From NCBI GenBank assembly GCA_963779615.1, contig CAVZZA010000003.1:352001-416000 (forward strand): a DNA stretch of 64,000 nucleotides. Reading direction: 5' to 3'. The position numbers and the translations under genes are program-made. The DNA is from an uncultured Nitrososphaeraceae archaeon (GTDB taxonomy: Archaea; Thermoproteota; Nitrososphaeria; Nitrososphaerales; Nitrososphaeraceae). Of the stretch, positions 1 to 64,000 are shown one piece after another (positions within the stretch are counted from its first letter, which is position 1; each line of letters starts with the position of its first letter). A model generated the notes under the pieces. That model searched no databases and was not told the origin of the DNA. It saw only the letters and a list, made by a program, of their open reading frames with translations.

Positions 1-60
1 TTGGTTGGGTAGCAACAACCATAATAACCAGATGTGTTCAGAGCCAGCCTTGATTTTACT
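1..60 (-). pseudogene. Possible IS6-family transposase remnant, truncated by window edge
   Basis: Minus strand reads KIKAGSEHIWLLW, then with a frameshift VVATQP. This resembles the IKVGSEYIWLWVAIEP motif I recall from thaumarchaeal IS6-type transposases. Very short match. Confidence 0.3.
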
Positions 61-523
61 ATTGTAAATAATATGGTATTGTAGAGTTCCTATCGTAGAT
101 GCATCTTGCCTGCTTGTTTGTTTTTTTTCTGCTTTGTTGCATAGCTATGAAATTCGTCAATTTGTGATAGAGCACATATCGGCATAATGCGAGTATCGAT
201 TATTCCCCTTACAAAAACAAAACTAGCACGTCTAAAAAATACGAAAATTTGAGTTACGCAACAAAGCATTTTTTACCCATTTCCAAATAATAAAACCGGC
301 TTATCTTAACATTTGTAAAAAAATAATTCTTTTGCAGCGTTCCCAATGGACAAACCAGCAAGAAAGCACAAACACAAACCATAACCAATGTGCCTTGAAC
401 TTTTGTTATGTATGGGAACCCATAAAGGAAACAGGACATATTCAAGAAATAGGCTTTTCCTAAAGTTGACAGCATTGTTTTTAGACTCAATTTATAAATA
501 TCCAATTTGAGAATGATGTTATA

Positions 524-1219
524 GTGTCATCAACAATTACCGAATACACTTGTGAGGATTGTGGCTCTTTACTATTTCATTCCAACCCTAATACGCTTCA
601 AAGTATGAAGGAAATACATTCACAACTATGCCCAGTAAAAAGACAAAAAACATTAGCTAATGCCGAGGCAGAAAAACTAAAGAGGTTGGCAACATCCAGA
701 GTTGTAACCCAAGTTCAATCCACCCAAACCGCCTCAAACGCAGGTCCTAGAGCAGCAGCAGAAGTAGCACCTGCCGCTGTTGCCTCAGCAGCATCTGCGC
801 CAAGCGGTGGTGGTGGTGGAGGAGGAGGAGGAAGTGGGCCGGTAAAACCCGGTAACACTACTATATCATTGACGGGTACCGGCACAGATCATGCTGCGGC
901 CGAAGGGCCGATTGACATGGGGTTCAAGTCGAATAGGCAGCCCGTTGGGAAATTCCAGGGAATTGAGGTGTGGGGCCCATACGACGCTCCCGGTCAATTG
1001 GGGATATGGGGAACCGACGTCTGTGTGGACTTTGACATATGCGTATCCGATGGTGCCTGCATTGATGCCTGTCCAGTAAATGTTTATGAGTGGCTTGACA
1101 CCCCGGGCCACCCAGCATCCGAAAAAAAACCCTTTATGATTAGGGAAAAGGACTGCATATTTTGCCTGGCATGCGAGAACGTTTGCCCGCCACAAGCAAT
1201 AAAGATATTTGTAAAGTAA
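524..1219 (+). CDS. Dicluster ferredoxin with N-terminal Zn-finger-like domain (CxxC..H..C) and Ala/Gly linker
   Basis: [12 protein letters not shown] and [12 protein letters not shown] Fe-S motifs; N-terminal CEDC...H...C; TATA-like TTTATAAA at ~491. Confidence 0.85.
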
Positions 1220-1380
1220 CAGACTCCAACAACCAAAAGGTAGACAAACATACAGGTGATAAACCTCTTTCTCCCTATTTCTTTTTATTCATTCTTTTCC
1301 TAAGCACATATTTTTAACTTTTTAATAAGGCTATTTTTTCTAATGTAAAATGGTTGACAATATATAAAGAAAAAATTTCA

Positions 1381-2534
1381 ATGACTAAGCCCGTAAAAAT
1401 AGGAATAGTGGGTGGAGGACAACTTGGAAAGATGTTGGCTTTGGAAGCAAAACGAATGTTTATGGTGGTTATTGTATTGGATCCTTCTGCAGATTGTCCA
1501 GCATCACATATTGCCGATAAGGTAATAGTTGGCAATTATTCAGATGAACAAAAGATTTATGATCTTTCAAAAGAGGTAGATTTGATTACTTATGAAATAG
1601 AACTTGCCAATTCCAAGGCTCTTAATAACCTAGTTCTAAGGGGGTTTCCCGTTCAATCCATCTCCTAAGACCTTAAACATAATTCAAAACAAGTATCGTC
1701 AAAAAAAATTTTTAAAAGAGAGTGGAATCAATGTTCCAAGATTTGAGTTAGTAGCCTCTGAAAACCATTTGAGGAAAATATGTTCAGAGTTTGGATTTCC
1801 GGTAATGCTAAAGGCTTGTGAAGACTCCTATGACGGCCGGGGCAATTATCTAATCAAAAATAAGGATCAGATAACACCAGCCTTCTCGTATTTTACAGGC
1901 AAGCAATGCATGGTCGAGGAGTTCGTTGATTTTAAAAAAGAGATTTCGATAATGATAGCAAGAAACTCTTCGGGCGAAATATCTTCCTTTCCAATTGGTG
2001 AAAACATTCACAGGGACAACATTCTGGATTTGACCGTTGTTCCCGCAAGAATTACCAATGAAGTTGAAGCAAAAGCAACTAACCTCGCCATTAAAACTAT
2101 CGAGTCACTAAAGGGCTCGGGCATTTTTGGAATAGAAATGTTTGTAGATAATAATGATAACGTTCTTATTAATGAGATAGCTCCACGCCCACACAATTCA
2201 GGGCACTATACCATAGAGGCTTGCTCGATATCTCAATTTGAGCAACACATAAGAGCGGTATTAGACTATCCACTGCCAAAACCGTTCTTAATTTCAAATG
2301 CAGTCATGGTTAATTTGCTTGGCCCGGAAAAAACAAAAGGGGACATATGAGATACACGGGATAGACAAACTATTCTCCTTAGTGGGCGTTAAACTACACA
2401 TATATGGTAAAACGGTAACAAAGCCTCACCGAAAGCTAGGTCACATAACCGCACTCATTCCCGAAAACAAAGACCCAATTGAGGTTGCAGAAAAGATTAA
2501 GCAGACTATCGAAATAAAGGAAGCGAATCAATAA
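1381..2534 (+). pseudogene. purK: N5-carboxyaminoimidazole ribonucleotide synthase, split by two +1 frameshifts (~1654 and ~2340); possibly assembly errors
   Basis: KIGIVGGGQLGKML, YDGRGN, INEIAPRPHNSGH and HIYGK..KPHRKLGH occur in three successive frames; gene lies directly upstream of purE. Confidence 0.9.
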
Positions 2535-2600
2535 CCAAATAGCCAATAAAAAATACATTAAAACCTGCTAAAATACGAATATAAAAGTGTAGAGAAACAG

Positions 2601-3227
2601 TTGAACAAAACCCGAATCTCAAAAACCACAGACAAACCTAAAACCACAGACAAACCTAAAATCACAAACGGCAACCCAATCACAAGGACAATAAAAAACA
2701 CGAATACAAGTTTACCAATTGTGAGTATTATTATGGGCAGTGATTCTGATCTTTACATCATGAAGGAAGCATCAGAGGCTCTGAGTGATTTTGGCATACC
2801 TCATGAAATAAAAATCGTATCAGCACATAGAACCCCCATGTTTATGGCGGATTTTTCCCAAAATGCAGAGGGAAGAGGAATCAAGGTAATTATTGCAGGT
2901 GCTGGAGGCGCTGCGCATTTACCTGGCATGGTTGCCTCATTAACCCCCTTGCCAGTAATAGGAGTCCCGATTAAATCCTCATCATCAATAGACGGGATAG
3001 ATTCCCTATTATCTATTGTACAAATGCCCCCCGGAATACCTGTTGCAACCATGGCCATTAACGGTGCCAAAAATGCGGGTATTTTGGCCTGCTCAATCCT
3101 AGCAACACACTCTAGTGAATTGTCTCTGAAGGTAAGGCAATTCAAAAACCAAATGGTTGAAGAAACAAAGGTGAAAAACGAGAACCTTAACAGATTGGGT
3201 TTCAAAAACTACCTAAAAAAAAAATGA
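2601..3227 (+). CDS. purE: N5-CAIR mutase
   Basis: [28 protein letters not shown] and [13 protein letters not shown] motifs. Start uncertain because the N-terminal extension contains an 18-bp duplication (KTTDKP x2). Confidence 0.95.
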
Positions 3228-3305
3228 AGAATGAACAAAAGAAACATCAAGGTGAAAAAAATGAATAAAAATAAATAAACAATGATTTTATAGGTCAAAC
3301 AAAGA

Positions 3306-4142
3306 TTGGAAAAAGAGATAGCGATAATTGGTTGTGGTGTGATAGGAAGTGAATTGGCCCAGGCCATAGACAGCAGGACAATTCCCAATTGTTCATTAAC
3401 TGCAATTTTTGACACAGATCCCAAAAAATCAAAAGCGGTGAATGAAAAGTTAAAAAATAAAGCCACTCTTTTCAGCGATTTCCAGGATTTTATAGAATCG
3501 CCCCAATTTAACAAAATCGATATGGTAATTGAAGCGGCATCAATTGATGCCGCTTCAATTTATGGAATTGACATTCTTAAAAAAGGAAAAGACATGATGA
3601 TGATGAGTATAGGAGTGTTTTCAGATTATAATTTTTATAAAAACACTCTGCAGGTTCTCAAATCAAAGTCCAACAACATTTTTCTACCATCAGGTGCAAT
3701 TGGCGGAATAGACGTCATAAGAAGTGTAAAAAGCCATATAGAATCAATCACACTAACAACAACAAAGAACAATAAATCGTTAAAGGGCGCACCATTTTTC
3801 AAAAACAACAATATAAACATAGATGAAATAAAAAGCAAACAGACTGTTTTTGACGGAAATGCCGATGATGCCATAAAGCAGTTTCCGTCCAATGTTAATG
3901 TTTCTGCTTTGATTAGTTTAGCGGGCATAGGTTTTAAGCAAACCAGCGTAAAGGTTGTAGTGGACCCAGAAGAGTCAAACAACATACATGAAATACATGC
4001 CAAGTGGAAATTTGGAGAATTCACAATAAGGATAAGCAACAAACCAAGTCAAGAAAATCCTAAAACCAGTTACCTGGCAACACTGTCTGCGGTCGAATGC
4101 TTACGCTCTATTTGCACGCATGACATAAAGATCGGGTCTTGA
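3306..4142 (+). CDS. nadX: L-aspartate dehydrogenase
   Basis: GCGVIG Rossmann motif, LPSGAIGGID, FPSNVNV, NPKTSYLA. Confidence 0.9.
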   Translation: MEKEIAIIGCGVIGSELAQAIDSRTIPNCSLTAIFDTDPKKSKAVNEKLKNKATLFSDFQDFIESPQFNKIDMVIEAASIDAASIYGIDILKKGKDMMMMSIGVFSDYNFYKNTLQVLKSKSNNIFLPSGAIGGIDVIRSVKSHIESITLTTTKNNKSLKGAPFFKNNNINIDEIKSKQTVFDGNADDAIKQFPSNVNVSALISLAGIGFKQTSVKVVVDPEESNNIHEIHAKWKFGEFTIRISNKPSQENPKTSYLATLSAVECLRSICTHDIKIGS

Positions 4143-4157
4143 TTTACCCCGACCTAA

Positions 4158-4778
4158 CTATTTTAGAACTATCAAGGAGGTGTATCCGCGACTCTCCATG
4201 ATTGCGTCGTTTTCAATTTCTTCAGTTTTTATTGTGATGGATATAACATCCACCCGATCAAACCTTTTAGGCTTTATCAGTATAAAATCATCCAGCATGT
4301 CCGAGGATTCGAAACTCGTATTGCTATAGTTAAATTCCACAGGATTGCTTGAGCTTGTCAGAAAAATTTGGTTCTTGTCATAGTTACAGAGCCTAATTTG
4401 CCGTCCCGCTCTTGGAAATGCCCTTATGCCAACTTTTATTGGCTTTTTATCGTGAATTATGTACCGGCTACCATTATTCACAAGGATATTGAACTGAAAA
4501 GGGTATCCTGCAGTGTTTTCTGCCATCTTATTGATTCCGTCATTCATTATTATGTCGATTTTTTTTATTGTATCCCCAAATTCAAAGATGAAATTATTTG
4601 TCATTTTTACGATTTCGTCAATTTTTGCCTTCCTAGCATTTTCTTCGCTTGTTTGAAGTTTATACCGATCTATCCAATCTTTGTAATCCTTACTAAGGTC
4701 GGTGATAAAATCCGTACATGTATTTTGATAGTCTGGGATACTAGTTGCTCTTTCAGAGTCGGTATCGGAGGCAAACAT
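4158..4778 (-). CDS. Hypothetical protein
   Basis: 206-aa ORF with ATG start, convergent with nadX; no recognisable motif. Confidence 0.65.
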   Translation of the reverse strand: MFASDTDSERATSIPDYQNTCTDFITDLSKDYKDWIDRYKLQTSEENARKAKIDEIVKMTNNFIFEFGDTIKKIDIIMNDGINKMAENTAGYPFQFNILVNNGSRYIIHDKKPIKVGIRAFPRAGRQIRLCNYDKNQIFLTSSSNPVEFNYSNTSFESSDMLDDFILIKPKRFDRVDVISITIKTEEIENDAIMESRGYTSLIVLK

Positions 4779-4978
4779 AATATAATGTTGTTCAACTGCA
4801 ATTAACTCATTTATTAAACTTTAACACTCTTTAAGATACTGTATCAAAATGAACGAATTTTCCTCCCTAATCACAGATCTAACAAACAACATTAACAACA
4901 ATATGGAATTTTTTAGGACAACCGTTATGAAAAAACCGACTTTGGTGTACTACAAGACTAAACGAACTTTCAAATTTT

Positions 4979-5350
4979 GTGGGTTCAAGGTATAACCTAA
5001 AACTGGAGATTCACTTTCCCAACTCAAACAAAATTTACAACATCAATGAATACGGAAAAGAGAACATCAGCATAATAATAGACAAATTTAGAAAGGTATT
5101 TCCCATTCCAAGGGAACTCATTAAACAAGAGGCCACTAATTTGTTTCAGAATGCAATAGTTACGGATGGCTACATGTATGAAGGCAAAGAGGGGATAAAA
5201 ATAGTTTTTAATGACAGTGCCAAATCCCGCATTGAGGTATTGCCAGGCTCTTTTCACCTATGGGCAAAAATCGATGAAAATGTTGAAAAGTTTTGCAATT
5301 GGCTATTGCTTAAGGTTTATTCTGATCGCAGTTTAAACAAAAATAAATAA
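4979..5350 (+). CDS. Hypothetical protein
   Basis: 123-aa ORF with protein-like composition. Confidence 0.6.
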   Translation: MGSRYNLKLEIHFPNSNKIYNINEYGKENISIIIDKFRKVFPIPRELIKQEATNLFQNAIVTDGYMYEGKEGIKIVFNDSAKSRIEVLPGSFHLWAKIDENVEKFCNWLLLKVYSDRSLNKNK

Positions 5351-5397
5351 TTCTTTTATCCATCTGTTGGTTTTTTCAGAATAAAAAAATGGGGTAG

Positions 5398-6459
5398 CTA
5401 ACTGGCCACCACATCAAAGGTGGCGGACTCGACAAACATGTCCAACGATTCACCATTTGCAGTTTGGACGGTAACCTGAATGTGCTTTACCCCGGGAGTA
5501 TCGAATGTGTAATCAACCTTCCCAATCCCATCAGGCGCGCGCTGATTGTCAAAGTTTTTCAAGACTTTATCGTCCTGATCAGTTATTTCGAATCCAAAGG
5601 TAACCCGTGGTACGATACTGTTTTTATCATCGGCAAAAACAACTCCAAAGTGGGTAACCTGCCCCGCTTTAATTTCAACTGGCTCCCACAACAATTGAAG
5701 GTTATAGGAGCCCCTTGGGGTTAGAATGGATAATGGGGGTTTTGGAATCTCTGTTTGGGTTTTAGGTATTGCTGGCTGGCCAGTCCCCATGGCTTTTAAT
5801 TCATAAGCATACTGTGTTGGTGGAGTGCCCGTTGTGACGTCAGCATAGGTTTGGGCTTTTACAGGAAAAGGTAAGTTCCTATCTATGTAAATACTGTTGG
5901 TTATGCCCTTATAATACCCCACAGCAACTGTGTCAAAGGTCCCTGCAGGCGTTGTTACCTTAGCTGAGCCTGAAGGTTTGATCTCAGAACCACCTATCGC
6001 AGCAATTTTTCCCCACGATGCAGAGCTGAGTGATTGGCCGGGTTTTGGCACATAGGCAGCCAACCAGCCCAAGGATGTTGCATATGCACCTCGATATTTG
6101 GCCATTTCCGGTGGAACAGGCGATGATCCCAAAGCGGTCAAATCAAGATCGCTAAGATAAAATGTTCCATTATATACCTTGCCTTGATCAACCACATATG
6201 TGGGAACAACCCAGTATTTGCCTGTGGCATTGTATTCTTTAAAGTAAAGAGTAATGGAGAATGGCTGACCTTGGTTTGTGTCGGCGCTTTTTATTTCATA
6301 TGTATAGTAGGTGTTGGGTTTAACGCCCTTTCCTAGATACCACGAATCAGATTGTGCGTATACAGTTCCCATAAATTGGTTGACCTGTAATGCAGTCGTT
6401 CCAAGTGTAAAAATTAGGAAAAAAGCGATTACTTTCTTTTCTGATTTCTTATTTAACAT
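5398..6459 (-). CDS. Secreted/surface hypothetical protein
   Basis: Signal peptide ending VYAQ; beta-rich mature part; C-terminal Ig-like segment. Confidence 0.8.
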   Translation of the reverse strand: MLNKKSEKKVIAFFLIFTLGTTALQVNQFMGTVYAQSDSWYLGKGVKPNTYYTYEIKSADTNQGQPFSITLYFKEYNATGKYWVVPTYVVDQGKVYNGTFYLSDLDLTALGSSPVPPEMAKYRGAYATSLGWLAAYVPKPGQSLSSASWGKIAAIGGSEIKPSGSAKVTTPAGTFDTVAVGYYKGITNSIYIDRNLPFPVKAQTYADVTTGTPPTQYAYELKAMGTGQPAIPKTQTEIPKPPLSILTPRGSYNLQLLWEPVEIKAGQVTHFGVVFADDKNSIVPRVTFGFEITDQDDKVLKNFDNQRAPDGIGKVDYTFDTPGVKHIQVTVQTANGESLDMFVESATFDVVAS

Positions 6460-6511
6460 TTGAATTAGATAAAATATAGTGCTATACTCTTTAAAGGTTT
6501 ATTATTGATTG

Positions 6512-6641
6512 CTTTGCTGCATGATTAGAAATACAGTCAATCATACCACTTTCCTGCAATCCATGTTAAATCATGACTAGTTACTCTGGACAATAACCAA
6601 AACGCCAACAAAAAATGATTTGCAATAATCATGCAGCAAAG
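6512..6641. repeat. 16-bp perfect inverted repeat in a divergent intergenic region
   Basis: CTTTGCTGCATGATTA (6512-6527) and TAATCATGCAGCAAAG (6626-6641). Confidence 0.8.
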
Positions 6642-6722
6642 AGTTCTTAACCCCATATCAAAACGCATGTAACTGCATTTAATAAAAAATAAATTAGTAG
6701 TTCAAATATCAAAAAGTAAAAT

Positions 6723-6887
6723 ATGTGTGATTGTTCTAAAGTTCATTTCTATGACGTAGACTTTAAACTGTACGGTATGAAGGTTGTCCCCTCCTGCAAA
6801 AATTGCGGAAGTCCTCTAAGTGATGAACAGGCAAAAAAATTTGAAAAGGAAATAATGAAACACTGGGGCTTCGAAGAAAAAAAATGA
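6723..6887 (+). CDS. Small Cys-rich (Zn-ribbon-like) protein, 54 aa, missing from the ORF track
   Basis: MCDCSKVHFYDVDFKLYGMKVVPSCKNCGSPLSDEQAKKFEKEIMKHWGFEEKK*; CxC and CxxC pairs. Confidence 0.7.
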   Translation: MCDCSKVHFYDVDFKLYGMKVVPSCKNCGSPLSDEQAKKFEKEIMKHWGFEEKK

Positions 6888-6959
6888 TTAGCACACTTTA
6901 ACAACATTTTTGCGTCAACTTTATAAATCTCCTAAAGAAGAAAAAAGCAGTGGTAAAGA

Positions 6960-7214
6960 ATGACCAAAATGTTTAACGTAAATATAGATACAGAGGGATT
7001 AAATCAAAGCGAAGCCCAAGAATGGGCAAACGAACTGGCTAACGTGTACGCAGATATGGAAGTTTCTGATGTAAATGTGTCTGGCAACAAAATCAGTTTT
7101 AAAGCAGGCTACTCGGGAATGGATGACACACAGGCTGATGACATCAGAATGAAATTGGATGAGTATTTAACGATGAATGATCTCTTCAAGGTAAAGGACA
7201 TATCAGTATCCTAA
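6960..7214 (+). CDS. Small acidic hypothetical protein
   Basis: 84-aa ORF with TTTATAAA TATA box at ~6920 and T-run downstream. Confidence 0.75.
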   Translation: MTKMFNVNIDTEGLNQSEAQEWANELANVYADMEVSDVNVSGNKISFKAGYSGMDDTQADDIRMKLDEYLTMNDLFKVKDISVS

Positions 7215-7304
7215 CCCATTTTTTTAAATTCATTAATGATCATTAAATAAACGTTGTTATATAGGTTTATATAGAACAAACCGTACTTGTTTATGTTTTC
7301 AAGA

Positions 7305-7544
7305 ATGACATGCAAAGGTATTTGTATCAGACATAAAGCTCAGAAGCCGGTTGGATCAGGCCGTTATGCAAGTGGTCAAAAACGTTGCCAAATATGCGAG
7401 ATTTTCATAAAGTGGGACGGATTATGGTGTCCATGTTGTGGATATAGGCTACGAACTAAACCAAGAAACTTAAAATATAAAGCAAAACTTCGAGCAAGAA
7501 ATAAAACTATTGAGCCAATAGAACAGGCAATAGTTATTCAATAA
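7305..7544 (+). CDS. Small Zn-finger protein of a type typical for Thaumarchaeota
   Basis: MTCKGIC...CQIC...CPCC...RLRTKPR; start taken at the ATG at 7305 (ORF track starts at 7287). Confidence 0.8.
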   Translation: MTCKGICIRHKAQKPVGSGRYASGQKRCQICEIFIKWDGLWCPCCGYRLRTKPRNLKYKAKLRARNKTIEPIEQAIVIQ

Positions 7545-8665
7545 TTATTTTTAGCAACACCTTTATTGATATTAAAAAGCATCTCCAATTCCTTCAATAA
7601 CACAGTTTTCTCCTTGATTTGTACATCGAGTATGCGGTTTATTATCTTGCCATAGTTTTTTATGTAACTTTCATCAAAATTGTGCTTTTTTACAAAGCTC
7701 TGGACCAACAGGTTTCCGTCCACATACATTGACTTTTTGTTAAAAAAATCCACCTTGGTTTTAAATATCTCAACCTCATGGTTGTGACGTTCTGTGTGTT
7801 TCATTAAAAAAATTAAGGATTTTTCACTCCTTGTGATAGTAGAGACATTTGATCTGTCCAGTTCAAGATATTCTGACAGGGTGTCAACATGTTCCTTGAT
7901 TTTCATGTTTTTTTCCTTCATGGCATTCATTTGGTATTTCAAATGGGTAGGTTTTGGAGATTCATTACAAAGTAATTGTACCAGCAGAACCAAAAGGCTA
8001 AAGGACATCATTTTTAGATAAATGGAGCACAAGTTTGGGTTGAACACGTTCCTCAACACCTGTTTGTTAACTTTTGTGCAGCATAGCGCAAACTGCATTG
8101 ATCTCCTTTTTGCCAAAACACCGATATTTTTTTGGCCATAGCGTTTTTTTTTCTCAAAAAGGGCCTCCAAATTGCTTTTCAAGGTAGAATTTGTCAAACT
8201 CACATAATTCAGAAGACCGACATCCCTATTTTGGAAAAAGCTTTCTTTGTCTAAAAACAGTACCTCTAACTTTTTATTGTCAAGGTCATAAAAACCGCAT
8301 TTTTTTTTGTCTTTTTTTGGGGTATTTTTTATTTCCCCATTTCCATTTAAAACTATAACATCATATTCGCAGCATTCGTATGAAATTCCGGGATCCGCCC
8401 TGCAGCCTACCAATACACATTCATTTCCAGGATAGTATGTTTTGAGAAAATCAATTATACCATCAATTTCACAACCCAAATGATTCAGAATACCTAACAG
8501 GATACAACAAAATCTATATATTACTTTTCCATGCTGTTTATCCCACCTTTCAAGACAACCAATTAAGCAAAGCATTGTTTTAACAACAATTCCTGCCTCC
8601 TCCCTCCTCCCCATATGGGTGAGTGTATTTAGCAAACTGTCCTTTGATTTTTTATTGACAGGCAC
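7538..8665 (-). CDS. Hypothetical protein, possibly nucleotidyltransferase-like fold; true start probably downstream
   Basis: LVGCRA...CCEYDVIV resembles a degenerate GS..DxD motif. Confidence 0.6.
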   Translation of the reverse strand: MPVNKKSKDSLLNTLTHMGRREEAGIVVKTMLCLIGCLERWDKQHGKVIYRFCCILLGILNHLGCEIDGIIDFLKTYYPGNECVLVGCRADPGISYECCEYDVIVLNGNGEIKNTPKKDKKKCGFYDLDNKKLEVLFLDKESFFQNRDVGLLNYVSLTNSTLKSNLEALFEKKKRYGQKNIGVLAKRRSMQFALCCTKVNKQVLRNVFNPNLCSIYLKMMSFSLLVLLVQLLCNESPKPTHLKYQMNAMKEKNMKIKEHVDTLSEYLELDRSNVSTITRSEKSLIFLMKHTERHNHEVEIFKTKVDFFNKKSMYVDGNLLVQSFVKKHNFDESYIKNYGKIINRILDVQIKEKTVLLKELEMLFNINKGVAKNNY

Positions 8666-9264
8666 ATGTCAACTCATTGTTATATAGCATTTTAAAAAAG
8701 ACGTCTTATTTGACGGCATGGCTTTAAACACGCATGAAAATGTTTCCAAAAGCCCTGATGGTTATTGCGGTTTTATTCGCCTTTTTTTTTGGATATACGC
8801 ATACTTCTCTCAACATCGCATACTAATTACGTGTCTTCACGCACTACAAAGACTTTGAGGGTCTGGAGCCCTTGTTTTTCTCCCCTACGCCAAAAGAAAG
8901 AGGCTTTTCCTCTTACACGCTATAAAACTATCAACAACCAATCATGACAACAGTCATAATTTCAATTTCAAGCGTATTTATTGGCACAAATCCAAACTAT
9001 TGTGGCATCGTTTGTTATCATTGGTTTATAAAGTTGATTTTAATTTTGACCACTCCATTTTATATTGTCAGTGAATACTAAAAACAAACACTACAGGCCA
9101 ATAATTATTGTTATTATGATAATCATCGGCGATAATCATCCATGATTAACATGACAACATGCCAAAAAACATCAAAATCAATCCACATTCTTTGGCATTA
9201 ATGGAAACATTGTAGAAATATTATATCATGTCGCAATGATTTGTGCATATTTCACAATGCGTAG

Positions 9265-9272
9265 TTTATATA
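9265..9272 (+). promoter_or_regulatory. TATA box of amoC
   Basis: TTTATATA ~30 nt upstream of the amoC ATG, preceded by a TTGTG-N7-CACAA dyad at 9241-9257. Confidence 0.55.
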
Positions 9273-9301
9273 ATATATTGCAGAAGCATATGTGAAGAAA
9301 C

Positions 9302-9865
9302 ATGGCCCAAATGCCAGCATTAATTCCAAAAGAAGTAGAGATTCAGAGGCTAAAGAAAATATACATAATGGTCATAATGTTGGGTTCAATTGCTGCATCA
9401 GTCGAGGTGGACAACTTCGTTGATGGATCATTGCACCAAACAGCCATTAGAGACAGCGCATTCACACCAGCACACTGGTGGCTGTACAGCCACTTTATCG
9501 CACTCCCATTAGGGTGGGGATTTGTTGCGATGTATGACAGGAGAGTTCCGGCTTTGAGAGGACCAAACAACTCAATGAACACAGGCCTTAAGATAACCAT
9601 TATCGGTTACCTAGCAACCATGTTCACAATAGGCATCAACGAGTTGTGGCACTTTTGGTTCGTAGAAGAAATATTCTCAGTACCAAACCATTGGATGTTT
9701 AACATGGGTGTAGTGGTAGCCTTTATGGGTGCCCTAGCCTATGTGGTCAGAGTATACGCTCGTTTGGTAGAACTGGGAGCCGAGACACCAGCAAGGAACC
9801 CCTATGTGGCAGAAATGTACAAATTAGCACTCGAGGGAAAACTCTACAGCAGATCAATCCCATAA
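9302..9865 (+). CDS. amoC: Archaeal ammonia monooxygenase subunit C
   Basis: MAQMPALIPKEVEIQRLKK, DGSLHQT.IRDSAFTPAH, NELWHFWFVEEIF..P.HW; 187 aa, typical of AOA AmoC. Confidence 0.97.
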   Translation: MAQMPALIPKEVEIQRLKKIYIMVIMLGSIAASVEVDNFVDGSLHQTAIRDSAFTPAHWWLYSHFIALPLGWGFVAMYDRRVPALRGPNNSMNTGLKITIIGYLATMFTIGINELWHFWFVEEIFSVPNHWMFNMGVVVAFMGALAYVVRVYARLVELGAETPARNPYVAEMYKLALEGKLYSRSIP

Positions 9866-9866
9866 A

Positions 9867-9901
9867 TTTTTTTTTTTGATTTTTGTTTTGTTTTGTTTTT
9901 T
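9867..9901 (+). terminator. Oligo-T terminator after amoC
   Basis: Long T-tracts immediately after the stop codon. Confidence 0.6.
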
Positions 9902-10756
9902 GATGTAGCCCCAATGGCACAAGCATAAAATTAGCATTTAAAATTACAATAGGCTTCACACACACCACCAACCATCATGATAATTTTTTTTAAGGCCAGT
10001 TCCAATACATTCACATGTTTGATCTTTCTGTTCTAGAAAGTTTTACCAGTATCTCCCGAATCCCCCAAAACAATTGGGGAACAGTCAATTTAGTCCAACC
10101 CATCCATACCAAATTAAGGCATTGCTTTAGAGGGATTTTTTCACCTTCAACCACAATGCTTCTTCTTGCAAGTATTTTTTTTAAAAAGACACCCAGATGT
10201 GCATTAGGGCGTTTTTTGTCGCGGAAAAGTCATCGGTTTTAACTCATCAGATGATGTTTATCCCCTTATCCTTTATTTTTTCATAAAGCGATGCAAAATC
10301 AAACTACAGAACGATTTTTCAGGTCTGCAGCCTCATCTCTGTACCAAGACAGCAACTCATCTATTTTGCCAGAGCATATGCAATACAGTAACAAAAATCT
10401 ATCAAGCAAGATAAAAACAATCACAAAGTTTAGTTTTAACCACACTGCAAGATTTTGCAACCGCATCTACAGCATAAGTTACTGAAAACGGCGGTCCATT
10501 GGTTTTATGGAGCACCGCCAAGGCACCTGCAAATGTAAACGAACCTGCACTAAAGGGTTTGTCGGTAACCGTAAGAAGCATCCGAAAACATGGTCATTGC
10601 AGATAATGCAATTGGTGTTCATCAAACCATCTGGCATTGGACGGTTCCCCCATGTTTTTCACCGGGTTTTACTTTTGGTTGAAACATGTGAAGCACCTCC
10701 AATTCAACCACACAACATTGAAAAAGCTTTTATAAAAAAGAAAATTAAGATATGGT

Positions 10757-11173
10757 ATGTCATTTATTGATTTTTCAGAACTAATAAAATCACACAAGGG
10801 AGTAAGTACATCCGACGGACAGGATTGCGGTAACGTAATTGGAGAAAGGGACGACTCTGTATTGGTAGAAAGAAATGTAATGCACGAACATATTTACGTC
10901 ATACCAAAGTCAAAGATTCAGGGATATGATGGCGCACGATTGATACTGAATGTTCCGGAGGCAGACTTGAAGTCTTTTGAAGAAAAAAGAGACGGTAGCA
11001 AAAACTCCAGCGACGATTCGGGAAAATCAGCAGGAATCACAGACACCATTTCCGGTACATTAGACAAAATTAAAGACACAACCATTGGAGTCAAAGACAA
11101 AGTTGTAGATACATCCAAAGAAGTTGCAGGGAAAACAAAAAACACACTAACTCCAGATTCTTCATCTGGTTAG
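10757..11173 (+). CDS. Hypothetical protein, PRC-barrel-like N-terminus with hydrophilic tail
   Basis: GVSTSDGQDCGNV...YVIPKSKIQGYDG pattern. Confidence 0.7.
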   Translation: MSFIDFSELIKSHKGVSTSDGQDCGNVIGERDDSVLVERNVMHEHIYVIPKSKIQGYDGARLILNVPEADLKSFEEKRDGSKNSSDDSGKSAGITDTISGTLDKIKDTTIGVKDKVVDTSKEVAGKTKNTLTPDSSSG

Positions 11174-11585
11174 AACAGGCATTTTGGAGAAGGTTATGTG
11201 AGTACTGACACATTGTGAAGAAAATACCCACTAACAGGATTCAGGGACAAAGAAGGGACTACTCCAGCAAAAATAAAAGCGCATGACCCTACAGCTGCAA
11301 AAAAGATCCAAACTATCAAAAAATAAACGAGTCTGGTAGAACGGGAACAGATGACTGGAAGGCAAAGGAGGAACTCCGCAAGCGTGGAATGACCAAAGTC
11401 GACTAACCCCCATTAGGTACCGCGGGTCAGCAAATGCTATAACAGCACCCTCATAGCTTAATTTAAACACATCCTCATCTTTTTTTACCCTTGATGCTGA
11501 TTGAAAAATGACAGGCGCAAATAAAAAATTAAAATATGCCGATAGTTGATTATAGTCCGGGATTTTTTTAATTCCCCAAAAAAAA

Positions 11586-11864
11586 CTAGGATTTACCAAA
11601 CTTGTGTAATGATAAAATCCCCGTTAGTCTCCCAGTTAACCTCAAATAGACAATTTTATCAAATATTTCTTTTGTAAGTTCCTGCAATTTTTCATCGTCA
11701 TTATAGTCAAATTCACTTTCATAGCTTTTACCAATCCATTCTTTGACTTTAATGTCAAGATCATCAGTGTTTGTGTCTTCAACGGTAGATATGACATTGC
11801 CCTCTAGGACTTGTCTAACAAATTCATTTACTGTCGAATATTGAAATTCAATAAGTGGATGCAT
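11586..11864 (-). CDS. Small hypothetical protein
   Basis: Acidic ORF from MHPLIEFQY; start uncertain. Confidence 0.5.
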   Translation of the reverse strand: MHPLIEFQYSTVNEFVRQVLEGNVISTVEDTNTDDLDIKVKEWIGKSYESEFDYNDDEKLQELTKEIFDKIVYLRLTGRLTGILSLHKFGKS

Positions 11865-12195
11865 TACAACAGTCTTTTTATTTGTAGATATATAACTATA
11901 GCTATAGTCAATGCAAAACCAACTAAAATCTTTTCCCTCGCCATAAGGTATTTGACGCACTGATGATCAAAAAATCGCACAAACCCCTCCCCCACACACA
12001 TACAAAAACAATCAAGCGCAAGCACAACTCCTTTACCTTTTTTTCATTGCTAAAATAGATGAAAACAAATAAACAAACTAAACCGGATATTTTTTTTAAA
12101 CCGCATCATCAACTGTACCGTAAACCATTTTTTTGCGGCTAATTTTTTTTTTAATGTCTGTTGGTTATATACTATGCTGACCAAACAAGAGTAGC

Positions 12196-12396
12196 ATGAC
12201 ACAAAACAATGAAAAGAATTCTGGCGACAGTAGAGGATTAGCCTCTGCAGATGAGAAAACCAGAGAGCGAGTTGCAAAAAAAGGAGGAGATGCGCCCCAT
12301 GAAAAAAGAGGACTGCAGGCTGCCGATGAAAAGACAAGGCAAAGAGTTGCAAGCGAAGGCGGCAAAGCATCACATAAAACCGATAAAGACCAGTAA
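12196..12396 (+). CDS. KGG-motif general stress/hydrophilin protein
   Basis: Duplicated RGLxxADEKTRxRVAxxGG units. Confidence 0.75.
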   Translation: MTQNNEKNSGDSRGLASADEKTRERVAKKGGDAPHEKRGLQAADEKTRQRVASEGGKASHKTDKDQ

Positions 12397-12689
12397 TAAA
12401 AAATACTTATTTTAAATGGATCATATCATTTTGACTTTTCATATTTAAAGTCAAAAATAATCAACAGCAACAAGTTTTCGTCTCAATTGGTTTGCTTAAT
12501 TGTAATACGTTTTGTCAGTTGGTTTTAGTTTACAACCTCTTTTTTAAAAACCCGTGCGATAACTTTCCAATAAAATTGCGAGGATGAATTGCTATCTTTC
12601 GAATTTCTCCTACAAGCAAAAACAATACAAAAATAAAATATGATCCTTAATTTGTAGCTAATTAAATACTTTGTTGACTAATCAATAAC

Positions 12690-12905
12690 ATGAGCACGAG
12701 TTCACAATTAAACAATAATGAATATAATATAATAAGAGCACTAGGGGTTGAATCCGAGTTTATACGCGAAACTATCGACAAATACCAAAAAGACGCCCAA
12801 AATGACAATAAAAATAATCTGGTGGAATTATGGGGCAAGATCAAAAGTGACAGAGAACAGCACATCACACTGTTAAAGGAGGCGCTAAAAGAATATTATA
12901 AATAG
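12690..12905 (+). CDS. Small helical hypothetical protein
   Basis: 71-aa ORF (EYNIIRALG..YQKDA..LWGKIKSD). Confidence 0.65.
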   Translation: MSTSSQLNNNEYNIIRALGVESEFIRETIDKYQKDAQNDNKNNLVELWGKIKSDREQHITLLKEALKEYYK

Positions 12906-13111
12906 TCTCCAACTTTATTTAGTTTTCTTTTTGGCCAGGCTGTAAAAATCATCTCAACCGCAATTGATAAAAAAATCCATTTTATGTAAAACATTCTAAC
13001 ACATTCGGAAACAAAAAAAATAAAGTTTGGTGTTTTTAGCAAAACATTCAACTTGTGTTTGCTTTTGGGTAAATCAAAGGGCAACAAACAAGTTTAACCG
13101 CCTAAAACTGA

Positions 13112-13666
13112 CTACCTTAAATCCTCAGCATTATCCACCATTTCCATCCTTCCCGAAATCCCGGTGGTGATCATTTGAAATCCTGTCACCAAGAGTGCTA
13201 TTCCTATCAGCAGTCCGGCAAAAGCAATACCAAATACAGGAAATATCAAAATCATAACTGCCAAGACGACTGATAAGGCCCCAACACCTACACTAAAGCC
13301 CCTTTTCCAGTTTTTGGCATACTTGTCGCTTATGCCATGAATAATTTTTGAGATACCGCTAAAAAGCAAAGCAACACCAAACAAAGTTATCAAAATTATG
13401 GAGGCTATCAATGGGTATCCTATAGAGATAATCGCGAGTATTATCACGGCAATGCCCAAAGCAATGCCCGCAAAACGAGACCTGTGAGGTGTCAAGACAT
13501 GGCTGACTATCATCTCTATGCCTATAACAAACAAAAGGACACCAACTATCCAAACTAGTGACATAAACCCTAGTACTGGATTTAAAATAACAGCTACAGA
13601 TAATATTACAATTACTATTCCCAGTCCAATTTGAATTGCACGTTGCCATTTGGGGTATTTTGACAT
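13112..13666 (-). CDS. HdeD/DUF308-family membrane protein
   Basis: Six hydrophobic helices in repeated pairs. Confidence 0.8.
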   Translation of the reverse strand: MSKYPKWQRAIQIGLGIVIVILSVAVILNPVLGFMSLVWIVGVLLFVIGIEMIVSHVLTPHRSRFAGIALGIAVIILAIISIGYPLIASIILITLFGVALLFSGISKIIHGISDKYAKNWKRGFSVGVGALSVVLAVMILIFPVFGIAFAGLLIGIALLVTGFQMITTGISGRMEMVDNAEDLR

Positions 13667-14534
13667 GGACGTATCTATCCCATCCCCATCGGACGATACC
13701 TTGAGACTATATCAAACCTTTTTCTTAAATTTGATGCAATGCCCATTTTCTGATTGGATTGTTTAATGATTCCTCTACACAAAAATATCATAAACACAAA
13801 CCTTTATTCAATTATATAAAATTTGAACGATTATTGGTGGTGCCAACTGGCCAGCCTGTTGATTTTTGAAATTTATTCACAATGGATGGATATTCTGTAT
13901 GGATGGAAAGGAGAAAAGCAACGACCAGGCAATCTAGGGCACTTTAAGAAACTCGCTTTTAAAGAAAAGAAAAGAAAAGAAAAGAATTTTTTCTGCCAAC
14001 CATTGTTCATTTTAGATTGTTTTTAAGTTTGTATTGCAAATAAATAAAACCAAATGCAGAAAAAAACATCTTTTATTATCCGATTCCATCGGTTTAGTAG
14101 GCATTGAACTACAAACCGACCCACCACAAGGTTCAAACTATCAAACAAGTATAATTTTCTGGCAATATTTAAAAAAGTTGTTGCCTAAAAACAGTAAATT
14201 GAATTTACAATACTACCCATGTTTTTTCCCTTTCTTTTCCTTGTAGTGTGAATTAAATTTCAACTGTAGCTTCCATCATTATTGTTTTTCAGGCAGATGT
14301 ATCTTTACCCATCAATAAGCATTTTTAGGTGTAGTTTTAGGTTTTACCACACAAAATATCAAATAATAAAGCAGGTGATTTCTTTTGCTGAATGGGTAAC
14401 ATTATGCCTTTTTTATATTCAACAATTCAGCTTTCTCCAAGTCAATGAAGATGGTTCGATCACATAACTATGATTAACCGGGCACTGAAACCTTTAAGAA
14501 GTTATACTTGTAGAATACATGATAGAGGGGTCAG

Positions 14535-15755
14535 TTAGCCGTCTACCCCATACTCACTAGTCGAGTGAGAAGGTTTGTCTTTGAACCTTTCTGCCAGTTT
14601 CCAACCCAATTTAATGAAATACGGAGAAAGAAATGTAGAGATGATTGTTATTGTTCCTACAATAGGTAAAATAAAAGGACTCGCAACCCCAATGTCTATC
14701 CCACCCTTTGCCACAATCAGAGACATCTCCCCACCTCTTGACGAAGAAAGGCCAACCCCTGTTTGAAATGCAATATATTTGCTAAAGCCCTGGTATCTTG
14801 AGGCGAGAAACACGATTATGAATTTCGCCAGGGATGTGGCACCCACTAACACCAACGCAGGAATAATAAATATTGGCAGCAGTTTAATATCCATCAATGC
14901 ACCAACCGATACGAAAAACAATGCAACAAACATATCCCTGATAGGGGTTGTAAGGATACTCGTGACTGAATGTGTTTTTGACTCTGCAATTAGCACTCCT
15001 GCAAAAAATGCCCCAACAGCAACAGATATACCCAATAAATTGGAAATATATGCAAACCCAAAAGCGAGACCCAAAACAGCAACAACCAAAACATCGCTCT
15101 GATTGGTCCTTGCTACGAAATCCACCAATCGAGGTATGATTCGGGAGCCAATTATCAAAACCCCGCCAATAAAGGCCAATGTAATACCTATTGGTATTAC
15201 GATCTCTGTTAATGAAATACTGCCAGAAATGCTTACCTTTTGCAAAAGGGCAAATATTGACAATATAACAATATCCTCTATTATCAAAATACCCATTGTA
15301 AGATAGGAAGCCTCTTCCCTTACCACCTTCAGCTCCTCCAAAATTTTCATAATAATTACAGTACTTGACACTGAAAGTGCCACAGCCAAAAAGAGACTAT
15401 CGTATAAAGAAAATCCCAAGGCCTGTCCTACAAAATACCCTGCAATCAGGGTTCCTGCCTGCTCAGCAACCGTTATTATGGTGGCCCTTTTGCCAATACT
15501 CTTTAGTTTTTGTATTGGAAATTCCATTCCCACAGTAAACAACAGCAAAATTATTCCAATCTCCGCAAAGAGGTTTAGAACATCAGTATTGCTTATGAGA
15601 TTGAATGGTGGGGTGTGTGGCCCGATTATTATACCCGCTCCTATGTACCCAAGAATTAGTGGCTGTTTTAATTTATAAGAAATTATTGTCATAACTGATG
15701 CGACTATCATTATTACCGCGAAATCTTGCAAAATTTGAGCAATTTCTAGTGCCAC
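14535..15755 (-). CDS. Cation:proton antiporter (CPA2/Kef-type)
   Basis: LGYIGAGIIIGP, LLFTVGMEF, SSTVII, ILIIED, FFVSVG; ~12 TM segments. Confidence 0.9.
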   Translation of the reverse strand: MALEIAQILQDFAVIMIVASVMTIISYKLKQPLILGYIGAGIIIGPHTPPFNLISNTDVLNLFAEIGIILLLFTVGMEFPIQKLKSIGKRATIITVAEQAGTLIAGYFVGQALGFSLYDSLFLAVALSVSSTVIIMKILEELKVVREEASYLTMGILIIEDIVILSIFALLQKVSISGSISLTEIVIPIGITLAFIGGVLIIGSRIIPRLVDFVARTNQSDVLVVAVLGLAFGFAYISNLLGISVAVGAFFAGVLIAESKTHSVTSILTTPIRDMFVALFFVSVGALMDIKLLPIFIIPALVLVGATSLAKFIIVFLASRYQGFSKYIAFQTGVGLSSSRGGEMSLIVAKGGIDIGVASPFILPIVGTITIISTFLSPYFIKLGWKLAERFKDKPSHSTSEYGVDG

Positions 15756-15939
15756 AATAAAAATTCATATTGATATTATATAAATAATTGTAATTGTTTT
15801 ATAGATTTTATCAAAATTACAAACAGGATAAAAAAGGCAAAATAGCGATCCTGTCTGTTTTCTATCAAAGCATTTCATCATTATTGTTTTATTGATGCAT
15901 TACACCACCCCCATCTATGCCCTTAAAAAAAATATCTTC

Positions 15940-16341
15940 TTATCTTTGACCTTCCCAATACTCCTCATCGCGTGTTCTTCTAAAAGAAGCCCCCATTGAT
16001 GCAGTGCCCCTTGGTATATGAGTGCCCTTTATCTCCTCAACATCATCATGGTTACTAATTTCTTCGAGCATTTGTAACGTTATCCTGTGTGCGGCCACCA
16101 TATGGGTTCCGTTCTCCAGGAATGAAGCCGACACGCCAGTTTTTCTGGCTAGTTCATCTTTTATCCTCTCTACATTCTTATTTGTTTTTAAGAATACCTC
16201 CAATGTGTACATTGGTGATTGATCTTTTTTCATTAGGACAAGCAATTCGGTAATTAGTTTTTTATCAACTTTAGGTAGACATGCACTCATTGCATTTTCA
16301 TATTCTTGAAACTTGTCTTTAAGATCTTCAATACAACTCAT
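15940..16341 (-). CDS. Hypothetical protein
   Basis: 133-aa ORF with upstream TATA-like sequence. Confidence 0.7.
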   Translation of the reverse strand: MSCIEDLKDKFQEYENAMSACLPKVDKKLITELLVLMKKDQSPMYTLEVFLKTNKNVERIKDELARKTGVSASFLENGTHMVAAHRITLQMLEEISNHDDVEEIKGTHIPRGTASMGASFRRTRDEEYWEGQR

Positions 16342-16696
16342 GAGTTTTATGGTTTAATCTTTTTATAAAAACATATCTTAAGCCATCATTTACCAGAGAA
16401 TTTTGTGACCTTTACACCTTGCCGAATATCATGGATCAATTGAATAACGTATATACTATGAAGCATACAGTAGGAAAAAACGACGACATCCAGAATATTT
16501 ACGCCAAACGCCCCCAAGGTTAATTACAAACTTTACTACCAATTGCCATCCATAGAAGAAAATAGTTACGACGACATTTTGGGTAAAAGATTAACTGGTG
16601 AACAATCTTCTCCACCTCCACATCCACCTCTTCACAAATTGAACCAATAACACAACTATTATATGATGATTCAGTCCACCTCTCCAGAGAATAAAA

Positions 16697-16772
16697 GCTC
16701 CGGTGGTGTAGTCCGGTTAAGCATTTCGCCCTCTCAAGGCGACGATCCCGGGTTCAAATCCCGGCCGGAGCA
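16697..16772 (+). tRNA. tRNA-Glu (anticodon CTC)
   Basis: Acceptor GCTCCGG/CCGGAGC-A, anticodon arm TCGCC-CTCTCAA-GGCGA, T-loop TTCAAAT. Confidence 0.95.
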
Positions 16773-16853
16773 TTTCCTTTTCTGTTCCAGACTATTCCAA
16801 CAATTGCGACAACAACGGCAAAATTTTATCAAAAAGCTGTACAGAAGATGAAA

Positions 16854-17467
16854 AAATTGGATATCGAGACAAGAACTGCAACAGGGCTATGGGACATGGT
16901 GAAAAGGACTGGGTCAACTGGGTCACCTTACCAAATTCGGTAAGATTGGAAAGCGGAAACAGACCGAATGAGGTGTGGCCTGACTTTAAGAACTACCTAT
17001 GTGCTGAAAGACAGAGCACAAGCAGCATAAGGGACAAGGTTAGTTATGCCAAACGGTATTGCCATGTCCTTGGCACAGGAAATGCATCCGAGTTGCAGCC
17101 GCTATCCGCTGACAAAAAGTCCCACGCAATGAAGGCATTGGCGTCACTGGCAAAGTTCACCGGCAGGTATGATGAATGGCTTGACATTGTAAAGAGATAC
17201 CACCTAAGGTGGTCCAATGGCGGCAATTCTGTTAAAGCCTTTAAAAGCATTTTTGACAGCGAGGGTGAGGGCAAGAACTTTGACTCAATGGCAAGGTGGA
17301 TCAGGGATGTCTCGGCGACCCTGCCTGCAGAATACAAAAATATCCTGGCGTTCAACACGCTAACCGGCCTTAGGCCAGATTAAGCCCAAAAGTCCATTCA
17401 CTTGATAAAGACAAATGGGAAAGAATACATAGACATAGACAGGATGATACTAAAGCACTACCACTGA
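16854..17467 (+). pseudogene. Tyrosine integrase C-terminal part, int(C), with nonsense stop at 17381-17383 and truncation
   Basis: FNTLTGLRPD*AQKSIHLIK...RMILKHYH*; the TGLRxxE catalytic Arg box has E replaced by a stop. Confidence 0.8.
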
Positions 17468-18053
17468 ACAAAGCACAGGAAATGTTGACGGTATCCATTC
17501 TCTACGGCAGTGACGCTGTCAAAGCGGCGCCAAAATGACTTTTGTCCGATGGCAAGGACGTTGGCAACTGTTGAGGTGGCCCCTGACTTTAACAAGATGC
17601 ACCCATACTTGCAAAGCCAGATGAATGGCCATACCCTGGGATGTTTATAATATCAAGGTCACAAGTTTGGCAGAAAAATGGAGGATATGGACTTGCCCAC
17701 CACAAACAAATTGTTAAAGATGTTTTATTTTCCTTTTCCTTGAAGGCATTTTCAGGGGTTGTATTTTTTTGAATCCATTTCCAGATGGAGACATGGCCTT
17801 CGTGAGCAATTCTGTACGATGCCCTTGCGGTCTTGCTACAGGAAGGACCCGGAAGGCAAGGTACAGGGAATAAGCGACACCCTTTGGCTTGACTCGTTGG
17901 CTTGGGTATTCCAATATTGCTCACTACATAACTATATCTATGACATTTTCAAGTTAACAGGGGCTTTCAAATTGTCGATACCCACATGTAAAAGATTCAA
18001 ATGCAACGTTTTTCTCCAAATAAGGGAAAAGTGTTCTTTACTTGCTTTCCACG

Positions 18054-18299
18054 CTAACACATTCGTCCAATTGGGCATTGGATTTGGGTGGGGTTGTCTT
18101 TATGGGCTTTATTGGCAGATAGTTCATCAGTGTTTGCTTTTTGGTTATCACTGCTATTGATATTGTTGCTGTTGTCTGTTTGTGCGTAAACCAATGCAAT
18201 GTCTGATGTTGGCAGATTGCCGCTGCTTGCTGTCCCAACTGAAAAAAACACAATAATTGCTGCCGCTAATGCCGGCAACAGAAATAATTTCTTGTTCAT
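18054..18299 (-). CDS. Small secreted protein
   Basis: Signal peptide MNKKLFLLPALAAAII...VYAQ. Confidence 0.55.
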   Translation of the reverse strand: MNKKLFLLPALAAAIIVFFSVGTASSGNLPTSDIALVYAQTDNSNNINSSDNQKANTDELSANKAHKDNPTQIQCPIGRMC

Positions 18300-18494
18300 T
18301 GTTTTTGGCTTAATGGAGTCAGATTTAAGTGATTCTTCTATATAATGCCTTTGGGCAGACAGAGTTCGAGGTTAACGGTCACCCACAGGCTATTTTGGGG
18401 CCGGCACTGGAGCCACGGCGGCATTGGCCGCCGTCTTTGGATGAAAGGTTAGAAAATTTTTTTACCTATAAGGTTATGGCCATAAAAAAATACG

Positions 18495-19706
18495 CTAGGC
18501 GGGCCTTCCATAGGCGTTGGTTACTGTGCATGTGGCCGCCTGTCCCGCGTTATTTATTGTGCCGTTGCACCCTTCCGAAAATGTCGTTGTGAGGGGGGCT
18601 ATCACCGAGACGGTGTCACCAGCAGAGTTTGCCACATACAAAAACCCGTTGTCTTCATTAAAGGTGATGCCTCTTGGAGCGTTTCCCACGGGTATGGGTG
18701 AGCCCACAACAGTGTTTGTTGTGCCGTCTATCACGGAGACGGTGTCACTAATCAGGTTTGTCACGTATAAGAAACCGTTGTCTGGGTTGAAGGCGATGCC
18801 AATTGGAGTGTCTCCCACAGGTATTGGAGACCCAACAACCGTGTTTGTTGTGCCGTCTATCACGGAGACGGTGTCATCATCAGCGTTAGCCACATACAAA
18901 AACCCGTTGTCTGGGTTGAAGGCGATGCCAATTGGGTTGTTTCCCACAGGTATGGGAGACCCAACAACCGTGTTTGTTGTGCCGTCTATCACGGAGACGG
19001 TGTCAAAAATAGAGTTTGTCACGTACAGATTGCCGTTGATGGGGTTGAAGGCGATGCCTCTTGGATTGTTTCCCACAGGTATAGTATCTATAACAAATCC
19101 AGGCGGTGCGTTACTCTCCATTATATGGTATGTAACAGGGAATGGAGGGTTTATCGTCAGTGGTGTTCCGCTCTCTGAGCCATCAAAGGAGAGAGAGGAC
19201 CCGTTGCCTGTGGTTGCGGTGATGTTAAATGTGTTGGCGGTGGGACATTCAACCATAGTAGAAGCAAAATTACAGACGACATGTTTGGCTACTGTCAAAG
19301 TACTTGTTGTTGGTGTTGGTGTTGGTGTTGGTGCTGTTCCGTTCCCCGCTGTTTGTGGTGTTGGTGTTGTTGATAACGCAGGTTGCTGCTGTTGTTGGAT
19401 GTTTTTGCTCTGGTCGTTAAAGCCTGATGCTTCATTGTCTTTTCCTGTTATTTGCTCACCTTCATTTGCCTGCTCGCAACCGTCAGGCCTATAGCATAAG
19501 TCATCTTGATCCAAATGCTGATTTGAGCGCTCTGACTTAGAGTCTATGTCCTTGTGTATGCTGTCTTTGTAGTCTTTGGTGGTTTTATGATCGCCATTGT
19601 CACCAGCGACGGCGGCGGCATAAGACTACACCGGAGCCAGGTTTGGCCCACTGACCAGCAAAGATGTTAATGAAGATAATATCAACAGAATCTGCAAAAT
19701 GCTCAT
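18495..19706 (-). pseudogene. Secreted YVTN-repeat beta-propeller protein with an in-frame TAG (19626-19628) after the signal peptide
   Basis: Four ~43-aa IPVG..P.GIAFNP.NG.LYV.N...DTVSVID repeats; upstream in-frame MSILQILLILSS...APV*SYAAA. Confidence 0.8.
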
Positions 19707-19904
19707 ATATGGTATATTGACCGTTTTGGGGCTTATTTGGGGTAGGCTATATAATACCTCAAGTTATTTTTGTGTTTATCGTCCTGCGAAAAACAGCATA
19801 ACACTGAAACCGAACAAACTAGAAGAAACGTTTACGGTATCTTCGATTTCTATGATGCACTATTCAGCCGTCCTTGGCAAACATCAACCCCCTTGACAGC
19901 AGCT

Positions 19905-20498
19905 TTAAAACTGTCTTGCCTGCCGACTCCTTTCCAAAAGCATCGCGTCATAGTGATCTATCCTTCTCATGAGCTCGTCTACATCCCTTTCCAGCTGGAA
20001 CTTTGTAGAGTTCAGCCTACCAATGTCAGCCGCAGTCTCAATGAGGGCTTGGTCCAGATTCCTGAGTTCCCCTGCCGCCCCTATAATACGGTGGATGTCC
20101 TTTTTGGTGGCTAGGCCCTCCCACTTAGCTGACTGTAAAGATACTCTAGTAGGCTGAACTCCTCATCACCCATCTCCCGATAGAGGGTCATCAACTTTTG
20201 CAGGTTCAAAAGGCGCAAATAGTCACCATACACCCCCAATACCTCGTCTGTTTCCATGTCCAGGGCGATTGCCGTATCGACCAAGCTCTTGCCCTCTTTG
20301 AACAGTCTGAAGGCTTTGGAGCACACTGATAAGCCTTTTTCACGGTATGGAGGTTCCCTCCTCACCAGCGTACCTTCTGAGTATGGTCCCAATGTCCTTA
20401 AGGGAGACATGCGCCACCTGTGCTATGTCCCTTGTGGTCTTGCCTTCCTTTGCCAGTTTTATTACAAGTGTCTCCTTTTCCTTTCGGGTTAAAATCAC
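19905..20498 (-). pseudogene. HTH DNA-binding protein of thaumarchaeal mobile elements, frameshifted
   Basis: VILTRKEKETLVIKLAKEGKTTRDIAQVAHVSLKDIG, then in another frame SKAFRLFKEGKSLVDTAIALDM; homologous to 58414-58977. Confidence 0.7.
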
Positions 20499-20816
20499 TC
20501 TAGACGCATGTACATATGGCCAAAGTATTAAAAAAGTCCTGATTCCCTGATTTTTTATGTCATTTTATGACGCTGTTGCAGGGTCAATCAACATATGACA
20601 AGCGCTATAATTCCCAAACAAGTGATGCTTTAAAAGCCACACAGGCACCTAGCAGCCAACAAAGTGAGTTGTTTTTAGACGCCCAGCTCCAACAAATTGC
20701 GGCCAGCAGGATCAAGCAGAACACAGAACATGCTAGAACAATCAAGGGTGTTCCATATCAAAGCTCGATTTGGACTTGTATTTAGGCAATAAGGGTAGTT
20801 CAACCTTATTATTAAA

Positions 20817-20940
20817 TAGAACATATAGAACAATATATACATATATTATACATTCCCAAGAATATGGCTCTCTTTTTTGTCACCACATTTAAAATATAAG
20901 TGGACATAGGGTACAGATGTTCTAAATGTTCTATGTTCTA
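20817..20940. repeat. Iteron-like cluster: direct TAGAACA boxes facing inverted TGTTCTA boxes
   Basis: TAGAACATATAGAACA (20817) ... TGTTCTAAATGTTCTATGTTCTA (to 20940). Confidence 0.6.
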
Positions 20941-20978
20941 TCTTAAACATTTAATACTTTTTTGTCCACTATGTTGAC

Positions 20979-21055
20979 TATGTCATTCCTCTCCAAGTCA
21001 GAGATCCAATACCTTCAGGTCCAAAAGCAGGTTTCAGGGTCCTATGGGTGCAAGG
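20979..21055 (+). pseudogene. Second integrase N-terminal remnant
   Basis: MSFLSKSEIQYLQVQKQVSGSYGCK versus MSLLSKSETLYLQGQKPVSKSYEYK at 22988. Confidence 0.65.
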
Positions 21056-21221
21056 CAAGGACTATTTTTCCTTGGGCCCATGAAATGGATACTACGCTGT
21101 TTCCCGATTTTGGCCTGACTAATAGGAAAATGCTCGGTGTGTCAAGGTGTGTTCCCTTGGGACAAACTCAAGGGTTACAAGACATGGTTTCCGAGGAACA
21201 GGCGCAACGGAAACGACCTCT

Positions 21222-22898
21222 ATGAGCAATAAACCCGGGGGGCTTCCGCTAAGCAGAGCCCATGTCGAGCAGATATTTCCGAAATTAACCCCAGCACAGA
21301 TTAATCGAATTGCAGCGCGTGGGGGGCACATGCGTGCGATGGAACCTGGGGACGTGCTCGTCGAGCAGGGGGACAGCGCCACACCGTTCTTTGTGGTGGT
21401 CTCGGGCGAGCTTGAGATTGTGCGTCCCTGCGGCGCCGTTGAGACACTCATCACCGTACATGGCCCAGGCCAATTCACAGGCGAGCTCAACATGCTCTCC
21501 GGCCGCCGGGCCCTCTTTCGAGCACGCGCCACGAAGGCGGGCAGCGTGATTGAACTTGACCGGCAACATATGATGGCTTTGATGCAGGGTGATGACGAGC
21601 TTGGCGAGATCCTGATGCGGGCTTTCATCCTCCGCAGGGTTGAGTTGGTGGCCGCTGGCGTTGGAGATGTTGTGCTCATCGGGTCAGCAAATTCTGCCGG
21701 CACGTTTCGAATAAAAGAGTTTCTGATGCGCAACGGCCACCCCTACCACTACATAGACCTTGAGCGCGATCCAGACGTGCAGAGCCTGCTGGACAATTTC
21801 CATGTTTTAGCAAGCGAGATACCCGTTGTGATCTGCCAGGGCAAGCTTGTGCTTAGAAACCCCAGCAACAGGCAAATCGCAGACTGTCTTGGCTTCAACG
21901 AACCCATCGACCAGACCCAGGTACGCGATCTCGTAATCATCGGCGCCGGCCCATCCGGGTTGGCTGCGGCAGTGTATGGCGCCTCCGAGGGGCTTGACGT
22001 TCTTGTGCTGGAGACGAGCTCGCCCGGGGGCCAGGCCGGCTCAAGCTCTAAAATCGAAAACTACCTTGGGTTTCCAACCGGCATCTCGGGTCAGGAGCTT
22101 GCAGCTCGCGCGTACAACCAGGCGCAAAAGTTCGGAGCGGAGATGCGCATCACCAGGGGCATGCGACTCACCTGCGACCGCAAGCCATACATAGTAGAAG
22201 TCGAGAATGGGGGCCGAATTCCGGCCCGAACCGTCATAATTGCAACCGGGGCCGAGTACCGGAGGCCTCCATGCAAGGACCTGCAGCGCTTTGAGGGGGC
22301 TGGTGTGTATTATGGCGCAACCTTTCTGGAAGCGCAGATGTGTGTAGGAGAAGAGGTGATTGTGGTTGGCGGCGGAAATTCGGCCGGCCAGGCTGCCGTT
22401 TTTTTGGCCCAGAAGGCAAAGCGTGTCCATATGCTTGTTAGGTCTGCCGGTTTGGTCGACAGCATGTCGCGATACCTTATCCGCCGCATAGAGGAGAATC
22501 CCACTATTGCATTGCGGACGCACACCGAGATCGGGGCGCTCGAAGGGGAAAGTCACCTGGAATCTGTTAGGTGGCAAAACAGCCAAACGGGGCGGACTGA
22601 GGATCACAGCATCAGGAACGTGTTCGTCATGGCCGGTGCTGCCCCGAACACCACTTGGCTTGGTGGCTGCGTCGCCCTCGACCCAAAGGGCTTCATCAAG
22701 ACAGGCCCCGATCTGTCGCCAGAGAACCTTGGCACTGCAGGCTGGCCCCTTGCCCGTCAGCCATATCTGCTCGAAACCAGTTTGCCTGGGATTTTTGCTG
22801 TTGGGGACGTGCGTGGGGGCAGCATAAAGCGGGTTGCCTCCGCTGTGGGCGAGGGGTCAATCGCCATCTCGTTTGTCCATCAAGTGCTTCGTGAATGA
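21222..22898 (+). CDS. Cyclic-nucleotide-binding domain fused to thioredoxin-reductase-like FAD oxidoreductase
   Basis: cNMP domain (GDVLVEQGD, GQFTGEL), GAGPSG, VGGGNSAGQAA, FAVGDVR...KRVASAVGEG; GC-rich relative to the flanks. Start taken at the ATG at 21222. Confidence 0.9.
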   Translation: MSNKPGGLPLSRAHVEQIFPKLTPAQINRIAARGGHMRAMEPGDVLVEQGDSATPFFVVVSGELEIVRPCGAVETLITVHGPGQFTGELNMLSGRRALFRARATKAGSVIELDRQHMMALMQGDDELGEILMRAFILRRVELVAAGVGDVVLIGSANSAGTFRIKEFLMRNGHPYHYIDLERDPDVQSLLDNFHVLASEIPVVICQGKLVLRNPSNRQIADCLGFNEPIDQTQVRDLVIIGAGPSGLAAAVYGASEGLDVLVLETSSPGGQAGSSSKIENYLGFPTGISGQELAARAYNQAQKFGAEMRITRGMRLTCDRKPYIVEVENGGRIPARTVIIATGAEYRRPPCKDLQRFEGAGVYYGATFLEAQMCVGEEVIVVGGGNSAGQAAVFLAQKAKRVHMLVRSAGLVDSMSRYLIRRIEENPTIALRTHTEIGALEGESHLESVRWQNSQTGRTEDHSIRNVFVMAGAAPNTTWLGGCVALDPKGFIKTGPDLSPENLGTAGWPLARQPYLLETSLPGIFAVGDVRGGSIKRVASAVGEGSIAISFVHQVLRE

Positions 22899-22987
22899 AG
22901 CAGCAGGCAAGTCAAACGCGACGGGTTTGACTTTCTACCGTCCCCGGCCCAAAAAACCTTATTAGTGTAAGACGGGCTGCTTTAACC

Positions 22988-23297
22988 ATGTCCCTCCTCT
23001 CAAAGTCTGAAACCCTCTACCTGCAGGGCCAGAAGCCGGTTTCAAAGTCCTATGAGTACAAGTTAAAGTCCGTCATCAGGAAAAAGATGGCCCACCTGTT
23101 GGACAAGAAGCTGCCGCTCTTGTCATCACTTTTCCCCAAACTCAACCTTACTGGATTTGGTAAGGGAGGAGGCCCTCTCAAGGCGACGATCCCGGGTTCA
23201 AATCCCGGCCGGAGCATTTCCTTTTCTGTTCCAGACTATTCCAACAATTGCGACAACAACGGCAAAATTTTATCAAAAAGCTGTACAGAAGATGAAA
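22988..23297 (+). pseudogene. Integrase N-terminal part, int(N), reading through attR
   Basis: The ORF runs through the att repeat (GGPLKATIPGSNPGRSISF...CTEDE) and is in frame with int(C) after excision. Confidence 0.8.
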
Positions 23298-23779
23298 TAC
23301 TGTATGTCCAGGCAAACAGGGCAAAAGGGAAACCACATCCAAATCACGCAGGATTATGAATCCTAATTTTTTGGCAATTCAGCAATTTAATTTGTTTTTA
23401 GTTATTTCATCAACACTATTGTCAGCATTTGACAAAATGGGTCTCGTCAAAATACCAAATTTAAGACTAACAATCTGAAATCAAGGCAAACATGGCTTTA
23501 TGATGCTATTATGAAATAATGGCTGCTGCACCATGTATTATTTGTTAACTAATGGTTTTTTTGGATAGACGAAATACCCATATTTGGATTGCCCGGCTAT
23601 GGCGTTCCAAACAAAAAACAAAAACACTACATTATTACATAAAAAAATGAGCCCGACATTTTACTATAGAAATAAGTATAATAATCATACTATTTTTTTA
23701 AGTATAATAAACTCCTAAAACATTTGCAGTATATATTTACCCATTATTAATATGCAATAAAATCATTAGTAAGTTAAGT

Positions 23780-24004
23780 ATGAAAAACATATCTTTTTTG
23801 TTGATGATGGTGGCAATAACATCACTATTAGTTGCAGGAATAACCTCGACTACAATGCAGGCGGATGCTTTTAAAAGTAAAAATTCGCAAAAGGGTACAA
23901 ACTTCTGTTATAGATCTGATGGTTGCGACCAATCCAACATAGGACAACAGGCATCAGGCAAAAATAACAAATTAGTTGGATTTACCGATCAAAGCACAAA
24001 TTAA
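23780..24004 (+). CDS. Small secreted protein with a Cys-pair/GFxDQS motif
   Basis: Signal peptide followed by NFCYRSDGCDQSNIGQQASGKNNKLVGFTDQSTN. Confidence 0.7.
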   Translation: MKNISFLLMMVAITSLLVAGITSTTMQADAFKSKNSQKGTNFCYRSDGCDQSNIGQQASGKNNKLVGFTDQSTN

Positions 24005-24120
24005 GTTACAACCACTACAATCATATAAACCGATACAAACCTTATTTTTTTATGTTTAATGACCTAATTGTGTTTTGTCATATAGGACACAATAAAACAA
24101 CCAAAAGACCATCATCTTTA

Positions 24121-24206
24121 CTTCCCAACCTCGATTTTACCGAATTCGGTAAGGAAAGGAGCCCCTCAAGGCGACGATCCCAAGATTCAAGTTCCGCCTG
24201 GAGCAT
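24121..24206 (+). repeat. Degenerate third att copy (int(N) tail plus tRNA-Glu 3' half)
   Basis: TTCGGTAAGGAAAGGAGCCCCTCAAGGCGACGATCCCAAGATTCAAGTTCCGCCTGGAGCAT aligns with 23156-23217. Confidence 0.75.
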
Positions 24207-24933
24207 AGGTTTTAGTATCTCTTCTAAAAAAAGGTAACAATTCTTTAAAAACAAAAAAATGACAAATATATGAAAATAACGTATCGTCTATAAGTATCAC
24301 AGAATCAGTCAAATCATAAAAAAACATCAACCAATGAGATCACCGAAATCAGCAATATTGGCAGAACAGCAGCAACCACTATAATAACCGGCCAATGATT
24401 TGGCGGCATCAAAAAGTACACGAAAATCAAATCAAAGTACAAATAGCATGAAGAAAAAAAAATTAGTTACGCCAAAAGATTTTACTATATCCTAGAAGTA
24501 AAGAATGCCCAAGGTTTATCAAAACAATCTCCTGATGGCAAATCTCATACTAAAATCATCAGCATTTTTGTCAACAATAAGTGAACTTGTGAAAATACAG
24601 GAATTTAATTACCATAAATCAAAAACAATTCTCAGCCAGACCGATAATATGGCAGAACATAAAAAAATATAATAAAAATAATAATTGTTGTTGGGGGAGT
24701 TGAGGGTTTCCTCCAGCAGTAATTTTTAATTTTTGTTTGCCCTCCGTGCAACAGTCTAAAAAACATAATTACAGCATCTTCCCATTGTAAAATAAAACAA
24801 GAGAAAAACATTATGAAGATGAGGATACACAGGCTCACCATATTTAGACCCACATTCCGGAGGCATTAAGAAAGTTACACTCGACATATATACTATTATA
24901 GTCCCAAATCATAAGTTTAAACTAAATAAATTT

Positions 24934-25560
24934 ATGCTAGACATAATCAATTCTATAACCTCACTCATTTCATCATTTGGGTATTATGGCATATTCATTG
25001 CTGCATTTGTTGAAACCATTTTCCCACCAATACCTAGTGAGGTAATTTTTCCATTAGCTGGTTTTGTATCATTTAAATCCAACTTTAGTTACCTCCAAAC
25101 ATTTTTAATGGCCTTTTCAGGAGCTTTAGGAGCTACAATAGGCTCCATCATAATTTATTTTTTATCTTATAAAATTGGCAGGAAAGCAATAATAAAAATA
25201 GGAAAATATGCATTTGTAAGCGAGAAAAAGATAGAAAAGACTGAATATTGGTTTCAAAAGTATGGAGTATATGCTGTTTTCTTGGGCAGAATGGCACCGG
25301 GAATAAGAGAAATAATAAGCATTCCAGCCGGAATATCCAAAATGGACATTAAAAGATTTGTAGTATTTACGTTTTTTGGATCATTGATATGGAGCACTCT
25401 TTTGGTGTTTGCTGGGTTTTACTTTGGCAACACATGGGAATCTTTCTCTACCTCTTTACAAAAAGTTTTTTCAATCATTACCCTATTGTTAATTTTGGCC
25501 ATCGCCATTAGTTTAATTTATTTTTTCTTTATAAAAAGAAAGAAAGTCAGTCAAACTTGA
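24934..25560 (+). CDS. dedA: DedA-family membrane protein
   Basis: ETIFPPIPSEVIFPLAG, GRMAPGIREIISIPAG. Confidence 0.9.
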   Translation: MLDIINSITSLISSFGYYGIFIAAFVETIFPPIPSEVIFPLAGFVSFKSNFSYLQTFLMAFSGALGATIGSIIIYFLSYKIGRKAIIKIGKYAFVSEKKIEKTEYWFQKYGVYAVFLGRMAPGIREIISIPAGISKMDIKRFVVFTFFGSLIWSTLLVFAGFYFGNTWESFSTSLQKVFSIITLLLILAIAISLIYFFFIKRKKVSQT

Positions 25561-26295
25561 CATTTTTTCCGCAACTTTATTCTTTATTTTTGGAATGACT
25601 TTGACTTTTTTTCGATATATGCATTATTGTCTTTTATAATTACACAAATAGAATTTAACCATTATTAAACAACACCAATATACAAAAACAAAATGAATTA
25701 AAGAAAAAGCCGGTATTCATAATGATAACTATTTTTGTTATTCTTCGCATAAGTAACATTCTATCCAGCAATCCCATAAAAAAAATGAGAATGCCTTTAA
25801 AAACCGATTTCAAATGATTTTGAGATTAAGCACTATGTTATGACATCAACTACAAAAGTCAAACCACTTAAGCAAAATAAAAAAACAGTGCAAAGAGGTA
25901 GGATTTATTTTACACCTGAAGCAATTGAATCAAAAAGGCATAAGAACACAATTCAAAAAATGAATTCTGAACACAGGCCAATCCAAAAAATGGAGGACAA
26001 AATCAGAAACAATCAATGATTATTGCTACGTTTGCAAACCTTGCTTTGGAGGACATCCAGTTGTTTGAGATGATCTACCATCAGTAACATTAGGCAAGAA
26101 TTAGGTGCCAATCCAAATGAAAAATGTTCTTGCATCTTTTAGCGATATTGGCAATAACTTTTAATCATCTCGCTGACGCTCAAAGGTCCAAGACATATGA
26201 CATAGATTGACATTGACAAGCTGCTTTGATAAATTAGCACGGATTGTCGAACTATATTAGAAATGCCGATTGAAATTTAGAATTTAGACTCATTT

Positions 26296-26583
26296 TCAAA
26301 GAGCACATAAAGTATTTGTTTGGGATTTTAATTTAAATTGTATAACACATCGATTATCAGAAAGCAAATAGAGATTGGGCCCATCCTTCGTAACCGCAAT
26401 TATCTTGAAGGAATTAACAACTCTATCAACAAATAAATCAAAAACCATGTTACAAGTCAATATCTCAAAAAATGTTAGGTTCCTTCCGGTTTTCGGGTCT
26501 TTGAGGTTAAGTGACAAGTCATCATAATCAAATTCATAGTAAAAATCAGGATTTTTAAAGAAATAATTTATTTGAGGCACCAA
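26296..26583 (-). CDS. Hypothetical protein
   Basis: 95-aa ORF; no motif. Confidence 0.35.
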   Translation of the reverse strand: MVPQINYFFKNPDFYYEFDYDDLSLNLKDPKTGRNLTFFEILTCNMVFDLFVDRVVNSFKIIAVTKDGPNLYLLSDNRCVIQFKLKSQTNTLCAL

Positions 26584-27264
26584 ACTTCATATCTATTTTC
26601 TTTATTAAAAATAGCGATAGAAACTACAATTCACTTGATAGACTGATTTTTTAGTGTAATTTATTAGATTCCGGTTTGTTTCTCATTTTCTCCTATAACA
26701 ACATTCAAGTCAATTTTATGACTGTCATCCCAACATCAGTAAATAATAATTCATGGAGATTTTTAACAACATACAACCTGATAGAGAAAAGGTTATTCCG
26801 TCTTGCATTTGACATTTACAATGCAATTTATTGCGATAAACTTAAAGCATCCAGATCATTTTAAAAGTTTACTTTTATTTTGATACCGTTATTCAACATG
26901 CATTCATTTAACTTAAGCCATATCAATATTAGTTATCGAGATAAAACACATATTTTCATTCGACCAGTATTTCACATTAATTAACAACAGATGAACAATA
27001 CAAAAAGAAAAAAAGGTGGCTTCGGAAATTGAGTCATGTTACCCCAATGATATGACATAAAAGAAAGATGACCGAACTTATTCGTAATATTCCTCTTTTA
27101 TGTTAAAGAATAACATCAAAATTTTTACATATAAAATGGGGGATTTAGATTATGGGTGGATGTTACAAAGGTGACTCGATTTCCCTCACTCACTTTCTGC
27201 AAATTAGTAACTTTACTTTATTTAATTAACTCAAAAAAACATATGGCGTGGGTCAAGCGAATAT

Positions 27265-28017
27265 CTATAACGAAATCCTCATCACAGCAACACCAGCACT
27301 ATTGCTTGAATCGGCTCCACTACCACCATCATCAGTAGCAGCAGGCTTGAGAGAATTGGACTCCTCCTGACTACTGGCAGGCTTGAGAGAATTGGACTCC
27401 TCCTGACTACTGGCAGGCTTTAAAACACTTGCCTGACAGGATTGCTTATTGCCATATTTATCAGTGTCCTGAATCACTTTAATGCATCCTGTGTATGTGT
27501 CACCTATATCCAAAAGACCTTTACCAATCTTCAATGGAACAGATATAAGCCCATTGTTATCATCCTCAGGGTCAAGCAGTGGTACTGGATTAAAGGTTTT
27601 TGATATTTCCTGACCAGTCTTTGTTGTTATCCATACCTTGACCTTTATGGTTGAGTGGTCTATTCCGTCTATCTTCATCACAACGTCTGTGGAATTCTCT
27701 CCTGCCGCTGTCTTGTCCTCATTCAGATTGGTACTGCTTTGATCGTTAAACCCAACCACTTTGTTGTCACTGCCCGCTGCAGCTTGGTCCTCATTGACCT
27801 GCTTGCAGATGTCATCGGATACATCACACGAATTGCCCTGGCCGCCCTTTGCGATGTTTATGGGACCTTTTTCTTGCCCTGTATCTCCAATATCAAAAGA
27901 GGTAACTCCATTTGTAGAGGGTAAAGTCATTACGGAAAACACAGAGACTAAGGTTAATGATAACAGTGTAAATGTAGCATATGATTTTACTGTTTTATTG
28001 ATTGTTTTCACTTTCAC
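27265..28017 (-). CDS. Secreted protein with Cys-pair/GFxDQS motif and a 36-bp tandem duplication (27341-27420)
   Basis: Signal peptide; NSCDVSDDICKQVNEDQAAAGSDNKVVGFNDQS; KPASSQEESNSL x2. Confidence 0.75.
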   Translation of the reverse strand: MKVKTINKTVKSYATFTLLSLTLVSVFSVMTLPSTNGVTSFDIGDTGQEKGPINIAKGGQGNSCDVSDDICKQVNEDQAAAGSDNKVVGFNDQSSTNLNEDKTAAGENSTDVVMKIDGIDHSTIKVKVWITTKTGQEISKTFNPVPLLDPEDDNNGLISVPLKIGKGLLDIGDTYTGCIKVIQDTDKYGNKQSCQASVLKPASSQEESNSLKPASSQEESNSLKPAATDDGGSGADSSNSAGVAVMRISL

Positions 28018-28759
28018 CTACCATCTTCATATTTAATATTTATAGGCACTGGATGTTTGTTATTTAGAAAGGCTATCAACATTTTCTACTGTTGCAGATG
28101 ATGAAGTTGCCACATTAGATAAAATACCAAGGGTAGTAATATCAAGAAATAATTTGATTCGATTTTGAATATGAAATCACTCCTTTTCTTTTTTCATAAT
28201 AGAAAATAAACATCAAAGTTATCTCCTGGGCAATAGCAATGTATGTTGAAGTCGCACATGTGAAGTTTGATGATATTATTTTAAAATCAAAGTAAAGGTG
28301 AATGTACGCATTTTAATACGCCACTCCGCACTTATTGTAAACATGAAATGCCTCATCTTCTTTATTTAACTCATATTCCTTTTTACCATACTAGGCCACC
28401 ACCATAATTCCAAAAAATCATACAAAAAAGAAATATCTCCCCACTTATATGAAGAAATTTGGTTGATATATGGCAGGACCAAATTGTTATCAACAATGGA
28501 TTTACCCAATGCAGTACAAGAAAATCGTTATAGGATATTATTTGTTGCCCTATAGGGATTTAGTAGATTACCAAATCTCCATTTGATGATGAACAATAGT
28601 TCAACTATAAACAAATCAGACAAAGGAAGATTTTATTGCCAATAAAGTTGATATTTGGAAAAAGGTAGACGCAGAAACAAAAAATGAATTTATCCATTCC
28701 AAATATTACTTAACAGGCATTTTAAAACAAAAGATAGTTATTTTATTTTTCAAGTTGTT

Positions 28760-29163
28760 GGTCACAATGGCAATGGCAGGTCACAATGGCAATGGCAGGT
28801 CACAATGGCAATGGCAGGTCACAATGGCAATGGCAGGTCACAATGGCAATGGCAGGTCACAATGGCAATGGCAGGTCACAATGGCAATGGCAGGTCACAA
28901 TGGCAATGGCAGGTCACAATGGCAATGGCAGGTCACAATGGCAATGGCAGGTCACAATGGCAATGGCAGGTCACAATGGCAATGGCAGGTCACAATGGCA
29001 ATGGCAGGTCACAATGGCAATGGCAGGTCACAATGGCAATGGCAGGTCACAATGGCAATGGCAGGTCACAATGGCAATGGCAGGTCACAATGGCAATGGC
29101 AGGTCACAATGGCAATGGCAGGTCACAATGGCAATGGCAGGTCACAATGGCAATGGCAGGTCA
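28760..29163. repeat. Perfect 19-bp tandem array (GGTCACAATGGCAATGGCA) x21 plus 5 bp
   Basis: Counted directly; no spacers, no variant units seen. Confidence 0.95.
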
Positions 29164-29446
29164 ATCAGAGTATGTATATACACAATTAGCATATAAAGAA
29201 AAAGCAATACGGAACTTCTCCATCGCCAAAAGTTTTATACACTAGTAGAATGAACCTGTGTACTTTAATACACCAATTATTAATGAATTATCCATAAGTA
29301 CATCTATGCAGGATTCAGTTATATAACAGCAGAAGAGAATAAGACTGGATATTCTCAAATCATCCACTTGAGGGATGTTATAACCACTATAACCACTATA
29401 TATAGGCTTCCACTCGAGGCTGGCACATATTTTTGGATTTTTTTGT

Positions 29447-29913
29447 AGCACACCCACCATGGCAGCACACCCACCATGGCAGCACACCCACCATGGCAGC
29501 ACACCCACCATGGCACCCCACCATGGCAGCACACCCACCATGGCAGCACACCCACCATGGCAGCACACCCACCATGGCAGCACACCCACCATGGCAGCAC
29601 ACCCACCATGGCAGCACACCCACCATGGCAGCACACCCACCATGGCAGCACACCCACCATGGCAGCACACCCACCATGGCAGCACACCCACCATGGCAGC
29701 ACACCCACCATGGCAGCACACCCACCATGGCAGCACACCCACCATGGCAGCACACCCACCATGGCAGCACACCCACCATGGCAGCACACCCACCATGGCA
29801 GCACACCCACCATGGCAGCACACCCACCATGGCAGCACACCCACCATGGCAGCACACCCACCATGGCAGCACACCCACCATGGCAGCACACCCACCATGG
29901 CAGCACACCCACC
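29447..29913. repeat. 17-bp tandem array (AGCACACCCACCATGGC): 26 full units, one 13-bp variant (29515-29527), final 12-bp partial
   Basis: Counted directly. Confidence 0.95.
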
Positions 29914-30324
29914 GTTCCATCTAACTCGACAATTGAGATGCTGGACCTGATGAGGTACAATTTATTCATACAGTCAAATTTGATTTAACATCAAGGATCA
30001 GTTGGTTTTCTAAACCCTACACTATTGAAACATAGAATGACCACATAAACAAGTAGGTTACTACAACTACTGCTTCTTTTTTTGCATGATTATATAGTTT
30101 TTTTACTGACTACTTTTAAAAAAGAGGTTTGATGTTGCTAATGAGTATAATTTAATAAAAACTGAACCTAATCGCATCTAACAACCACCAAAAATTTAGT
30201 TATGCAACTAACCAAATATCTATCACATTATTTTAGTTCTCTACACATAACAACAAAGTGGTATAGGATAAGAATCTATTAACAGAAAAGCTAAACTATC
30301 ATTGGCAGTCAGGTAAACAGAGTC

Positions 30325-31056
30325 ATGTATAGCAACGAAACAAGGGACCTAAACGTGATTGAAAAAGTACAAACCCGTGTTTCTCACACCTTAGAGAACA
30401 ATGGACTTTTTATTGATTTAAGCATTGAACACTGTAAAAAGTACCTTCAGAGGAAAATAAATTCAAAAACTCAGGTTGTGATAATGTATGTGGATATTAA
30501 CGGTTCAACAAAAATGGCACGCGATTTACCATCGTCAAAACTATCACTAATCATACAAATTTTTTCTCAAGAAATTAGCCTATCTATGACAAGTTATGGA
30601 GGATACATTTTAAAATTTGTAGGCGATTCGGTTATTGGTCTTTTTCCTTCAGAGCATAACCCATCCAAAGCCCTGGAGAACTCTTTTGCCTGTGCAATAC
30701 ATATCTTAAACATCATTAAAAACGGAATTAACCCCATTTTCACAAAATACTCTCTACCCCAAATAAATGTCAAGATCGGTATAGACCACGGTGACGCAAT
30801 AATTTTGGTATATGGAAAAAATATCGAATTTGCCCATATTGATTTAATAGGATTTAGCATCAGCATAGCTTCCAAAATCACATCTCTGGCATCCCCAAAC
30901 GAAATCATAGTTGGGCAAAACGCATACAACCACATGAAAGACGATCAAAAGAAATTTTTTGTTGATCTGACTTCAGAAAAGGAATCAAAATGGGATAGCG
31001 TAATGAAATACAACAATGATATGAAATACAGAGTCTTCAAATATCAAAAAAGATAG
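30325..31056 (+). CDS. Class III adenylate/guanylate cyclase domain protein
   Basis: MYVDINGST, LKFVGDSV, KIGIDHG, DLIG..ISIASKI. Confidence 0.88.
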   Translation: MYSNETRDLNVIEKVQTRVSHTLENNGLFIDLSIEHCKKYLQRKINSKTQVVIMYVDINGSTKMARDLPSSKLSLIIQIFSQEISLSMTSYGGYILKFVGDSVIGLFPSEHNPSKALENSFACAIHILNIIKNGINPIFTKYSLPQINVKIGIDHGDAIILVYGKNIEFAHIDLIGFSISIASKITSLASPNEIIVGQNAYNHMKDDQKKFFVDLTSEKESKWDSVMKYNNDMKYRVFKYQKR

Positions 31057-31083
31057 CGTATCCCTTACGGTTGTTGCAGTCTG

Positions 31084-32175
31084 TTACTTTACAAAAATCT
31101 TTATTGCTTGTGGCGGGCAGACGTTCTCGCATGCCAGGCAAAATATGCAGTCCTTTTCCCTAATCATAAAGGGTTTTTTTTCGGATGCCGGGTGGCCCGG
31201 GGTGTCAAGCCACTCATAAACATTTACTGGACAGGCATCAATGCAGGCACCATCGGATACGCATATGTCAAAGTCCACACAGACGTCGGTTCCCCATATC
31301 CCCAATTGACCGGGAGCGTCGTATGGGCCCCACACCTCAATTCCCTGGAATTTCCCAACGGGCTGTCTCTTTGACTTGAACCCCATGTCAATTGGCCCTT
31401 CGGCCGCAGCATGATCTGTGCCGGTGCCCGTCAATGATATAGTAGTGTTACCGAGTTTTCCACTTCCGCTACCACCGCTTGGTGCGGCTGCTGAAACAGC
31501 GGCGGGTACTACTTCTGCCATGGGCTTGGGTACAGATGGAGATGGAGCATTTGTAACTGAGTTCTCCATTTTAGGAGCAAGGGATTTATCAATGCCGGAA
31601 GATGATAGCTCAGGCACAGGTGCTTGTTTACCGGCATCTTTCATTTTCTTTATAGCATTTGCAAGAGGAGTTAATTCGTCTAATTTTTTTATTGCGTCCT
31701 GTTGAGAAAGCTTTTGAATTTTTTGGTAATAAACAAGCAATTTTTGTTTTATTCTAGTGTTTTGGATTACAGTGTCAATAATAATTTTTGCAAAATGATC
31801 TACTTTAGATCTATAGTCTTTTACCCAATAAAAATCACCAAATTGCTCCAATGGTTTTATTTGATAAATTAAATCAATAACCTCTCCAGTGACTATTTCA
31901 ACAGTAACATCCAAGTTAGCAGTCTGCTCTTTGTTTGAATAAATATCAAAACCTTTTTCATTCCATTTATGAGTAACAAATATTCTATCTGCAAAAGTAT
32001 CCAAAGTAAAACCAGAACTTTTCAAATCATTCATAATACTATTAAACTCAGAGGGTCCTGTGATATCTACAGGAAGTCTAAAGATTCCAACTTTAGAGCC
32101 ATGAGTAGGATATATACCTCTTTTTGCAACCTCAGAAAGCATTACCCAGACTTTATCTGAAAGCAAGAAAGACAT
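31084..32175 (-). CDS. Dicluster ferredoxin fused to a long unknown N-terminal domain
   Basis: C-terminal ~120 aa almost identical to the product of 524-1219. Confidence 0.85.
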
Positions 32176-32924
32176 TTATAATATTGTTTTGAGGTTGAGT
32201 ATATTAAAATGTATTTATACATGATTTTTTAAGACGCTGTTAAATTGTAATTGAATATTAATTTGAATTGCCTGTAATATTTTGCATATTCTCCAATAAT
32301 ATATCTTCTGATTATATTGGCAATAAAGGCATTGGAGAAATCCTCATTGCCACGCTTTTGTTTTTTGAAGGAGCGGATGCAGTCACCAAACAATTTGCGA
32401 ATTAATACATCGTGATGTGAAGAAAAAAACAAGAATATTCAGCAATTATTAAAACAGGCCAGTCTTTATGAGAACCCACTTTTTTCACTTGAAAAAGATG
32501 GATAACGGACAAAAAAAAAGACAAGTGATTTAATAAATTACAAATAACCACAGGTTAACCCCAAATGAGGTATAGAAAGATTAGCTCCGATGATTGCCAT
32601 TTACAGATACGGCAACTACCCGAAAAACAACACAACGTTAATAAAAATGAAATACCTTTCACAGGTTAATGTTATTGAATTCCTATTCTGCATAACAACA
32701 TTTTTTCCATAGTATTGTCAAAAACGGACTGTTTCAACACAACAATTTCAAACCACATAAAATAAACAACAATGAGGTGAAAAAGACATGGTAGCAAATA
32801 TTGATTTTGCATGTTATAGACACGGACCAAACTGACTTACTATAATTTGATTTTTGGTTTTACTGCATCAATATATCCAATATCACCTTGTCCCTCCATA
32901 TAGCACCTTTGTGTTTCGTAAAAA

Positions 32925-33272
32925 CTAATCATCAGGACAAGTTATTTCTTGAATTTCACGATATCGCTTTTCCATAACTTGTGCGTTGTTTTCCACTTCT
33001 TGCATTGAAAATTTATTTTTTGGATAATACCATCTGATATTTACTTTATGACCTCTTCCATCCATATCATAAACCACACCTTTATCCGACAAGACATTTT
33101 TTTCCGAGTCATTTGTTTTTTCTTTAACTTCTAATCCACGTTTTGTTTTATCCTCTAATACCCAATTATTAGCATCTTCAAACATAAAATAGAATTTTCC
33201 TTTTTTGAGTAAAGACAAAGAGGGAGAAGGAGAAGGAGGAGAGGCAGATGTTTGAGAATTGGCAAAGTCCAT
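32925..33272 (-). CDS. Hypothetical protein co-transcribed with the sulfurtransferase
   Basis: 13 bp downstream of the rhodanese gene on the same strand; ends CPDD. Confidence 0.7.
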   Translation of the reverse strand: MDFANSQTSASPPSPSPSLSLLKKGKFYFMFEDANNWVLEDKTKRGLEVKEKTNDSEKNVLSDKGVVYDMDGRGHKVNIRWYYPKNKFSMQEVENNAQVMEKRYREIQEITCPDD

Positions 33273-33285
33273 TCAATAAACCACC

Positions 33286-34134
33286 TTATTTTTCTATTGG
33301 GTTTCCGATCATATTGCCCCACTCTGTCCAGGAGCCATCATAATTTTGTACAGATGGATATCCCAAAAGATATTTAAGTACAAACCACGAATGAGATGAA
33401 CGCTCGCCAATCCTACAATAGCATATTATATCTTTATCAGGAGTGATACCGAGGTTTCCGTATAGCGATTCCAATTCTTCAACGGACTTGAAAGTACCGT
33501 CTTCTTTTATGGCCTGAATCCAAGGAATATTTTTTGCCCCGGGAATATGTCCACCTCTTTGCGCATGTTCCATAGGATATTCAGGTGGTGCAGTTATCTC
33601 TCCATTAAACTCCTTTTGAGAGCGAACGTCTACTAATCCGACTTCAACCTTTTGGAAGGAACGTTTAACATCATCTAAATAAGCCCTTATGCCCTCATCT
33701 GGAGCAGCTGCAACATATTTTGAAGGTGTTGGTTGTGGCTCTTCCTTAGTATATTGTCGGTTTTCAGATTCCCACTTTTTTCTACCACCATTCATTATTC
33801 TGATTTTTTTATGGCCAAAATATTTGAAAACCCAAAAAGCAAACGCTGCAAACCAATTATTAAAATCACCATACAACACCAGTTCTGTTTCAGGAAGTAT
33901 GCCAATACGGGACATTAAGCTTTCGAATTGAGTTTTATTTATGATGTCACGGGTTGACAAGTCATTGATATCCTTTTTCCACCAAACCATATAAGACCCG
34001 GGAATATGACCTTCCTTATACGCATTTTCAACATCATAATCGACTTCAAGTATCTTTATAGACGGATTGTCAAGATTGTTATTTACCCATTCTGTATCAG
34101 CTAAAACATCCTGATTAGCATATTGCTTTGTCAT
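33286..34134 (-). CDS. Tandem-domain sulfurtransferase (rhodanese)
   Basis: GHIPGS/GHIPGA, LVDVRS, active-site YCRIGERS, YDGSWTEW. Confidence 0.93.
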   Translation of the reverse strand: MTKQYANQDVLADTEWVNNNLDNPSIKILEVDYDVENAYKEGHIPGSYMVWWKKDINDLSTRDIINKTQFESLMSRIGILPETELVLYGDFNNWFAAFAFWVFKYFGHKKIRIMNGGRKKWESENRQYTKEEPQPTPSKYVAAAPDEGIRAYLDDVKRSFQKVEVGLVDVRSQKEFNGEITAPPEYPMEHAQRGGHIPGAKNIPWIQAIKEDGTFKSVEELESLYGNLGITPDKDIICYCRIGERSSHSWFVLKYLLGYPSVQNYDGSWTEWGNMIGNPIEK

Positions 34135-34253
34135 CGGTATTTAATATTTCAAACTAGATAATATATTTACCACATTGACTGTTAGTGGATGCAAAGATTA
34201 TTTAAAAACAATAAAATATGACAATATAACATGATTGATTTGATATTTTAATA

Positions 34254-34346
34254 GGGCCGGTAGTTTAGCCTGGTAGAATACCTGCCTTGCATGCGTATTT
34301 GCAGAGGACACGTGGGTGGTCGTGGGTTCGAATCCCACCCGGTCCA
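34254..34346 (+). tRNA. tRNA-Ala (anticodon TGC) with a 19-nt intron (~34291-34309)
   Basis: GGGCCGG/CCGGTCC-A with G3:U70; BHB motif with CCTT/GAGG helix, GCA and ACA bulges, and inner TGCG/TGCA helix. Confidence 0.9.
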
Positions 34347-34398
34347 TGTCATTTCTGTATGTTTTTTTAGTTCCATAACGCAATTACTGTTGCTAGAG

Positions 34399-35652
34399 AT
34401 GCAGTCCTATTCCCAACACCAAAGCGACCATGACTTTCAGAACCCGTATTTTAGGTTTATGTATGCCATAAAATCCCCTGAAACCAAGAAAAGATATCCT
34501 GACAGGTTTAAGGCATTTCTGGATTATGTTGGGATAAATGACACTGGTATCGAGGAAAGGCTAATTAACTTTTATAATGGAGCAATACAAAATCCTCAAT
34601 GGCTTCAGAGTTCTCTTATGAACTTTATAATATTTCAGAAAGAGCGGGTCATTAAAGGAGAAATAGAGGCTTCCACCATTTCCAACTATTACAAACCCAT
34701 TAAACTTTTTTGTGACGTGAATGACATTCTTATCAACTGGAAATTTTTGTCAAGAGGCATTCCAAAAGGAAAGCATGCCTCTGATGACAGGGCGCCCACT
34801 CTTGAAGAAATTCAACAATTGTTAAAGTATCCCGATATTCGAATAAAGCCTATCGTTTTATTCATGGTTTCTTCAGGAATAAGAATAGCTGCATGGGATT
34901 TTCTTAAATGGAAACACATCATCCCAATCGAAAATGATAATGGGATTCTAATAGCAGCCAAAGTGATTGTTTATGCAGGCGACCCTGAGCAATACTATTC
35001 TTTTATTACCTCTGAATCATATAACGCATTAAAAAACTGGATGCAATGTCGCGCTTCTTGTGGTGAGAAAATATCTGGAGAGAGCTGGGTCATGCGTGAT
35101 CTATGGAAGACTACAAACATGCCATTTGGTTCAAGATACGGATCAGCAACACAACCTCTTAAACTAAAAAATGAGGCGATTCGCACAATCCTATGCAGAG
35201 CACTTCTCCACCAGAATATAAGAGTCCAGTTAAAAGAGGGTAAAAAACGCCATGAGTTCAAAGCTGCCCATGGATTCCGAAAATACTTTAAAACCCAATG
35301 CGAGAATCTGATGAGGCCCGCCAACATAGAATTGCTGATGGGGCATAACATTGGAATATCAAAGTCCTACTACAAGCCCACAGAGAAAGAGATGCTAGAG
35401 GATTATCTCAAAGCAGCTGACTTGTTAACCATTAGCCAAGAGAACAAATTAAAAACACAGGTTAAAGAACTAACAAAGAAAAACAACGAGAAAGACTACA
35501 TGATAAACGTGGCCATGATGGAGAAGGACAGAGAGGTGGAAAACCTCAAAAAACAGGACAAGATAAAGGAGGAGGCATTGATAAAGCTGTCGGATCAGGT
35601 GATGCTACTTATGAAGGACATGCAGGGAATCAAATCCAATCAAAACATATGA
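34399..35652 (+). CDS. Tyrosine recombinase/integrase with coiled-coil C-terminus
   Basis: SSGIRI (Arg), HGFRKYF (HxxR), LLMGH, YY; appears intact. The ORF is also open upstream to 34291. Confidence 0.92.
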   Translation: MQSYSQHQSDHDFQNPYFRFMYAIKSPETKKRYPDRFKAFLDYVGINDTGIEERLINFYNGAIQNPQWLQSSLMNFIIFQKERVIKGEIEASTISNYYKPIKLFCDVNDILINWKFLSRGIPKGKHASDDRAPTLEEIQQLLKYPDIRIKPIVLFMVSSGIRIAAWDFLKWKHIIPIENDNGILIAAKVIVYAGDPEQYYSFITSESYNALKNWMQCRASCGEKISGESWVMRDLWKTTNMPFGSRYGSATQPLKLKNEAIRTILCRALLHQNIRVQLKEGKKRHEFKAAHGFRKYFKTQCENLMRPANIELLMGHNIGISKSYYKPTEKEMLEDYLKAADLLTISQENKLKTQVKELTKKNNEKDYMINVAMMEKDREVENLKKQDKIKEEALIKLSDQVMLLMKDMQGIKSNQNI

Positions 35653-35671
35653 ACATAAAGACAAATGATAG

Positions 35672-37735
35672 TTATATTATGACAAAATCGAATTTGTGAT
35701 TCCTGCATCTTTGACATTGGATATTTTTTGTGTAGCTGTACAAAGCAGCATGAGATTTACCATAAAACAAATACATGACATATATGATTGTTGGCACGGT
35801 AAAATAGGTATATTCATTAACGCAGTTTTCACAAGTTCCCTCTATTACTACCATATTGAATTTATCTCTATTACGGTATCTTTTATCTTCATATTTTGCA
35901 AAGTCATGCACCTTTCTTTCGATTAGCGTATTAAGGTGTGTTCTTATGTGGTTAAAGAACAATTCGCCGTTATGCGCATCTAGACTCATCATCGAGTCTT
36001 TCCATAAATCCATTAATTTTTCGTTTTTTAATTCACTATCCTCAGGCCTTGATAATATCAACCTTGTAAAAAAATCAGCACTGCTATAGACATCTTTGCT
36101 ATATAGAAAATAATCAATGTAATGTTTTACAAACTCGTTGAAGAGTTTTGATTCCTTGCAAGAATGAAAATATTTTTTACAAAATATGTCAAGAGAGAAT
36201 GGATGGTCCTCAAAATACAGGATCCATTCATTGTATATCTCATCACATGTCTTGTCGTTACATTGTTCACTTTGTGCTTTTGAGATTAATGCAACATTAC
36301 TACCCAATCTAGATAATTGATATTCTTCAATCATTAAATTTAATGTATTAGCTTTAACGGGTTTGAATACAACCAAGCCCAGAATTTTGAGACCATTCAG
36401 ATAGCCATCGAATTGATTGTTGTATTTGTTAATGTATTTTTGCGGCTCCTTTGTTGAATCAAAATAAAATGTTTCTGGTTCTTTTGTTAGGCAGTTTATT
36501 ATCATCTCTCTTTTCTTAAAAAACTTGTTTTTATTGCCATGTAAAAATTTCAGTATTGCTTGGTAGCGCTTTGATCTGTTAGTAAAATCGTTATCCCTAT
36601 TTCGCTCAAAAATTGTTCCAAATGTATCTAACTGGGATTCAAAAACTCTAATTCTAATGTCCCTCTTTTTTTTAACCCCGCTAGCAATGGTTTCTTTGAC
36701 AAATTTTGTTTTATTTATAAACTCAAAGTCCAACAATCCGGCAAGGCATTCAGGGTTACGGCATTTTACATCCATCAAATTGGTTTTCTCATTGGTTCCC
36801 GTTTTTGCGTATAGCAAAAAGTAGTCTTTCGTGCTTATTTTGCAAGGTGTATACCTGTTGCAACTCTTGCAATATCCCTCTAACACGGAAACATAAGGTT
36901 CTTGTCTTGCTTGGAATCGAAATTCTTCAAAGCCTTTCAAATCCCTGCTTTTTCTTTCATTTATCTCCTCCAGGCTTAATTTGAGATTGTAAAACAAAAC
37001 TTCATACTTTAACGGATATGTGTTATCCATGTCAACAAACGATTCACAAAGTTTTTGCCATGAATTCTTGCCCCATATTGGATTTGGGTTGTTGATTCGG
37101 TATATGAATAGCTCTTTATCAGCCGTTGCGGTTTCCAATAAGTCAATGAGAGCTTCCATCAGTTCCTTAAAAACAGGAGTGTTATGACATTTTTTAAGAA
37201 AAACGGAAAAAAACTTTGCTTGAGAATATTCCATTCCTTCGTAAAAGTCAATGATTTGTTGATAAAGATTTTGTGAAAATATGATCCTGCGATCCTTGTA
37301 AGACAGTAATAAGCCTATTAGCCTACCTAATTTAGCAAATGTGTATTCTTTTGTATTCTCTTTATTATGCGATATAACGTCCCTAGAAATAATCAAACCT
37401 AAATGTTCCAGATTCTCCAAGGCGTCCTTGATGCGATCTTTTATGTTAAATGCTCTGACATCGTGTTTGGTTTTACCTCTGTCACCACTATACAAATCAA
37501 TATAAACTTGACAATTGTGAATAACCCATTTTTCGCTAATTTCCATGACTTTAAAGTAATGATCCAAACCAATCGTTGTACAATACTTTAGGATTGATTG
37601 ATAGATAAGAGCATCATCAGTGTATTTTTTTTGTATGTGTTTTGTGGACTGAAAGGAATTGTATGACTGATCATCAAACTCTGCTACTTCTTTTTTTTCT
37701 ACCAATGAGTTAAACCCTATCTGATCATTTAGCAT
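35672..37735 (-). CDS. Internally duplicated protein (2 x wHTH-like + helical + Zn-binding CxxC..CxxC)
   Basis: YQSILKY..LEHLGLI..EYTFAKLG..EGYCKSC..CRNPEC versus YQAILKF..LKILGLV..EYQLSRLG..EGTCENC..CQRC. Confidence 0.75.
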   Translation of the reverse strand: MLNDQIGFNSLVEKKEVAEFDDQSYNSFQSTKHIQKKYTDDALIYQSILKYCTTIGLDHYFKVMEISEKWVIHNCQVYIDLYSGDRGKTKHDVRAFNIKDRIKDALENLEHLGLIISRDVISHNKENTKEYTFAKLGRLIGLLLSYKDRRIIFSQNLYQQIIDFYEGMEYSQAKFFSVFLKKCHNTPVFKELMEALIDLLETATADKELFIYRINNPNPIWGKNSWQKLCESFVDMDNTYPLKYEVLFYNLKLSLEEINERKSRDLKGFEEFRFQARQEPYVSVLEGYCKSCNRYTPCKISTKDYFLLYAKTGTNEKTNLMDVKCRNPECLAGLLDFEFINKTKFVKETIASGVKKKRDIRIRVFESQLDTFGTIFERNRDNDFTNRSKRYQAILKFLHGNKNKFFKKREMIINCLTKEPETFYFDSTKEPQKYINKYNNQFDGYLNGLKILGLVVFKPVKANTLNLMIEEYQLSRLGSNVALISKAQSEQCNDKTCDEIYNEWILYFEDHPFSLDIFCKKYFHSCKESKLFNEFVKHYIDYFLYSKDVYSSADFFTRLILSRPEDSELKNEKLMDLWKDSMMSLDAHNGELFFNHIRTHLNTLIERKVHDFAKYEDKRYRNRDKFNMVVIEGTCENCVNEYTYFTVPTIIYVMYLFYGKSHAALYSYTKNIQCQRCRNHKFDFVII

Positions 37736-37844
37736 TTAATATTATGATTGATGGTGAAGGTGGTAAAACATAAAAATTTTTTCAATGCATTAAAGTCTGT
37801 TTTAGGATTTTTCAATAATCATACTCCCATTAAATCTACTATCC

Positions 37845-38054
37845 ATGCTAGGATTAAGTAACATAATAAAAGCATTGGAAGGGGATGAGAGCATCCTCTT
37901 AATCCTTCCAAAAGACGCCTGTAGGGAATTAGACATAGCAAATCAGGACCTTCTAAAGTTTGAAATAAAGAACAGTGAGCTAATTATTAAAAAAATAGAC
38001 TTTGGAAATAGAAGAATCCTACCAATGACAACTGGAGGCCCAGACTTGATTTGA
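37845..38054 (+). CDS. AbrB/MazE/SpoVT-type DNA-binding protein
   Basis: SILLILPKDACRELDIANQDLLKFEIKNSELIIKK pattern. Confidence 0.75.
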   Translation: MLGLSNIIKALEGDESILLILPKDACRELDIANQDLLKFEIKNSELIIKKIDFGNRRILPMTTGGPDLI

Positions 38055-38157
38055 TCATTAAAAATTCCGCAGATATCTTTTATTATAAGCGGTATAGAAC
38101 CTTGGTCCTCAATTTCCATTTCCACCATATCAAGACCATAGCAATAGGGAAAGGGCT

Positions 38158-38625
38158 ATGAGTTCTACAAATTCTCTCGATAATGCATCCAATCCTAATG
38201 ATGTTTGGAGTCCCGGATATTTGGCTGACAGCATCTTTGTCAGTCTGATGGAAAATGGATATGATGAGAATACAAAGTCCAATGAATATATCATTCAGTT
38301 TGTAGAGAAATTCAGATTCCTTAGAATTAGGTCTAATTCCACATTTTTTGAAATCAACACAAAAGATCTGGACAAAGACACAATATCACAAATCAATGAT
38401 TATGCAAAAGACTGTAGAACAAGGGAAGAAAGATATCACAGGTTAAATGGAGTTATTGTAGAGGCAATTGCGCTAATAGCCAAACAGGCAGAGCCTTTGA
38501 TTTTATCATCCATCGCAAATGAAGAACTAATATGGACTAAAACTTCTCTCTATCGGGTTAGAGAGACCCTCTCTCAGAAATGGAAGTTAGTAGGAGTTGA
38601 TAAAAATAATGAGCGAACCAATTGA
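38158..38625 (+). CDS. Hypothetical protein overlapping the helicase gene (possible replication partner)
   Basis: 155-aa ORF that overlaps the next gene. Confidence 0.6.
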   Translation: MSSTNSLDNASNPNDVWSPGYLADSIFVSLMENGYDENTKSNEYIIQFVEKFRFLRIRSNSTFFEINTKDLDKDTISQINDYAKDCRTREERYHRLNGVIVEAIALIAKQAEPLILSSIANEELIWTKTSLYRVRETLSQKWKLVGVDKNNERTN

Positions 38626-40591
38626 TGATCTAATAGGTTACTTCCCTTCTTCTGATGACACTTCCCAAACAAAAGATAAAGATATTGCAATGTCCATTAC
38701 AAATACATCTAAACCCAAAAAAGAAAAAGAAGATTGGGAACCAATAAGAACCCAACCAGAAATATTAATGGAAATTGCTGAAAAGAGCATAGATGTTTTA
38801 TTCAAAGACCAACACAATGATGGCCTTGCCACTGTTTCCATAAATTCTCATTATGAAGTTGTTCCATTAACAAGCAGTAGATTCACAAGGCTTTTGGCAA
38901 AGACATACCATGACAATACCGGAAAATTTGCAAATAACGAATCCATAAAGAACGTTGTAAACACACTGCAAGCCAAGGCAGAATTTGGAGACACACAATA
39001 CCCGCTATCACTAAGGGTGGCCAAACATGAAGGGGACATATATTATGACTTAACTAATGAAAGGCATCAAGCAGTTAAAATATCACAAAATGGAAGATGG
39101 GAAGTGATAGACAAGACACCTGTGCCACTATTTAGTAGATACAACCAAACACCACAAGCCCTGCCATTTGCGGATCCCTTGTCAGATGATGAACAGGACC
39201 CTCTTGAAGACTTTCTTTCAAAACTGACAAACATCAAAGACGGGGAAACAAGGTTGCTTGTCAAGGTGGCGTTGATTTCTTGGTTTATCCCGGATATCCC
39301 CCACATACTTTTGATAGTTCATGGAGGAAAGGGAAGCGCCAAATCCATGTTTTTGACTTTGATCAAATCCCTTGTGGATCCCGCCAAACCCTCTCTCTTG
39401 ACCATACATGATGACAAATCAGAGTTTATTCAGCAACTTGCGCACAACTATTTGGCTGCCTATGACAACCTAAAATACAATCCAAGATGGCTTTCAGATG
39501 AAACTTGCAAAGCCATAACGGGAATAGGTCATACAAAAAGAGCACTATATACCAATGATGAAGACAAAATATACGAGTACAAGCGTTGTTTGATGTTCAA
39601 TGGAATTAACATCGCGTTTTCTGAATCGGACATTCTAGATAGAAGCATCCCTATCGAACTATGTGAAATAAAGCCGGAGCACAGAAGGACCGAAAACGAA
39701 ATACTTGAGGAGTATAACAAACTAAAACCGAAAATACTAAAACAAATTTTGGATACATTGGCAAAATCCATCACAATAAAAAAAGGTGTTAATGTAAAGA
39801 ACTTGCCAAGGATGGCCGACTCTGCCATATGGGGTGAGGCAATTTCGAGGGCCATGGGCTACAAGGAAAACGGGTTTCTTGACGCATATCATAACAACAT
39901 CAGGTTACAGAACGCCGAGGTAATTGACTCAAACCCTGTAGCGTTTGCGATAAAGAAGTTTGTTGAAAATGCAACAGCTTCTGATGATGGTGCCTTTAAC
40001 TTCAACTCCAACAATCCAATCTTTAAGGGCACACCCGCTGAATTGCTTGATAGACTAAATGAAGTGGCACTAGAGAACAAGATAAGCACTTACTCAAGGG
40101 AGTGGCCAAAGGACAAAAAATGGCTTGTGAGGAGGATAAAAGAGATAAAGCAAAACCTGCAACAGGATCTTGGCATTGATATAATAATAGAGAGAGACTC
40201 AAAAAACACCTCCATAGTAAAGATAGAGAAAAATGTCTCCAGTGACTCCGGTGAGCACAAAATGTCTCCGGAAAACGAGAGTTTAACTCCGTATTTGGAA
40301 GAAATGTCTCCGGAAAAAGACAGGATGTCTCCAGACAATCATGACGATACAAGCACAGAATCTATCAAGTCCGGAGACAATGGAGACAATGGAGACATTT
40401 CCCATATATCCATAGAGGGAGATGATAAAACTAAAGACAATGTAAAAGAAACCGAAGGGTCAGACATAGACCAAATGATAGGGTTTAGAGAGCCATTTCA
40501 TTACTGCAAGAAGCACCCCCACGTCCAAAACATACATCGGGAAGAGATAGAGCACCATATCCGATATTCCAAAGAACATGGTGGAAATTAG
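38597..40591 (+). CDS. Plasmid/satellite-type SF3-like helicase/ATPase replication protein with C-terminal CxxH..H..H Zn finger
   Basis: Walker A HGGKGSAKS, Walker B LAAYDNL, motif C MFNGIN, DILDRS, LPRMAD. The low-complexity tail (MSPE, GDNGDNGD) is encoded by the repeat module. Confidence 0.8.
   Translation: MIKIMSEPIDDLIGYFPSSDDTSQTKDKDIAMSITNTSKPKKEKEDWEPIRTQPEILMEIAEKSIDVLFKDQHNDGLATVSINSHYEVVPLTSSRFTRLLAKTYHDNTGKFANNESIKNVVNTLQAKAEFGDTQYPLSLRVAKHEGDIYYDLTNERHQAVKISQNGRWEVIDKTPVPLFSRYNQTPQALPFADPLSDDEQDPLEDFLSKLTNIKDGETRLLVKVALISWFIPDIPHILLIVHGGKGSAKSMFLTLIKSLVDPAKPSLLTIHDDKSEFIQQLAHNYLAAYDNLKYNPRWLSDETCKAITGIGHTKRALYTNDEDKIYEYKRCLMFNGINIAFSESDILDRSIPIELCEIKPEHRRTENEILEEYNKLKPKILKQILDTLAKSITIKKGVNVKNLPRMADSAIWGEAISRAMGYKENGFLDAYHNNIRLQNAEVIDSNPVAFAIKKFVENATASDDGAFNFNSNNPIFKGTPAELLDRLNEVALENKISTYSREWPKDKKWLVRRIKEIKQNLQQDLGIDIIIERDSKNTSIVKIEKNVSSDSGEHKMSPENESLTPYLEEMSPEKDRMSPDNHDDTSTESIKSGDNGDNGDISHISIEGDDKTKDNVKETEGSDIDQMIGFREPFHYCKKHPHVQNIHREEIEHHIRYSKEHGGN
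40234..40397 (+). repeat. ~170-bp iteron module copy R1, inside the helicase CDS
   Basis: TGTCTCC boxes at left and internally; CCGGAGACA-ATGGAGACA-ATGGAGACA at right. Confidence 0.9.
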
Positions 40592-40620
40592 AAAACAAAG
40601 GTAGATGATGATGCTTATTT

Positions 40621-41580
40621 TTATCTTCCACTACTCATATGGAATATTTCATTCAAACTAACCGCTGAGCCTCCAGGGTGTGGACCACCGCCAATAACGT
40701 ATATCTTGTCACCGATGGAAGCAGCTGCAAGTCCATGCCTTGCTGTTGGCATAGGTGTCTCCATAGTCCATTTGTTGTTTGATGTATTGTATTTTTCGTT
40801 ATTGCTGAATGTGCCAGATGGTTGCTCGCCCCCAAACACATAGATGCTCCCGTTCACTGCCGCAGAGGCCAAGCCACCTCTTTTTGAGGGCATCGGCTCC
40901 AGCGTGGTCCATTTGTCTGTTGCTGGGTCATAGGCCTCATTGGCATTGACGTTATAGGACATCCCATTGCTTCTTCCGCCGATAACGAATAGTTTCCCGT
41001 CAACAACCGCAGAGGTGAGGTGTTCCCTTGCTGTCGACATGGGTGCTTTTTCTGCCCATTTGTCCGTAGCAGGATTGTATGCCAAAGTGCTTGCCAGTGT
41101 TTTTTCAGAATCCACTCCGCCAGCCACATACAAAGTCCCGTTGATAAAATTGGCTGTTAACGCGCCACGGGCAGACGGCAGGTTTGCCCCTTGGGTCCAT
41201 TGGTTTGTATGTGAGTCATAGATGAACAGTTTGTTTGACAAAGCGTTTCTGTCAAGGTAACCTCCTCCTACCACATACAGTTTTCCGTTGTAAGACGCAG
41301 CAGCAGTGTGGTCCAATGGTTGTGGCAATGGGGCCACGATTGACCATTTATTTGTAATGGGATCTTAAACTTCCACAGCAAAAGTAGGACTGCGACCGTT
41401 TTCAAAGCCACCAATAACATATATCTTGTTATTCAAAACGGCACTTGTGACTTCAGATCTGGCCGTTGGCATGGGTGCTCCATTAGTCCAATATGTTTCG
41501 GCAGATACGTATGATATATGAGAAATCAGCAACACAGGCAGAACCAAAAATAAAAGCAGAACACTCATTCTTAACATCAA
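40621..41580 (-). pseudogene. Secreted Kelch-repeat beta-propeller protein with in-frame TAA at 41365-41367
   Basis: Kelch motifs (YVIGG, YDP.T..W); AVEV*DPITNKWSIVAPLP links the two ORFs in frame. Confidence 0.85.
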
Positions 41581-41639
41581 CTATTTTTCACCAAGCAATT
41601 ATAAAATAAAGTTACAGATTGATATAAAGATGGAGAATA

Positions 41640-41768
41640 TCTCTCCGATGACTCCGGTATCTCCAGAGGAGCATAAATTGTAATCCAAAATCCGGACATA
41701 TTTTATTTCTTAATCAATTTGTCTCCGGTTTTGCAAAGTTATGTCCGGAAATGAAAGAAAGAGTTAAG
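41640..41768 (+). repeat. Module copy R2 (right-hand boxes lost)
   Basis: TCTCTCCGA-TGACTCCGG-TATCTCCAG..GAGCATAAAT..TCCGGACATA..TGTCTCCGG..TATGTCCGG. Confidence 0.85.
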
Positions 41769-42053
41769 GATTATCTGTTGAAAATATCATATTGTGCTTA
41801 TCGCTATTGCATTGTTAATTGAAAGTTGTTGCTACTAGTCGTCAAGCCAAGTTGAAGGTCAAGGGTGTCCACGAGGTGGGGACACAGAGGAGACAGCGTT
41901 GTTTTACAGACCTTGCAGTATTTCTACCAAACTGCCCTTACCTTCAAAGGATACTATATATGCACGATTATATTTCTGGGTTGGTCCAAACCATATCATG
42001 ACAAACGAGATGCTTTCTGATTAGCAGGTGCGCTCCGAATTAAAAGAATACAT

Positions 42054-42728
42054 TCATTTACAGAACTTTTTAGCATCCTCCGGCGAGAGATTATTACCTT
42101 TGCATATCCCCACAGGATAATTGATAATGTCTTGATTATCAGTAGAATTGCTTTGAATCTCAAAAGAATCGATCATTGTTTCTATAGGGGAAAGGTATTG
42201 ATTGTATTTTCCTTTTTCGGCAAGATATATGATGACATAGGCTTTGCCATCCTTTATGGTCCAAACCTCTAATGCCTGTAGTCCTTTATTATTGCCATAT
42301 GTCACATTGGTGCCAGGATAATTTGCAAGGGTAGTATTATCCGATTTGATGCTGGTAAGAGATTTGTTCTTTAAGTAACCAACTTGCATACTGCTATAAT
42401 CTTCTAGAGTTAGATTTGCGACTGGTAATTTATGGACATATATTCCAAGGCCTACAGCATATTTGCCAGAAGAGTCTGCAGGTGGGCGAAATGCAACAAC
42501 ATTGTCAACCCCTAAATTTTTTTTAGTCCAATTAGAAGGATATTCTATCTTTATTCCATGATTGGAGTTTTCGTATAACATGAAATCATTTCGTGTTGTA
42601 GTTTGAGCTAATGCCTGATGGGAATAATATACAAGTATGGGAGAAATCGAATAAAATGCGAGTAAAAAAAATAAAATTATAAAAGGGTGCAAAAATACAA
42701 CTTTTCCAATCCGTTTCTGCTTTGGCAA
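42054..42728 (-). CDS. Exported PsbP-like domain protein
   Basis: TM/signal segment; YENSNHGIKIEYPSNW ... IKDGKAYVIIY ... MIDSFEI. Confidence 0.75.
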   Translation of the reverse strand: MPKQKRIGKVVFLHPFIILFFLLAFYSISPILVYYSHQALAQTTTRNDFMLYENSNHGIKIEYPSNWTKKNLGVDNVVAFRPPADSSGKYAVGLGIYVHKLPVANLTLEDYSSMQVGYLKNKSLTSIKSDNTTLANYPGTNVTYGNNKGLQALEVWTIKDGKAYVIIYLAEKGKYNQYLSPIETMIDSFEIQSNSTDNQDIINYPVGICKGNNLSPEDAKKFCK

Positions 42729-42978
42729 TCCAGTTATAATTTGGTATAATGCATATTAATGCATTTTTGTTATTCTGGTATCAAAAAGAAATGCTTTGTA
42801 CCTATTCCGTACAACCTTTTTTTTATTGCTATATGTCTGTCATTCCAGCCATTTTTCGACTTATATTTTCAATGACTGACCTGGCCTTCGAATATGAAAT
42901 CAAATGAAATGCATTTTTTTACTTTTACGTGTGATGCTATATGGATACATTAAACCACTGCAGTTTAGGTTTTAACAC

Positions 42979-43431
42979 CTATACTATCATAGACATCAGA
43001 CCTAACGAGTATTTTAGAGATAGACCGACAAAATCCATCAGTGGCTGAATGTTTCTAGTATTAAATTCAGAAATATCTTTTGAGACGGTAAAATGGAGTT
43101 TAGAATTTGGAGGTATTATGAATCCCTTCAAAGGTTTTGTAAGCTCAGGTGTTTTTGGACTTTGTGTAAGCTCAGGTGTTTTTGGACTTTGTGTAAGCTC
43201 AGGTGTTTTTGGACTTTGTGTAAGCTCAGGTGTTTTTGGACTTTGTGTAAGCTCAGGTGTTTTTGGACTTTGTGTAAGCGGATGATTTGTGATACCTTTT
43301 GGAGGTGTAATTGGTTTTACTTCACGTTGAGCATCCGATTTGGTAATGATGTTGTTTGTTAGCAGCATCAGCACGGTTAAAATTAATAATGTTGTCGCTA
43401 AAGCCATAATCTCAGAATTGTATTTACTCAC
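42979..43431 (-). CDS. Secreted protein with (TQSPKTPEL)5 repeat; possibly truncated
   Basis: Signal peptide; 27-bp unit x5 at 43138-43279. Confidence 0.65.
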   Translation of the reverse strand: MSKYNSEIMALATTLLILTVLMLLTNNIITKSDAQREVKPITPPKGITNHPLTQSPKTPELTQSPKTPELTQSPKTPELTQSPKTPELTQSPKTPELTKPLKGFIIPPNSKLHFTVSKDISEFNTRNIQPLMDFVGLSLKYSLGLMSMIV

Positions 43432-43633
43432 GCCCTATTGCATTCACAACTTCAAGATTGATAAGTATTGTCTTATTTTTAATAATAATTCGTTCTTACA
43501 CGCGATATTTCGTATGTCTTACTTCTTATTCGGACTGTCAAAACATGGGCTCTGAAATAGCCGTTAACAACAGCTAAAAATGGTCGACTTGACTAATTTT
43601 GTGTCATGTGGTTCATGCAGTAATCTTTTGGCA

Positions 43634-46078
43634 TCAACTCCTTTGGTTATTTTTAATATTTTCTAAATCTTGCTGAGCTATCTTTGCATCTGGAAGATTA
43701 AGATCTTGAAGTATACGATGCGCTTCTGATGTACAGTTAATGGCCTCATCATCCTTTTTTTGCTTGAGTAGAACTTTCCCCATATTCCACAAAGTAAAAG
43801 CTATACCAGACTGATTCCCTAGTTGCTTCTCTATGGATAGCCTCTCCTTGTATGCCTCTAACGCCTTGTCATAATCCCCCGTATAATAATAAACGCTGGC
43901 CATGCCATGCAATGTTTCAGATACACCTAATTGATTGCTAGCCTGCTTCGCTATTGACAAACTCTCTTTTAAGTGACTTAACGCCTCGTCATATTCCCCT
44001 CTGATTCGAAGAATGTTAGCAATATTATATAATGATGAATACAGGTATAATTGAATATTCGTAGTAGATCCACCTGGTTGATTGCTAGCCTGCTTCCATA
44101 TTGACAAGTTCTCCTTGTATATTTTTAACGCCTCGTCATATTCTTCTCTATCCTCATATATCGTAGCTCTCATATGATTTACCGCTGCGATACTGTATTC
44201 ATTCCCTGATTGCTGCTCAATCTGCATCTGATCGTCTAAAACTTTTAGCGCCTTGACATAATCTCGTTTCATATAGTGCATTTTAGCTATGCTGGACAGC
44301 ACATTGGCTCTGCCTTGGTCATTTTTGACATCTGAATAATATTTTAAAAGTAGTTGGTAATTGTCACCAGCATCCTCGTATCTTCCCCATACGACGAAAA
44401 CATAATTAGTTAAATCCAAAATGAGATTCATTTTTTTATCTTCAAAACCTTCTATGTGTTCTGAATCATCGATTGCCCTTTTGTAGCATCGTTCTGCAAG
44501 GTCAAGGTCTCCTATGCTAGAAGCATACCTCCCAATCTCGTTATTGCGACGGTATGATTCTTTAAGAGATTCAAGAGACCTTTTGGACATATGAAGATGA
44601 TATGCAGCTGAAATAGCTATCTTGTAACCATCCTGTGTTTGTAAGTTGCCATTGTCATCATGATCAGAATTGTCATGATATTGTTCATCTTTTTCTTCTA
44701 ATCCTGTTGTTCTTTCCATGTTATTTTTCTGTAATTCAATGAAGAACTTTGCAGCCAGATCATGGTATTGCCTATTTAATGAGTTGCCGAGGTCATCTTC
44801 AAAGCATCTTTTTATCAAATCATTTTTAAACCAGCTGTCAGTGTAGTTTTTGCTGTTATTTTTGACCAATGGATAAAAGATCCTGTTTTCAATGAGTTTT
44901 TCTATAAATGGATGCAGCTGAAATAGATCGCTTATTTCCAGATATGAGGCTAGTATCTCATCGTCACTGAAAGGTTGTTGCAGTATGGATAGGCGATACA
45001 GACTTTTTTCCATGTCGCTAGATAGTCCATCCTTTAGTTTGGTTATTTGATTACATAGTTCTTCTCTGTTTATGGTCTCATGGTCCTTACAGTCCGCAGA
45101 TGTTCTTATCCACTCCTCCAAAAGTATAGGCAGACCTGCCGAGTTCTCCTTTATTCTTTTCAAATCGGGAATCATGGGGAGGGAGATACCTCTGACCACC
45201 TGTATCCATTTGCCTATGTCTACGTCAGGCAAGCCCTGCAACTCCATTATTTTGCCATGGATCTCTCTTTTTACTTTGTCTCTTAACTCTTCAAACAGGG
45301 CTTTAAGGGAAGAATCCAGTATTACTCTTTCATCGGTGCTAAAAGACACTATGATGTGAAATCTTTCTTCAATCATCAAAAACTTGGCAAAGTTTAAGAA
45401 AAAGTCAATCGAGGCCTTGCCTACATACTCAAACTGATCAAATATTAATACAAACTTTCAATCCTTAAATTCATCCAAAAGAGTTTTAAATATTTCTATA
45501 ATTGATTCCCTGGCCTCGTCTTTGTGCTCTGCTACATAACTTTGAGCTAATAACAGGCCTGTCTTCTCCGCTCCTATGGATTTGACTATATTCTTTCCAA
45601 CTTCAAATGTTTGCCCAAAACCTGCTTTCTTGGCTACATCTTCCAATACTGCGAGCCCTATCTTTTTTCCTTGCTCTTTAGCAGACTTTAGAAATCCATT
45701 CTTAACTCTGGTTAGGGCAGTGTCTATTCTTTCGCCAAGATTTTGAGATTCTTTTGCTGTTTTCGCCAGGGTCTCTAAAGCAATTTTGAAAGGATAGATT
45801 AGTGACTCGGACTCGGCTATCAGGGATTCCTTTCTGCTGTAGTAGCCTACAAATGTGTTGTTTATTAGATTGTGGTCATTGCCTTTATTTGTAAGCCTTC
45901 TATAAATCTCATCCAAAAGTGCAGACTTGCCTATGCCCGAATCTCCCGTTACAAGCCATGCACTGGTGCCTTGGTCATTCTGGATGCCATCAAGTAATTC
46001 AGAAATCTCATTATTCCTGCCAAAAAGTAAACTCTTTGCAGCCACATCATCATCGGCAGAGGCGACATTATTAGTCAA
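43634..46078 (-). pseudogene. STAND-like P-loop NTPase + TPR protein split by one in-frame TGA (45458-45460)
   Basis: FGRNNE, Walker A GDSGIGKS; FKD*KFVLIFDQFE (Walker B) continues in frame into the TPR-rich ORF. Confidence 0.85.
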
Positions 46079-46387
46079 TTAGGATCACCATATGTTTTCT
46101 GTAATTGTTGCCAATGGCATAAAGATTGCTGCAATACCCAAACTATTAATAGAAGTGGTAATAGTGATGTCAGGATAGTTCAATTAAACTCTAAAAAATT
46201 GTCTTAACGGCTTCTGTGGGTACGTAAATACTTGGATTACCATAAGAGGAATAGATAATCAGCATCATCCGGAAACATTCCTTATTTAAGAGGCATTTTC
46301 ACATTAAAATAATTATTTGTAGTTTTTTTTCTCATTTTTAGTCTAAATATATATGTTGTTACTAAATTCATAACAAGGTAGGAAATT

Positions 46388-46559
46388 TGTCTCCAATATC
46401 TCCGGTATCTCCGGGTAAGCACAAATATGCACAAAAAACCCGGACATAACTTATCTCCTAAACAAGTTGTCTCCGGTTTTGCAAAGTTGTCTCCGGACAA
46501 TAACCGATAAAACAAGCACAAGTTCACTATTTCCGGATACACCGGAGACATCGGAGACA
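46388..46559 (+). repeat. Module copy R3
   Basis: Three left boxes, boxes at +80 and +100, three inverted right boxes. Confidence 0.95.
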
Positions 46560-46947
46560 TTTTTGGTATACTCTGGGAGGACACTAAGAAACAGTAAAGA
46601 TTGGGGTTCAACAATTGCAATTTTTATGAATCATCATCAGTGTAAGATATTCAAACCAAAGACACTAATCGATTGTAAAAAATAACCGCTTAATCAAAAA
46701 AGCTATGTGCCATTTCAACATATTTATAAACATAACCTTGGCATTTTCTTCAAAGAATTCTGAATATTCCAATGGAACAGACGAAGACATGTTTGGCAAC
46801 AAGATAAGAATACTAAGAAGGTAAAATCATAAGACTTCTAATTAGAACAAAGAGTGAACGATGGATAAGCTGGCGCAGTTTTTACAATGAAAATCTTTAT
46901 TAAGGATTATTCAACCTTTGAGAAGGTTTATTGATAAAACTGGTTGT

Positions 46948-48534
46948 TTACCATTTTATTGGCCTTCCTACAGTAGTAGAAGAATCATCCTTGTTTTGAG
47001 ATGAATTATCATTGTTTTCTATATCTGTAGCTTTAGCACTCTTTTTGTCTATACCGGCGTTTTCTTCTGCTTTGTTGTCCTCTTGTTCACTTTTTTTTCT
47101 ATAGAATACTCTGGTCTTCAATAGAGAATGGACGTTGTCTCTTATCTCCCTCAATTCGTTCATTTCAATGCGAGGTAACCTTTTGCTGATCGAAGGAATA
47201 CTGGAAATCTTGTGGTCCGCACAATAGAACCTGGAGTCCTCATTGATGATGTGCTTACTGCAGACTGCCGCTCCACACATCTCGCATACGGCATATGTCT
47301 TTCTGGCTTCCTTTTCAGGATCCTTTGAGCACAAATCTATTTCATCCTTAAACAGAAAATTGGTGCTGGCAATGGACTCTCTTTTATATGTTAAACCTAG
47401 TGTTTCAATCACCAAAGACCATTTAGGCACATAAATTTCATCATATCCCAAAACATTGACAGAGCTGTAATCAACCTTTTTTGAGTCCACTATCTCCTCC
47501 ACTATTCTTCTCTCGGCCGCTTCAATGGGATAAGCCGGGTTATGCACAACAATATTGTATTGAACATTTTTCTTGACTTTGTAGTTTTTCCTTGGTGTTG
47601 TATTCATGATTGAATGTATTATCAGGTTTTCCTCATGCCTTGTCATTTCCTCGCCTATCTCAGAGTCAACGTATTTTCTATTTCCTTTGGAAAACATGAA
47701 GGGCTTGATATCTTGACTAAGGTCTGTTTCATACAGTATTTTTCCATCTATGGCGTTTACTATGTATATCTCGTCTTCAACAAATAGCTCTTTTTTGCCC
47801 AGCCATTTCTTTTTCTCCTCCTTTGTGGAAATCTTTATTGTATAAAAAGGAAAGAAGATCAATTCTGATTCTGCTATGGTTGCCTGTTGCGGGTTCACCA
47901 GCTTGATTTTCTTTATCATGTCATACTGGATGAGAATTGGGAGAGAGTTTTTTACTGTGACCTCATCATCGGCGTCGGCATCATCTTTAATGATGTTCGG
48001 CTTGGTGCTTCTGTTTGCATACTGGTCATTGTTTAGCCTGCCTATGGTTGACAGATAATGGATTTTGCTCAGGTTTTCGCCATCCCACAATCGAATGTTG
48101 TAGTGGTTGGCATAGTTAGTTGCCTCGGGTGTAAATCTAGAGTTAGTTACAAAAACGCCTTCAGAAATGTGTGGAAGATCGTCAAGCTTGCTTTTGAAAT
48201 CCCTTATTTCTTTGATGCTCACGGGAATATTGTAGTTCTTGCACTCAAATGCAACAATGTTTGTTCCATTGTATGCGAGAATGTCTATTTCATGATACGT
48301 TCCACTGGTTCCTATCATCTTTTTCCTTTTTTCCGTGTTTAGGTAACCAGTCCTCAATATGGTGTCCTCCAAAAAGTTTTCAAGGTTTATCCCCAGGTTG
48401 TATGTCCTTGATTGCTCCCCAAGACTCTTTAAACCGTCTTTTAAGTTGTTTTTGTTCGCCAGACTGCTGTTGCAGTTATAACATACCAAAGCGGTAGGCT
48501 GAATCACTTCACCACAGCTGGGACAAAAACTCAT
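46948..48534 (-). CDS. Mrr-like (type IV) restriction endonuclease domain protein with N- and C-terminal Zn fingers
   Basis: CPSC..CYNC; EIDILA..FECK PD-(D/E)xK motif; FVTNSRFTPEA..IRLWDG; CEMC..C..H..C..H. Confidence 0.8.
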   Translation of the reverse strand: MSFCPSCGEVIQPTALVCYNCNSSLANKNNLKDGLKSLGEQSRTYNLGINLENFLEDTILRTGYLNTEKRKKMIGTSGTYHEIDILAYNGTNIVAFECKNYNIPVSIKEIRDFKSKLDDLPHISEGVFVTNSRFTPEATNYANHYNIRLWDGENLSKIHYLSTIGRLNNDQYANRSTKPNIIKDDADADDEVTVKNSLPILIQYDMIKKIKLVNPQQATIAESELIFFPFYTIKISTKEEKKKWLGKKELFVEDEIYIVNAIDGKILYETDLSQDIKPFMFSKGNRKYVDSEIGEEMTRHEENLIIHSIMNTTPRKNYKVKKNVQYNIVVHNPAYPIEAAERRIVEEIVDSKKVDYSSVNVLGYDEIYVPKWSLVIETLGLTYKRESIASTNFLFKDEIDLCSKDPEKEARKTYAVCEMCGAAVCSKHIINEDSRFYCADHKISSIPSISKRLPRIEMNELREIRDNVHSLLKTRVFYRKKSEQEDNKAEENAGIDKKSAKATDIENNDNSSQNKDDSSTTVGRPIKW

Positions 48535-48677
48535 AATGGATATTGAGAATTGTTCTATTAAACAATTTCTTTTTCTTTGTGATTAAATAATATTTTCACA
48601 AGAACTAGCTTCGTGTTGCAATAACGTTTTACTTCATGGAACTTGACATATGCTAATATCCATAACAACACAAAATT

Positions 48678-48850
48678 TGTCTCCAATGTCTCAGGTATCT
48701 CCGGGTAAGCACAAATATGCACAAAAAACCCGGACATAACTTCTCTACTGATTAATTTGTCTCCGGGTTTCCAAAGTTATATCCGGATTAAAAAAAATAA
48801 ATTTAAGCATAAATTTTAGTATTCCGGAGACAGCGGATATAGCGGAGACA
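48678..48850 (+). repeat. Module copy R4
   Basis: Left half almost identical to R3. Confidence 0.95.
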
Positions 48851-49136
48851 TATTCAAGAAACTGGAGGAAGAAGGAGAGGATAAAATCAAAGGCAGCTCA
48901 GGTGTATCTACAAATTCTAATATGGACCGTCTAATTGCATACAGGAGCCCTTTTATTATTGCAAACAACATCCTATAGTCCAAAATATTTACAAAGAAAT
49001 AGGTTTCATGTCCTACATTCCACGATGCATAAATTCTCTGGATAGCGGAAGTGCCAATAGGAGTCCTATAGGGTGTAGAATTAGTATTTACATGACATGT
49101 TCACGGCCTCTTGTCGTGGACTTCTTCGGGCATGCC

Positions 49137-50486
49137 TCATTTTGGGTTACGGTGCTTATCTAGTTCCTTTATTATGTCATCCAGGTAGTGTTTGGCATCT
49201 TCTTCTGAAAGACTTGGTTGTACACCAACCTCCCCAACCACCTTGTCATGGTGTTCTTTAACCAGGTCTGCCACCTTATCTTCCAGTAGGGCATTCATTT
49301 GTGCCCTGCCTATACTGTCTAACAGTTTTAACTCCTTTACAGCTGCTCTTCGTATCGACTTTAGTAATTTTGCGTCCTCCGATATTGAAATTGCTGATGA
49401 GTATAATCCCACATAGAAAACAAAAGACGCCAACCCTAAAGACGCGCCCGTAGCCATTCCAAATGGCGGGTATGGGATAAACAGGATATTGGCAATAATG
49501 GGTAGAAACAGCATGGCCACACCATAACCAGATATATCAAGAAAATCAGCAACAATGCTTTGTCGAATTTGGCGTATACCTCTTGCTAGCGCCAAAAATG
49601 AGACACCAAACAGCATCCCTCCAGCTATAGTGGCCAAAACAGTTAGAACCCTGAATAAAACTCCATCCTGTTCATAAAAGGTAAAATTGGCATTTGGGAT
49701 TCCAATCAAGGTATGGACCTGCCCTATCAGGACAAAAACTGGAGGAAGAAAGATAACCATCCAATAGGCCGTGGATTTTCCTAATCTGCGAGAGTACCTG
49801 TAGAGCAAAACTGCAGAAACAACCCACAAAAGCAGAAAACTGGTGATCAAAAGTATCACTGCTGCATTCAATAAATTGCCACTGATATCTGTCGTCAAAT
49901 GAGACGAATTATCAATAGACAAGTCATCCTGGAATTGCACTGATGATGATTTTTTCATCACTGGGGCATTCAAAAACACACCAGCCACACCGGTGTCCAA
50001 TGCGGTGCTGCCAATCAGCATAAATGCAATTGCCACGCCATACAAAAACACAATAGTGTTTTGTTTACTGGACCTGTACCATGAAAAGAATCTGCATGCC
50101 AGTAGCCCCAATGAAATGTAAAACGGTATGGAACTGACTACTGAAGAGATTATTAGCAATGGAGTAAAATATTGCGATGTTGACACCATTTGGATAACCG
50201 TAAAAAGAAATATCGCGATAATCAATAACTGTACTATAACTGTTAACTCGTATACTTTATTGAATGCCGAGTTAGTTGTTCTAAGGTGCTCACTTTGCTT
50301 TTTTAAAGGTCCCAAAAGAAGGATTAGCCCAACAACAAGTATAATGGCTGAAACAGATATGAAGAATGCTAGTCCCCAACTAGAATCCACCTCCCTACTG
50401 ATAAAGTCATAAATGTTAGAGGTTATGGTATCGATTATTAACGCACCAATCAAAATCAGCATTATGATAAAGGTTGTTATGTTCAT
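49137..50486 (-). CDS. Polytopic membrane protein
   Basis: ~10 hydrophobic segments and a soluble C-terminal tail. Confidence 0.8.
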   Translation of the reverse strand: MNITTFIIMLILIGALIIDTITSNIYDFISREVDSSWGLAFFISVSAIILVVGLILLLGPLKKQSEHLRTTNSAFNKVYELTVIVQLLIIAIFLFTVIQMVSTSQYFTPLLIISSVVSSIPFYISLGLLACRFFSWYRSSKQNTIVFLYGVAIAFMLIGSTALDTGVAGVFLNAPVMKKSSSVQFQDDLSIDNSSHLTTDISGNLLNAAVILLITSFLLLWVVSAVLLYRYSRRLGKSTAYWMVIFLPPVFVLIGQVHTLIGIPNANFTFYEQDGVLFRVLTVLATIAGGMLFGVSFLALARGIRQIRQSIVADFLDISGYGVAMLFLPIIANILFIPYPPFGMATGASLGLASFVFYVGLYSSAISISEDAKLLKSIRRAAVKELKLLDSIGRAQMNALLEDKVADLVKEHHDKVVGEVGVQPSLSEEDAKHYLDDIIKELDKHRNPK

Positions 50487-50583
50487 GTACGGTAATCTCC
50501 TCTATGGATAATAGTACAGATTCCCCCAAATATGAGATCGCATTTTCCATCACCGTTAGCATCGTCATCAAATCCTGTCTCAT

Positions 50584-51031
50584 TCATAAGGAATACTCAT
50601 CATAATTGAAGGGAACGTTTATCACATTCTTAACTGGGTATGCCCCAAGAGGATCATCGCGCTCTGATTTATAATAATGACTTTTTGAGACATCGTAACA
50701 ATAAAAGAACATCCATGTTGTAAAGGCTTGGGGCGCCAGCATGTTGTCTTCAGGATTGTACAGATTGTAAAAATGCACCGATGGTAAGTTTGTCTTGGTG
50801 AATCATGCTTCCGTCTGCTGTACCAAACGACCAGCGGGTGGATGCATTAAAATGATAAGCCTGTGCAAGAACGCCATCTATCGAATAACTAACTGTCAGT
50901 AACATTAGCAGGGGGACAAATAATGCACAAATAATTGAGACGTATCCAGATTTTTTATGTTTATGGAAAAGCCATGTTTTGTACAAATCAATGTGGTTGT
51001 CACTATTGTTTGTATTTGGGTTCAATTCCAC
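50584..51031 (-). pseudogene. Fragmented exported protein
   Basis: Two overlapping short ORFs (TM/signal part and an HFYNLYNPEDNML part). Confidence 0.4.
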
Positions 51032-51129
51032 TTTTATACATTATTAATCCCTTATCTTAAACTTTTATTTTTGAAAGATATGATTGGGAAGTTACATTGG
51101 GTATATTACATGTTGAGCATTGAGAATTT

Positions 51130-51299
51130 TGTCTCCAATGTATCCGGTACCTCCGGCTGAGCACAAATAGTCACAGAAAATCCGGACATAACTTATCTCC
51201 TGTTTAACTTCTCTCCGGACTTATAGGTTATCTCCGGCTAACAACACAGATTTAAGCGTAAAATCTATAGTTCCGGAGACATCGGACACACCGGAGACA
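51130..51299 (+). repeat. Module copy R5
   Basis: Same box layout; followed by TTTTTGGTATACTC as in R3 and R8. Confidence 0.95.
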
Positions 51300-51434
51300 T
51301 TTTTGGTATACTCGTGGGAAGATGACAGGATGAAAGTTGCGGATTAACAGAATGTTTTCAGGTGAGCGGGCAAGTAAGGCTACTGAGGATATAGTAGACT
51401 ATTCATTCAAGATTAAAATTTAAATTTAATATAA

Positions 51435-51582
51435 AGACCTCTTGCGTAATTAGAGAGGGGCCAAAACTTTACAAATTTCTTGTGCTTTTTAATAATATTT
51501 ATAATTTTAAGTCTGAATTCTAGTCAATAAGCAGGCATTGTTTTAGATATTTTTCTAGTAGTGCTAATTACGCAAGAGGTCT
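51435..51582. mobile_element. MITE (148 bp) related to the IS5-family element at 54373
   Basis: Perfect TIR AGACCTCTTGCGTAATTAG; TAA on both flanks (3-bp TSD). Confidence 0.85.
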
Positions 51583-51601
51583 TAATTAGATCTCTTAAAA
51601 C

Positions 51602-52882
51602 ATGTCCATAAAGTTAGTTCCGATAAGTATGTTATTACTCTCGATAACAATAGTGTTAGTAGGGACTTTTTTATTTGAATATCCCTTATTCCATCCAGTC
51701 GCAGCTATATCACAATCGCCGCCATCATTATATCCACCATCACAACCACAATCATCAAAACAACAGACCTTACCTTCCAACACCTTCTCCCACACTCCTG
51801 TCACCCTCCCCATCAACATCACCAACACTACATCCAACACTATCAACGGCACCACATTATTCAATTTACAAAGCCATCTCCTTAACTCGGTATTCAACCG
51901 GGTCCAGAATTCCATAGTTCAGATAACTTCCAAAATGCCTGCCATTACACCATCAAACCCTTCTCCTCCTTCAACCAATCCTAATGAAGATCACAATGCA
52001 ACCGCGTTGGGTTCGGGCTTTGTATATGATACCAAAGGACACATAATTACCAATTACCATGTAGTTAGCAATGCCAAAACAGTTGATGTCACATTTATAG
52101 ATGGAAACAGGTATACTGCCTCCATAGTGGGCAATGACACACTTGGCGATTTGGCAGTTATAAAGATTGTGGAAAAGTTGAACAAACCCGTTGTTCCCCT
52201 CAGCATTGCCAATTCTTCTAGTCTTAAGGTAGGAGACCAAGTCATAGCAATAGGAAACCCCTATGGTTTAGACAACACTATGACAACAGGGATAGTAAGT
52301 CAGACAGGGCGCCTAATTCAGGAACCTTCTGAAATCTCAATCACCGATGCCATTCAAACTGATGCATCAATAAATCCGGGTAACTCTGGAGGTCCGCTGC
52401 TGAACATAAAGGGACAGGTTATTGGAATAAACACAGCAGGCGAATCTGAAAGGGTAGCATTTGCAGTATCTTCCAACACCGTCCTAAAAGAAGTACCCAT
52501 TCTTATACAAAAGGGGAACTTTACTCACTCTTACATAGGAATAAATGGCACCACACTTACTTCTGACCTATCCTCACAATTTAAGAACATATCAAAAACT
52601 TTCAGAGGGGTGCATGTCAACACAATTGTAAAAGACGGACCAGCTGATAAGGCGGGATTGCGTGGTGCTATAACAGATTATTACGGCCAAAAGCATGGTG
52701 GAGACATAATTACAGCAGTCAATAACCAAAACATGGCAGAAGTAGACCAATTGGTTACGTATATCGATCAGCATACTAGGCCTGGAGATGCAATAACATT
52801 AACGGTATACAGAGATGGACACCTTACAGATTTGAAAGTAAATACCATGGCAAGACCTTTATCATCAATATCCCCTCAATAA
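51602..52882 (+). CDS. htrA: HtrA/DegP-type trypsin-like serine protease with PDZ domain
   Basis: TNYHVV, DLAVIK, IQTDASINPGNSGGPL, PDZ (GPADKAGL..GDII). Confidence 0.92.
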   Translation: MSIKLVPISMLLLSITIVLVGTFLFEYPLFHPVAAISQSPPSLYPPSQPQSSKQQTLPSNTFSHTPVTLPINITNTTSNTINGTTLFNLQSHLLNSVFNRVQNSIVQITSKMPAITPSNPSPPSTNPNEDHNATALGSGFVYDTKGHIITNYHVVSNAKTVDVTFIDGNRYTASIVGNDTLGDLAVIKIVEKLNKPVVPLSIANSSSLKVGDQVIAIGNPYGLDNTMTTGIVSQTGRLIQEPSEISITDAIQTDASINPGNSGGPLLNIKGQVIGINTAGESERVAFAVSSNTVLKEVPILIQKGNFTHSYIGINGTTLTSDLSSQFKNISKTFRGVHVNTIVKDGPADKAGLRGAITDYYGQKHGGDIITAVNNQNMAEVDQLVTYIDQHTRPGDAITLTVYRDGHLTDLKVNTMARPLSSISPQ

Positions 52883-53519
52883 CCCACCTGCAATCAACAG
52901 AACAGAAACAACAAAGAATTGGGAGAATATCTGCAATATAGGTAGTAAGCAGTATGGGTCATCCACCGCATAAGGCAAAGGAATTGTGGCCTTGGGGACT
53001 GCAGAGTTTTTCTTTCTCCCTCTCATCTTTCAGAGCCCCTGTCTTTGGCTGCGGCTATGGCTCCAGTGCCTTGTCTGTCAGTCCATTCCCTTCAAACCGA
53101 CCTTTCTATTGATATGTCTCTGATGACTACAGCGGTCGGTTTAGATGTTCAAAGGGAACACCTTGCATCGACAGTCATATTTTCATGTATCCGGTCCATT
53201 AATAGAATGAAAATTCCAATCAATGCCGTTCCATCTGTTAGCAATCTATGACCCATAAAACCGATTTTTGAGTATCTTTCGAGGTGACTTTTTTCTTTGA
53301 AGGCCAGTATAATGAAGATGAGATATATACCTGCTTTACTTTTTATGCCTTCAAGTCCCTTGTAAGGAGGTAATCGAGCCTTAATACGTTATCCAGAATA
53401 TAGGCGTTGTTGCTTGCAAAACGTCATTACGAAGAGATTCAATCATTTGGGCATCTTTGAGCATTTGGATGGTCTGTATTAACGAGCTGGATTTTATGCT
53501 AGACATTTTCCACCAGTGA

Positions 53520-54158
53520 TTGGGACTCGAGACAGGTTTATTCCCCGCTCCACGTTCAGTGGATGTTTTTTACACTGTTGCCAAGACGTTTTTGTACAAC
53601 TTCAGGAATTCCCCATAGCATTGGAGAAGGTGGTGGTGGTGGTGGTTGTGATGGACCATGGGCGTTAGGATAATAAGGCATGTATTTTGCCATCGCTTCA
53701 AACATTCTCCAATTTGCCAGTTCAGGCGGCCACGTTGCAAATGCAATACGGTCACCACCCTTTTTGTAACTCGTAGCATTCCTTTATTGCTATTTCGGGG
53801 TAAGGAGCAAACATGTGTCCAAAGCTTGATAACACCACATCAAATGATTCATCCTCAAAAGGAAGATCTTCTACATTTTCTTCTTTCCATTCTATATCAC
53901 CAGCTTCCGCCAAAGATGCTTCCGACTTTGCTTGGGTTAGCATCTGGTGAGTGATCTCTATGCCTGTTACCTTGGCGCCTTTTCTTCTAGTGGTTATTGT
54001 CATATTTCCAGTACCACATGCTACATCCAGAACACAATTATCAGGAGATGTTGCATAATTTTACCAAGTGCGCAGAAACAGGAAGAAGGAAGAGCAATTT
54101 CGTTGTGAGAGCCTAGACTCTATACTGTCTTTGACTTTGGTAGAGGCTCATCACCCAT
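53520..54158 (-). pseudogene. SAM-dependent methyltransferase, multiply frameshifted
   Basis: CVLDVACGTGN (54001-54040 region), EDLPFEDESFDVVLSSFGHMFAP; ends approximate. Confidence 0.75.
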
Positions 54159-54372
54159 ATTGTAAATCAGTTTTTTCTTTCTTTTAGTATTTGATAAACT
54201 GATGGCGCCAAAACCCATGAGCAAAGGATGGGTCAGTCTCATGATCATGAAATGTGGATATAGTTATTTTGGCAAATTCAATATTCTAATTCTATCATGA
54301 TTTAATCTGTCAAGACAAACATTAAAGATTTAAGGAATGTAGATAAATGCAACAAAATTATTTGTAAACATT

Positions 54373-55425
54373 AGATCTCTTGCATAATTAGAAACAGCAT
54401 GCTCTGTCAGTTTGGCAATGACTGATGATGTCAATCTAAAAAGACGACAATGTTCTGTAGTTTACCAACCCCGATACTATATCGGATATATTGTCATAAT
54501 TTCTCAACCTGTTTCTGAATGTGTCGCCCATTATCCTGTACTTTTACATCCTGCAAATAGTATGCTCTATCACTATCCTTTTTCTAGAGTGATTATGGTT
54601 GCACTCCTTTTCCTCATGGGACAAATCTTTTTGGCCTCTCTTCTTTCTGTTTGGCAGGGACGATAGTTGCTCTGGAAAGTCTTTCCCAACCCCAAGGTAT
54701 CCGAGGTCAAACACGCTGACAACCTGCTTTGGGGTTACCGGGTGATTCTTCTTGTAGATGTCATAGTCATGCCTTTTTCCTTTCTTATGGCCTGTTTTGT
54801 GAATAATGACACCCTGGCTGTTAACCGTGAGCTGTGTCTTTACGGTATGCATTTTCTTTCTTTCCTGAATAATACATTTTCCTTCTTTCTTTATTCTTTG
54901 GTCTTGGAATCTGCTGCTCTGTACAATCCACGAAAGCAATAAAACCCGGAAAGTACTTTTCAACTTCTTCTGGTGTACGCAGCCTTTTTGCTACTTTGTA
55001 CATCTTTTGTGGAATTGGCACGCACTTTCTTATCAACGACTCAATTTTTTGAATATCTCTGCAAATGTTACTCTGATCCAAATCAAACAAAAAGCCAGCC
55101 AGAGTGTAGGTTATGTAAAGACGGTAATAGTATACCAAAAGCATCAGAAACCTGTTTTTAACATCCAGATTGAAATGTCTTCCTCCAGCATCTATGGATC
55201 GTTCTCTGTCTTTTCTTTTGGATAACCGCTTGATCTCATGCTTGCCGTATCTTTTTATTATCTCTTTTTTGTAAATATCATCAAACTCTTTTACTGTTGC
55301 CTCCAGTGAATGATTTGAAAAGAAATGGTTATCTGGATAACCTTTCATACGAAAGCAAATAAAGGACATGAAATTTATGAACTGATGGTCATAAAGCTGT
55401 TTAGTAGCAATTATGCGAGAGATCT
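54373..55425 (-). mobile_element. IS5-family (DDE_Tnp_4/IS1031-like) insertion sequence with frameshifted transposase
   Basis: TIRs AGATCTCTTGCATAATT / AATTATGCGAGAGATCT, ATT TSD; FVDCTEQ, YYSGKK, FDLGYLG, RIVIEHTI split over two frames. Confidence 0.9.
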
Positions 55426-56065
55426 ATTATATAAAATCCGTATTCAGGATAGATCCATTACCAGTACGTGGATTTAATACCGTATCTGCAATTGTACTCT
55501 TATTATTTTTATTATATAAGATAATGTGGTATACTATAACTGTAAAACAGAAAAATCTAATCCGAAATCAATAAAGTATATGATTGGAACTTGGTGACAT
55601 GAGATTCAGATAAAGACAAGGAATCTGGAATTATGACCAAGCCTCAGATATATAGACAGAGCCTTGATTGGTTGTATTCACCTTTATAACTTATCTCAAC
55701 TGTTTGTAAATTCAGACCTTTCATCTAGAGATTGTAAGAGGGAAAAGCAAAAGTGTAGAGAGGAATTTATCAGATGATACATTGCAGATATAGCTGTAGA
55801 GTATGCTATTTCATCTGGTTCAGTTCTTTTTCTTACCTGACTTATAAATTATATTCCAGACATAAATCTATACCTTTTTTCCTTAACTTTAAAGAGCGGT
55901 TAAATATATCCGAGATAATTTGACAAGTTAAGTTTGTTTATATAATAGACATCTTTTATAAAGGTATTGGCTTATTTAAGATCCATTTCATTAAATCTGT
56001 TTCTAATTTGCGTTGGTTTAATGGTGGATGAAATTACAATTTTTCCATATACTCGATTACAATAG

Positions 56066-56356
56066 GTGGGATATAGTATAAAAGGAGTTCGCGATAATTT
56101 TACAAATTCACCTGACAATACCAATGGTCCAACGGCATATGTATTATTAAACTGTGACTCGGGTTCTGAAAACGATATAATAAAAAAAATCGAACTGATA
56201 CCTGAAGTAGAAGAAGTCCATAGAATATTTGGAGCTTATGATGTTATCGTTAAGCTGCAATCGCTTGATATGGATAAACTCCGAGAGATTATAACTTGGA
56301 ATATAGGAAAAATAGATAAAATACGCTCAATATCTACATTGATTGTAAATAAATAA
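56066..56356 (+). CDS. Lrp/AsnC ligand-binding domain protein
   Basis: AYVLLNC..G.E...FGAYDVIVKL...IRSISTLIV. Confidence 0.85.
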   Translation: MGYSIKGVRDNFTNSPDNTNGPTAYVLLNCDSGSENDIIKKIELIPEVEEVHRIFGAYDVIVKLQSLDMDKLREIITWNIGKIDKIRSISTLIVNK

Positions 56357-57077
56357 CAAGAAAAAGGGTAAACATATACTGATTGACATATATTCGCTAT
56401 TCAGTTCTCAACAGATACTTTACTACATCTAGGTTAAATCGTCTTTATCGTCGTATCGTTGTTATTGTAGCATCCTAGGGGCTGTTAAATGTATACTTAC
56501 GACGATACTACGGTTACTACGGTATTTTCCATACTTTAACAAAAAATTATGAAATTAAGATGCCCTATAAAATTTAGGAGGACTTTATAATATATAACAT
56601 AACAAGATTTAGTTTTATTGTCTGTGCTGCAATTGATGGCCTATTATAACAGAAAAATGTATTAAAATTTAATTTAGTGTCATTTAAATGGTAACATAAA
56701 AAATATCTCACATAATCCAGTTTATGGATTAAGGCAACCTAGAATTGTTTATTATTTCTTCCATCTCTCCACCATTAAAAGTGTCTTTTGATTCTAGGTC
56801 AAAAATGTTGTTGTAGAGTTATGCATTCAATACATTGTCTTGGAGCCTGGATAGTAATAATTGTTGCAATCGGTGTAAATTGGTTAATCCAACAGGAACA
56901 CTTACCGCCTGAATCCCAGCGTTATTGAATGTTTAATCTCCACCGGGATGCTGGGATGGCACACTTCAAACTTGAAAAGTTGGGAGTTAGGCATTTTTAT
57001 GAAGAGTGTGATAATGGATATATGTATATCATCTGCAGGCATGGTGTTTTTGTTTCCAGAAAAGAAGGGGCGCTAGA

Positions 57078-57648
57078 ATGAGGTTTCATGCAGAGAAAAA
57101 AGGCATCCGTGTATTAGGAATAGCTGAAATCTTCAGAAAAACTAGTGCTTGTTCCACGCTAGCGGGAATAGTAATGCGCCGTGACCTGATAATTGACGGC
57201 ATGGTTTTTGGGAATGTCGCGATTGGAGGAAATGATTCTACGCAAAACATCCTGTCCATGTACAGGTCATTAAAGAGAAATGACATTAATTGCATAATGC
57301 TTGATGGCCTTGTTATCAGCATGTACAACATAATAGATGGTGAAGAACTTGGAGAAAACACCAATGTTCCAGTTATAGCGATATCATTCAAAGACTCGGA
57401 GGGACTGGAAGGTGCCATACAACACCACTTTTCCAATGACTCCAATCCTAAATTAGAACAATACCGTAAACTAGGGCAACGAGACAAAACTCTATTAAAG
57501 ACGGGGCAAGACTCTGTTCGTACGGTACTGGGGAATAAGCCCAAAAGAAGCATCCACGATCATTGATTGCTTTACACTCCAAGGTTCCATTCCAGAGCCG
57601 ATTAGAGTAGCAAAACTTGCTGCTCGTGCCAGCATGCGAAGCAAATGA
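57078..57648 (+). pseudogene. DUF99/endonuclease dU-family protein, frameshifted near 57510
   Basis: RVLGIAE, IMLDG...YNIID; C-terminus FTLQGSIPEPIRVAKLAA in another frame. Confidence 0.8.
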
Positions 57649-57952
57649 CTCGGACTTAGGGCATCCCACCATAATATTATCTGTATTTGGTCCAAATGAT
57701 ATTTCCATGATACTCTGGGAAGGGGGTGCGATCATATAATAGCCATTATCCACTAAAACTATTACGGAATTACATGTCTGTTTAGGTGGGATTAACTTCT
57801 TGATGGTATGCTGGACTGATTGAATTTGGATAATATGATTACCATAATCAATATCAACTACACATTCTGTACATATTCCTGTTGGCTATTCTAACGGATA
57901 AGCATAAAAAAATAAAACCATTACAACAGCATCCATAACAAAGTAGGAAAAT

Positions 57953-58124
57953 TGTCTCCGATGTATCCGATGACTCCGGCTGAGCACAGCTATACGCAGA
58001 AAACCCGGACATAACCTCTTTTCTTAACCAATTTGTCTCCGGTTCTGCAAAGTTATATCCGGATAAAAGCAAAAATTTAGTGCTTAAAATCTAGATTTCG
58101 GAGACACCGGACACACCGGAGACA
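57953..58124 (+). repeat. Module copy R6
   Basis: Same box layout (+81, +101, three inverted boxes). Confidence 0.95.
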
Positions 58125-58413
58125 TTTTTAGTTAATTGGTAAGAGATGCTGGGAAGTTTAGGGATAGGAATTTGCGAAAAAAGTATGGATAATATATGGA
58201 CAGAAAATAAAATAATGAAAAAAAATTGTTGATTCGTACAATCACAGCCCTCTCATAAAATAAAGACCAAACTTAATACCTCATCAGTAATAAGACATAG
58301 TAGGATTGAGAATATAAAAAAAGAAACAGGCAACCTCGTTCGCTGCATTTTGTGATTTGGTTTTTGATAAGGGCTTTATGGTTGGCAAAACAACAGTTCC
58401 CATGACTCATTCG

Positions 58414-58977
58414 TCAAAAGAGTTTTCGGTTCTTTAAATCGTAATATTTGTTTTTCATTTTGTCGATTTCCTGATGATAATACTTTAAAGTCTCTTTTGA
58501 GTTGAATGTGTCGACATCGAGTCGGTCCTTTTCCAACTTGTAGTTTTTATTATCCCTTTTGATGTCAACTATTTCTTTGACATCCTTCAAGCTGAGGTGG
58601 CCTTCCCTTAAATAGTGAAGCAATTCCAAAAACTCAGGTTTGTTTCCATTTTCAGACAATACGGAAACAACATCGTGCCGATTTTGTAATGCCAGATAGT
58701 CAGAATGTATTTTCAGGGCCTGGTCCGGTGGCAGGTCAAGCCCAATTGCGACCTGGATGATGGACTTGCCCGTTAAAAACAGCCTAAAGGCCTGGGATGC
58801 AATTGACAGGGGATTTTTCTTTTTATCATCTTCATTAACCTCGCCAGTTAGTTTGTTTCTTATCTTCTTGATTTCGGTAAATGAGACATGGGCCTGCTTC
58901 GCAATCTCCATTGCCGTAAGTCCTTAGTTGAGCATATCAATGACCAACGCCTCCTAGTCCTTTTCACTTAAAATCAT
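58414..58977 (-). pseudogene. HTH protein homologous to 19905-20498, with two in-frame stops near the start
   Basis: MILSEKD*EALVIDMLN*GLTAMEIAKQAHVSFTEI...SQAFRLFLTGKSIIQVAIGLDL. Confidence 0.75.
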
Positions 58978-59375
58978 GACACCTCACATTGTTATCATGT
59001 TTATTTATAAAGAAATGATTTTGCTATTCCTGTTACTGTCTTCTTTCACATACTTTTGTTTGTGACACATATTGACATCTTATCTAGTAAGCATCAAAAG
59101 TTGCCAGAACAAGATGTAATTTCTATATTGTCTCAATGCTTGGAGGAGTGCAATAAGGTAAGTAAAATTAGATGCAAATATCGTTAAAGAATTATGGAGC
59201 TGTAAGATATGATAAGGGTTGTTGGCCTATCAGCATAGAAAATATGAAGAAAGAGAATTACGTGGCTATAGAATTGTTCAGAATTAACTCAATAATTAAT
59301 AACAATTACATTCTAATTCTTATTTCTAATCATGATAAAAAAAGAATATTAGATCAATATTATGAATATTAAAAA

Positions 59376-60798
59376 TTGTCTATCACATTATTTGTAGCGC
59401 ATAGTCAAAGGGATGCTGAGTTACGCGGAATCCTTTCACAAGCATTGTCTATAAAGGGCATCAAACCCAAACTAATGGAATTTGAAGATCTTGGTAGAAG
59501 ATATCGCGGTTTTGAAATCAGCAATAGCATCAAAGAAGACTCGGATGGACTCGTAGTCCTTCTCGGAACGAATGTATTAAATCCACAAATGAGAAATCCT
59601 CAGTTTACCCGAAACTGGGTAGCGTTTGAAACAGGCGTCTCGGTTGGTGCCAATAAAAGAGTATGGGTAATAGAAGAAAACAAGAATAAGATCAGTTTTC
59701 CAATTCCTTATGTTACAGATTATATAATAATCAAAAACGTAGAAGAGGATATAAAAATTATTGGAAACATATTTGAAAATGTTTATTCAAAGACATCTGA
59801 AGAAGTAAAGAGTGTTAAATATGTGACAGTAACATGTCCATTTGAGAACTGTAACGCAAATTTTAGATTCTGGACAGTTTTTAAAAATAATTAGTTGTCC
59901 TGTATGCAGACAGCAGATGGACCTAGGCTTATACGATTTGAATACACAAAATGTCAAATCAATAAAAGCGAATGTAAAGATACCTAAATTAGTAGTTGAA
60001 TATGATGACAGAGAATATAATGCCAAAGTCCTTTATCGCGTCATTAGAAACACAAAGGAACGCTTTGAACATATAGGATCGCCACATAGAGACGATCCTA
60101 TTGATTTACTTTTGAAGAATCAAAGAGAATTAATTTTTAGAATCGAAAAAAAACCTAGACAAATAATTCCTCTTCTAGTTGACTTTGATGGTGATATTGT
60201 ATCTTATTGGTATATTCAAAAAACTAATGATAATAAATATATCCTGGACTTTAGACATAGGGTTCCAAATCACAATTTTCAAATTTATACCATCTTTGAG
60301 AATTACGAGATTGCATTCAACTTTTTTGTAACACTGGAAAATAAAGAAACCGGATATCCATCTTATAGTATTCAAAAAATAAGTTTTGTTCATGCATCAA
60401 AAGAAGATCATAATAACAAAGCTTCAAACGTCATGACTTATGAGAAAGATACTATATGGATAAGTGAAGGAGATGATTCATGGATAGAATTGGAATTAGA
60501 GAATGTGACTGAGATAAATTATCTTACAATAAAATGGACTAGCAATACGCTTCTTATTAATCGTTTTAGCATATCCTTATCTTTAGATGGAAGAACATTT
60601 GGTGATCAAATGTACTTTGTAAGTGAATTTGTTTCCAGGGAAGAGAATTTCTTTATAGAGAGCACAGAACCTAAATATGGAAAATTCGTCAGACTGTCAT
60701 TTCAAAACAAGGAAAAAAATGGTCGTGTTAACATTTCTCATATCAAGATTTTTGGAATAGACTCATCGGTTGGTCATGTAGGTTTATCTAGCGTATAA
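59376..60798 (+). pseudogene. TIR-like domain + Zn ribbon + discoidin/F5-8C-like domain, +1 frameshift in a T/A run at ~59880
   Basis: LFVAHSQRD, NWVAFETG; CPFENC and CPVC straddle the frameshift; W..EG..SWIELEL..FSISLSLDG..F..GKFVRL..ISHIKIFG. Confidence 0.7.
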
Positions 60799-60939
60799 TT
60801 GCAAATAAATCAGTATATAACGATTATTATGGAAATAAGGTTGGTTTATAAAAGAAATAATGCCTAGATCTCTGCTACATTATTTTACCTCTGTTACATA
60901 TGTTATTTTTTATGTTGTTTTTGGAGGATTACAGCTATT

Positions 60940-60987
60940 GGGAGATCTTCGAACTCTTGAGGCCCCCACGGGCCACAAGCTTTAGCT
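60940..60987 (-). other. Degenerate 3' half of a class II (Ser-like) tRNA; possible att relic
   Basis: Minus strand GCTAAAGCTTGT-GGCCC-GTGG-GGGCC-TC-AAGAG-TTCGAA-GATCTCCC (variable-arm hairpin plus T-loop). Confidence 0.45.
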
Positions 60988-61113
60988 GGTCTGGGCATAT
61001 CATTATCCACCTCAATATGGGAACTATGGCAACTGCCAACCTTTTTTTTACTGATTTTGGTAGGTTGGTTAAGGATTTTTCATGGTTGACCTTGCTGAAT
61101 TTAGTAAGATTTG

Positions 61114-61509
61114 TGTCTCCAATGACTCCGGTAACTCCGGTGAGCACAAAATGTCTCCGGAAAACGAGAGTTTAACTCCGTATTTGGAAGAAATGTCTCC
61201 GGAAAAAGATAAGATGTCTCCAGGCAATCGGGATGATGCAAGCATTAAATCCAACAGTTCCGGAGACACCGGACACAGCGGAGTCATTCCCTATATATCT
61301 AAGGAGGAAGTTGACAAAACTAAAGACGATGTAAAAGAAACCGAAGGGTCAGAAACAGATAAAATGATAGGGTTTAGAGAGCCATTTCATTATTGCAGGC
61401 AGCACCCCCATGTCCAAAACATACATCGAGAGGAGATAGACCACCATATACGATATTCCAAAGAGCACGTTGGAGAGTAGAAAACAAATGATGATGATAT
61501 TTATTTTTA
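61114..61509 (+). repeat. Duplicate of the helicase 3' end (40234-40623), including module copy R7 (61114-61286) and the Zn-finger tail
   Basis: SGEHKMSPENESLTPYLEEMSPEKD and GFREPFHYC..HPHVQNIHREEI.HHIRYSKEH nearly identical at DNA level. Confidence 0.95.
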
Positions 61510-61622
61510 CAAGCAAATCCTAACTCATTTATTTTGGCGATACTTGTTCTCTTCATGTCATCTGTTGGTGTCCAAGATAAAAGAATTTAAGTAAATGCTC
61601 AAAGTCCTAGTCTAATACAATC

Positions 61623-63281
61623 ATGAACGTAATGGATTTCGGAGCCAAGGGGGATGTGAAATTGGGCTTTAATGGATCAATTCCTAAAGAAGATCTTGAT
61701 AAACTGTGTGTGCATGATGCTGCCTTTAATGCTAACGATATTGGCAAAATCATCAGCATTGCAAAACCGGGGGATAAAATACCGGTACTTAAAACAGAGA
61801 TTAAAGGTCTTGTTAGTAGTGACGTGGTCATTCTAAAATCACCCTCGTCTGGACCGGCAATGGATTTAGATGTCATGTGGGGAACAAGCGACACATTGGC
61901 TGTACAAAGGGCGATTGACAAGGCAGGTAAAGGAGAAACCATCTTCTTTCCTCCTGGCATATATTGCGCTCACGATTTATACCTTAAACCCGGGATTTCA
62001 CTCGTTTCCTTGGAGGGGTCTCTCATGTCTGTGGGCACATCCGATATTCCAGAAAACTGCGTTCCAAAGATCTTGCTGGAAGGAGCTATTATGACGCAAT
62101 TTATTGGAGACAATTCTACCTTCTTTTTTAGTGATAGCAATCGGCCCAATAGAGGCAAGCTGACAGGAGTCAGATTCAAAGGACTGATATTTGATGGCAA
62201 TATTGATCACAATAACAAATCATGTACGCTACTTTATCTAGGAAATGTTGACGGTCATTTAGGGGTTGACTTCTTTGACTGTGAGATAAAGAACTTTAGC
62301 TATGGCATACATGTACGGGGAGCTAATCATTCGTCATTTGAGTTCAACGGCTGTAAATTCAAGAAAAATGGCGGTACTTGTATAGCATTCGACAATACTA
62401 GCACAAATGACATAAGAATCACAGACTGCAAATTTATTGACTGTCTTGATGGCATTCAGATTTATCCCAATAGTAAGTTGCCTGAAGGTGAAGTAGAATT
62501 AGTTACCTGGAACACTTGCGATCAAGTCTTAGTTGAAAGATGCCATTTTTCTGGCAAGATGAGAAACCCAATTAAATGTGCAGGGGGTTCTTTTAAAAAT
62601 CCAAAGCTTAAACGTAAACCAGATATTAGACTTGCAGCAACTCATGTAACTGTCAAGGGGTGTACAGTCGTTGGGCCTGCCAGGTGGTGGTGGGATTATG
62701 TCAGTAAAGGTTCAGCAGATCAAATTGCACTGTATGGTGTAGACCACTTTACGGTTACCGGAAATGTGTCGAATAAAGGAGGCGATGGGGGAATTGTGAT
62801 CCAAGAAAGTCAGCACGGAACCATAGCGGGTAACACATGTTGTGAGAATTTTGGACCTGGAATATACATATTATCAGTAGATAGATCATCATCCTTCATC
62901 AATGTTAATGGCAATAATTGTATCAAAAATTGCCGTCGAGCTACGCTACCAGTTAGATGTGGAGACGAAGGTAAGAGAATAATTAACCACCCTGCAGGCA
63001 TAATGCTGTCTGGCTGCAACGATGTTCTAATTACGAATAATCTTTGCTACGATATTGCACTGCCTCGTACAAAGGCAACTCAGCTTTATGGTCTTTCTAT
63101 TAGCGACAGTACCAAAAATGTCGCAATTGGATCTAACATTATCGGTTCTAATCTTTTATTGGGTGTACCGGATTCTGGACGCGGAGGAGGAGGGGACGTC
63201 TTTGTCGACAGTCTTTCCACCTATGAAGTATTAAAGTCCTATAGCGAATATATCTCAAAAATTGAAGTCATCGGTGATTAA
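61623..63281 (+). CDS. Right-handed parallel beta-helix (pectate-lyase-3-like) protein
   Basis: NVMDFGAKGD, DTLAVQRAID, IFFPPGIY, and repeated Asn/Cys-ladder strands. Confidence 0.85.
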   Translation: MNVMDFGAKGDVKLGFNGSIPKEDLDKLCVHDAAFNANDIGKIISIAKPGDKIPVLKTEIKGLVSSDVVILKSPSSGPAMDLDVMWGTSDTLAVQRAIDKAGKGETIFFPPGIYCAHDLYLKPGISLVSLEGSLMSVGTSDIPENCVPKILLEGAIMTQFIGDNSTFFFSDSNRPNRGKLTGVRFKGLIFDGNIDHNNKSCTLLYLGNVDGHLGVDFFDCEIKNFSYGIHVRGANHSSFEFNGCKFKKNGGTCIAFDNTSTNDIRITDCKFIDCLDGIQIYPNSKLPEGEVELVTWNTCDQVLVERCHFSGKMRNPIKCAGGSFKNPKLKRKPDIRLAATHVTVKGCTVVGPARWWWDYVSKGSADQIALYGVDHFTVTGNVSNKGGDGGIVIQESQHGTIAGNTCCENFGPGIYILSVDRSSSFINVNGNNCIKNCRRATLPVRCGDEGKRIINHPAGIMLSGCNDVLITNNLCYDIALPRTKATQLYGLSISDSTKNVAIGSNIIGSNLLLGVPDSGRGGGGDVFVDSLSTYEVLKSYSEYISKIEVIGD

Positions 63282-63781
63282 GTCCTAACCTTTTTTCACT
63301 AACATAGACATCTACGCCCCAATTGGCCAATCCCTGTTGATTACCATTATGCAAACCATTTACCATAATTGATTAAAAAATAAATTTGAATTTACTGTTG
63401 TTTTCTCCATAAATGGGATTGGTAAATATAATTAGTAAAAATAAAGAAACTGTTATAAAAGAACTTGTTTAATTTTAAAAAGTTAGAGATAACGCATTTT
63501 TTTAAAGTCACTTGATGTAGTTTGCTTTTTATACGCAATTAAATACACTAATTTCTTCAAAAGAAAATAACTTTAGTAGATATCATTTTCTATATTGCTA
63601 AAACAAACATACTTTACCACTATTTGTATTTTAACTGTGGACTAAAGACAACGTAATCTACAAACAAACCGGTCAGTATCAACGACATTTTTATTATATT
63701 TTACATTAAATGAACTGCAGGAAAAATTGATTTCATCAATACAGTGGCCATATGACAACATTCAAAACATACTTGGAAACT

Positions 63782-63951
63782 TGTCTCCAATGTCTCCATT
63801 ATCTCCGGATAGGCACAAATATGCACTGAAAACCCGGACACAGCTTCTCTCTTTGCAATTTATATCCGGTTTTGAAAGGTTATCTCCGGATATTAACAAA
63901 GGTTTAAGCACAAGATTCATAGTTCCGGAGACACCGGACACACCGGAGACA
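63782..63951 (+). repeat. Module copy R8
   Basis: TGTCTCCAA-TGTCTCCAT-TATCTCCGG ... CCGGAGACA-CCGGACACA-CCGGAGACA. Confidence 0.95.
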
Positions 63952-64000
63952 TTTTCGGTATACTCTTTAGGAGGATAGAACCCAACAAAGATTCAAATAT

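What the first reader, a model, noticed from the sequence alone, without database searches (positions are those of the whole stretch)
38597..40591. One module copy is dual-coding: it encodes the low-complexity tail of the helicase
Seen: the MSPE/MSPD and SGDNGDNGD motifs in the helicase C-terminus are the translation of the TGTCTCCGG/CCGGAGACA boxes. The +80/+100 box geometry matches that of the non-coding copies. Established: iteron origins embedded in the initiator gene are known (lambda ori within O). Inference: R1 is the element's replication origin and the likely source of the free copies, which ties the array to this protein.
Basis: partly seen in the sequence, partly recalled or inferred. 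Interest (0 to 1): 0.75.

Follow-up and report, generated by a model that had tools for sequence, protein, structure and literature searches.

The report
Replication-origin-like repeats inside a helicase gene
The last stretch of a mobile element's helicase gene in a soil ammonia-oxidising archaeon also carries a patterned DNA repeat that looks like the element's replication origin, and spare copies of that repeat lie between neighbouring genes.

Summary
Window 40212-40428 is one copy of a ~215-bp module of 9-bp boxes. It has 2-3 direct boxes, central boxes and 3 inverted boxes. This copy is read in frame as a predicted disordered linker of a 664-aa protein. By fold that protein is a D5/E5-like SF3 helicase, and many relatives carry a fused Prim-Pol domain.

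The constraint is on the DNA, not the peptide. The same box is read in two codon phases and on both strands. Proline in the module uses CCG in 33 of 41 codons, against 14 of 113 in the gene core. Non-coding copies keep the boxes.

The key result comes from other helicase subfamilies. They keep the same architecture at the gene's 3' end but with different box sequences, and the left and right arms change together. In three of them the gene stops between the arms.

I read the module as the iteron array of the element's origin, comparable to ori-lambda inside gene O and to the pRN1 stem-loop (confidence about 0.55, not demonstrated).

"R1 is the source of the free copies" holds only for the copy at 61101-61317. 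The other free copies form an older clade. Orphan copies also persist in genomes without an intact cognate helicase.

The parts
34254..34346 (+). tRNA-Ala(TGC), 93 nt. It marks the left border of a variable island.
   Evidence: ARAGORN and Rfam tRNA at 49.9 bits. Synteny with genomes G041 and G012 stops at the tRNA and resumes about 88 kb later in this genome. A 15-nt repeat of the tRNA 3' end lies 39 kb downstream, outside the window.
34291..35652 (+). Tyrosine-recombinase-type integrase. The listed ORF overlaps the tRNA, so the true start is probably later.
   Evidence: Pfam Phage_integrase, E=1.8e-4, below the curated cut-off. Relatives occur in 30 of 34 genomes of the genus, including genomes without modules.
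35672..37735 (-). 687-aa ORF of unknown function, part of the conserved core of the element.
   Evidence: No hit in Pfam, PHROGs, NCBIfam or PDB sequences. A 36%-identical relative lies beside the helicase gene pair in metagenome locus L053.
38158..38625 (+). 155-aa ORF, the conserved upstream partner of the helicase gene.
   Evidence: Relatives lie directly upstream of the helicase in L038, L046, L053 and L055. No family hit. No BLASTP similarity to a Prim-Pol-fused relative.
38597..40591 (+). 664-aa D5/E5-like SF3 helicase with a Walker A motif. It has no fused Prim-Pol domain here.
   Evidence: No Pfam, PHROG, NCBIfam or PDB sequence hit. 22 of the 120 listed relatives carry PF09250 Prim-Pol. 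AlphaFold model: mean pLDDT 66.4. Top Foldseek matches are poxvirus D5/E5, ASFV PrimPol, NrS-1, Cch and PriRep1, E 4e-5 to 1e-3.
40022..40231 (+). Codes residues 476-545, a winged-helix-like unit immediately before the module. It is my candidate box reader (inferred).
   Evidence: Secondary structure in the model is strand, two helices, then a beta hairpin, with pLDDT about 80-90. I assign 'winged helix' by eye. ORF904 of pRN1 and P4 alpha have a winged helix after their SF3 domain (PMC2777425, passages read).
40212..40428 (+). Module copy R1, with boxes at 40234-40397. It is dual-function DNA that codes the disordered linker.
   Evidence: Residues 548-621 have pLDDT below 50. As single-stranded DNA the arms pair, z=-5.4 against shuffles.
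40469..40576 (+). Codes residues 625-660, a small beta-beta-alpha, zinc-finger-like C-terminal domain.
   Evidence: Model. Conserved Cys/His pattern in relatives. The same domain ends a second P-loop NTPase family, P0122 and P0123, from genomes without modules.
41624..41790 (+). Free module copy, truncated: the right arm is missing.
   Evidence: The same truncated copy follows the Kelch gene in G016 and G005, and is more decayed there.
46371..46590 (+). Free module copy, non-coding.
48662..48881 (+). Free module copy. It is followed by a decayed remnant of the C-terminal domain at about 48921-49160.
51119..51325 (+). Free module copy, non-coding.
   Evidence: Arms pair as single-stranded DNA, z=-3.1.
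57932..58154 (+). Free module copy. It and 1053 bp to its left are 84% identical to a stretch on contig C5, and the likeness ends a few bases after the last box.
61082..61480 (+). 132-aa ORF consisting of a tail-type module copy (61101-61317) plus the C-terminal domain. It is a recent relative of R1 without the helicase body.
   Evidence: 87% identity over 300 nt, 86% over 392 nt and 76% amino-acid identity. The likeness to R1 starts at the left arm.
63763..63975 (+). Free module copy, non-coding.

Best explanation
The 3' end of the helicase gene is dual-function DNA.

As protein code, it gives a disordered linker between a winged-helix-like unit and a small zinc-finger-like end domain.

As DNA, it is a conserved cis-acting array of 9-bp boxes. 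There are three direct boxes, then central boxes, then three inverted boxes about 145 bp further on.

I propose that this array is the iteron set of the replication origin of a family of integrative plasmid-like elements of Nitrosocosmicus. On this reading the element's D5-like helicase, probably through its winged-helix-like unit, binds the boxes and is loaded head to head on the inverted arms. It could instead be an origin-linked control locus bound by the same protein.

Shown: DNA-level conservation, linkage to the helicase gene, and joint change of the two arms.

Inferred: who binds the boxes, and that replication starts there.

The free copies are orphan origin-like modules. One is a recent copy of the tail. 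The others are an older lineage kept or spread within genomic islands.
For: (1) The constraint is on the DNA.
- Boxes are read in two codon phases and on both strands, giving unrelated peptides.
- Pro is CCG in 33 of 41 module codons against 14 of 113 core codons in ten related genes or fragments. Fisher p=3e-15, but the sequences are kin, so this overstates.
- In 11 other long ORFs of the window, CCG is 22 of 188 Pro codons.
- In nine non-coding copies the boxes are the best-kept columns.

(2) The module is linked to the helicase.
- A nucleotide HMM finds the module at the helicase 3' end in 12 of the 19 metagenome loci whose 3' region is present, down to 40% amino-acid identity.
- It also finds it in G019, G011, G003 and G013.
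- The 15-kb locus L058 holds a single module within the about 10 kb downstream; the loci with 1.7-4.8 kb downstream (L050, L061, L064) also hold one.

(3) The arms change together.
- Loci without the CTCCGG module have the same layout with other cores, for example CTCCAC, CTCCAG and CTCCACT.
- Nearly all copies of each locus's core sit in that one 260-bp stretch. In L054 it is 9 of 9 in 2.9 kb; in L063 it is 6 of 7 in 10.4 kb.
- A blind arm detector fires in 12 of 29 helicase 3' regions against 3 of 106 control windows.

(4) In L051, L054 and L065 the ORF stops between the arms. In L056, L063 and here it reads through. The element's position is therefore fixed, but its coding status is not.

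(5) Protein type: D5/E5-like SF3 fold, with Prim-Pol fusions in relatives.

(6) Precedents.
- Ori-lambda lies within gene O, whose two domains are joined by a flexible linker (PMC6022878, abstract and passages).
- The pRN1 origin is a 100-nt stem-loop just 3' of the Prim-Pol/SF3/winged-helix rep gene, with structure kept and sequence not kept (PMC4234260, abstract and passages).
Against: - There are no binding or replication data.
- I saw no AT-rich unwinding stretch beside R1 by reading, and I did not measure it. The gene is followed by only about 30 bp before the next gene.
- 7 of 29 helicase 3' regions show no arms within 2.2 kb. These are L006-L012, the 35-40% identical long relatives from the genus.
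- Eight copies in 24 kb of one island is unusual for an origin.
- G048 has 19 module sites in the 15 stretches I fetched around them, but only a 43%-identical helicase without the tail.
- Three long homology blocks end at module edges. That hints at recombination at the module.
- The arms can pair, so a hairpin in DNA or in the mRNA is not excluded.
- No primase is recognisable in this element.
- The fold match is modest: TM up to 0.47 by target, and model pLDDT below 50 for residues 271-344.
Confidence: 0.55

Rival explanations
1. The module is a site-specific recombination or cassette-junction site, in the manner of an integron attC or a dif-like site. The island's integrase, or another recombinase, would use it to assemble arrays of cargo genes.
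For: - All 8 copies in the window point the same way and separate accessory genes. The 3 copies on C5 do the same.
- Three long homology blocks break at module edges: C5b/M57 a few bases after the last box, and C4a/C5c and R1/R61 at the left arm.
- G048 copies have mosaic left and right flanks.
- An integrase relative lies 0.35-2.5 kb from a module in 3 of 15 G048 loci.
Against: - The module's conserved home is the helicase gene, not the integrase. The integrase family occurs in 30 of 34 genomes, including complete genomes with no module.
- The island's apparent attachment repeat is the tRNA 3' end, not a box.
- Cargo genes lie on both strands.
- In G048 locus L027 the copies are in mixed orientation.
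- Flank shuffling is also expected from plain homologous recombination between 200-bp repeats.
- No empty or filled site pair was found.
Confidence: 0.12
2. The array is an origin-linked control or partition locus. It would be extra initiator-binding or centromere-like sites that set copy number or segregation, while replication starts elsewhere.
For: The evidence is the same DNA-level conservation, helicase linkage and joint change of arms as for the main reading. A second copy lies 0.5-2.6 kb downstream of the tail copy in G000, G019 and G003. Iteron clusters beside rep genes that control copy number are known in plasmids; I recall this and did not look it up.
Against: No other repeat cluster that could serve as the origin was seen beside the helicase in the loci I read. 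No partition genes were recognised. Only one module was found in the four metagenome loci with 1.7 kb or more of downstream sequence.
Confidence: 0.13
3. The inverted arms act as a hairpin in the transcript or in single-stranded DNA. It could serve as a terminator, an mRNA stabiliser, or a switch deciding whether the end domain is translated. The 9-bp periodicity would then be incidental.
For: The arms pair, with z=-5.4 and z=-3.1. They change together across subfamilies. In three subfamilies the stop codon lies between the arms.
Against: A stem does not need three-fold 9-bp periodicity in each arm, or extra boxes in both orientations between the arms. By eye, the variant boxes within an arm are not mirrored in the other arm (output). 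Free copies far from any gene end keep the boxes. I did not complete the formal test of compensation in hairpin register.
Confidence: 0.08
4. The module is a selfish non-autonomous mobile repeat, MITE-like, that colonised the helicase linker and many intergenic sites.
For: It is an imperfect inverted repeat of about 215 bp. It has 12 sites in this genome, 19 module sites in the G048 stretches I fetched and about 12 places in G011 by my count of the rows, partly dispersed.
Against: It sits at the same position in helicase genes of 40-76% identity, and as box-switched versions in other subfamilies, which indicates vertical descent with the gene. The flanks of free copies grade into helicase-derived sequence rather than ending sharply. 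I saw no target-site duplications in the flank alignment, though I made no formal search. No linked transposase was seen.
Confidence: 0.07
5. The conservation is purely at protein level, as a repeated SP/SGD linker motif, and the free copies are decaying pseudogene pieces.
For: By eye, 15 of 17 fetched relatives show the SP...SGD pattern. Some free copies are decaying: C4a, and the copy after the Kelch gene in G016 and G005.
Against: See the two codon phases, the CCG bias, non-coding copies that carry stops and indels yet keep the boxes, subfamilies in which half the module lies beyond the stop codon, and peptides that change completely with box type.
Confidence: 0.03

Closest known systems
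Ori-lambda inside gene O of phage lambda
   Same: An iteron origin embedded in the coding sequence of its own initiator. O has two domains joined by a flexible linker, and in-frame deletions in the origin's AT-rich part still complement (PMC6022878: abstract and passages).
   Different: O is not a helicase. Lambda has four 18-bp palindromic iterons plus a marked AT-rich region. Here there are 9-bp boxes in two inverted triple arms plus central boxes, in an archaeal D5-like helicase gene, and I saw no clear AT-rich block by eye (not measured). Function is shown for lambda and not here.
pRN1 origin of Sulfolobus: a stem-loop 3' of orf904
   Same: The replication protein is of the Prim-Pol / SF3 helicase / winged-helix type. 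The cis element is a roughly 100-nt inverted repeat at the 3' end of the rep gene, with structure conserved and sequence not conserved (PMC4234260: abstract and passages; PMC2777425: passages).
   Different: The pRN1 element is non-coding, and the passages I read report no periodic 9-bp boxes. Here the element overlaps the reading frame in most subfamilies and has spread as orphan copies. No sequence homology to ORF904 was detected by HMM.
Phage P4 alpha protein with its iterons in ori and crr
   Same: [quoted passage not shown] I recall, and did not read here, that alpha binds short iterons in two separate clusters.
   Different: P4 is bacterial, its primase is DnaG-type, and its iterons are not described as coding. 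The ori/crr details rest on memory; my search returned no paper on crr.
Integron attC sites and cassette arrays
   Same: Imperfect inverted repeats, all in one orientation, punctuate accessory genes near a tyrosine recombinase, and homology blocks end at the repeat.
   Different: The size and build differ: about 215 bp with 9-bp periodic boxes. Genes lie on both strands. The repeat's conserved home is a helicase gene. No IntI-type integrase was shown.
Ectopic origin copies as decoys against phage lambda
   Same: Extra copies of an origin in the cell block replication of the cognate element (PMC4488673, abstract only; PMC3349717, search listing only). This is a possible role for the orphan copies.
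   Different: That was an engineered multicopy plasmid in E. coli. Nothing here shows that the orphan copies titrate anything.

Membership tests
Iteron-type replication origin | Clustered short repeats with fixed spacing | tested here: met
   Boxes have 9-bp spacing in both arms and fixed offsets of the central boxes in 7 full copies of the window and in 10 other loci. The box is 18 observed against 0.16 expected.
Iteron-type replication origin | Repeats co-evolve with, and stay linked to, the cognate initiator gene | tested here: met
   The position at the helicase 3' end is the same while the box core differs by subfamily and the arms change together. 7 of 29 distant relatives show none.
Iteron-type replication origin | Adjacent AT-rich unwinding element | not tested
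   No AT content was computed for the modules. By eye the stretch before the right arm of free copies looks AT-rich, and R1, being coding, looks less so.
Iteron-type replication origin | Bound by the initiator and sufficient in cis for replication | not testable with these tools
   Needs binding and replication assays.
pRN1-type origin (stem-loop 3' of a Prim-Pol/SF3/winged-helix rep gene) | Long inverted repeat at the 3' end of the rep gene, able to form a stem-loop | tested here: met
   Location. Folding z=-5.4 (R1) and z=-3.1 (a free copy).
pRN1-type origin (stem-loop 3' of a Prim-Pol/SF3/winged-helix rep gene) | Rep protein with Prim-Pol, SF3 helicase and winged helix in one chain | tested here: inconclusive
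   SF3-like fold and a winged-helix-like unit in the model. Prim-Pol is fused in 22 of 120 listed relatives but absent from this gene and not found in its neighbours.
D5/E5-like SF3 helicases | P-loop ATPase core with the D5-type fold | tested here: met
   Walker A motif in the translation. Foldseek probability 1.00, E 4e-5 to 1e-3, to D5, E5, ASFV PrimPol and NrS-1. Part of the core (residues 271-344) is modelled poorly.
D5/E5-like SF3 helicases | Match to the curated sequence models (D5_N, Pox_D5, COG3378-type) | tested here: not met
   No family at E<=0.01 in Pfam, PHROGs or NCBIfam, and no PDB sequence hit at E<=1.
Integron (attC cassette array) | attC of 57-141 bp with R''-L''/L'-R' cores, an IntI integrase and an attI site (definition recalled) | tested here: not met
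   The module is about 215 bp and built of nine or more periodic boxes. The integrase scores below the Pfam cut-off for the general phage-integrase family and was not examined for the IntI insert.
MITE | Sharp ends with terminal inverted repeats and target-site duplications | tested here: inconclusive
   The arms are inverted repeats. The flanks of free copies fade gradually and resemble helicase coding sequence. I saw no duplications in the aligned flanks but made no formal search.

The most novel reading that the evidence does not exclude
The orphan modules are not debris but a working array. They would be origin copies kept in genomic islands to titrate or mis-load the helicase of incoming related elements. 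That would be incompatibility used as superinfection exclusion, in the way ectopic ori-lambda copies block lambda. Alternatively they would be helicase-dependent start points that amplify and shuffle the cargo genes between them, which would explain homology blocks that begin or end exactly at module edges.
Probability: 0.15. Interest if true: 0.8.

Novelty: new variant of a known kind. Interest (0 to 1): 0.64.

Why it matters
Origins that overlap the initiator's own reading frame are known from lambda, and origins at the 3' end of Prim-Pol/SF3 rep genes from pRN1. Here the two ideas meet in a previously unannotated helicase family of ammonia-oxidising archaea. The family also provides a natural experiment: the box sequence has been replaced several times while the layout and position stayed fixed. 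That series could be used to read out a recognition code between initiator and origin.

There is also a practical side. From my own knowledge, which I did not check here, ammonia-oxidising archaea still lack replicating vectors. A candidate minimal replicon would be the 155-aa ORF, the helicase and its module, about 2.4 kb. That would be a concrete starting point.

My searches and the text passages I read from the 2019 survey of thaumarchaeal integrated elements (PMC6563490) returned no description of these modules. That paper's supplements were not seen.

Tried and rejected
- **Family searches.** Sequence-family searches for the helicase, the 155-aa ORF and the 687-aa ORF gave nothing (Pfam, PHROGs, NCBIfam, PDB sequences, protein atlas). 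Rfam found only the tRNA in 34000-64000.
- **End domain as box reader: rejected.** The same domain ends another NTPase family in G024 and G007, whose genomes have no module.
- **Hidden Prim-Pol in the 155-aa or 687-aa ORF.** No BLASTP similarity.
- **Attachment repeat of the tRNA inside the window.** None found. One 15-nt repeat lies 39 kb downstream, but the flank beyond it is not syntenic core. The island is larger or composite.
- **Empty-site search for a free module, using the Kelch gene region.** In G041 the likeness stops 120 bp before the module, so it is not informative.
- **Integrase linkage.** The family is common in genomes without modules.
- **Sequencing runs.** One soil run holds a share of 0.08 of the words. 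I did not lay it and draw no conclusion from it.
- **Earlier findings of this scan.** None.
- **Hairpin-register compensation test.** Not run, so hairpin against iteron is judged by eye only.
- **Module tree.** It was drawn without support values from about 200 columns. I use only its coarse groups.
Full report
**What is at the coordinates**

The ORF 38597-40591 (664 aa) is real and open. The exact 9-mer occurs 18 times in the window against 0.16 expected, and 0 of 100 shuffles reach that number. It occurs 32 times in the whole 3.17-Mb assembly, with 18 of those between window 40263 and 63951.

The boxes belong to a module of about 215 bp. There are eight copies in the window, all on the + strand:
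- 40212-40428 (R1, inside the ORF)
- 41624-41790 (truncated)
- 46371-46590
- 48662-48881
- 51119-51325
- 57932-58154
- 61101-61317 (inside a 132-aa ORF)
- 63763-63975

Three more copies lie on contig C5 and one decayed copy on C4. An HMM made from five non-coding copies alone recovers R1 at E=3.9e-15.

The layout in the non-coding copies is:
- three direct boxes at +0, +9, +18
- one inverted box at +52
- two direct boxes at +80 and +100
- three inverted boxes at +145, +154, +163

The tail-type copies (R1 and the one at 61114) have the same arms but four direct central boxes 21 bp apart. R1 lacks the first box.

**What the protein is**

Pfam, PHROGs, NCBIfam and the PDB sequence search give nothing. 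The large protein search finds 409 relatives at E<=1e-3 among 8000 scored candidates. The named ones are from Candidatus Nitrosocosmicus. [quoted passage not shown]

An AlphaFold model made with 18 sequences has mean pLDDT 66.4. It has a confident N-terminal domain, a partly uncertain P-loop core, and a strand-helix-helix-hairpin unit at residues 476-545. Residues 548-621 are a disordered stretch, which is exactly the part coded by the module. Residues 625-660 form a small beta-beta-alpha end domain.

The top Foldseek matches are poxvirus D5/E5 primase-helicases, ASFV PrimPol, NrS-1, the SCCmec Cch helicase and PriRep1. E-values run from 4e-5 to 1e-3 and TM reaches 0.47 by target.

'Helicase' is thus supported at fold level as a D5-like SF3 replicative helicase. 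It fails the curated sequence models.

**Setting**

The gene lies 4.2 kb downstream of a tRNA-Ala and an integrase. Synteny with two complete genomes of the genus stops at that tRNA and resumes about 88 kb further on in this genome. The whole module array therefore sits in the first 30 kb of a large variable island. A 15-nt repeat of the tRNA 3' end lies 39 kb downstream.

Between the modules lie accessory genes on both strands: Kelch, PsbP-like, TPR/STAND, Mrr, a trypsin-PDZ protease, IS fragments and NosD-like.

**The constraint is on DNA**

- The same box is read in two codon phases on the sense strand (NVS/SDSG against MSPE/MSPD) and as SGDNGD on the inverted arm.
- In ten related genes or fragments, proline in the module is CCG in 33 of 41 codons, against 14 of 113 in the gene core. 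Fisher p=3e-15, but the sequences are related, so this overstates. In 11 other long ORFs of the window, CCG is 22 of 188 proline codons.
- Non-coding copies carry stops and 1-2-nt indels, yet the boxes are their best-conserved columns.

**The decisive comparison**

I fetched 25 metagenome loci with relatives of the helicase.
- In 19 of them the 3' region of the gene is present.
- In 12 of those 19 the nucleotide HMM finds the module at the 3' end, down to 40% amino-acid identity.
- The other seven looked like exceptions. On reading, six of them (L051, L054, L056, L063 and the pair L065/L066, which gave identical matches) have the same layout at the same place, built from a different box. The seventh, L070, is a 27%-identical relative and shows nothing.

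Examples of box cores are CTCCAC in L054 and L049, CTCCAG in L048 and L061, and CTCCACT in L063. L056, L065 and L051 have three further cores.

In each locus the left and right arms are reverse complements of the same locus-specific core. Nearly all copies of that core in the contig sit in that one stretch: 9 of 9 in L054, 6 of 7 in L063 and 9 of 9 in L049.

A blind detector for 'three 9-bp repeats plus three inverted ones' fires in 12 of 29 helicase 3' regions, against 3 of 106 control windows. Of the 17 regions it misses:
- eight have the CTCCGG module by HMM
- two show arms with a locus-specific pattern
- seven show nothing within 2.2 kb (L006-L012, the 35-40% identical long relatives from the genus)

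In L051, L054 and L065 the ORF stops between the arms. In L056, L063 and the window's family it reads through into a zinc-finger-like end domain.

So a DNA element of fixed place and layout has changed its word several times, both arms together. Whether it is translated depends on the lineage. That pattern fits a cis-acting site that co-evolves with the protein encoded next to it. A peptide motif would not produce it.

**Mechanism proposed**

I read the module as the iteron array of the element's replication origin. The helicase would bind through the winged-helix-like unit just upstream of the linker and be loaded head to head on the inverted arms. Both steps are inferred.

The closest precedents are:
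- Ori-lambda, which lies within gene O, a protein of two domains joined by a flexible linker (PMC6022878).
- The pRN1 origin, a 100-nt stem-loop directly 3' of a Prim-Pol/SF3/winged-helix rep gene, whose structure but not sequence is conserved (PMC4234260; PMC2777425).

The evidence against is substantial:
- no assay
- no clear AT-rich block at R1
- seven distant relatives without arms
- no recognisable primase in this element
- arms that can also pair as a hairpin

I could not complete a formal test of hairpin-register compensation. By eye, the box variants are not mirrored between the arms, which favours repeated binding sites.

**The free copies**

The copy at 61101-61317 is a recent relative of R1, 86-87% identical. 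The likeness starts at the left arm and runs through the end domain.

The other free copies of this genome group with a free copy of G019, apart from all tail copies (coarse tree, no support values). Their layout, with the inverted central box, is that of tails in other subfamilies. R1 is therefore not their source.

In G048, G011 and G010 the free copies are of the tail type and nest among tail copies.

Modules occur in 16 of 34 genomes of the genus, and in none of three complete genomes that have only distant helicase relatives. G048 has 19 sites in 14 of the 15 stretches I fetched around reported places, but no intact tail-bearing helicase. Long metagenome contigs hold a single module. Arrays are therefore a lineage-specific expansion.

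Some copies decay: C4a, and the copy after the Kelch gene in G016 and G005.

By my rough count, helicase fragments in the genus cover the tail about 20 times and other parts about 8 times, although the tail is a fifth of the protein. The module is therefore preferentially kept or spread.

Three long homology blocks have one end at a module edge, and G048 copies have mosaic flanks. This suggests that modules are recombination-prone. I cannot tell whether that comes from a recombinase, from the replication protein, or from plain homologous exchange.

**Verdict**

The finding is a new variant of a known kind.

Noticed in passing
window 43108-43323, inside the minus-strand ORF 42979-43431: Six or more tandem copies of a 27-bp unit (86-100% identical in the core copies) lie inside a 150-aa ORF with no Pfam hit.
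   Followed up: no
G024 locus L031:3178-5151 (-) and G007 locus L032:3423-5345 (-): A second, unrelated P-loop NTPase family (657 and 640 aa, no Pfam family) ends in the same zinc-finger-like domain as the helicase. One lies 1.5 kb from an integrase. Their genomes have no modules.
   Followed up: partly
window 34347 onward, to about G000:C3:474900: About 88 kb of variable island follows tRNA-Ala. In G041 and G012 the same gap is about 4.5-5.5 kb. In G048 integrase fragments follow the same tRNA.
   Followed up: partly
window 51428-51583 and 46673-46853: Two other short repeats (about 150-180 bp) recur in this genome and in several genomes of the genus at 70-86% identity. One lies beside the module at 46371 and also beside the helicase tail in G009.
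   Followed up: no
G048 loci L019, L020, L026, L027, L016, upstream of the modules: A shared left flank of 140-280 bp contains its own short direct repeat. Four other copies share a right flank of 230-325 bp. One copy has both flanks and sits 350 bp from an integrase start.
   Followed up: partly
window 16000-24000: GC rises to 0.42-0.50 against about 0.36 elsewhere, and there are long overlapping ORFs on both strands at 18495-19514. I did not examine this region. The arm detector also fired once in a control window that maps to about 20560-21200.
   Followed up: no
G011 locus L038:8131-10143 (-), G019 locus L037:6752-9391 (-), and G003 locus L004: In these genomes the helicase reading frame is interrupted. 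In G011 one stop separates the core from the tail. G019 has three stops, and in G003 the gene is in three pieces. The tail may therefore be a separate ORF or the gene may be decaying.
   Followed up: no
G000, many contigs: A roughly 680-bp IS-like sequence next to the tRNA-Ala of G012 matches more than 40 places in this genome at 66-75% identity.
   Followed up: no

Follow-up and report, generated by a model that had tools for sequence, protein, structure and literature searches.

Eight co-oriented modules of about 170-180 bp were found along one island of a soil ammonia-oxidising archaeon by repeat search, alignment and box search. In its native place, the module makes up the 3′ end of the gene that encodes the element's replication helicase, a member of an often PrimPol-fused family. 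The derivation of the module from the 3′ end of a helicase gene is new, and the co-oriented modules between accessory-gene blocks hint at an unusual route of cargo collection. Judging from sequence and from analogy with known origins, the module is most likely the replication origin of the element, or at least a binding site of the Rep machinery. We give about an even chance to the reading in which the modules are copies of a protein-recognised origin derived from the Rep gene and the array has grown by Campbell-type recombination. The analysis shows the native place, the constraint on the DNA, the covariation, the distribution and the lack of target-site duplications and att repeats; origin function, the identity of the binding protein and the mode of array growth are what we infer. 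Positions refer to the window, which is the whole 64,000-nucleotide stretch of DNA that was analysed.

Module layout and native place in the helicase gene

The helicase gene and the modules are as follows.

38597..40591, + strand: Rep-type helicase, 664 aa (homologues, AF2 model, fold search)
R1, 40232-40402, + strand: type A, native, two left boxes, in frame within the helicase gene (alignment, profile)
R2, 41636-41776, + strand: partial solo copy with left and two central boxes, right boxes absent (alignment, profile)
R3, 46384-46565, + strand: solo type B, three left boxes, TAA stop in the Rep frame (alignment, profile)
R4, 48674-48855, + strand: solo type B, then a degenerate helicase-tail remnant to about 49000 (alignment, profile)
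R5, 51126-51305, + strand: solo type B (alignment, profile)
R6, 57949-58129, + strand: solo type B (alignment, profile)
R7, 61111-61291, + strand: solo type A, with an intact helicase-tail ORF at 61082-61480 (repeat search, profile)
R8, 63778-63957, + strand: solo type B, last of the array (profile)

The profile placed 8/8 copies on the plus strand, in agreement with the places and the single orientation given in an earlier note on this DNA. The layout described there (three direct boxes on the left, boxes at about +80 and +100, and three inverted boxes on the right) fits R3, R4, R5, R6 and R8, and R1, which had been credited with one fewer left box, has two. The reported lack of target-site duplications (TSDs) was confirmed by comparing 9 solo copies with 2000 random genomic flank pairs: the longest direct repeat in the 60-nt flanks averaged 6.2 nt, against 6.07 nt for the null. 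No further module copy was detected by profile scan in the 20 kb beyond R8. With at most one mismatch allowed, the window contains 49 occurrences of the box sequence TGTCTCCGG where 5.4 are expected, and 49 was reached in 0/100 shuffles. Box spacing is conserved among loci and helically phased, with 9-nt steps in the terminal triplets and steps of about 20-21 nt centrally. As read from the alignment, the central boxes are separated from the right ones by about 40 nt of A+T-rich spacer; the whole genome has 36% G+C.

R1 and R7 stand apart as a subtype, with 84% identity between them and 53-63% to the remaining modules. They share a 300-nt repeat of 87% identity, and their tails are 76% identical at the amino acid level over 118 aa; the helicase core is absent upstream of R7. 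The tail remnant of R4 has a broken frame and resembles the tail of the homologue P0011.

The helicase core and a winged-helix-like domain end at aa 545 (position 40231). Residues 546-602 are a disordered linker encoded by the module, after which a Cys/His-rich tail runs to the stop codon. The earlier note was silent on R1 lying inside the helicase ORF and on the helicase-tail remnants at R7 and R4. The assignment of the gene as a putative PrimPol-family SF3-like helicase rests on PrimPol-fused homologues, a deviant P-loop-like sequence (GGKGSAKS) read by eye, and weak fold matches. Many of the 409 helicase homologues are fused to Prim-Pol (PF09250), and P0013 and P0065 scored 26 bits for PF09250 against a cutoff of 22.8. 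This helicase had no match to a Pfam helicase family. The AF2 model (mean pLDDT 56.6, with aa 548-647 below 50) predicts a helix-helix-strand-strand unit at 480-545, and the best fold matches (E of at least 0.018) were poxvirus D5/E5, ASFV PrimPol, NrS-1 and PriRep1.

The same arrangement was seen elsewhere. Among six helicase 3′ ends from five other genomes, five have a module that begins no more than about 35 nt from residue 545 or from the match end. The profile detected one module at the gene end in 13/29 metagenome helicase loci, and boxes of different sequence were seen by eye at the helicase end in L031, L034 and L043. The reading frame of intact helicase homologues, down to 42% identity, continues through the module, which travels with the helicase gene rather than with the integrase.

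Constraint on the module was evident at the DNA level. In R1 the boxes specify Ser-Pro and Gly-Asp, using fixed synonymous codons. In 19 related loci, which are non-independent, Ser-Pro was written as TCT-CCG in 34/45 cases inside the module and 0/15 in the helicase core, and with CCG in 36/45 and 3/15, respectively (Fisher p 5e-5); the Gly of Gly-Asp was GGA in 34/34 cases inside the module against 11/25 in the core, and Pro was CCG in 43/78 against 39/360. Box geometry is kept, with direct boxes at about 33, 42, 62, 83, 104 and 125 and inverted boxes at 172, 181 and 190; distant lineages have an alternative geometry of three direct, two inverted, two direct and three inverted boxes. The box sequence varies from TGTCTCC to TATCTCC, CTCCAGT, CTCCAAT, ATCTCCA or GCCTCAC (six variants), and the direct and inverted sets change together among helicase lineages. 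The helicase ORF of L031 and L043 ends within the left boxes, and the remaining module is still kept. Such kept geometry with co-varying box sequence is the signature of a putative lineage-specific protein-binding site. Single-strand folding gave z values of -5.3 for R3 and -5.2 for R1, with 0/200 shuffles equally stable, and RNAalifold gave no compensatory support outside the boxes.

Island, cargo and solo copies

The island carries the following features in addition to the helicase gene and the modules.

34254..34346, + strand: tRNA-Ala(TGC) (ARAGORN, Rfam)
34332-34347: putative attL core ATCCCACCCGGTCCAT, the last 15 nt of tRNA-Ala plus 1
34291..35652, + strand: tyrosine-recombinase-like integrase (weak Pfam Phage_integrase match)
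35672..37735, - strand: 687-aa backbone ORF with Cys-rich motifs (Atlas scores of at most 0.84, a lead only)
38158..38625, + strand: 155-aa backbone ORF directly upstream of the helicase (homologues)
40403..63777: seven cargo blocks between the modules (Pfam and PHROG scans)
58414..58911, - strand: HTH_23/LuxR-like 165-aa backbone gene, convergent with the module (Atlas 0.94, Nitrososphaerota clusters)

Similarity to three relatives stops at the 3′ end of tRNA-Ala, and the next ~85 kb are non-syntenic with them. The putative attR is a 16-nt direct repeat at G000:C3:425582-425597, 9.6 kb beyond the window end. In the 85 kb that follow the tRNA, a same-strand search for 11 nt or more of the tRNA 3′ end gave this one further site alone, at window-equivalent position 73582. 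The att repeat being single, the whole array therefore lies within one 39.3-kb element. No att repeats were found between the cargo blocks in the 85 kb scanned past the tRNA, and the absence of att core repeats between units rules against tandem tRNA-integrated elements. That the array sits in one att-bounded 39-kb element had gone unremarked in the earlier note.

The Phage_integrase match of the integrase (E 1.8e-4, 21.8 bits) was under the cutoff of 27.1, and the start of the gene is probably further downstream because the listed ORF overlaps the tRNA. In L021, L023 and L031, an integrase homologue precedes the helicase homologue and is encoded on the same strand. In the island, the integrase adjoins the tRNA att site and is parted from the first module by three backbone genes. 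The 687-aa ORF had no Pfam or PHROG match. Homologues of the 155-aa ORF precede the helicase in L006 and L007, and a paralogue on contig C1 adjoins a helicase fragment. HTH homologues come after a module in L008, L031 and C5a and 3 kb after it in L005; an HTH gene follows the module in only 3/8 native loci having at least 1.5 kb of downstream sequence. A second HTH gene is located 540 nt inside the putative attR. No remnants of the integrase, the 155-aa ORF or the helicase core were found between the modules.

The cargo blocks are 1.2-6.6 kb long and hold one to several ORFs; four contain minus-strand ORFs and three are mostly plus. Blocks 1-3 carry a split Kelch gene; PsbP, a repeat protein and a split STAND/TPR gene; and an Mrr nuclease. 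Blocks 4-5 carry a 449-aa ORF; and HtrA-like, Lrp/AsnC and Endo_dU genes with an IS fragment (DDE_Tnp_4) that had not been mentioned before. Blocks 6-7 carry an HTH gene, unknown ORFs and a discoidin-domain protein; and a beta-helix/NosD-like protein. Pfam bore out the earlier labels Kelch, PsbP, STAND/TPR, Mrr, HtrA-like (Trypsin_2 and PDZ), Lrp/AsnC, Endo_dU (DUF99) and beta-helix, but 'MTase' and 'TIR' had no family match and the 449-aa 'membrane protein' had no Pfam match.

R2, R3, R4, R5, R6 and R8 belong to type B, a non-coding derivative found solo only, whose derived characters are one additional box, a shift of +1 nt, a stop codon and an altered central part. All copies with three left TGTCTCC-kind boxes (12/12) are without an upstream helicase, and in 8/9 aligned type-B copies the Rep frame is closed by a stop at one shared position. 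Because it is always solo (12/12), type B would have multiplied after leaving the gene and not arisen by independent decay from separate genes. Mean pairwise identity among type-B copies was 83.5% in the boxes, 63.7% between the boxes and 41% in the former tail region (35/36 pairs), and the contrast between boxes and spacers is partly circular because the alignments anchor on the boxes. In the best explanation, the type-B module would have multiplied as a unit, with its boxes probably still under selection.

The copied modules extend on either side into about 25 nt of sequence that derives from the helicase. Helicase homology of the solo copies ends variably (aa 506, 513, 517 and 529-545); the loss point varies, and there is therefore no single precise left crossover site. 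Some modules are mosaic: R3 and R4 are 91% identical in their left halves and 69% in their right halves, and in C5c a typical right half is joined to a divergent left one. In the mosaic test, p was 1.8e-5 for the best of 252 triplets, the triplets being non-independent and the signal coming mainly from C5c.

A whole-genome profile scan returned the eight copies of the window, three full copies on contig C5 and one fragment on C4, and no modules elsewhere in this genome. The C5 array (212603-216767, minus strand) is co-oriented (3/3) and has no helicase nearby. R6 and its upstream Endo_dU gene are duplicated at C5b with 84% identity over 1262 nt, ending at the right end of the module. The same polarity was found in the window (helicase and module at one end, module and HTH gene at the other), on C5 (integrase fragment, then three modules, the last followed by an HTH fragment) and in G019 (helicase with module, subtilase, module, further sequence, HTH gene). 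The combination of a type-A module in the gene and a type-B one further downstream is seen again in G019 and in R7 with R8.

Module arrays are not general. Elsewhere in the genus, solo copies occur dispersed and in both orientations, and many carry remnants of the helicase tail or core; orientation is mixed within the module clusters of L007, L010, L011 and L012. A second module was present in 0/13 module-bearing metagenome loci, most contigs being short and the longest downstream stretch about 10 kb. G048 had 22 model matches, some of them opposite-strand echoes of one site, and its only full-length helicase homologue (43% identical) has no detectable module. The helicase of G011 carries a stop. 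Because of these two cases, solo copies can persist, relic-like, without an intact cognate Rep. The surroundings of solo copies in G048, G011 and G010 are IS-rich and without an intact cognate helicase.

Growth of the array and alternative readings

R1 is the native copy and the other seven are solo copies, with R7 and R4 retaining helicase-tail remnants. The solo modules sit between the two sides of the backbone, integrase to helicase on the left and the convergent HTH gene on the right. In the reading that we prefer, the resident element and an incoming module-bearing circular DNA, which may be a related element or an ori-plus-cargo circle maintained in trans by Rep, would undergo repeated Campbell-type recombination at the module, each event adding one cargo block and one co-oriented module. 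Cassette capture at the modules is plausible from their co-orientation, the mosaic modules and the place between backbone genes.

Decayed relics of earlier elements are the main rival. Related elements would have entered the tRNA-Ala hot spot successively and left a graveyard with backbones deleted and modules without present function. We regard this as unlikely, though with a chance large enough to be taken seriously. R7 with its intact tail and R4 with its broken one are plainly truncated helicase 3′ ends, the R4 tail resembles another helicase variant (P0011), and left truncation points vary. The ~85 kb past the tRNA that are non-syntenic with three relatives also fit, as do the second HTH gene near the putative attR on its inner side, suggestive of a tandem of two elements, and the solo copies of G048, G011 and G010 in IS-rich DNA without an intact cognate helicase. 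However, type-B copies share derived non-coding characters and are always solo (12/12), and their boxes are kept (83.5%) while the adjoining once-coding tail is at background (41%); other backbone remnants are missing between the modules, the att repeat is single and co-orientation is 8/8. A smaller chance goes to a cassette platform, in which type-B minimal origins would let ori-plus-cargo circles persist via the resident Rep in trans and insert or loop out by module recombination. Module-to-module insertion and looping-out would thus collect, reorder and perhaps amplify cargo blockwise; if true, this would be an archaeal functional analogue of the integron, using an initiator-bound origin instead of attC. 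Smaller still is the chance that the solo modules are control sites, namely additional binding clusters for Rep, by which the initiator would be titrated or 'handcuffed' and the integrated replicon kept silent or low-copy, with cargo that came separately. P1 incA and F incC are second iteron clusters for copy control. This would leave unexplained the copying of whole modules with ~25-nt helicase-derived flanks instead of boxes alone, the different cargo block at each copy and the C5 array without a nearby helicase, although the boxes match exactly those of the only intact Rep gene in the genome and are conserved in non-coding copies, and the pairing of an A module in the gene with a B module downstream recurs (G019, R7-R8).

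We consider it quite improbable that modules, folded or double-stranded, are substrates of the island's tyrosine integrase or of some other site-specific recombinase, which would move single cassettes as in an integron. The co-oriented array beside an integrase, the strong hairpin potential, the mosaic modules and the R6/C5b duplication ending at the module right end would suit such a system, and integrons have been reported in Archaea according to the accessible text of 10.1101/2022.02.06.479319. Against it, the module accompanies the helicase gene and not the integrase, which has its own tRNA att site and a sub-threshold generic Pfam match; the module ends are TGTCTCCGG-type boxes, not attC core sites; the blocks comprise from one gene to several, encoded on either strand, and reach 6.6 kb; left break points are variable; and orientation is mixed in other genomes. 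Integron-like capture, excision or amplification of ori-plus-cargo units, as proposed in the earlier note, stays conjectural; gene orientation within the blocks is mixed, a block can contain several genes and the helicase-loss points vary from aa 506 to 545. The least credible reading, with hardly any probability, is an ordinary MITE, a non-autonomous transposon whose 27-nt terminal inverted repeats would consist of three 9-nt units. Its terminal box sets would be inverted, as observed, and copies are dispersed in both orientations in other genomes of the genus. This genome has only two co-oriented clusters and one fragment, without TSDs; the sequence is a conserved, translated part of the helicase gene down to 42% identity and not an insertion; no cognate transposase was found, and many dispersed copies carry helicase tail or core remnants. 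The view that the module is not an ordinary MITE thus holds in this genome (clustered, co-oriented, no TSD, no transposase source) but meets dispersed solo copies of both orientations in other genomes, an outcome that the earlier note had itself listed as adverse. Its suggestions of a protein-bound functional site and of a replication-origin-like nature are both supported, more firmly than the note could tell, by the native place at the 3′ end of a Rep-type helicase gene, the fixed synonymous box codons and the co-varying lineage-specific boxes. The origin-like label is supported, and the ordinary MITE rejected, because TSDs, inter-block att repeats and attC features are lacking.

Comparison with known systems

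The lambda ori lies within gene O, and iteron plasmids have initiator-binding boxes in or next to the initiator gene. The module resembles these origins in having boxes of fixed spacing within the linker-coding stretch of the initiator gene and a sequence co-evolving with the initiator. It differs in its archaeal PrimPol-associated helicase, its combination of direct and inverted box sets and the putative nature of the binding. As with P1 incA and F incC, extra clusters of the same boxes occur outside the origin and near the rep gene, but here the copying extends to entire modules, of which up to seven copies are spread across 24 kb and parted by cargo.

The attC core sites have the consensus RYYYAAC ... 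GTTRRRY. Like attC arrays of integrons, the modules are co-oriented, imperfectly conserved, hairpin-capable repeats that part accessory genes near a tyrosine recombinase gene. Unlike attC, the repeat comes from a replication gene, is longer and has different end motifs. In integrons, a cassette is mostly one promoterless ORF that points the same way as the repeats, whereas the blocks here comprise several genes in mixed orientation. The island showed no IntI-type integrase, no attI and no corresponding promoter arrangement, the integrase being a generic Phage_integrase match only.

Cryptic integrated elements and ICEs of Thaumarchaeota have PrimPol-S3H replication proteins, and tandem re-use of integration sites is known, as described in the accessible text of PMC6563490. 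The present element is like them in its tRNA integration, its tyrosine integrase and its replication module with a PrimPol-family helicase (PMC6563490). It is unlike them in its repeated origin-like module; that text, as accessible, mentions no such module, nor Nitrosocosmicus or MITEs (0 occurrences each).

In the Sulfolobus plasmid pRN1, the accessible text of two papers places the origin as a 100-nt stem-loop within 166-232 bp 3′ of orf904, required for replication and working with Rep in trans (PMC4234260, PMC3869888), with a GTG motif in the loop that is used by the primase (PMC3869888). Unlike the pRN1 origin so described, the module overlaps coding sequence, consists of 8-9 short direct and inverted boxes of lineage-specific sequence, and, known here from sequence alone, also occurs in multiple solo copies that divide the cargo of an integrated element. 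The likeness between the two lies in position and fold (z about -5): each is a stem-loop-capable cis element, some 100-230 bp long, at the 3′ end of a PrimPol-family helicase gene.

Box modules in the window and the helicase gene

Repeat finding and alignment located eight modules in the window, all in one orientation, as the earlier note had described. Alignment also bore out its account of R1 and R2.
Start 40234, forward strand, R1 (in-gene kind, type A; two left boxes, not three)
Start 41640, forward strand, R2 (partial; right half missing)
Start 46388, forward strand, R3
Start 48678, forward strand, R4
Start 51130, forward strand, R5
Start 57953, forward strand, R6
Start 61114, forward strand, R7 (type A)
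Start 63782, forward strand, R8

A window-wide search for the box TGTCTCCGG with at most one mismatch gave 49 occurrences against 5.4 expected, a count reached in 0 of 100 shuffles, and the matches fell nearly all inside the modules. In the identity matrix, R1 and R7 grouped as a subtype, with 84% identity between the two and 53-63% to the remaining modules, and repeat finding extended their likeness about 190 nt downstream of the module (family D4/D11). Scanning the assembly (3.17 Mb, 5 contigs, 36% G+C) with a profile recovered these eight, three further co-oriented modules on contig C5 (C5a-C5c) and one fragment on C4, and no further copies elsewhere in the 3.17 Mb. The idea, formed by eye, that the C5 modules pair in order with those of the window was rejected, as the identity matrix disagreed. 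Canonical-box counts in solo copies of other genomes were uninformative because the box variants differ.

Module flanks showed no target-site duplication above chance, in agreement with the earlier note. Most of its labels for the cargo blocks between modules were confirmed, while 'TIR', 'MTase' and 'membrane protein' had no family match. The Kelch gene (40621-41580) is split into ORFs of 238 and 71 aa, and the STAND-TPR gene (43634-46078) into 206 and 581 aa, the paralogue of the latter past the window (L001:3214-5223) being one 669-aa ORF; both cargo genes are probably decaying. At 43108-43323, the 'repeat protein' ORF (42979-43431) holds a 27-nt unit repeated six times head-to-tail, up to 99-100% identical, whose period is a multiple of three. 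IS fragments with HTH_Tnp_4/DDE_Tnp_4 domains lie at 54412-55369; this IS has dozens of copies on all contigs and across the genus, and high depth in soil contigs. A MITE-like 151-nt unit (51431-51586; 23-nt inverted ends, 96% complementary) has a second copy at C3:209448-209594 (82%), and one soil-metagenome contig lacks it, joining 51431 to 51583 (n = 1). Just past R3, a 140-nt repeat (46691-46830) that may hold a small minus-strand ORF recurs at C1:548-688 (86%), at C5:413304-413444 (83%) and, in G009, downstream of a module and tail (L061:247-379, 81%).

The 664-aa ORF at 38597-40591 runs uninterrupted through R1. We called it a Rep-type helicase because of its homologues (409 in the database, many fused to Prim-Pol PF09250; all named ones come from Ca. 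Nitrosocosmicus), a P-loop-like GGKGSAKS read by eye and Foldseek matches, the best of them weak (E at least 0.018), to poxvirus D5/E5, ASFV PrimPol, NrS-1 and PriRep1 primase-helicases. The structure model was of low confidence (mean pLDDT 56.6), and PHROGs and PDB sequence searches gave no match. Among six helicase 3' ends detected in five further genomes of the genus, five have a module directly 3'; by profile, 13 of 29 metagenome loci encoding relatives carry one module at the gene end. Intact homologues, down to 42% identity, were colinear across the module into the Cys/His-rich C-terminal tail. This colinearity, together with the position at gene ends, indicates that the module is a conserved portion of the helicase gene family and not an insertion.

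Solo copies and the box sequences

R7 lacks the helicase core upstream and keeps an intact tail ORF. R4 has a frame-broken tail, akin to the tail of another helicase variant. The non-coding derivatives, designated type B, comprise the following copies.
R2, R3, R4, R5, R6 and R8, in the window
C5a, C5b and C5c, on contig C5
One copy in G019, a further genome of the genus
Two copies in G010, likewise

Type-B copies have three left boxes, one added base and an altered central part. The added base produces a stop in the Rep frame (TAA, TGA or TAG) in eight of nine aligned copies, and the upstream helicase is absent in 12 of 12. The unit takes in helicase-derived sequence, with about 25 nt at its left side and, at its right, about 25-60 nt in which likeness to the tail fades. 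Mean pairwise identity of nine copies (35 of 36 pairs) was 83.5% in the boxes, 63.7% between them, 58-60% in the near flanks and 37-41% farther out, in alignments that anchor on the boxes; the R6/C5b pair, with its truly duplicated flank, was omitted. Boxes that are kept beside a decayed former coding tail argue for selection on DNA sites after the loss of coding.

Read in frame, the direct boxes encode Ser-Pro and the inverted boxes Gly-Asp. Ser-Pro was written as TCT-CCG in 34 of 45 cases inside the module versus 0 of 15 in the helicase core, the Gly of Gly-Asp as GGA in 34/34 versus 11/25, and Pro codons were CCG in 55% versus 11%; these counts come from 19 related loci and are not independent. 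The structure model predicts disorder for the module-encoded aa 548-647, preceded by a winged-helix-like helix-helix-strand-strand unit. Distant lineages have the same geometry with different boxes (TATCTCC, CTCCAGT, CTCCAAT, ATCTCCA and GCCTCAC), and within each distant locus the direct and inverted sets have changed jointly. At two of these distant loci (L031 and L043), the helicase ORF stops within the left boxes and the remainder of the module is non-coding, still kept. Fixed synonymous sites, lineage-specific boxes and kept spacing together look like a cognate protein-binding site. They provide new, independent sequence evidence that supports the reading of the modules in the earlier note as origin-like, protein-bound sites. 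We regard this as a clear natural instance of a DNA recognition code overlaid on a protein-coding linker, in which the site dictates the codons and the box co-varies with lineage.

Single-strand folding of R3 and R1 was far better than that of shuffles (z -5.3 and -5.2). A structured RNA was rejected: the RNAalifold covariation term was +1.05 on 11 copies, with pairing only between boxes. Rfam detected two tRNAs in the window and nothing else.

The surrounding element and possible growth of the array

Two features frame the description of the element.
34254-34346, tRNA-Ala, adjoining the integrase ORF
58414-58911, minus strand, HTH_23/LuxR-like gene, convergent to the module and directly past R6

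Similarity to three complete relatives stops at the tRNA 3' end and returns only at C3:471.8 kb, which marks the approximately 85 kb after the tRNA as variable DNA. The 16-nt sequence at the tRNA end has one further copy in direct orientation, at C3:425582 (window-equivalent 73582), and no other same-strand repeat of the tRNA end of at least 11 nt was found between the tRNA and that site. This single repeat places the entire array inside one putative 39.3-kb att-bounded element, uninterrupted by att sites. The TrkH-like gene beyond the putative attR is not beside the tRNA in relatives; synteny thus gives no right boundary, and the 39-kb element is bounded by one 16-nt repeat only. Elsewhere in the window, the C-terminal 124 aa of a 4Fe-4S protein (31084-32175, minus strand) are duplicated 30 kb upstream at 845-1216 with 98% identity, and 18001-24000 has a G+C content of 0.46-0.50 versus about 0.36 elsewhere, with no rRNA there by Rfam.

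The order integrase, then helicase-module also occurs at L021, L023 and L031, and ORF155, the 155-aa ORF upstream of the helicase (38158-38625), has the same position at L006 and L007. The HTH gene lies past the module at L008 and L031, 3 kb past the second module in G019, as a fragment past C5a, and as another copy 540 nt inside the putative attR; it follows the module in three of eight native loci having enough downstream sequence. Given this order, helicase-R1 and R6-HTH look like the halves of what was once a single junction; they are now separated by 17.5 kb, which contains five cargo blocks and four more modules. The same polarity is found in the C5 array (integrase fragment, three modules, HTH fragment) and in G019:C20 (helicase-module-tail, subtilase, type-B module, beta-helix protein, HTH). 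Relatedness of the beta-helix genes of G019 and the window was not detectable, so they give no evidence of shuffling. More backbone relatives (HTH gene, helicase fragment, ORF155 and integrases at 42-48% identity), with no module detected, lie at G000:C1:506382-515191, C4:206502-214111 and C4:266890-270456; they represent additional members of this element family in the genome, at a greater distance.

The array could have grown if a one-module circle recombined with a resident module, which would add the cargo and leave two co-oriented modules. Repeated rounds would yield n blocks and n+1 modules in a single orientation without target-site duplications or att sites, the pattern observed here. 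R3 and R4 share 91% identity in their left halves but only 69% in their right halves, and C5c combines a divergent left half (no more than 64%) with a right half of the usual kind (up to 83%). Mosaicism of both kinds is consistent with recombination inside modules; in triplet tests the best of 252 gave p 1.8e-5, the triplets being non-independent and the signal leaning on C5c. The R6/C5b duplication (84% over 1262 nt) stops at the module right end. The 'cassette array' of the earlier note is plausible as a hypothesis, and a serious rival is that the modules are relics of decayed elements. Solo copies elsewhere retain variable helicase portions (from aa 506, 513, 517 and 529-545), module clusters in G003, G011 and G048 are of mixed orientation, in G048, G011 and G010 IS copies surround the solo copies and an intact cognate helicase is absent, and no second module was seen at the metagenome loci, where contigs are short. 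These observations speak against a precise site-specific system and keep relics in contention. Another rival takes the extra box clusters as copy control, by titration or handcuffing.

A search of this genome with the flanks of 13 solo copies (from G048, G011 and G010) gave no filled-versus-empty site pair; the flanks matched only IS copies or scattered genes. At one of the G048 loci (L013:10129-10219, on G048:C1), ARAGORN reported a 91-nt tRNA with anticodon TTA ('tRNA-Stop') 2.5 kb from a solo module. In the best eight public sequencing runs, 9% or less of the words sampled from 46000-55999 were present, and four of them, compared with the window, yielded soil contigs that were short and fell mainly on the IS fragment, HtrA and Endo_dU. 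Apparent module joints (48693>61258, 58094>46539, 61140>51172 and 61132>58022) were rejected, having short sides and reflecting module copies of other organisms. The Endo_dU (DUF99) block was found at three sites.
Window 56880-57854
G000:C5:214233-215210
L055:8157-9133

The block was rejected as a module-bounded cassette, as the same ends occur in G019:C4 without a module. Its 975-nt similarity ends about 70 nt short of the module left edge. This genome has only two Endo_dU genes, both just upstream of a module, and in G041, G012 and G018 similarity was confined to the gene itself.

Candidate origin and known systems

An integron-type system and a MITE were both rejected, since the defining features of neither held for the modules. 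The open literature on Nitrosocosmicus mobile elements and archaeal integrons yielded nothing like the module. A survey of elements integrated into thaumarchaeal genomes reports replication proteins of the PrimPol-S3H type as well as tandem integrations (PMC6563490); its accessible parts contain 0 occurrences of 'Nitrosocosmicus' and 'MITE', and 'iteron' only within a reference title. If the solo modules are recombination or replication sites bounding cargo, they would offer a route for accreting accessory and defence-type genes, of which we found no description in the open literature, including the accessible parts of that survey.

Soil ammonia-oxidising archaea have a large, uncharacterised family of elements with PrimPol-associated helicases, for which the module is a candidate origin and Rep-binding site. 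To our knowledge, these archaea have no plasmids and no genetic tools. A shuttle vector would need the approximately 180-bp module and its Rep gene, for which pRN1 is the precedent in Sulfolobus.

Textbook parallels are iteron origins and origins that lie within initiator genes, such as the lambda ori in O. The sequence comparisons support the module as a candidate origin of the pRN1 or iteron type that adjoins the Rep gene. The closest described counterpart of the module is the pRN1 origin. It is a stem-loop of 100 nt that lies 3' of orf904, the PrimPol-helicase gene, within 166-232 bp, and it is required for replication and functional with Rep in trans (PMC4234260, PMC3869888). Here the module overlaps a coding region and has also multiplied into solo copies that separate the cargo blocks.
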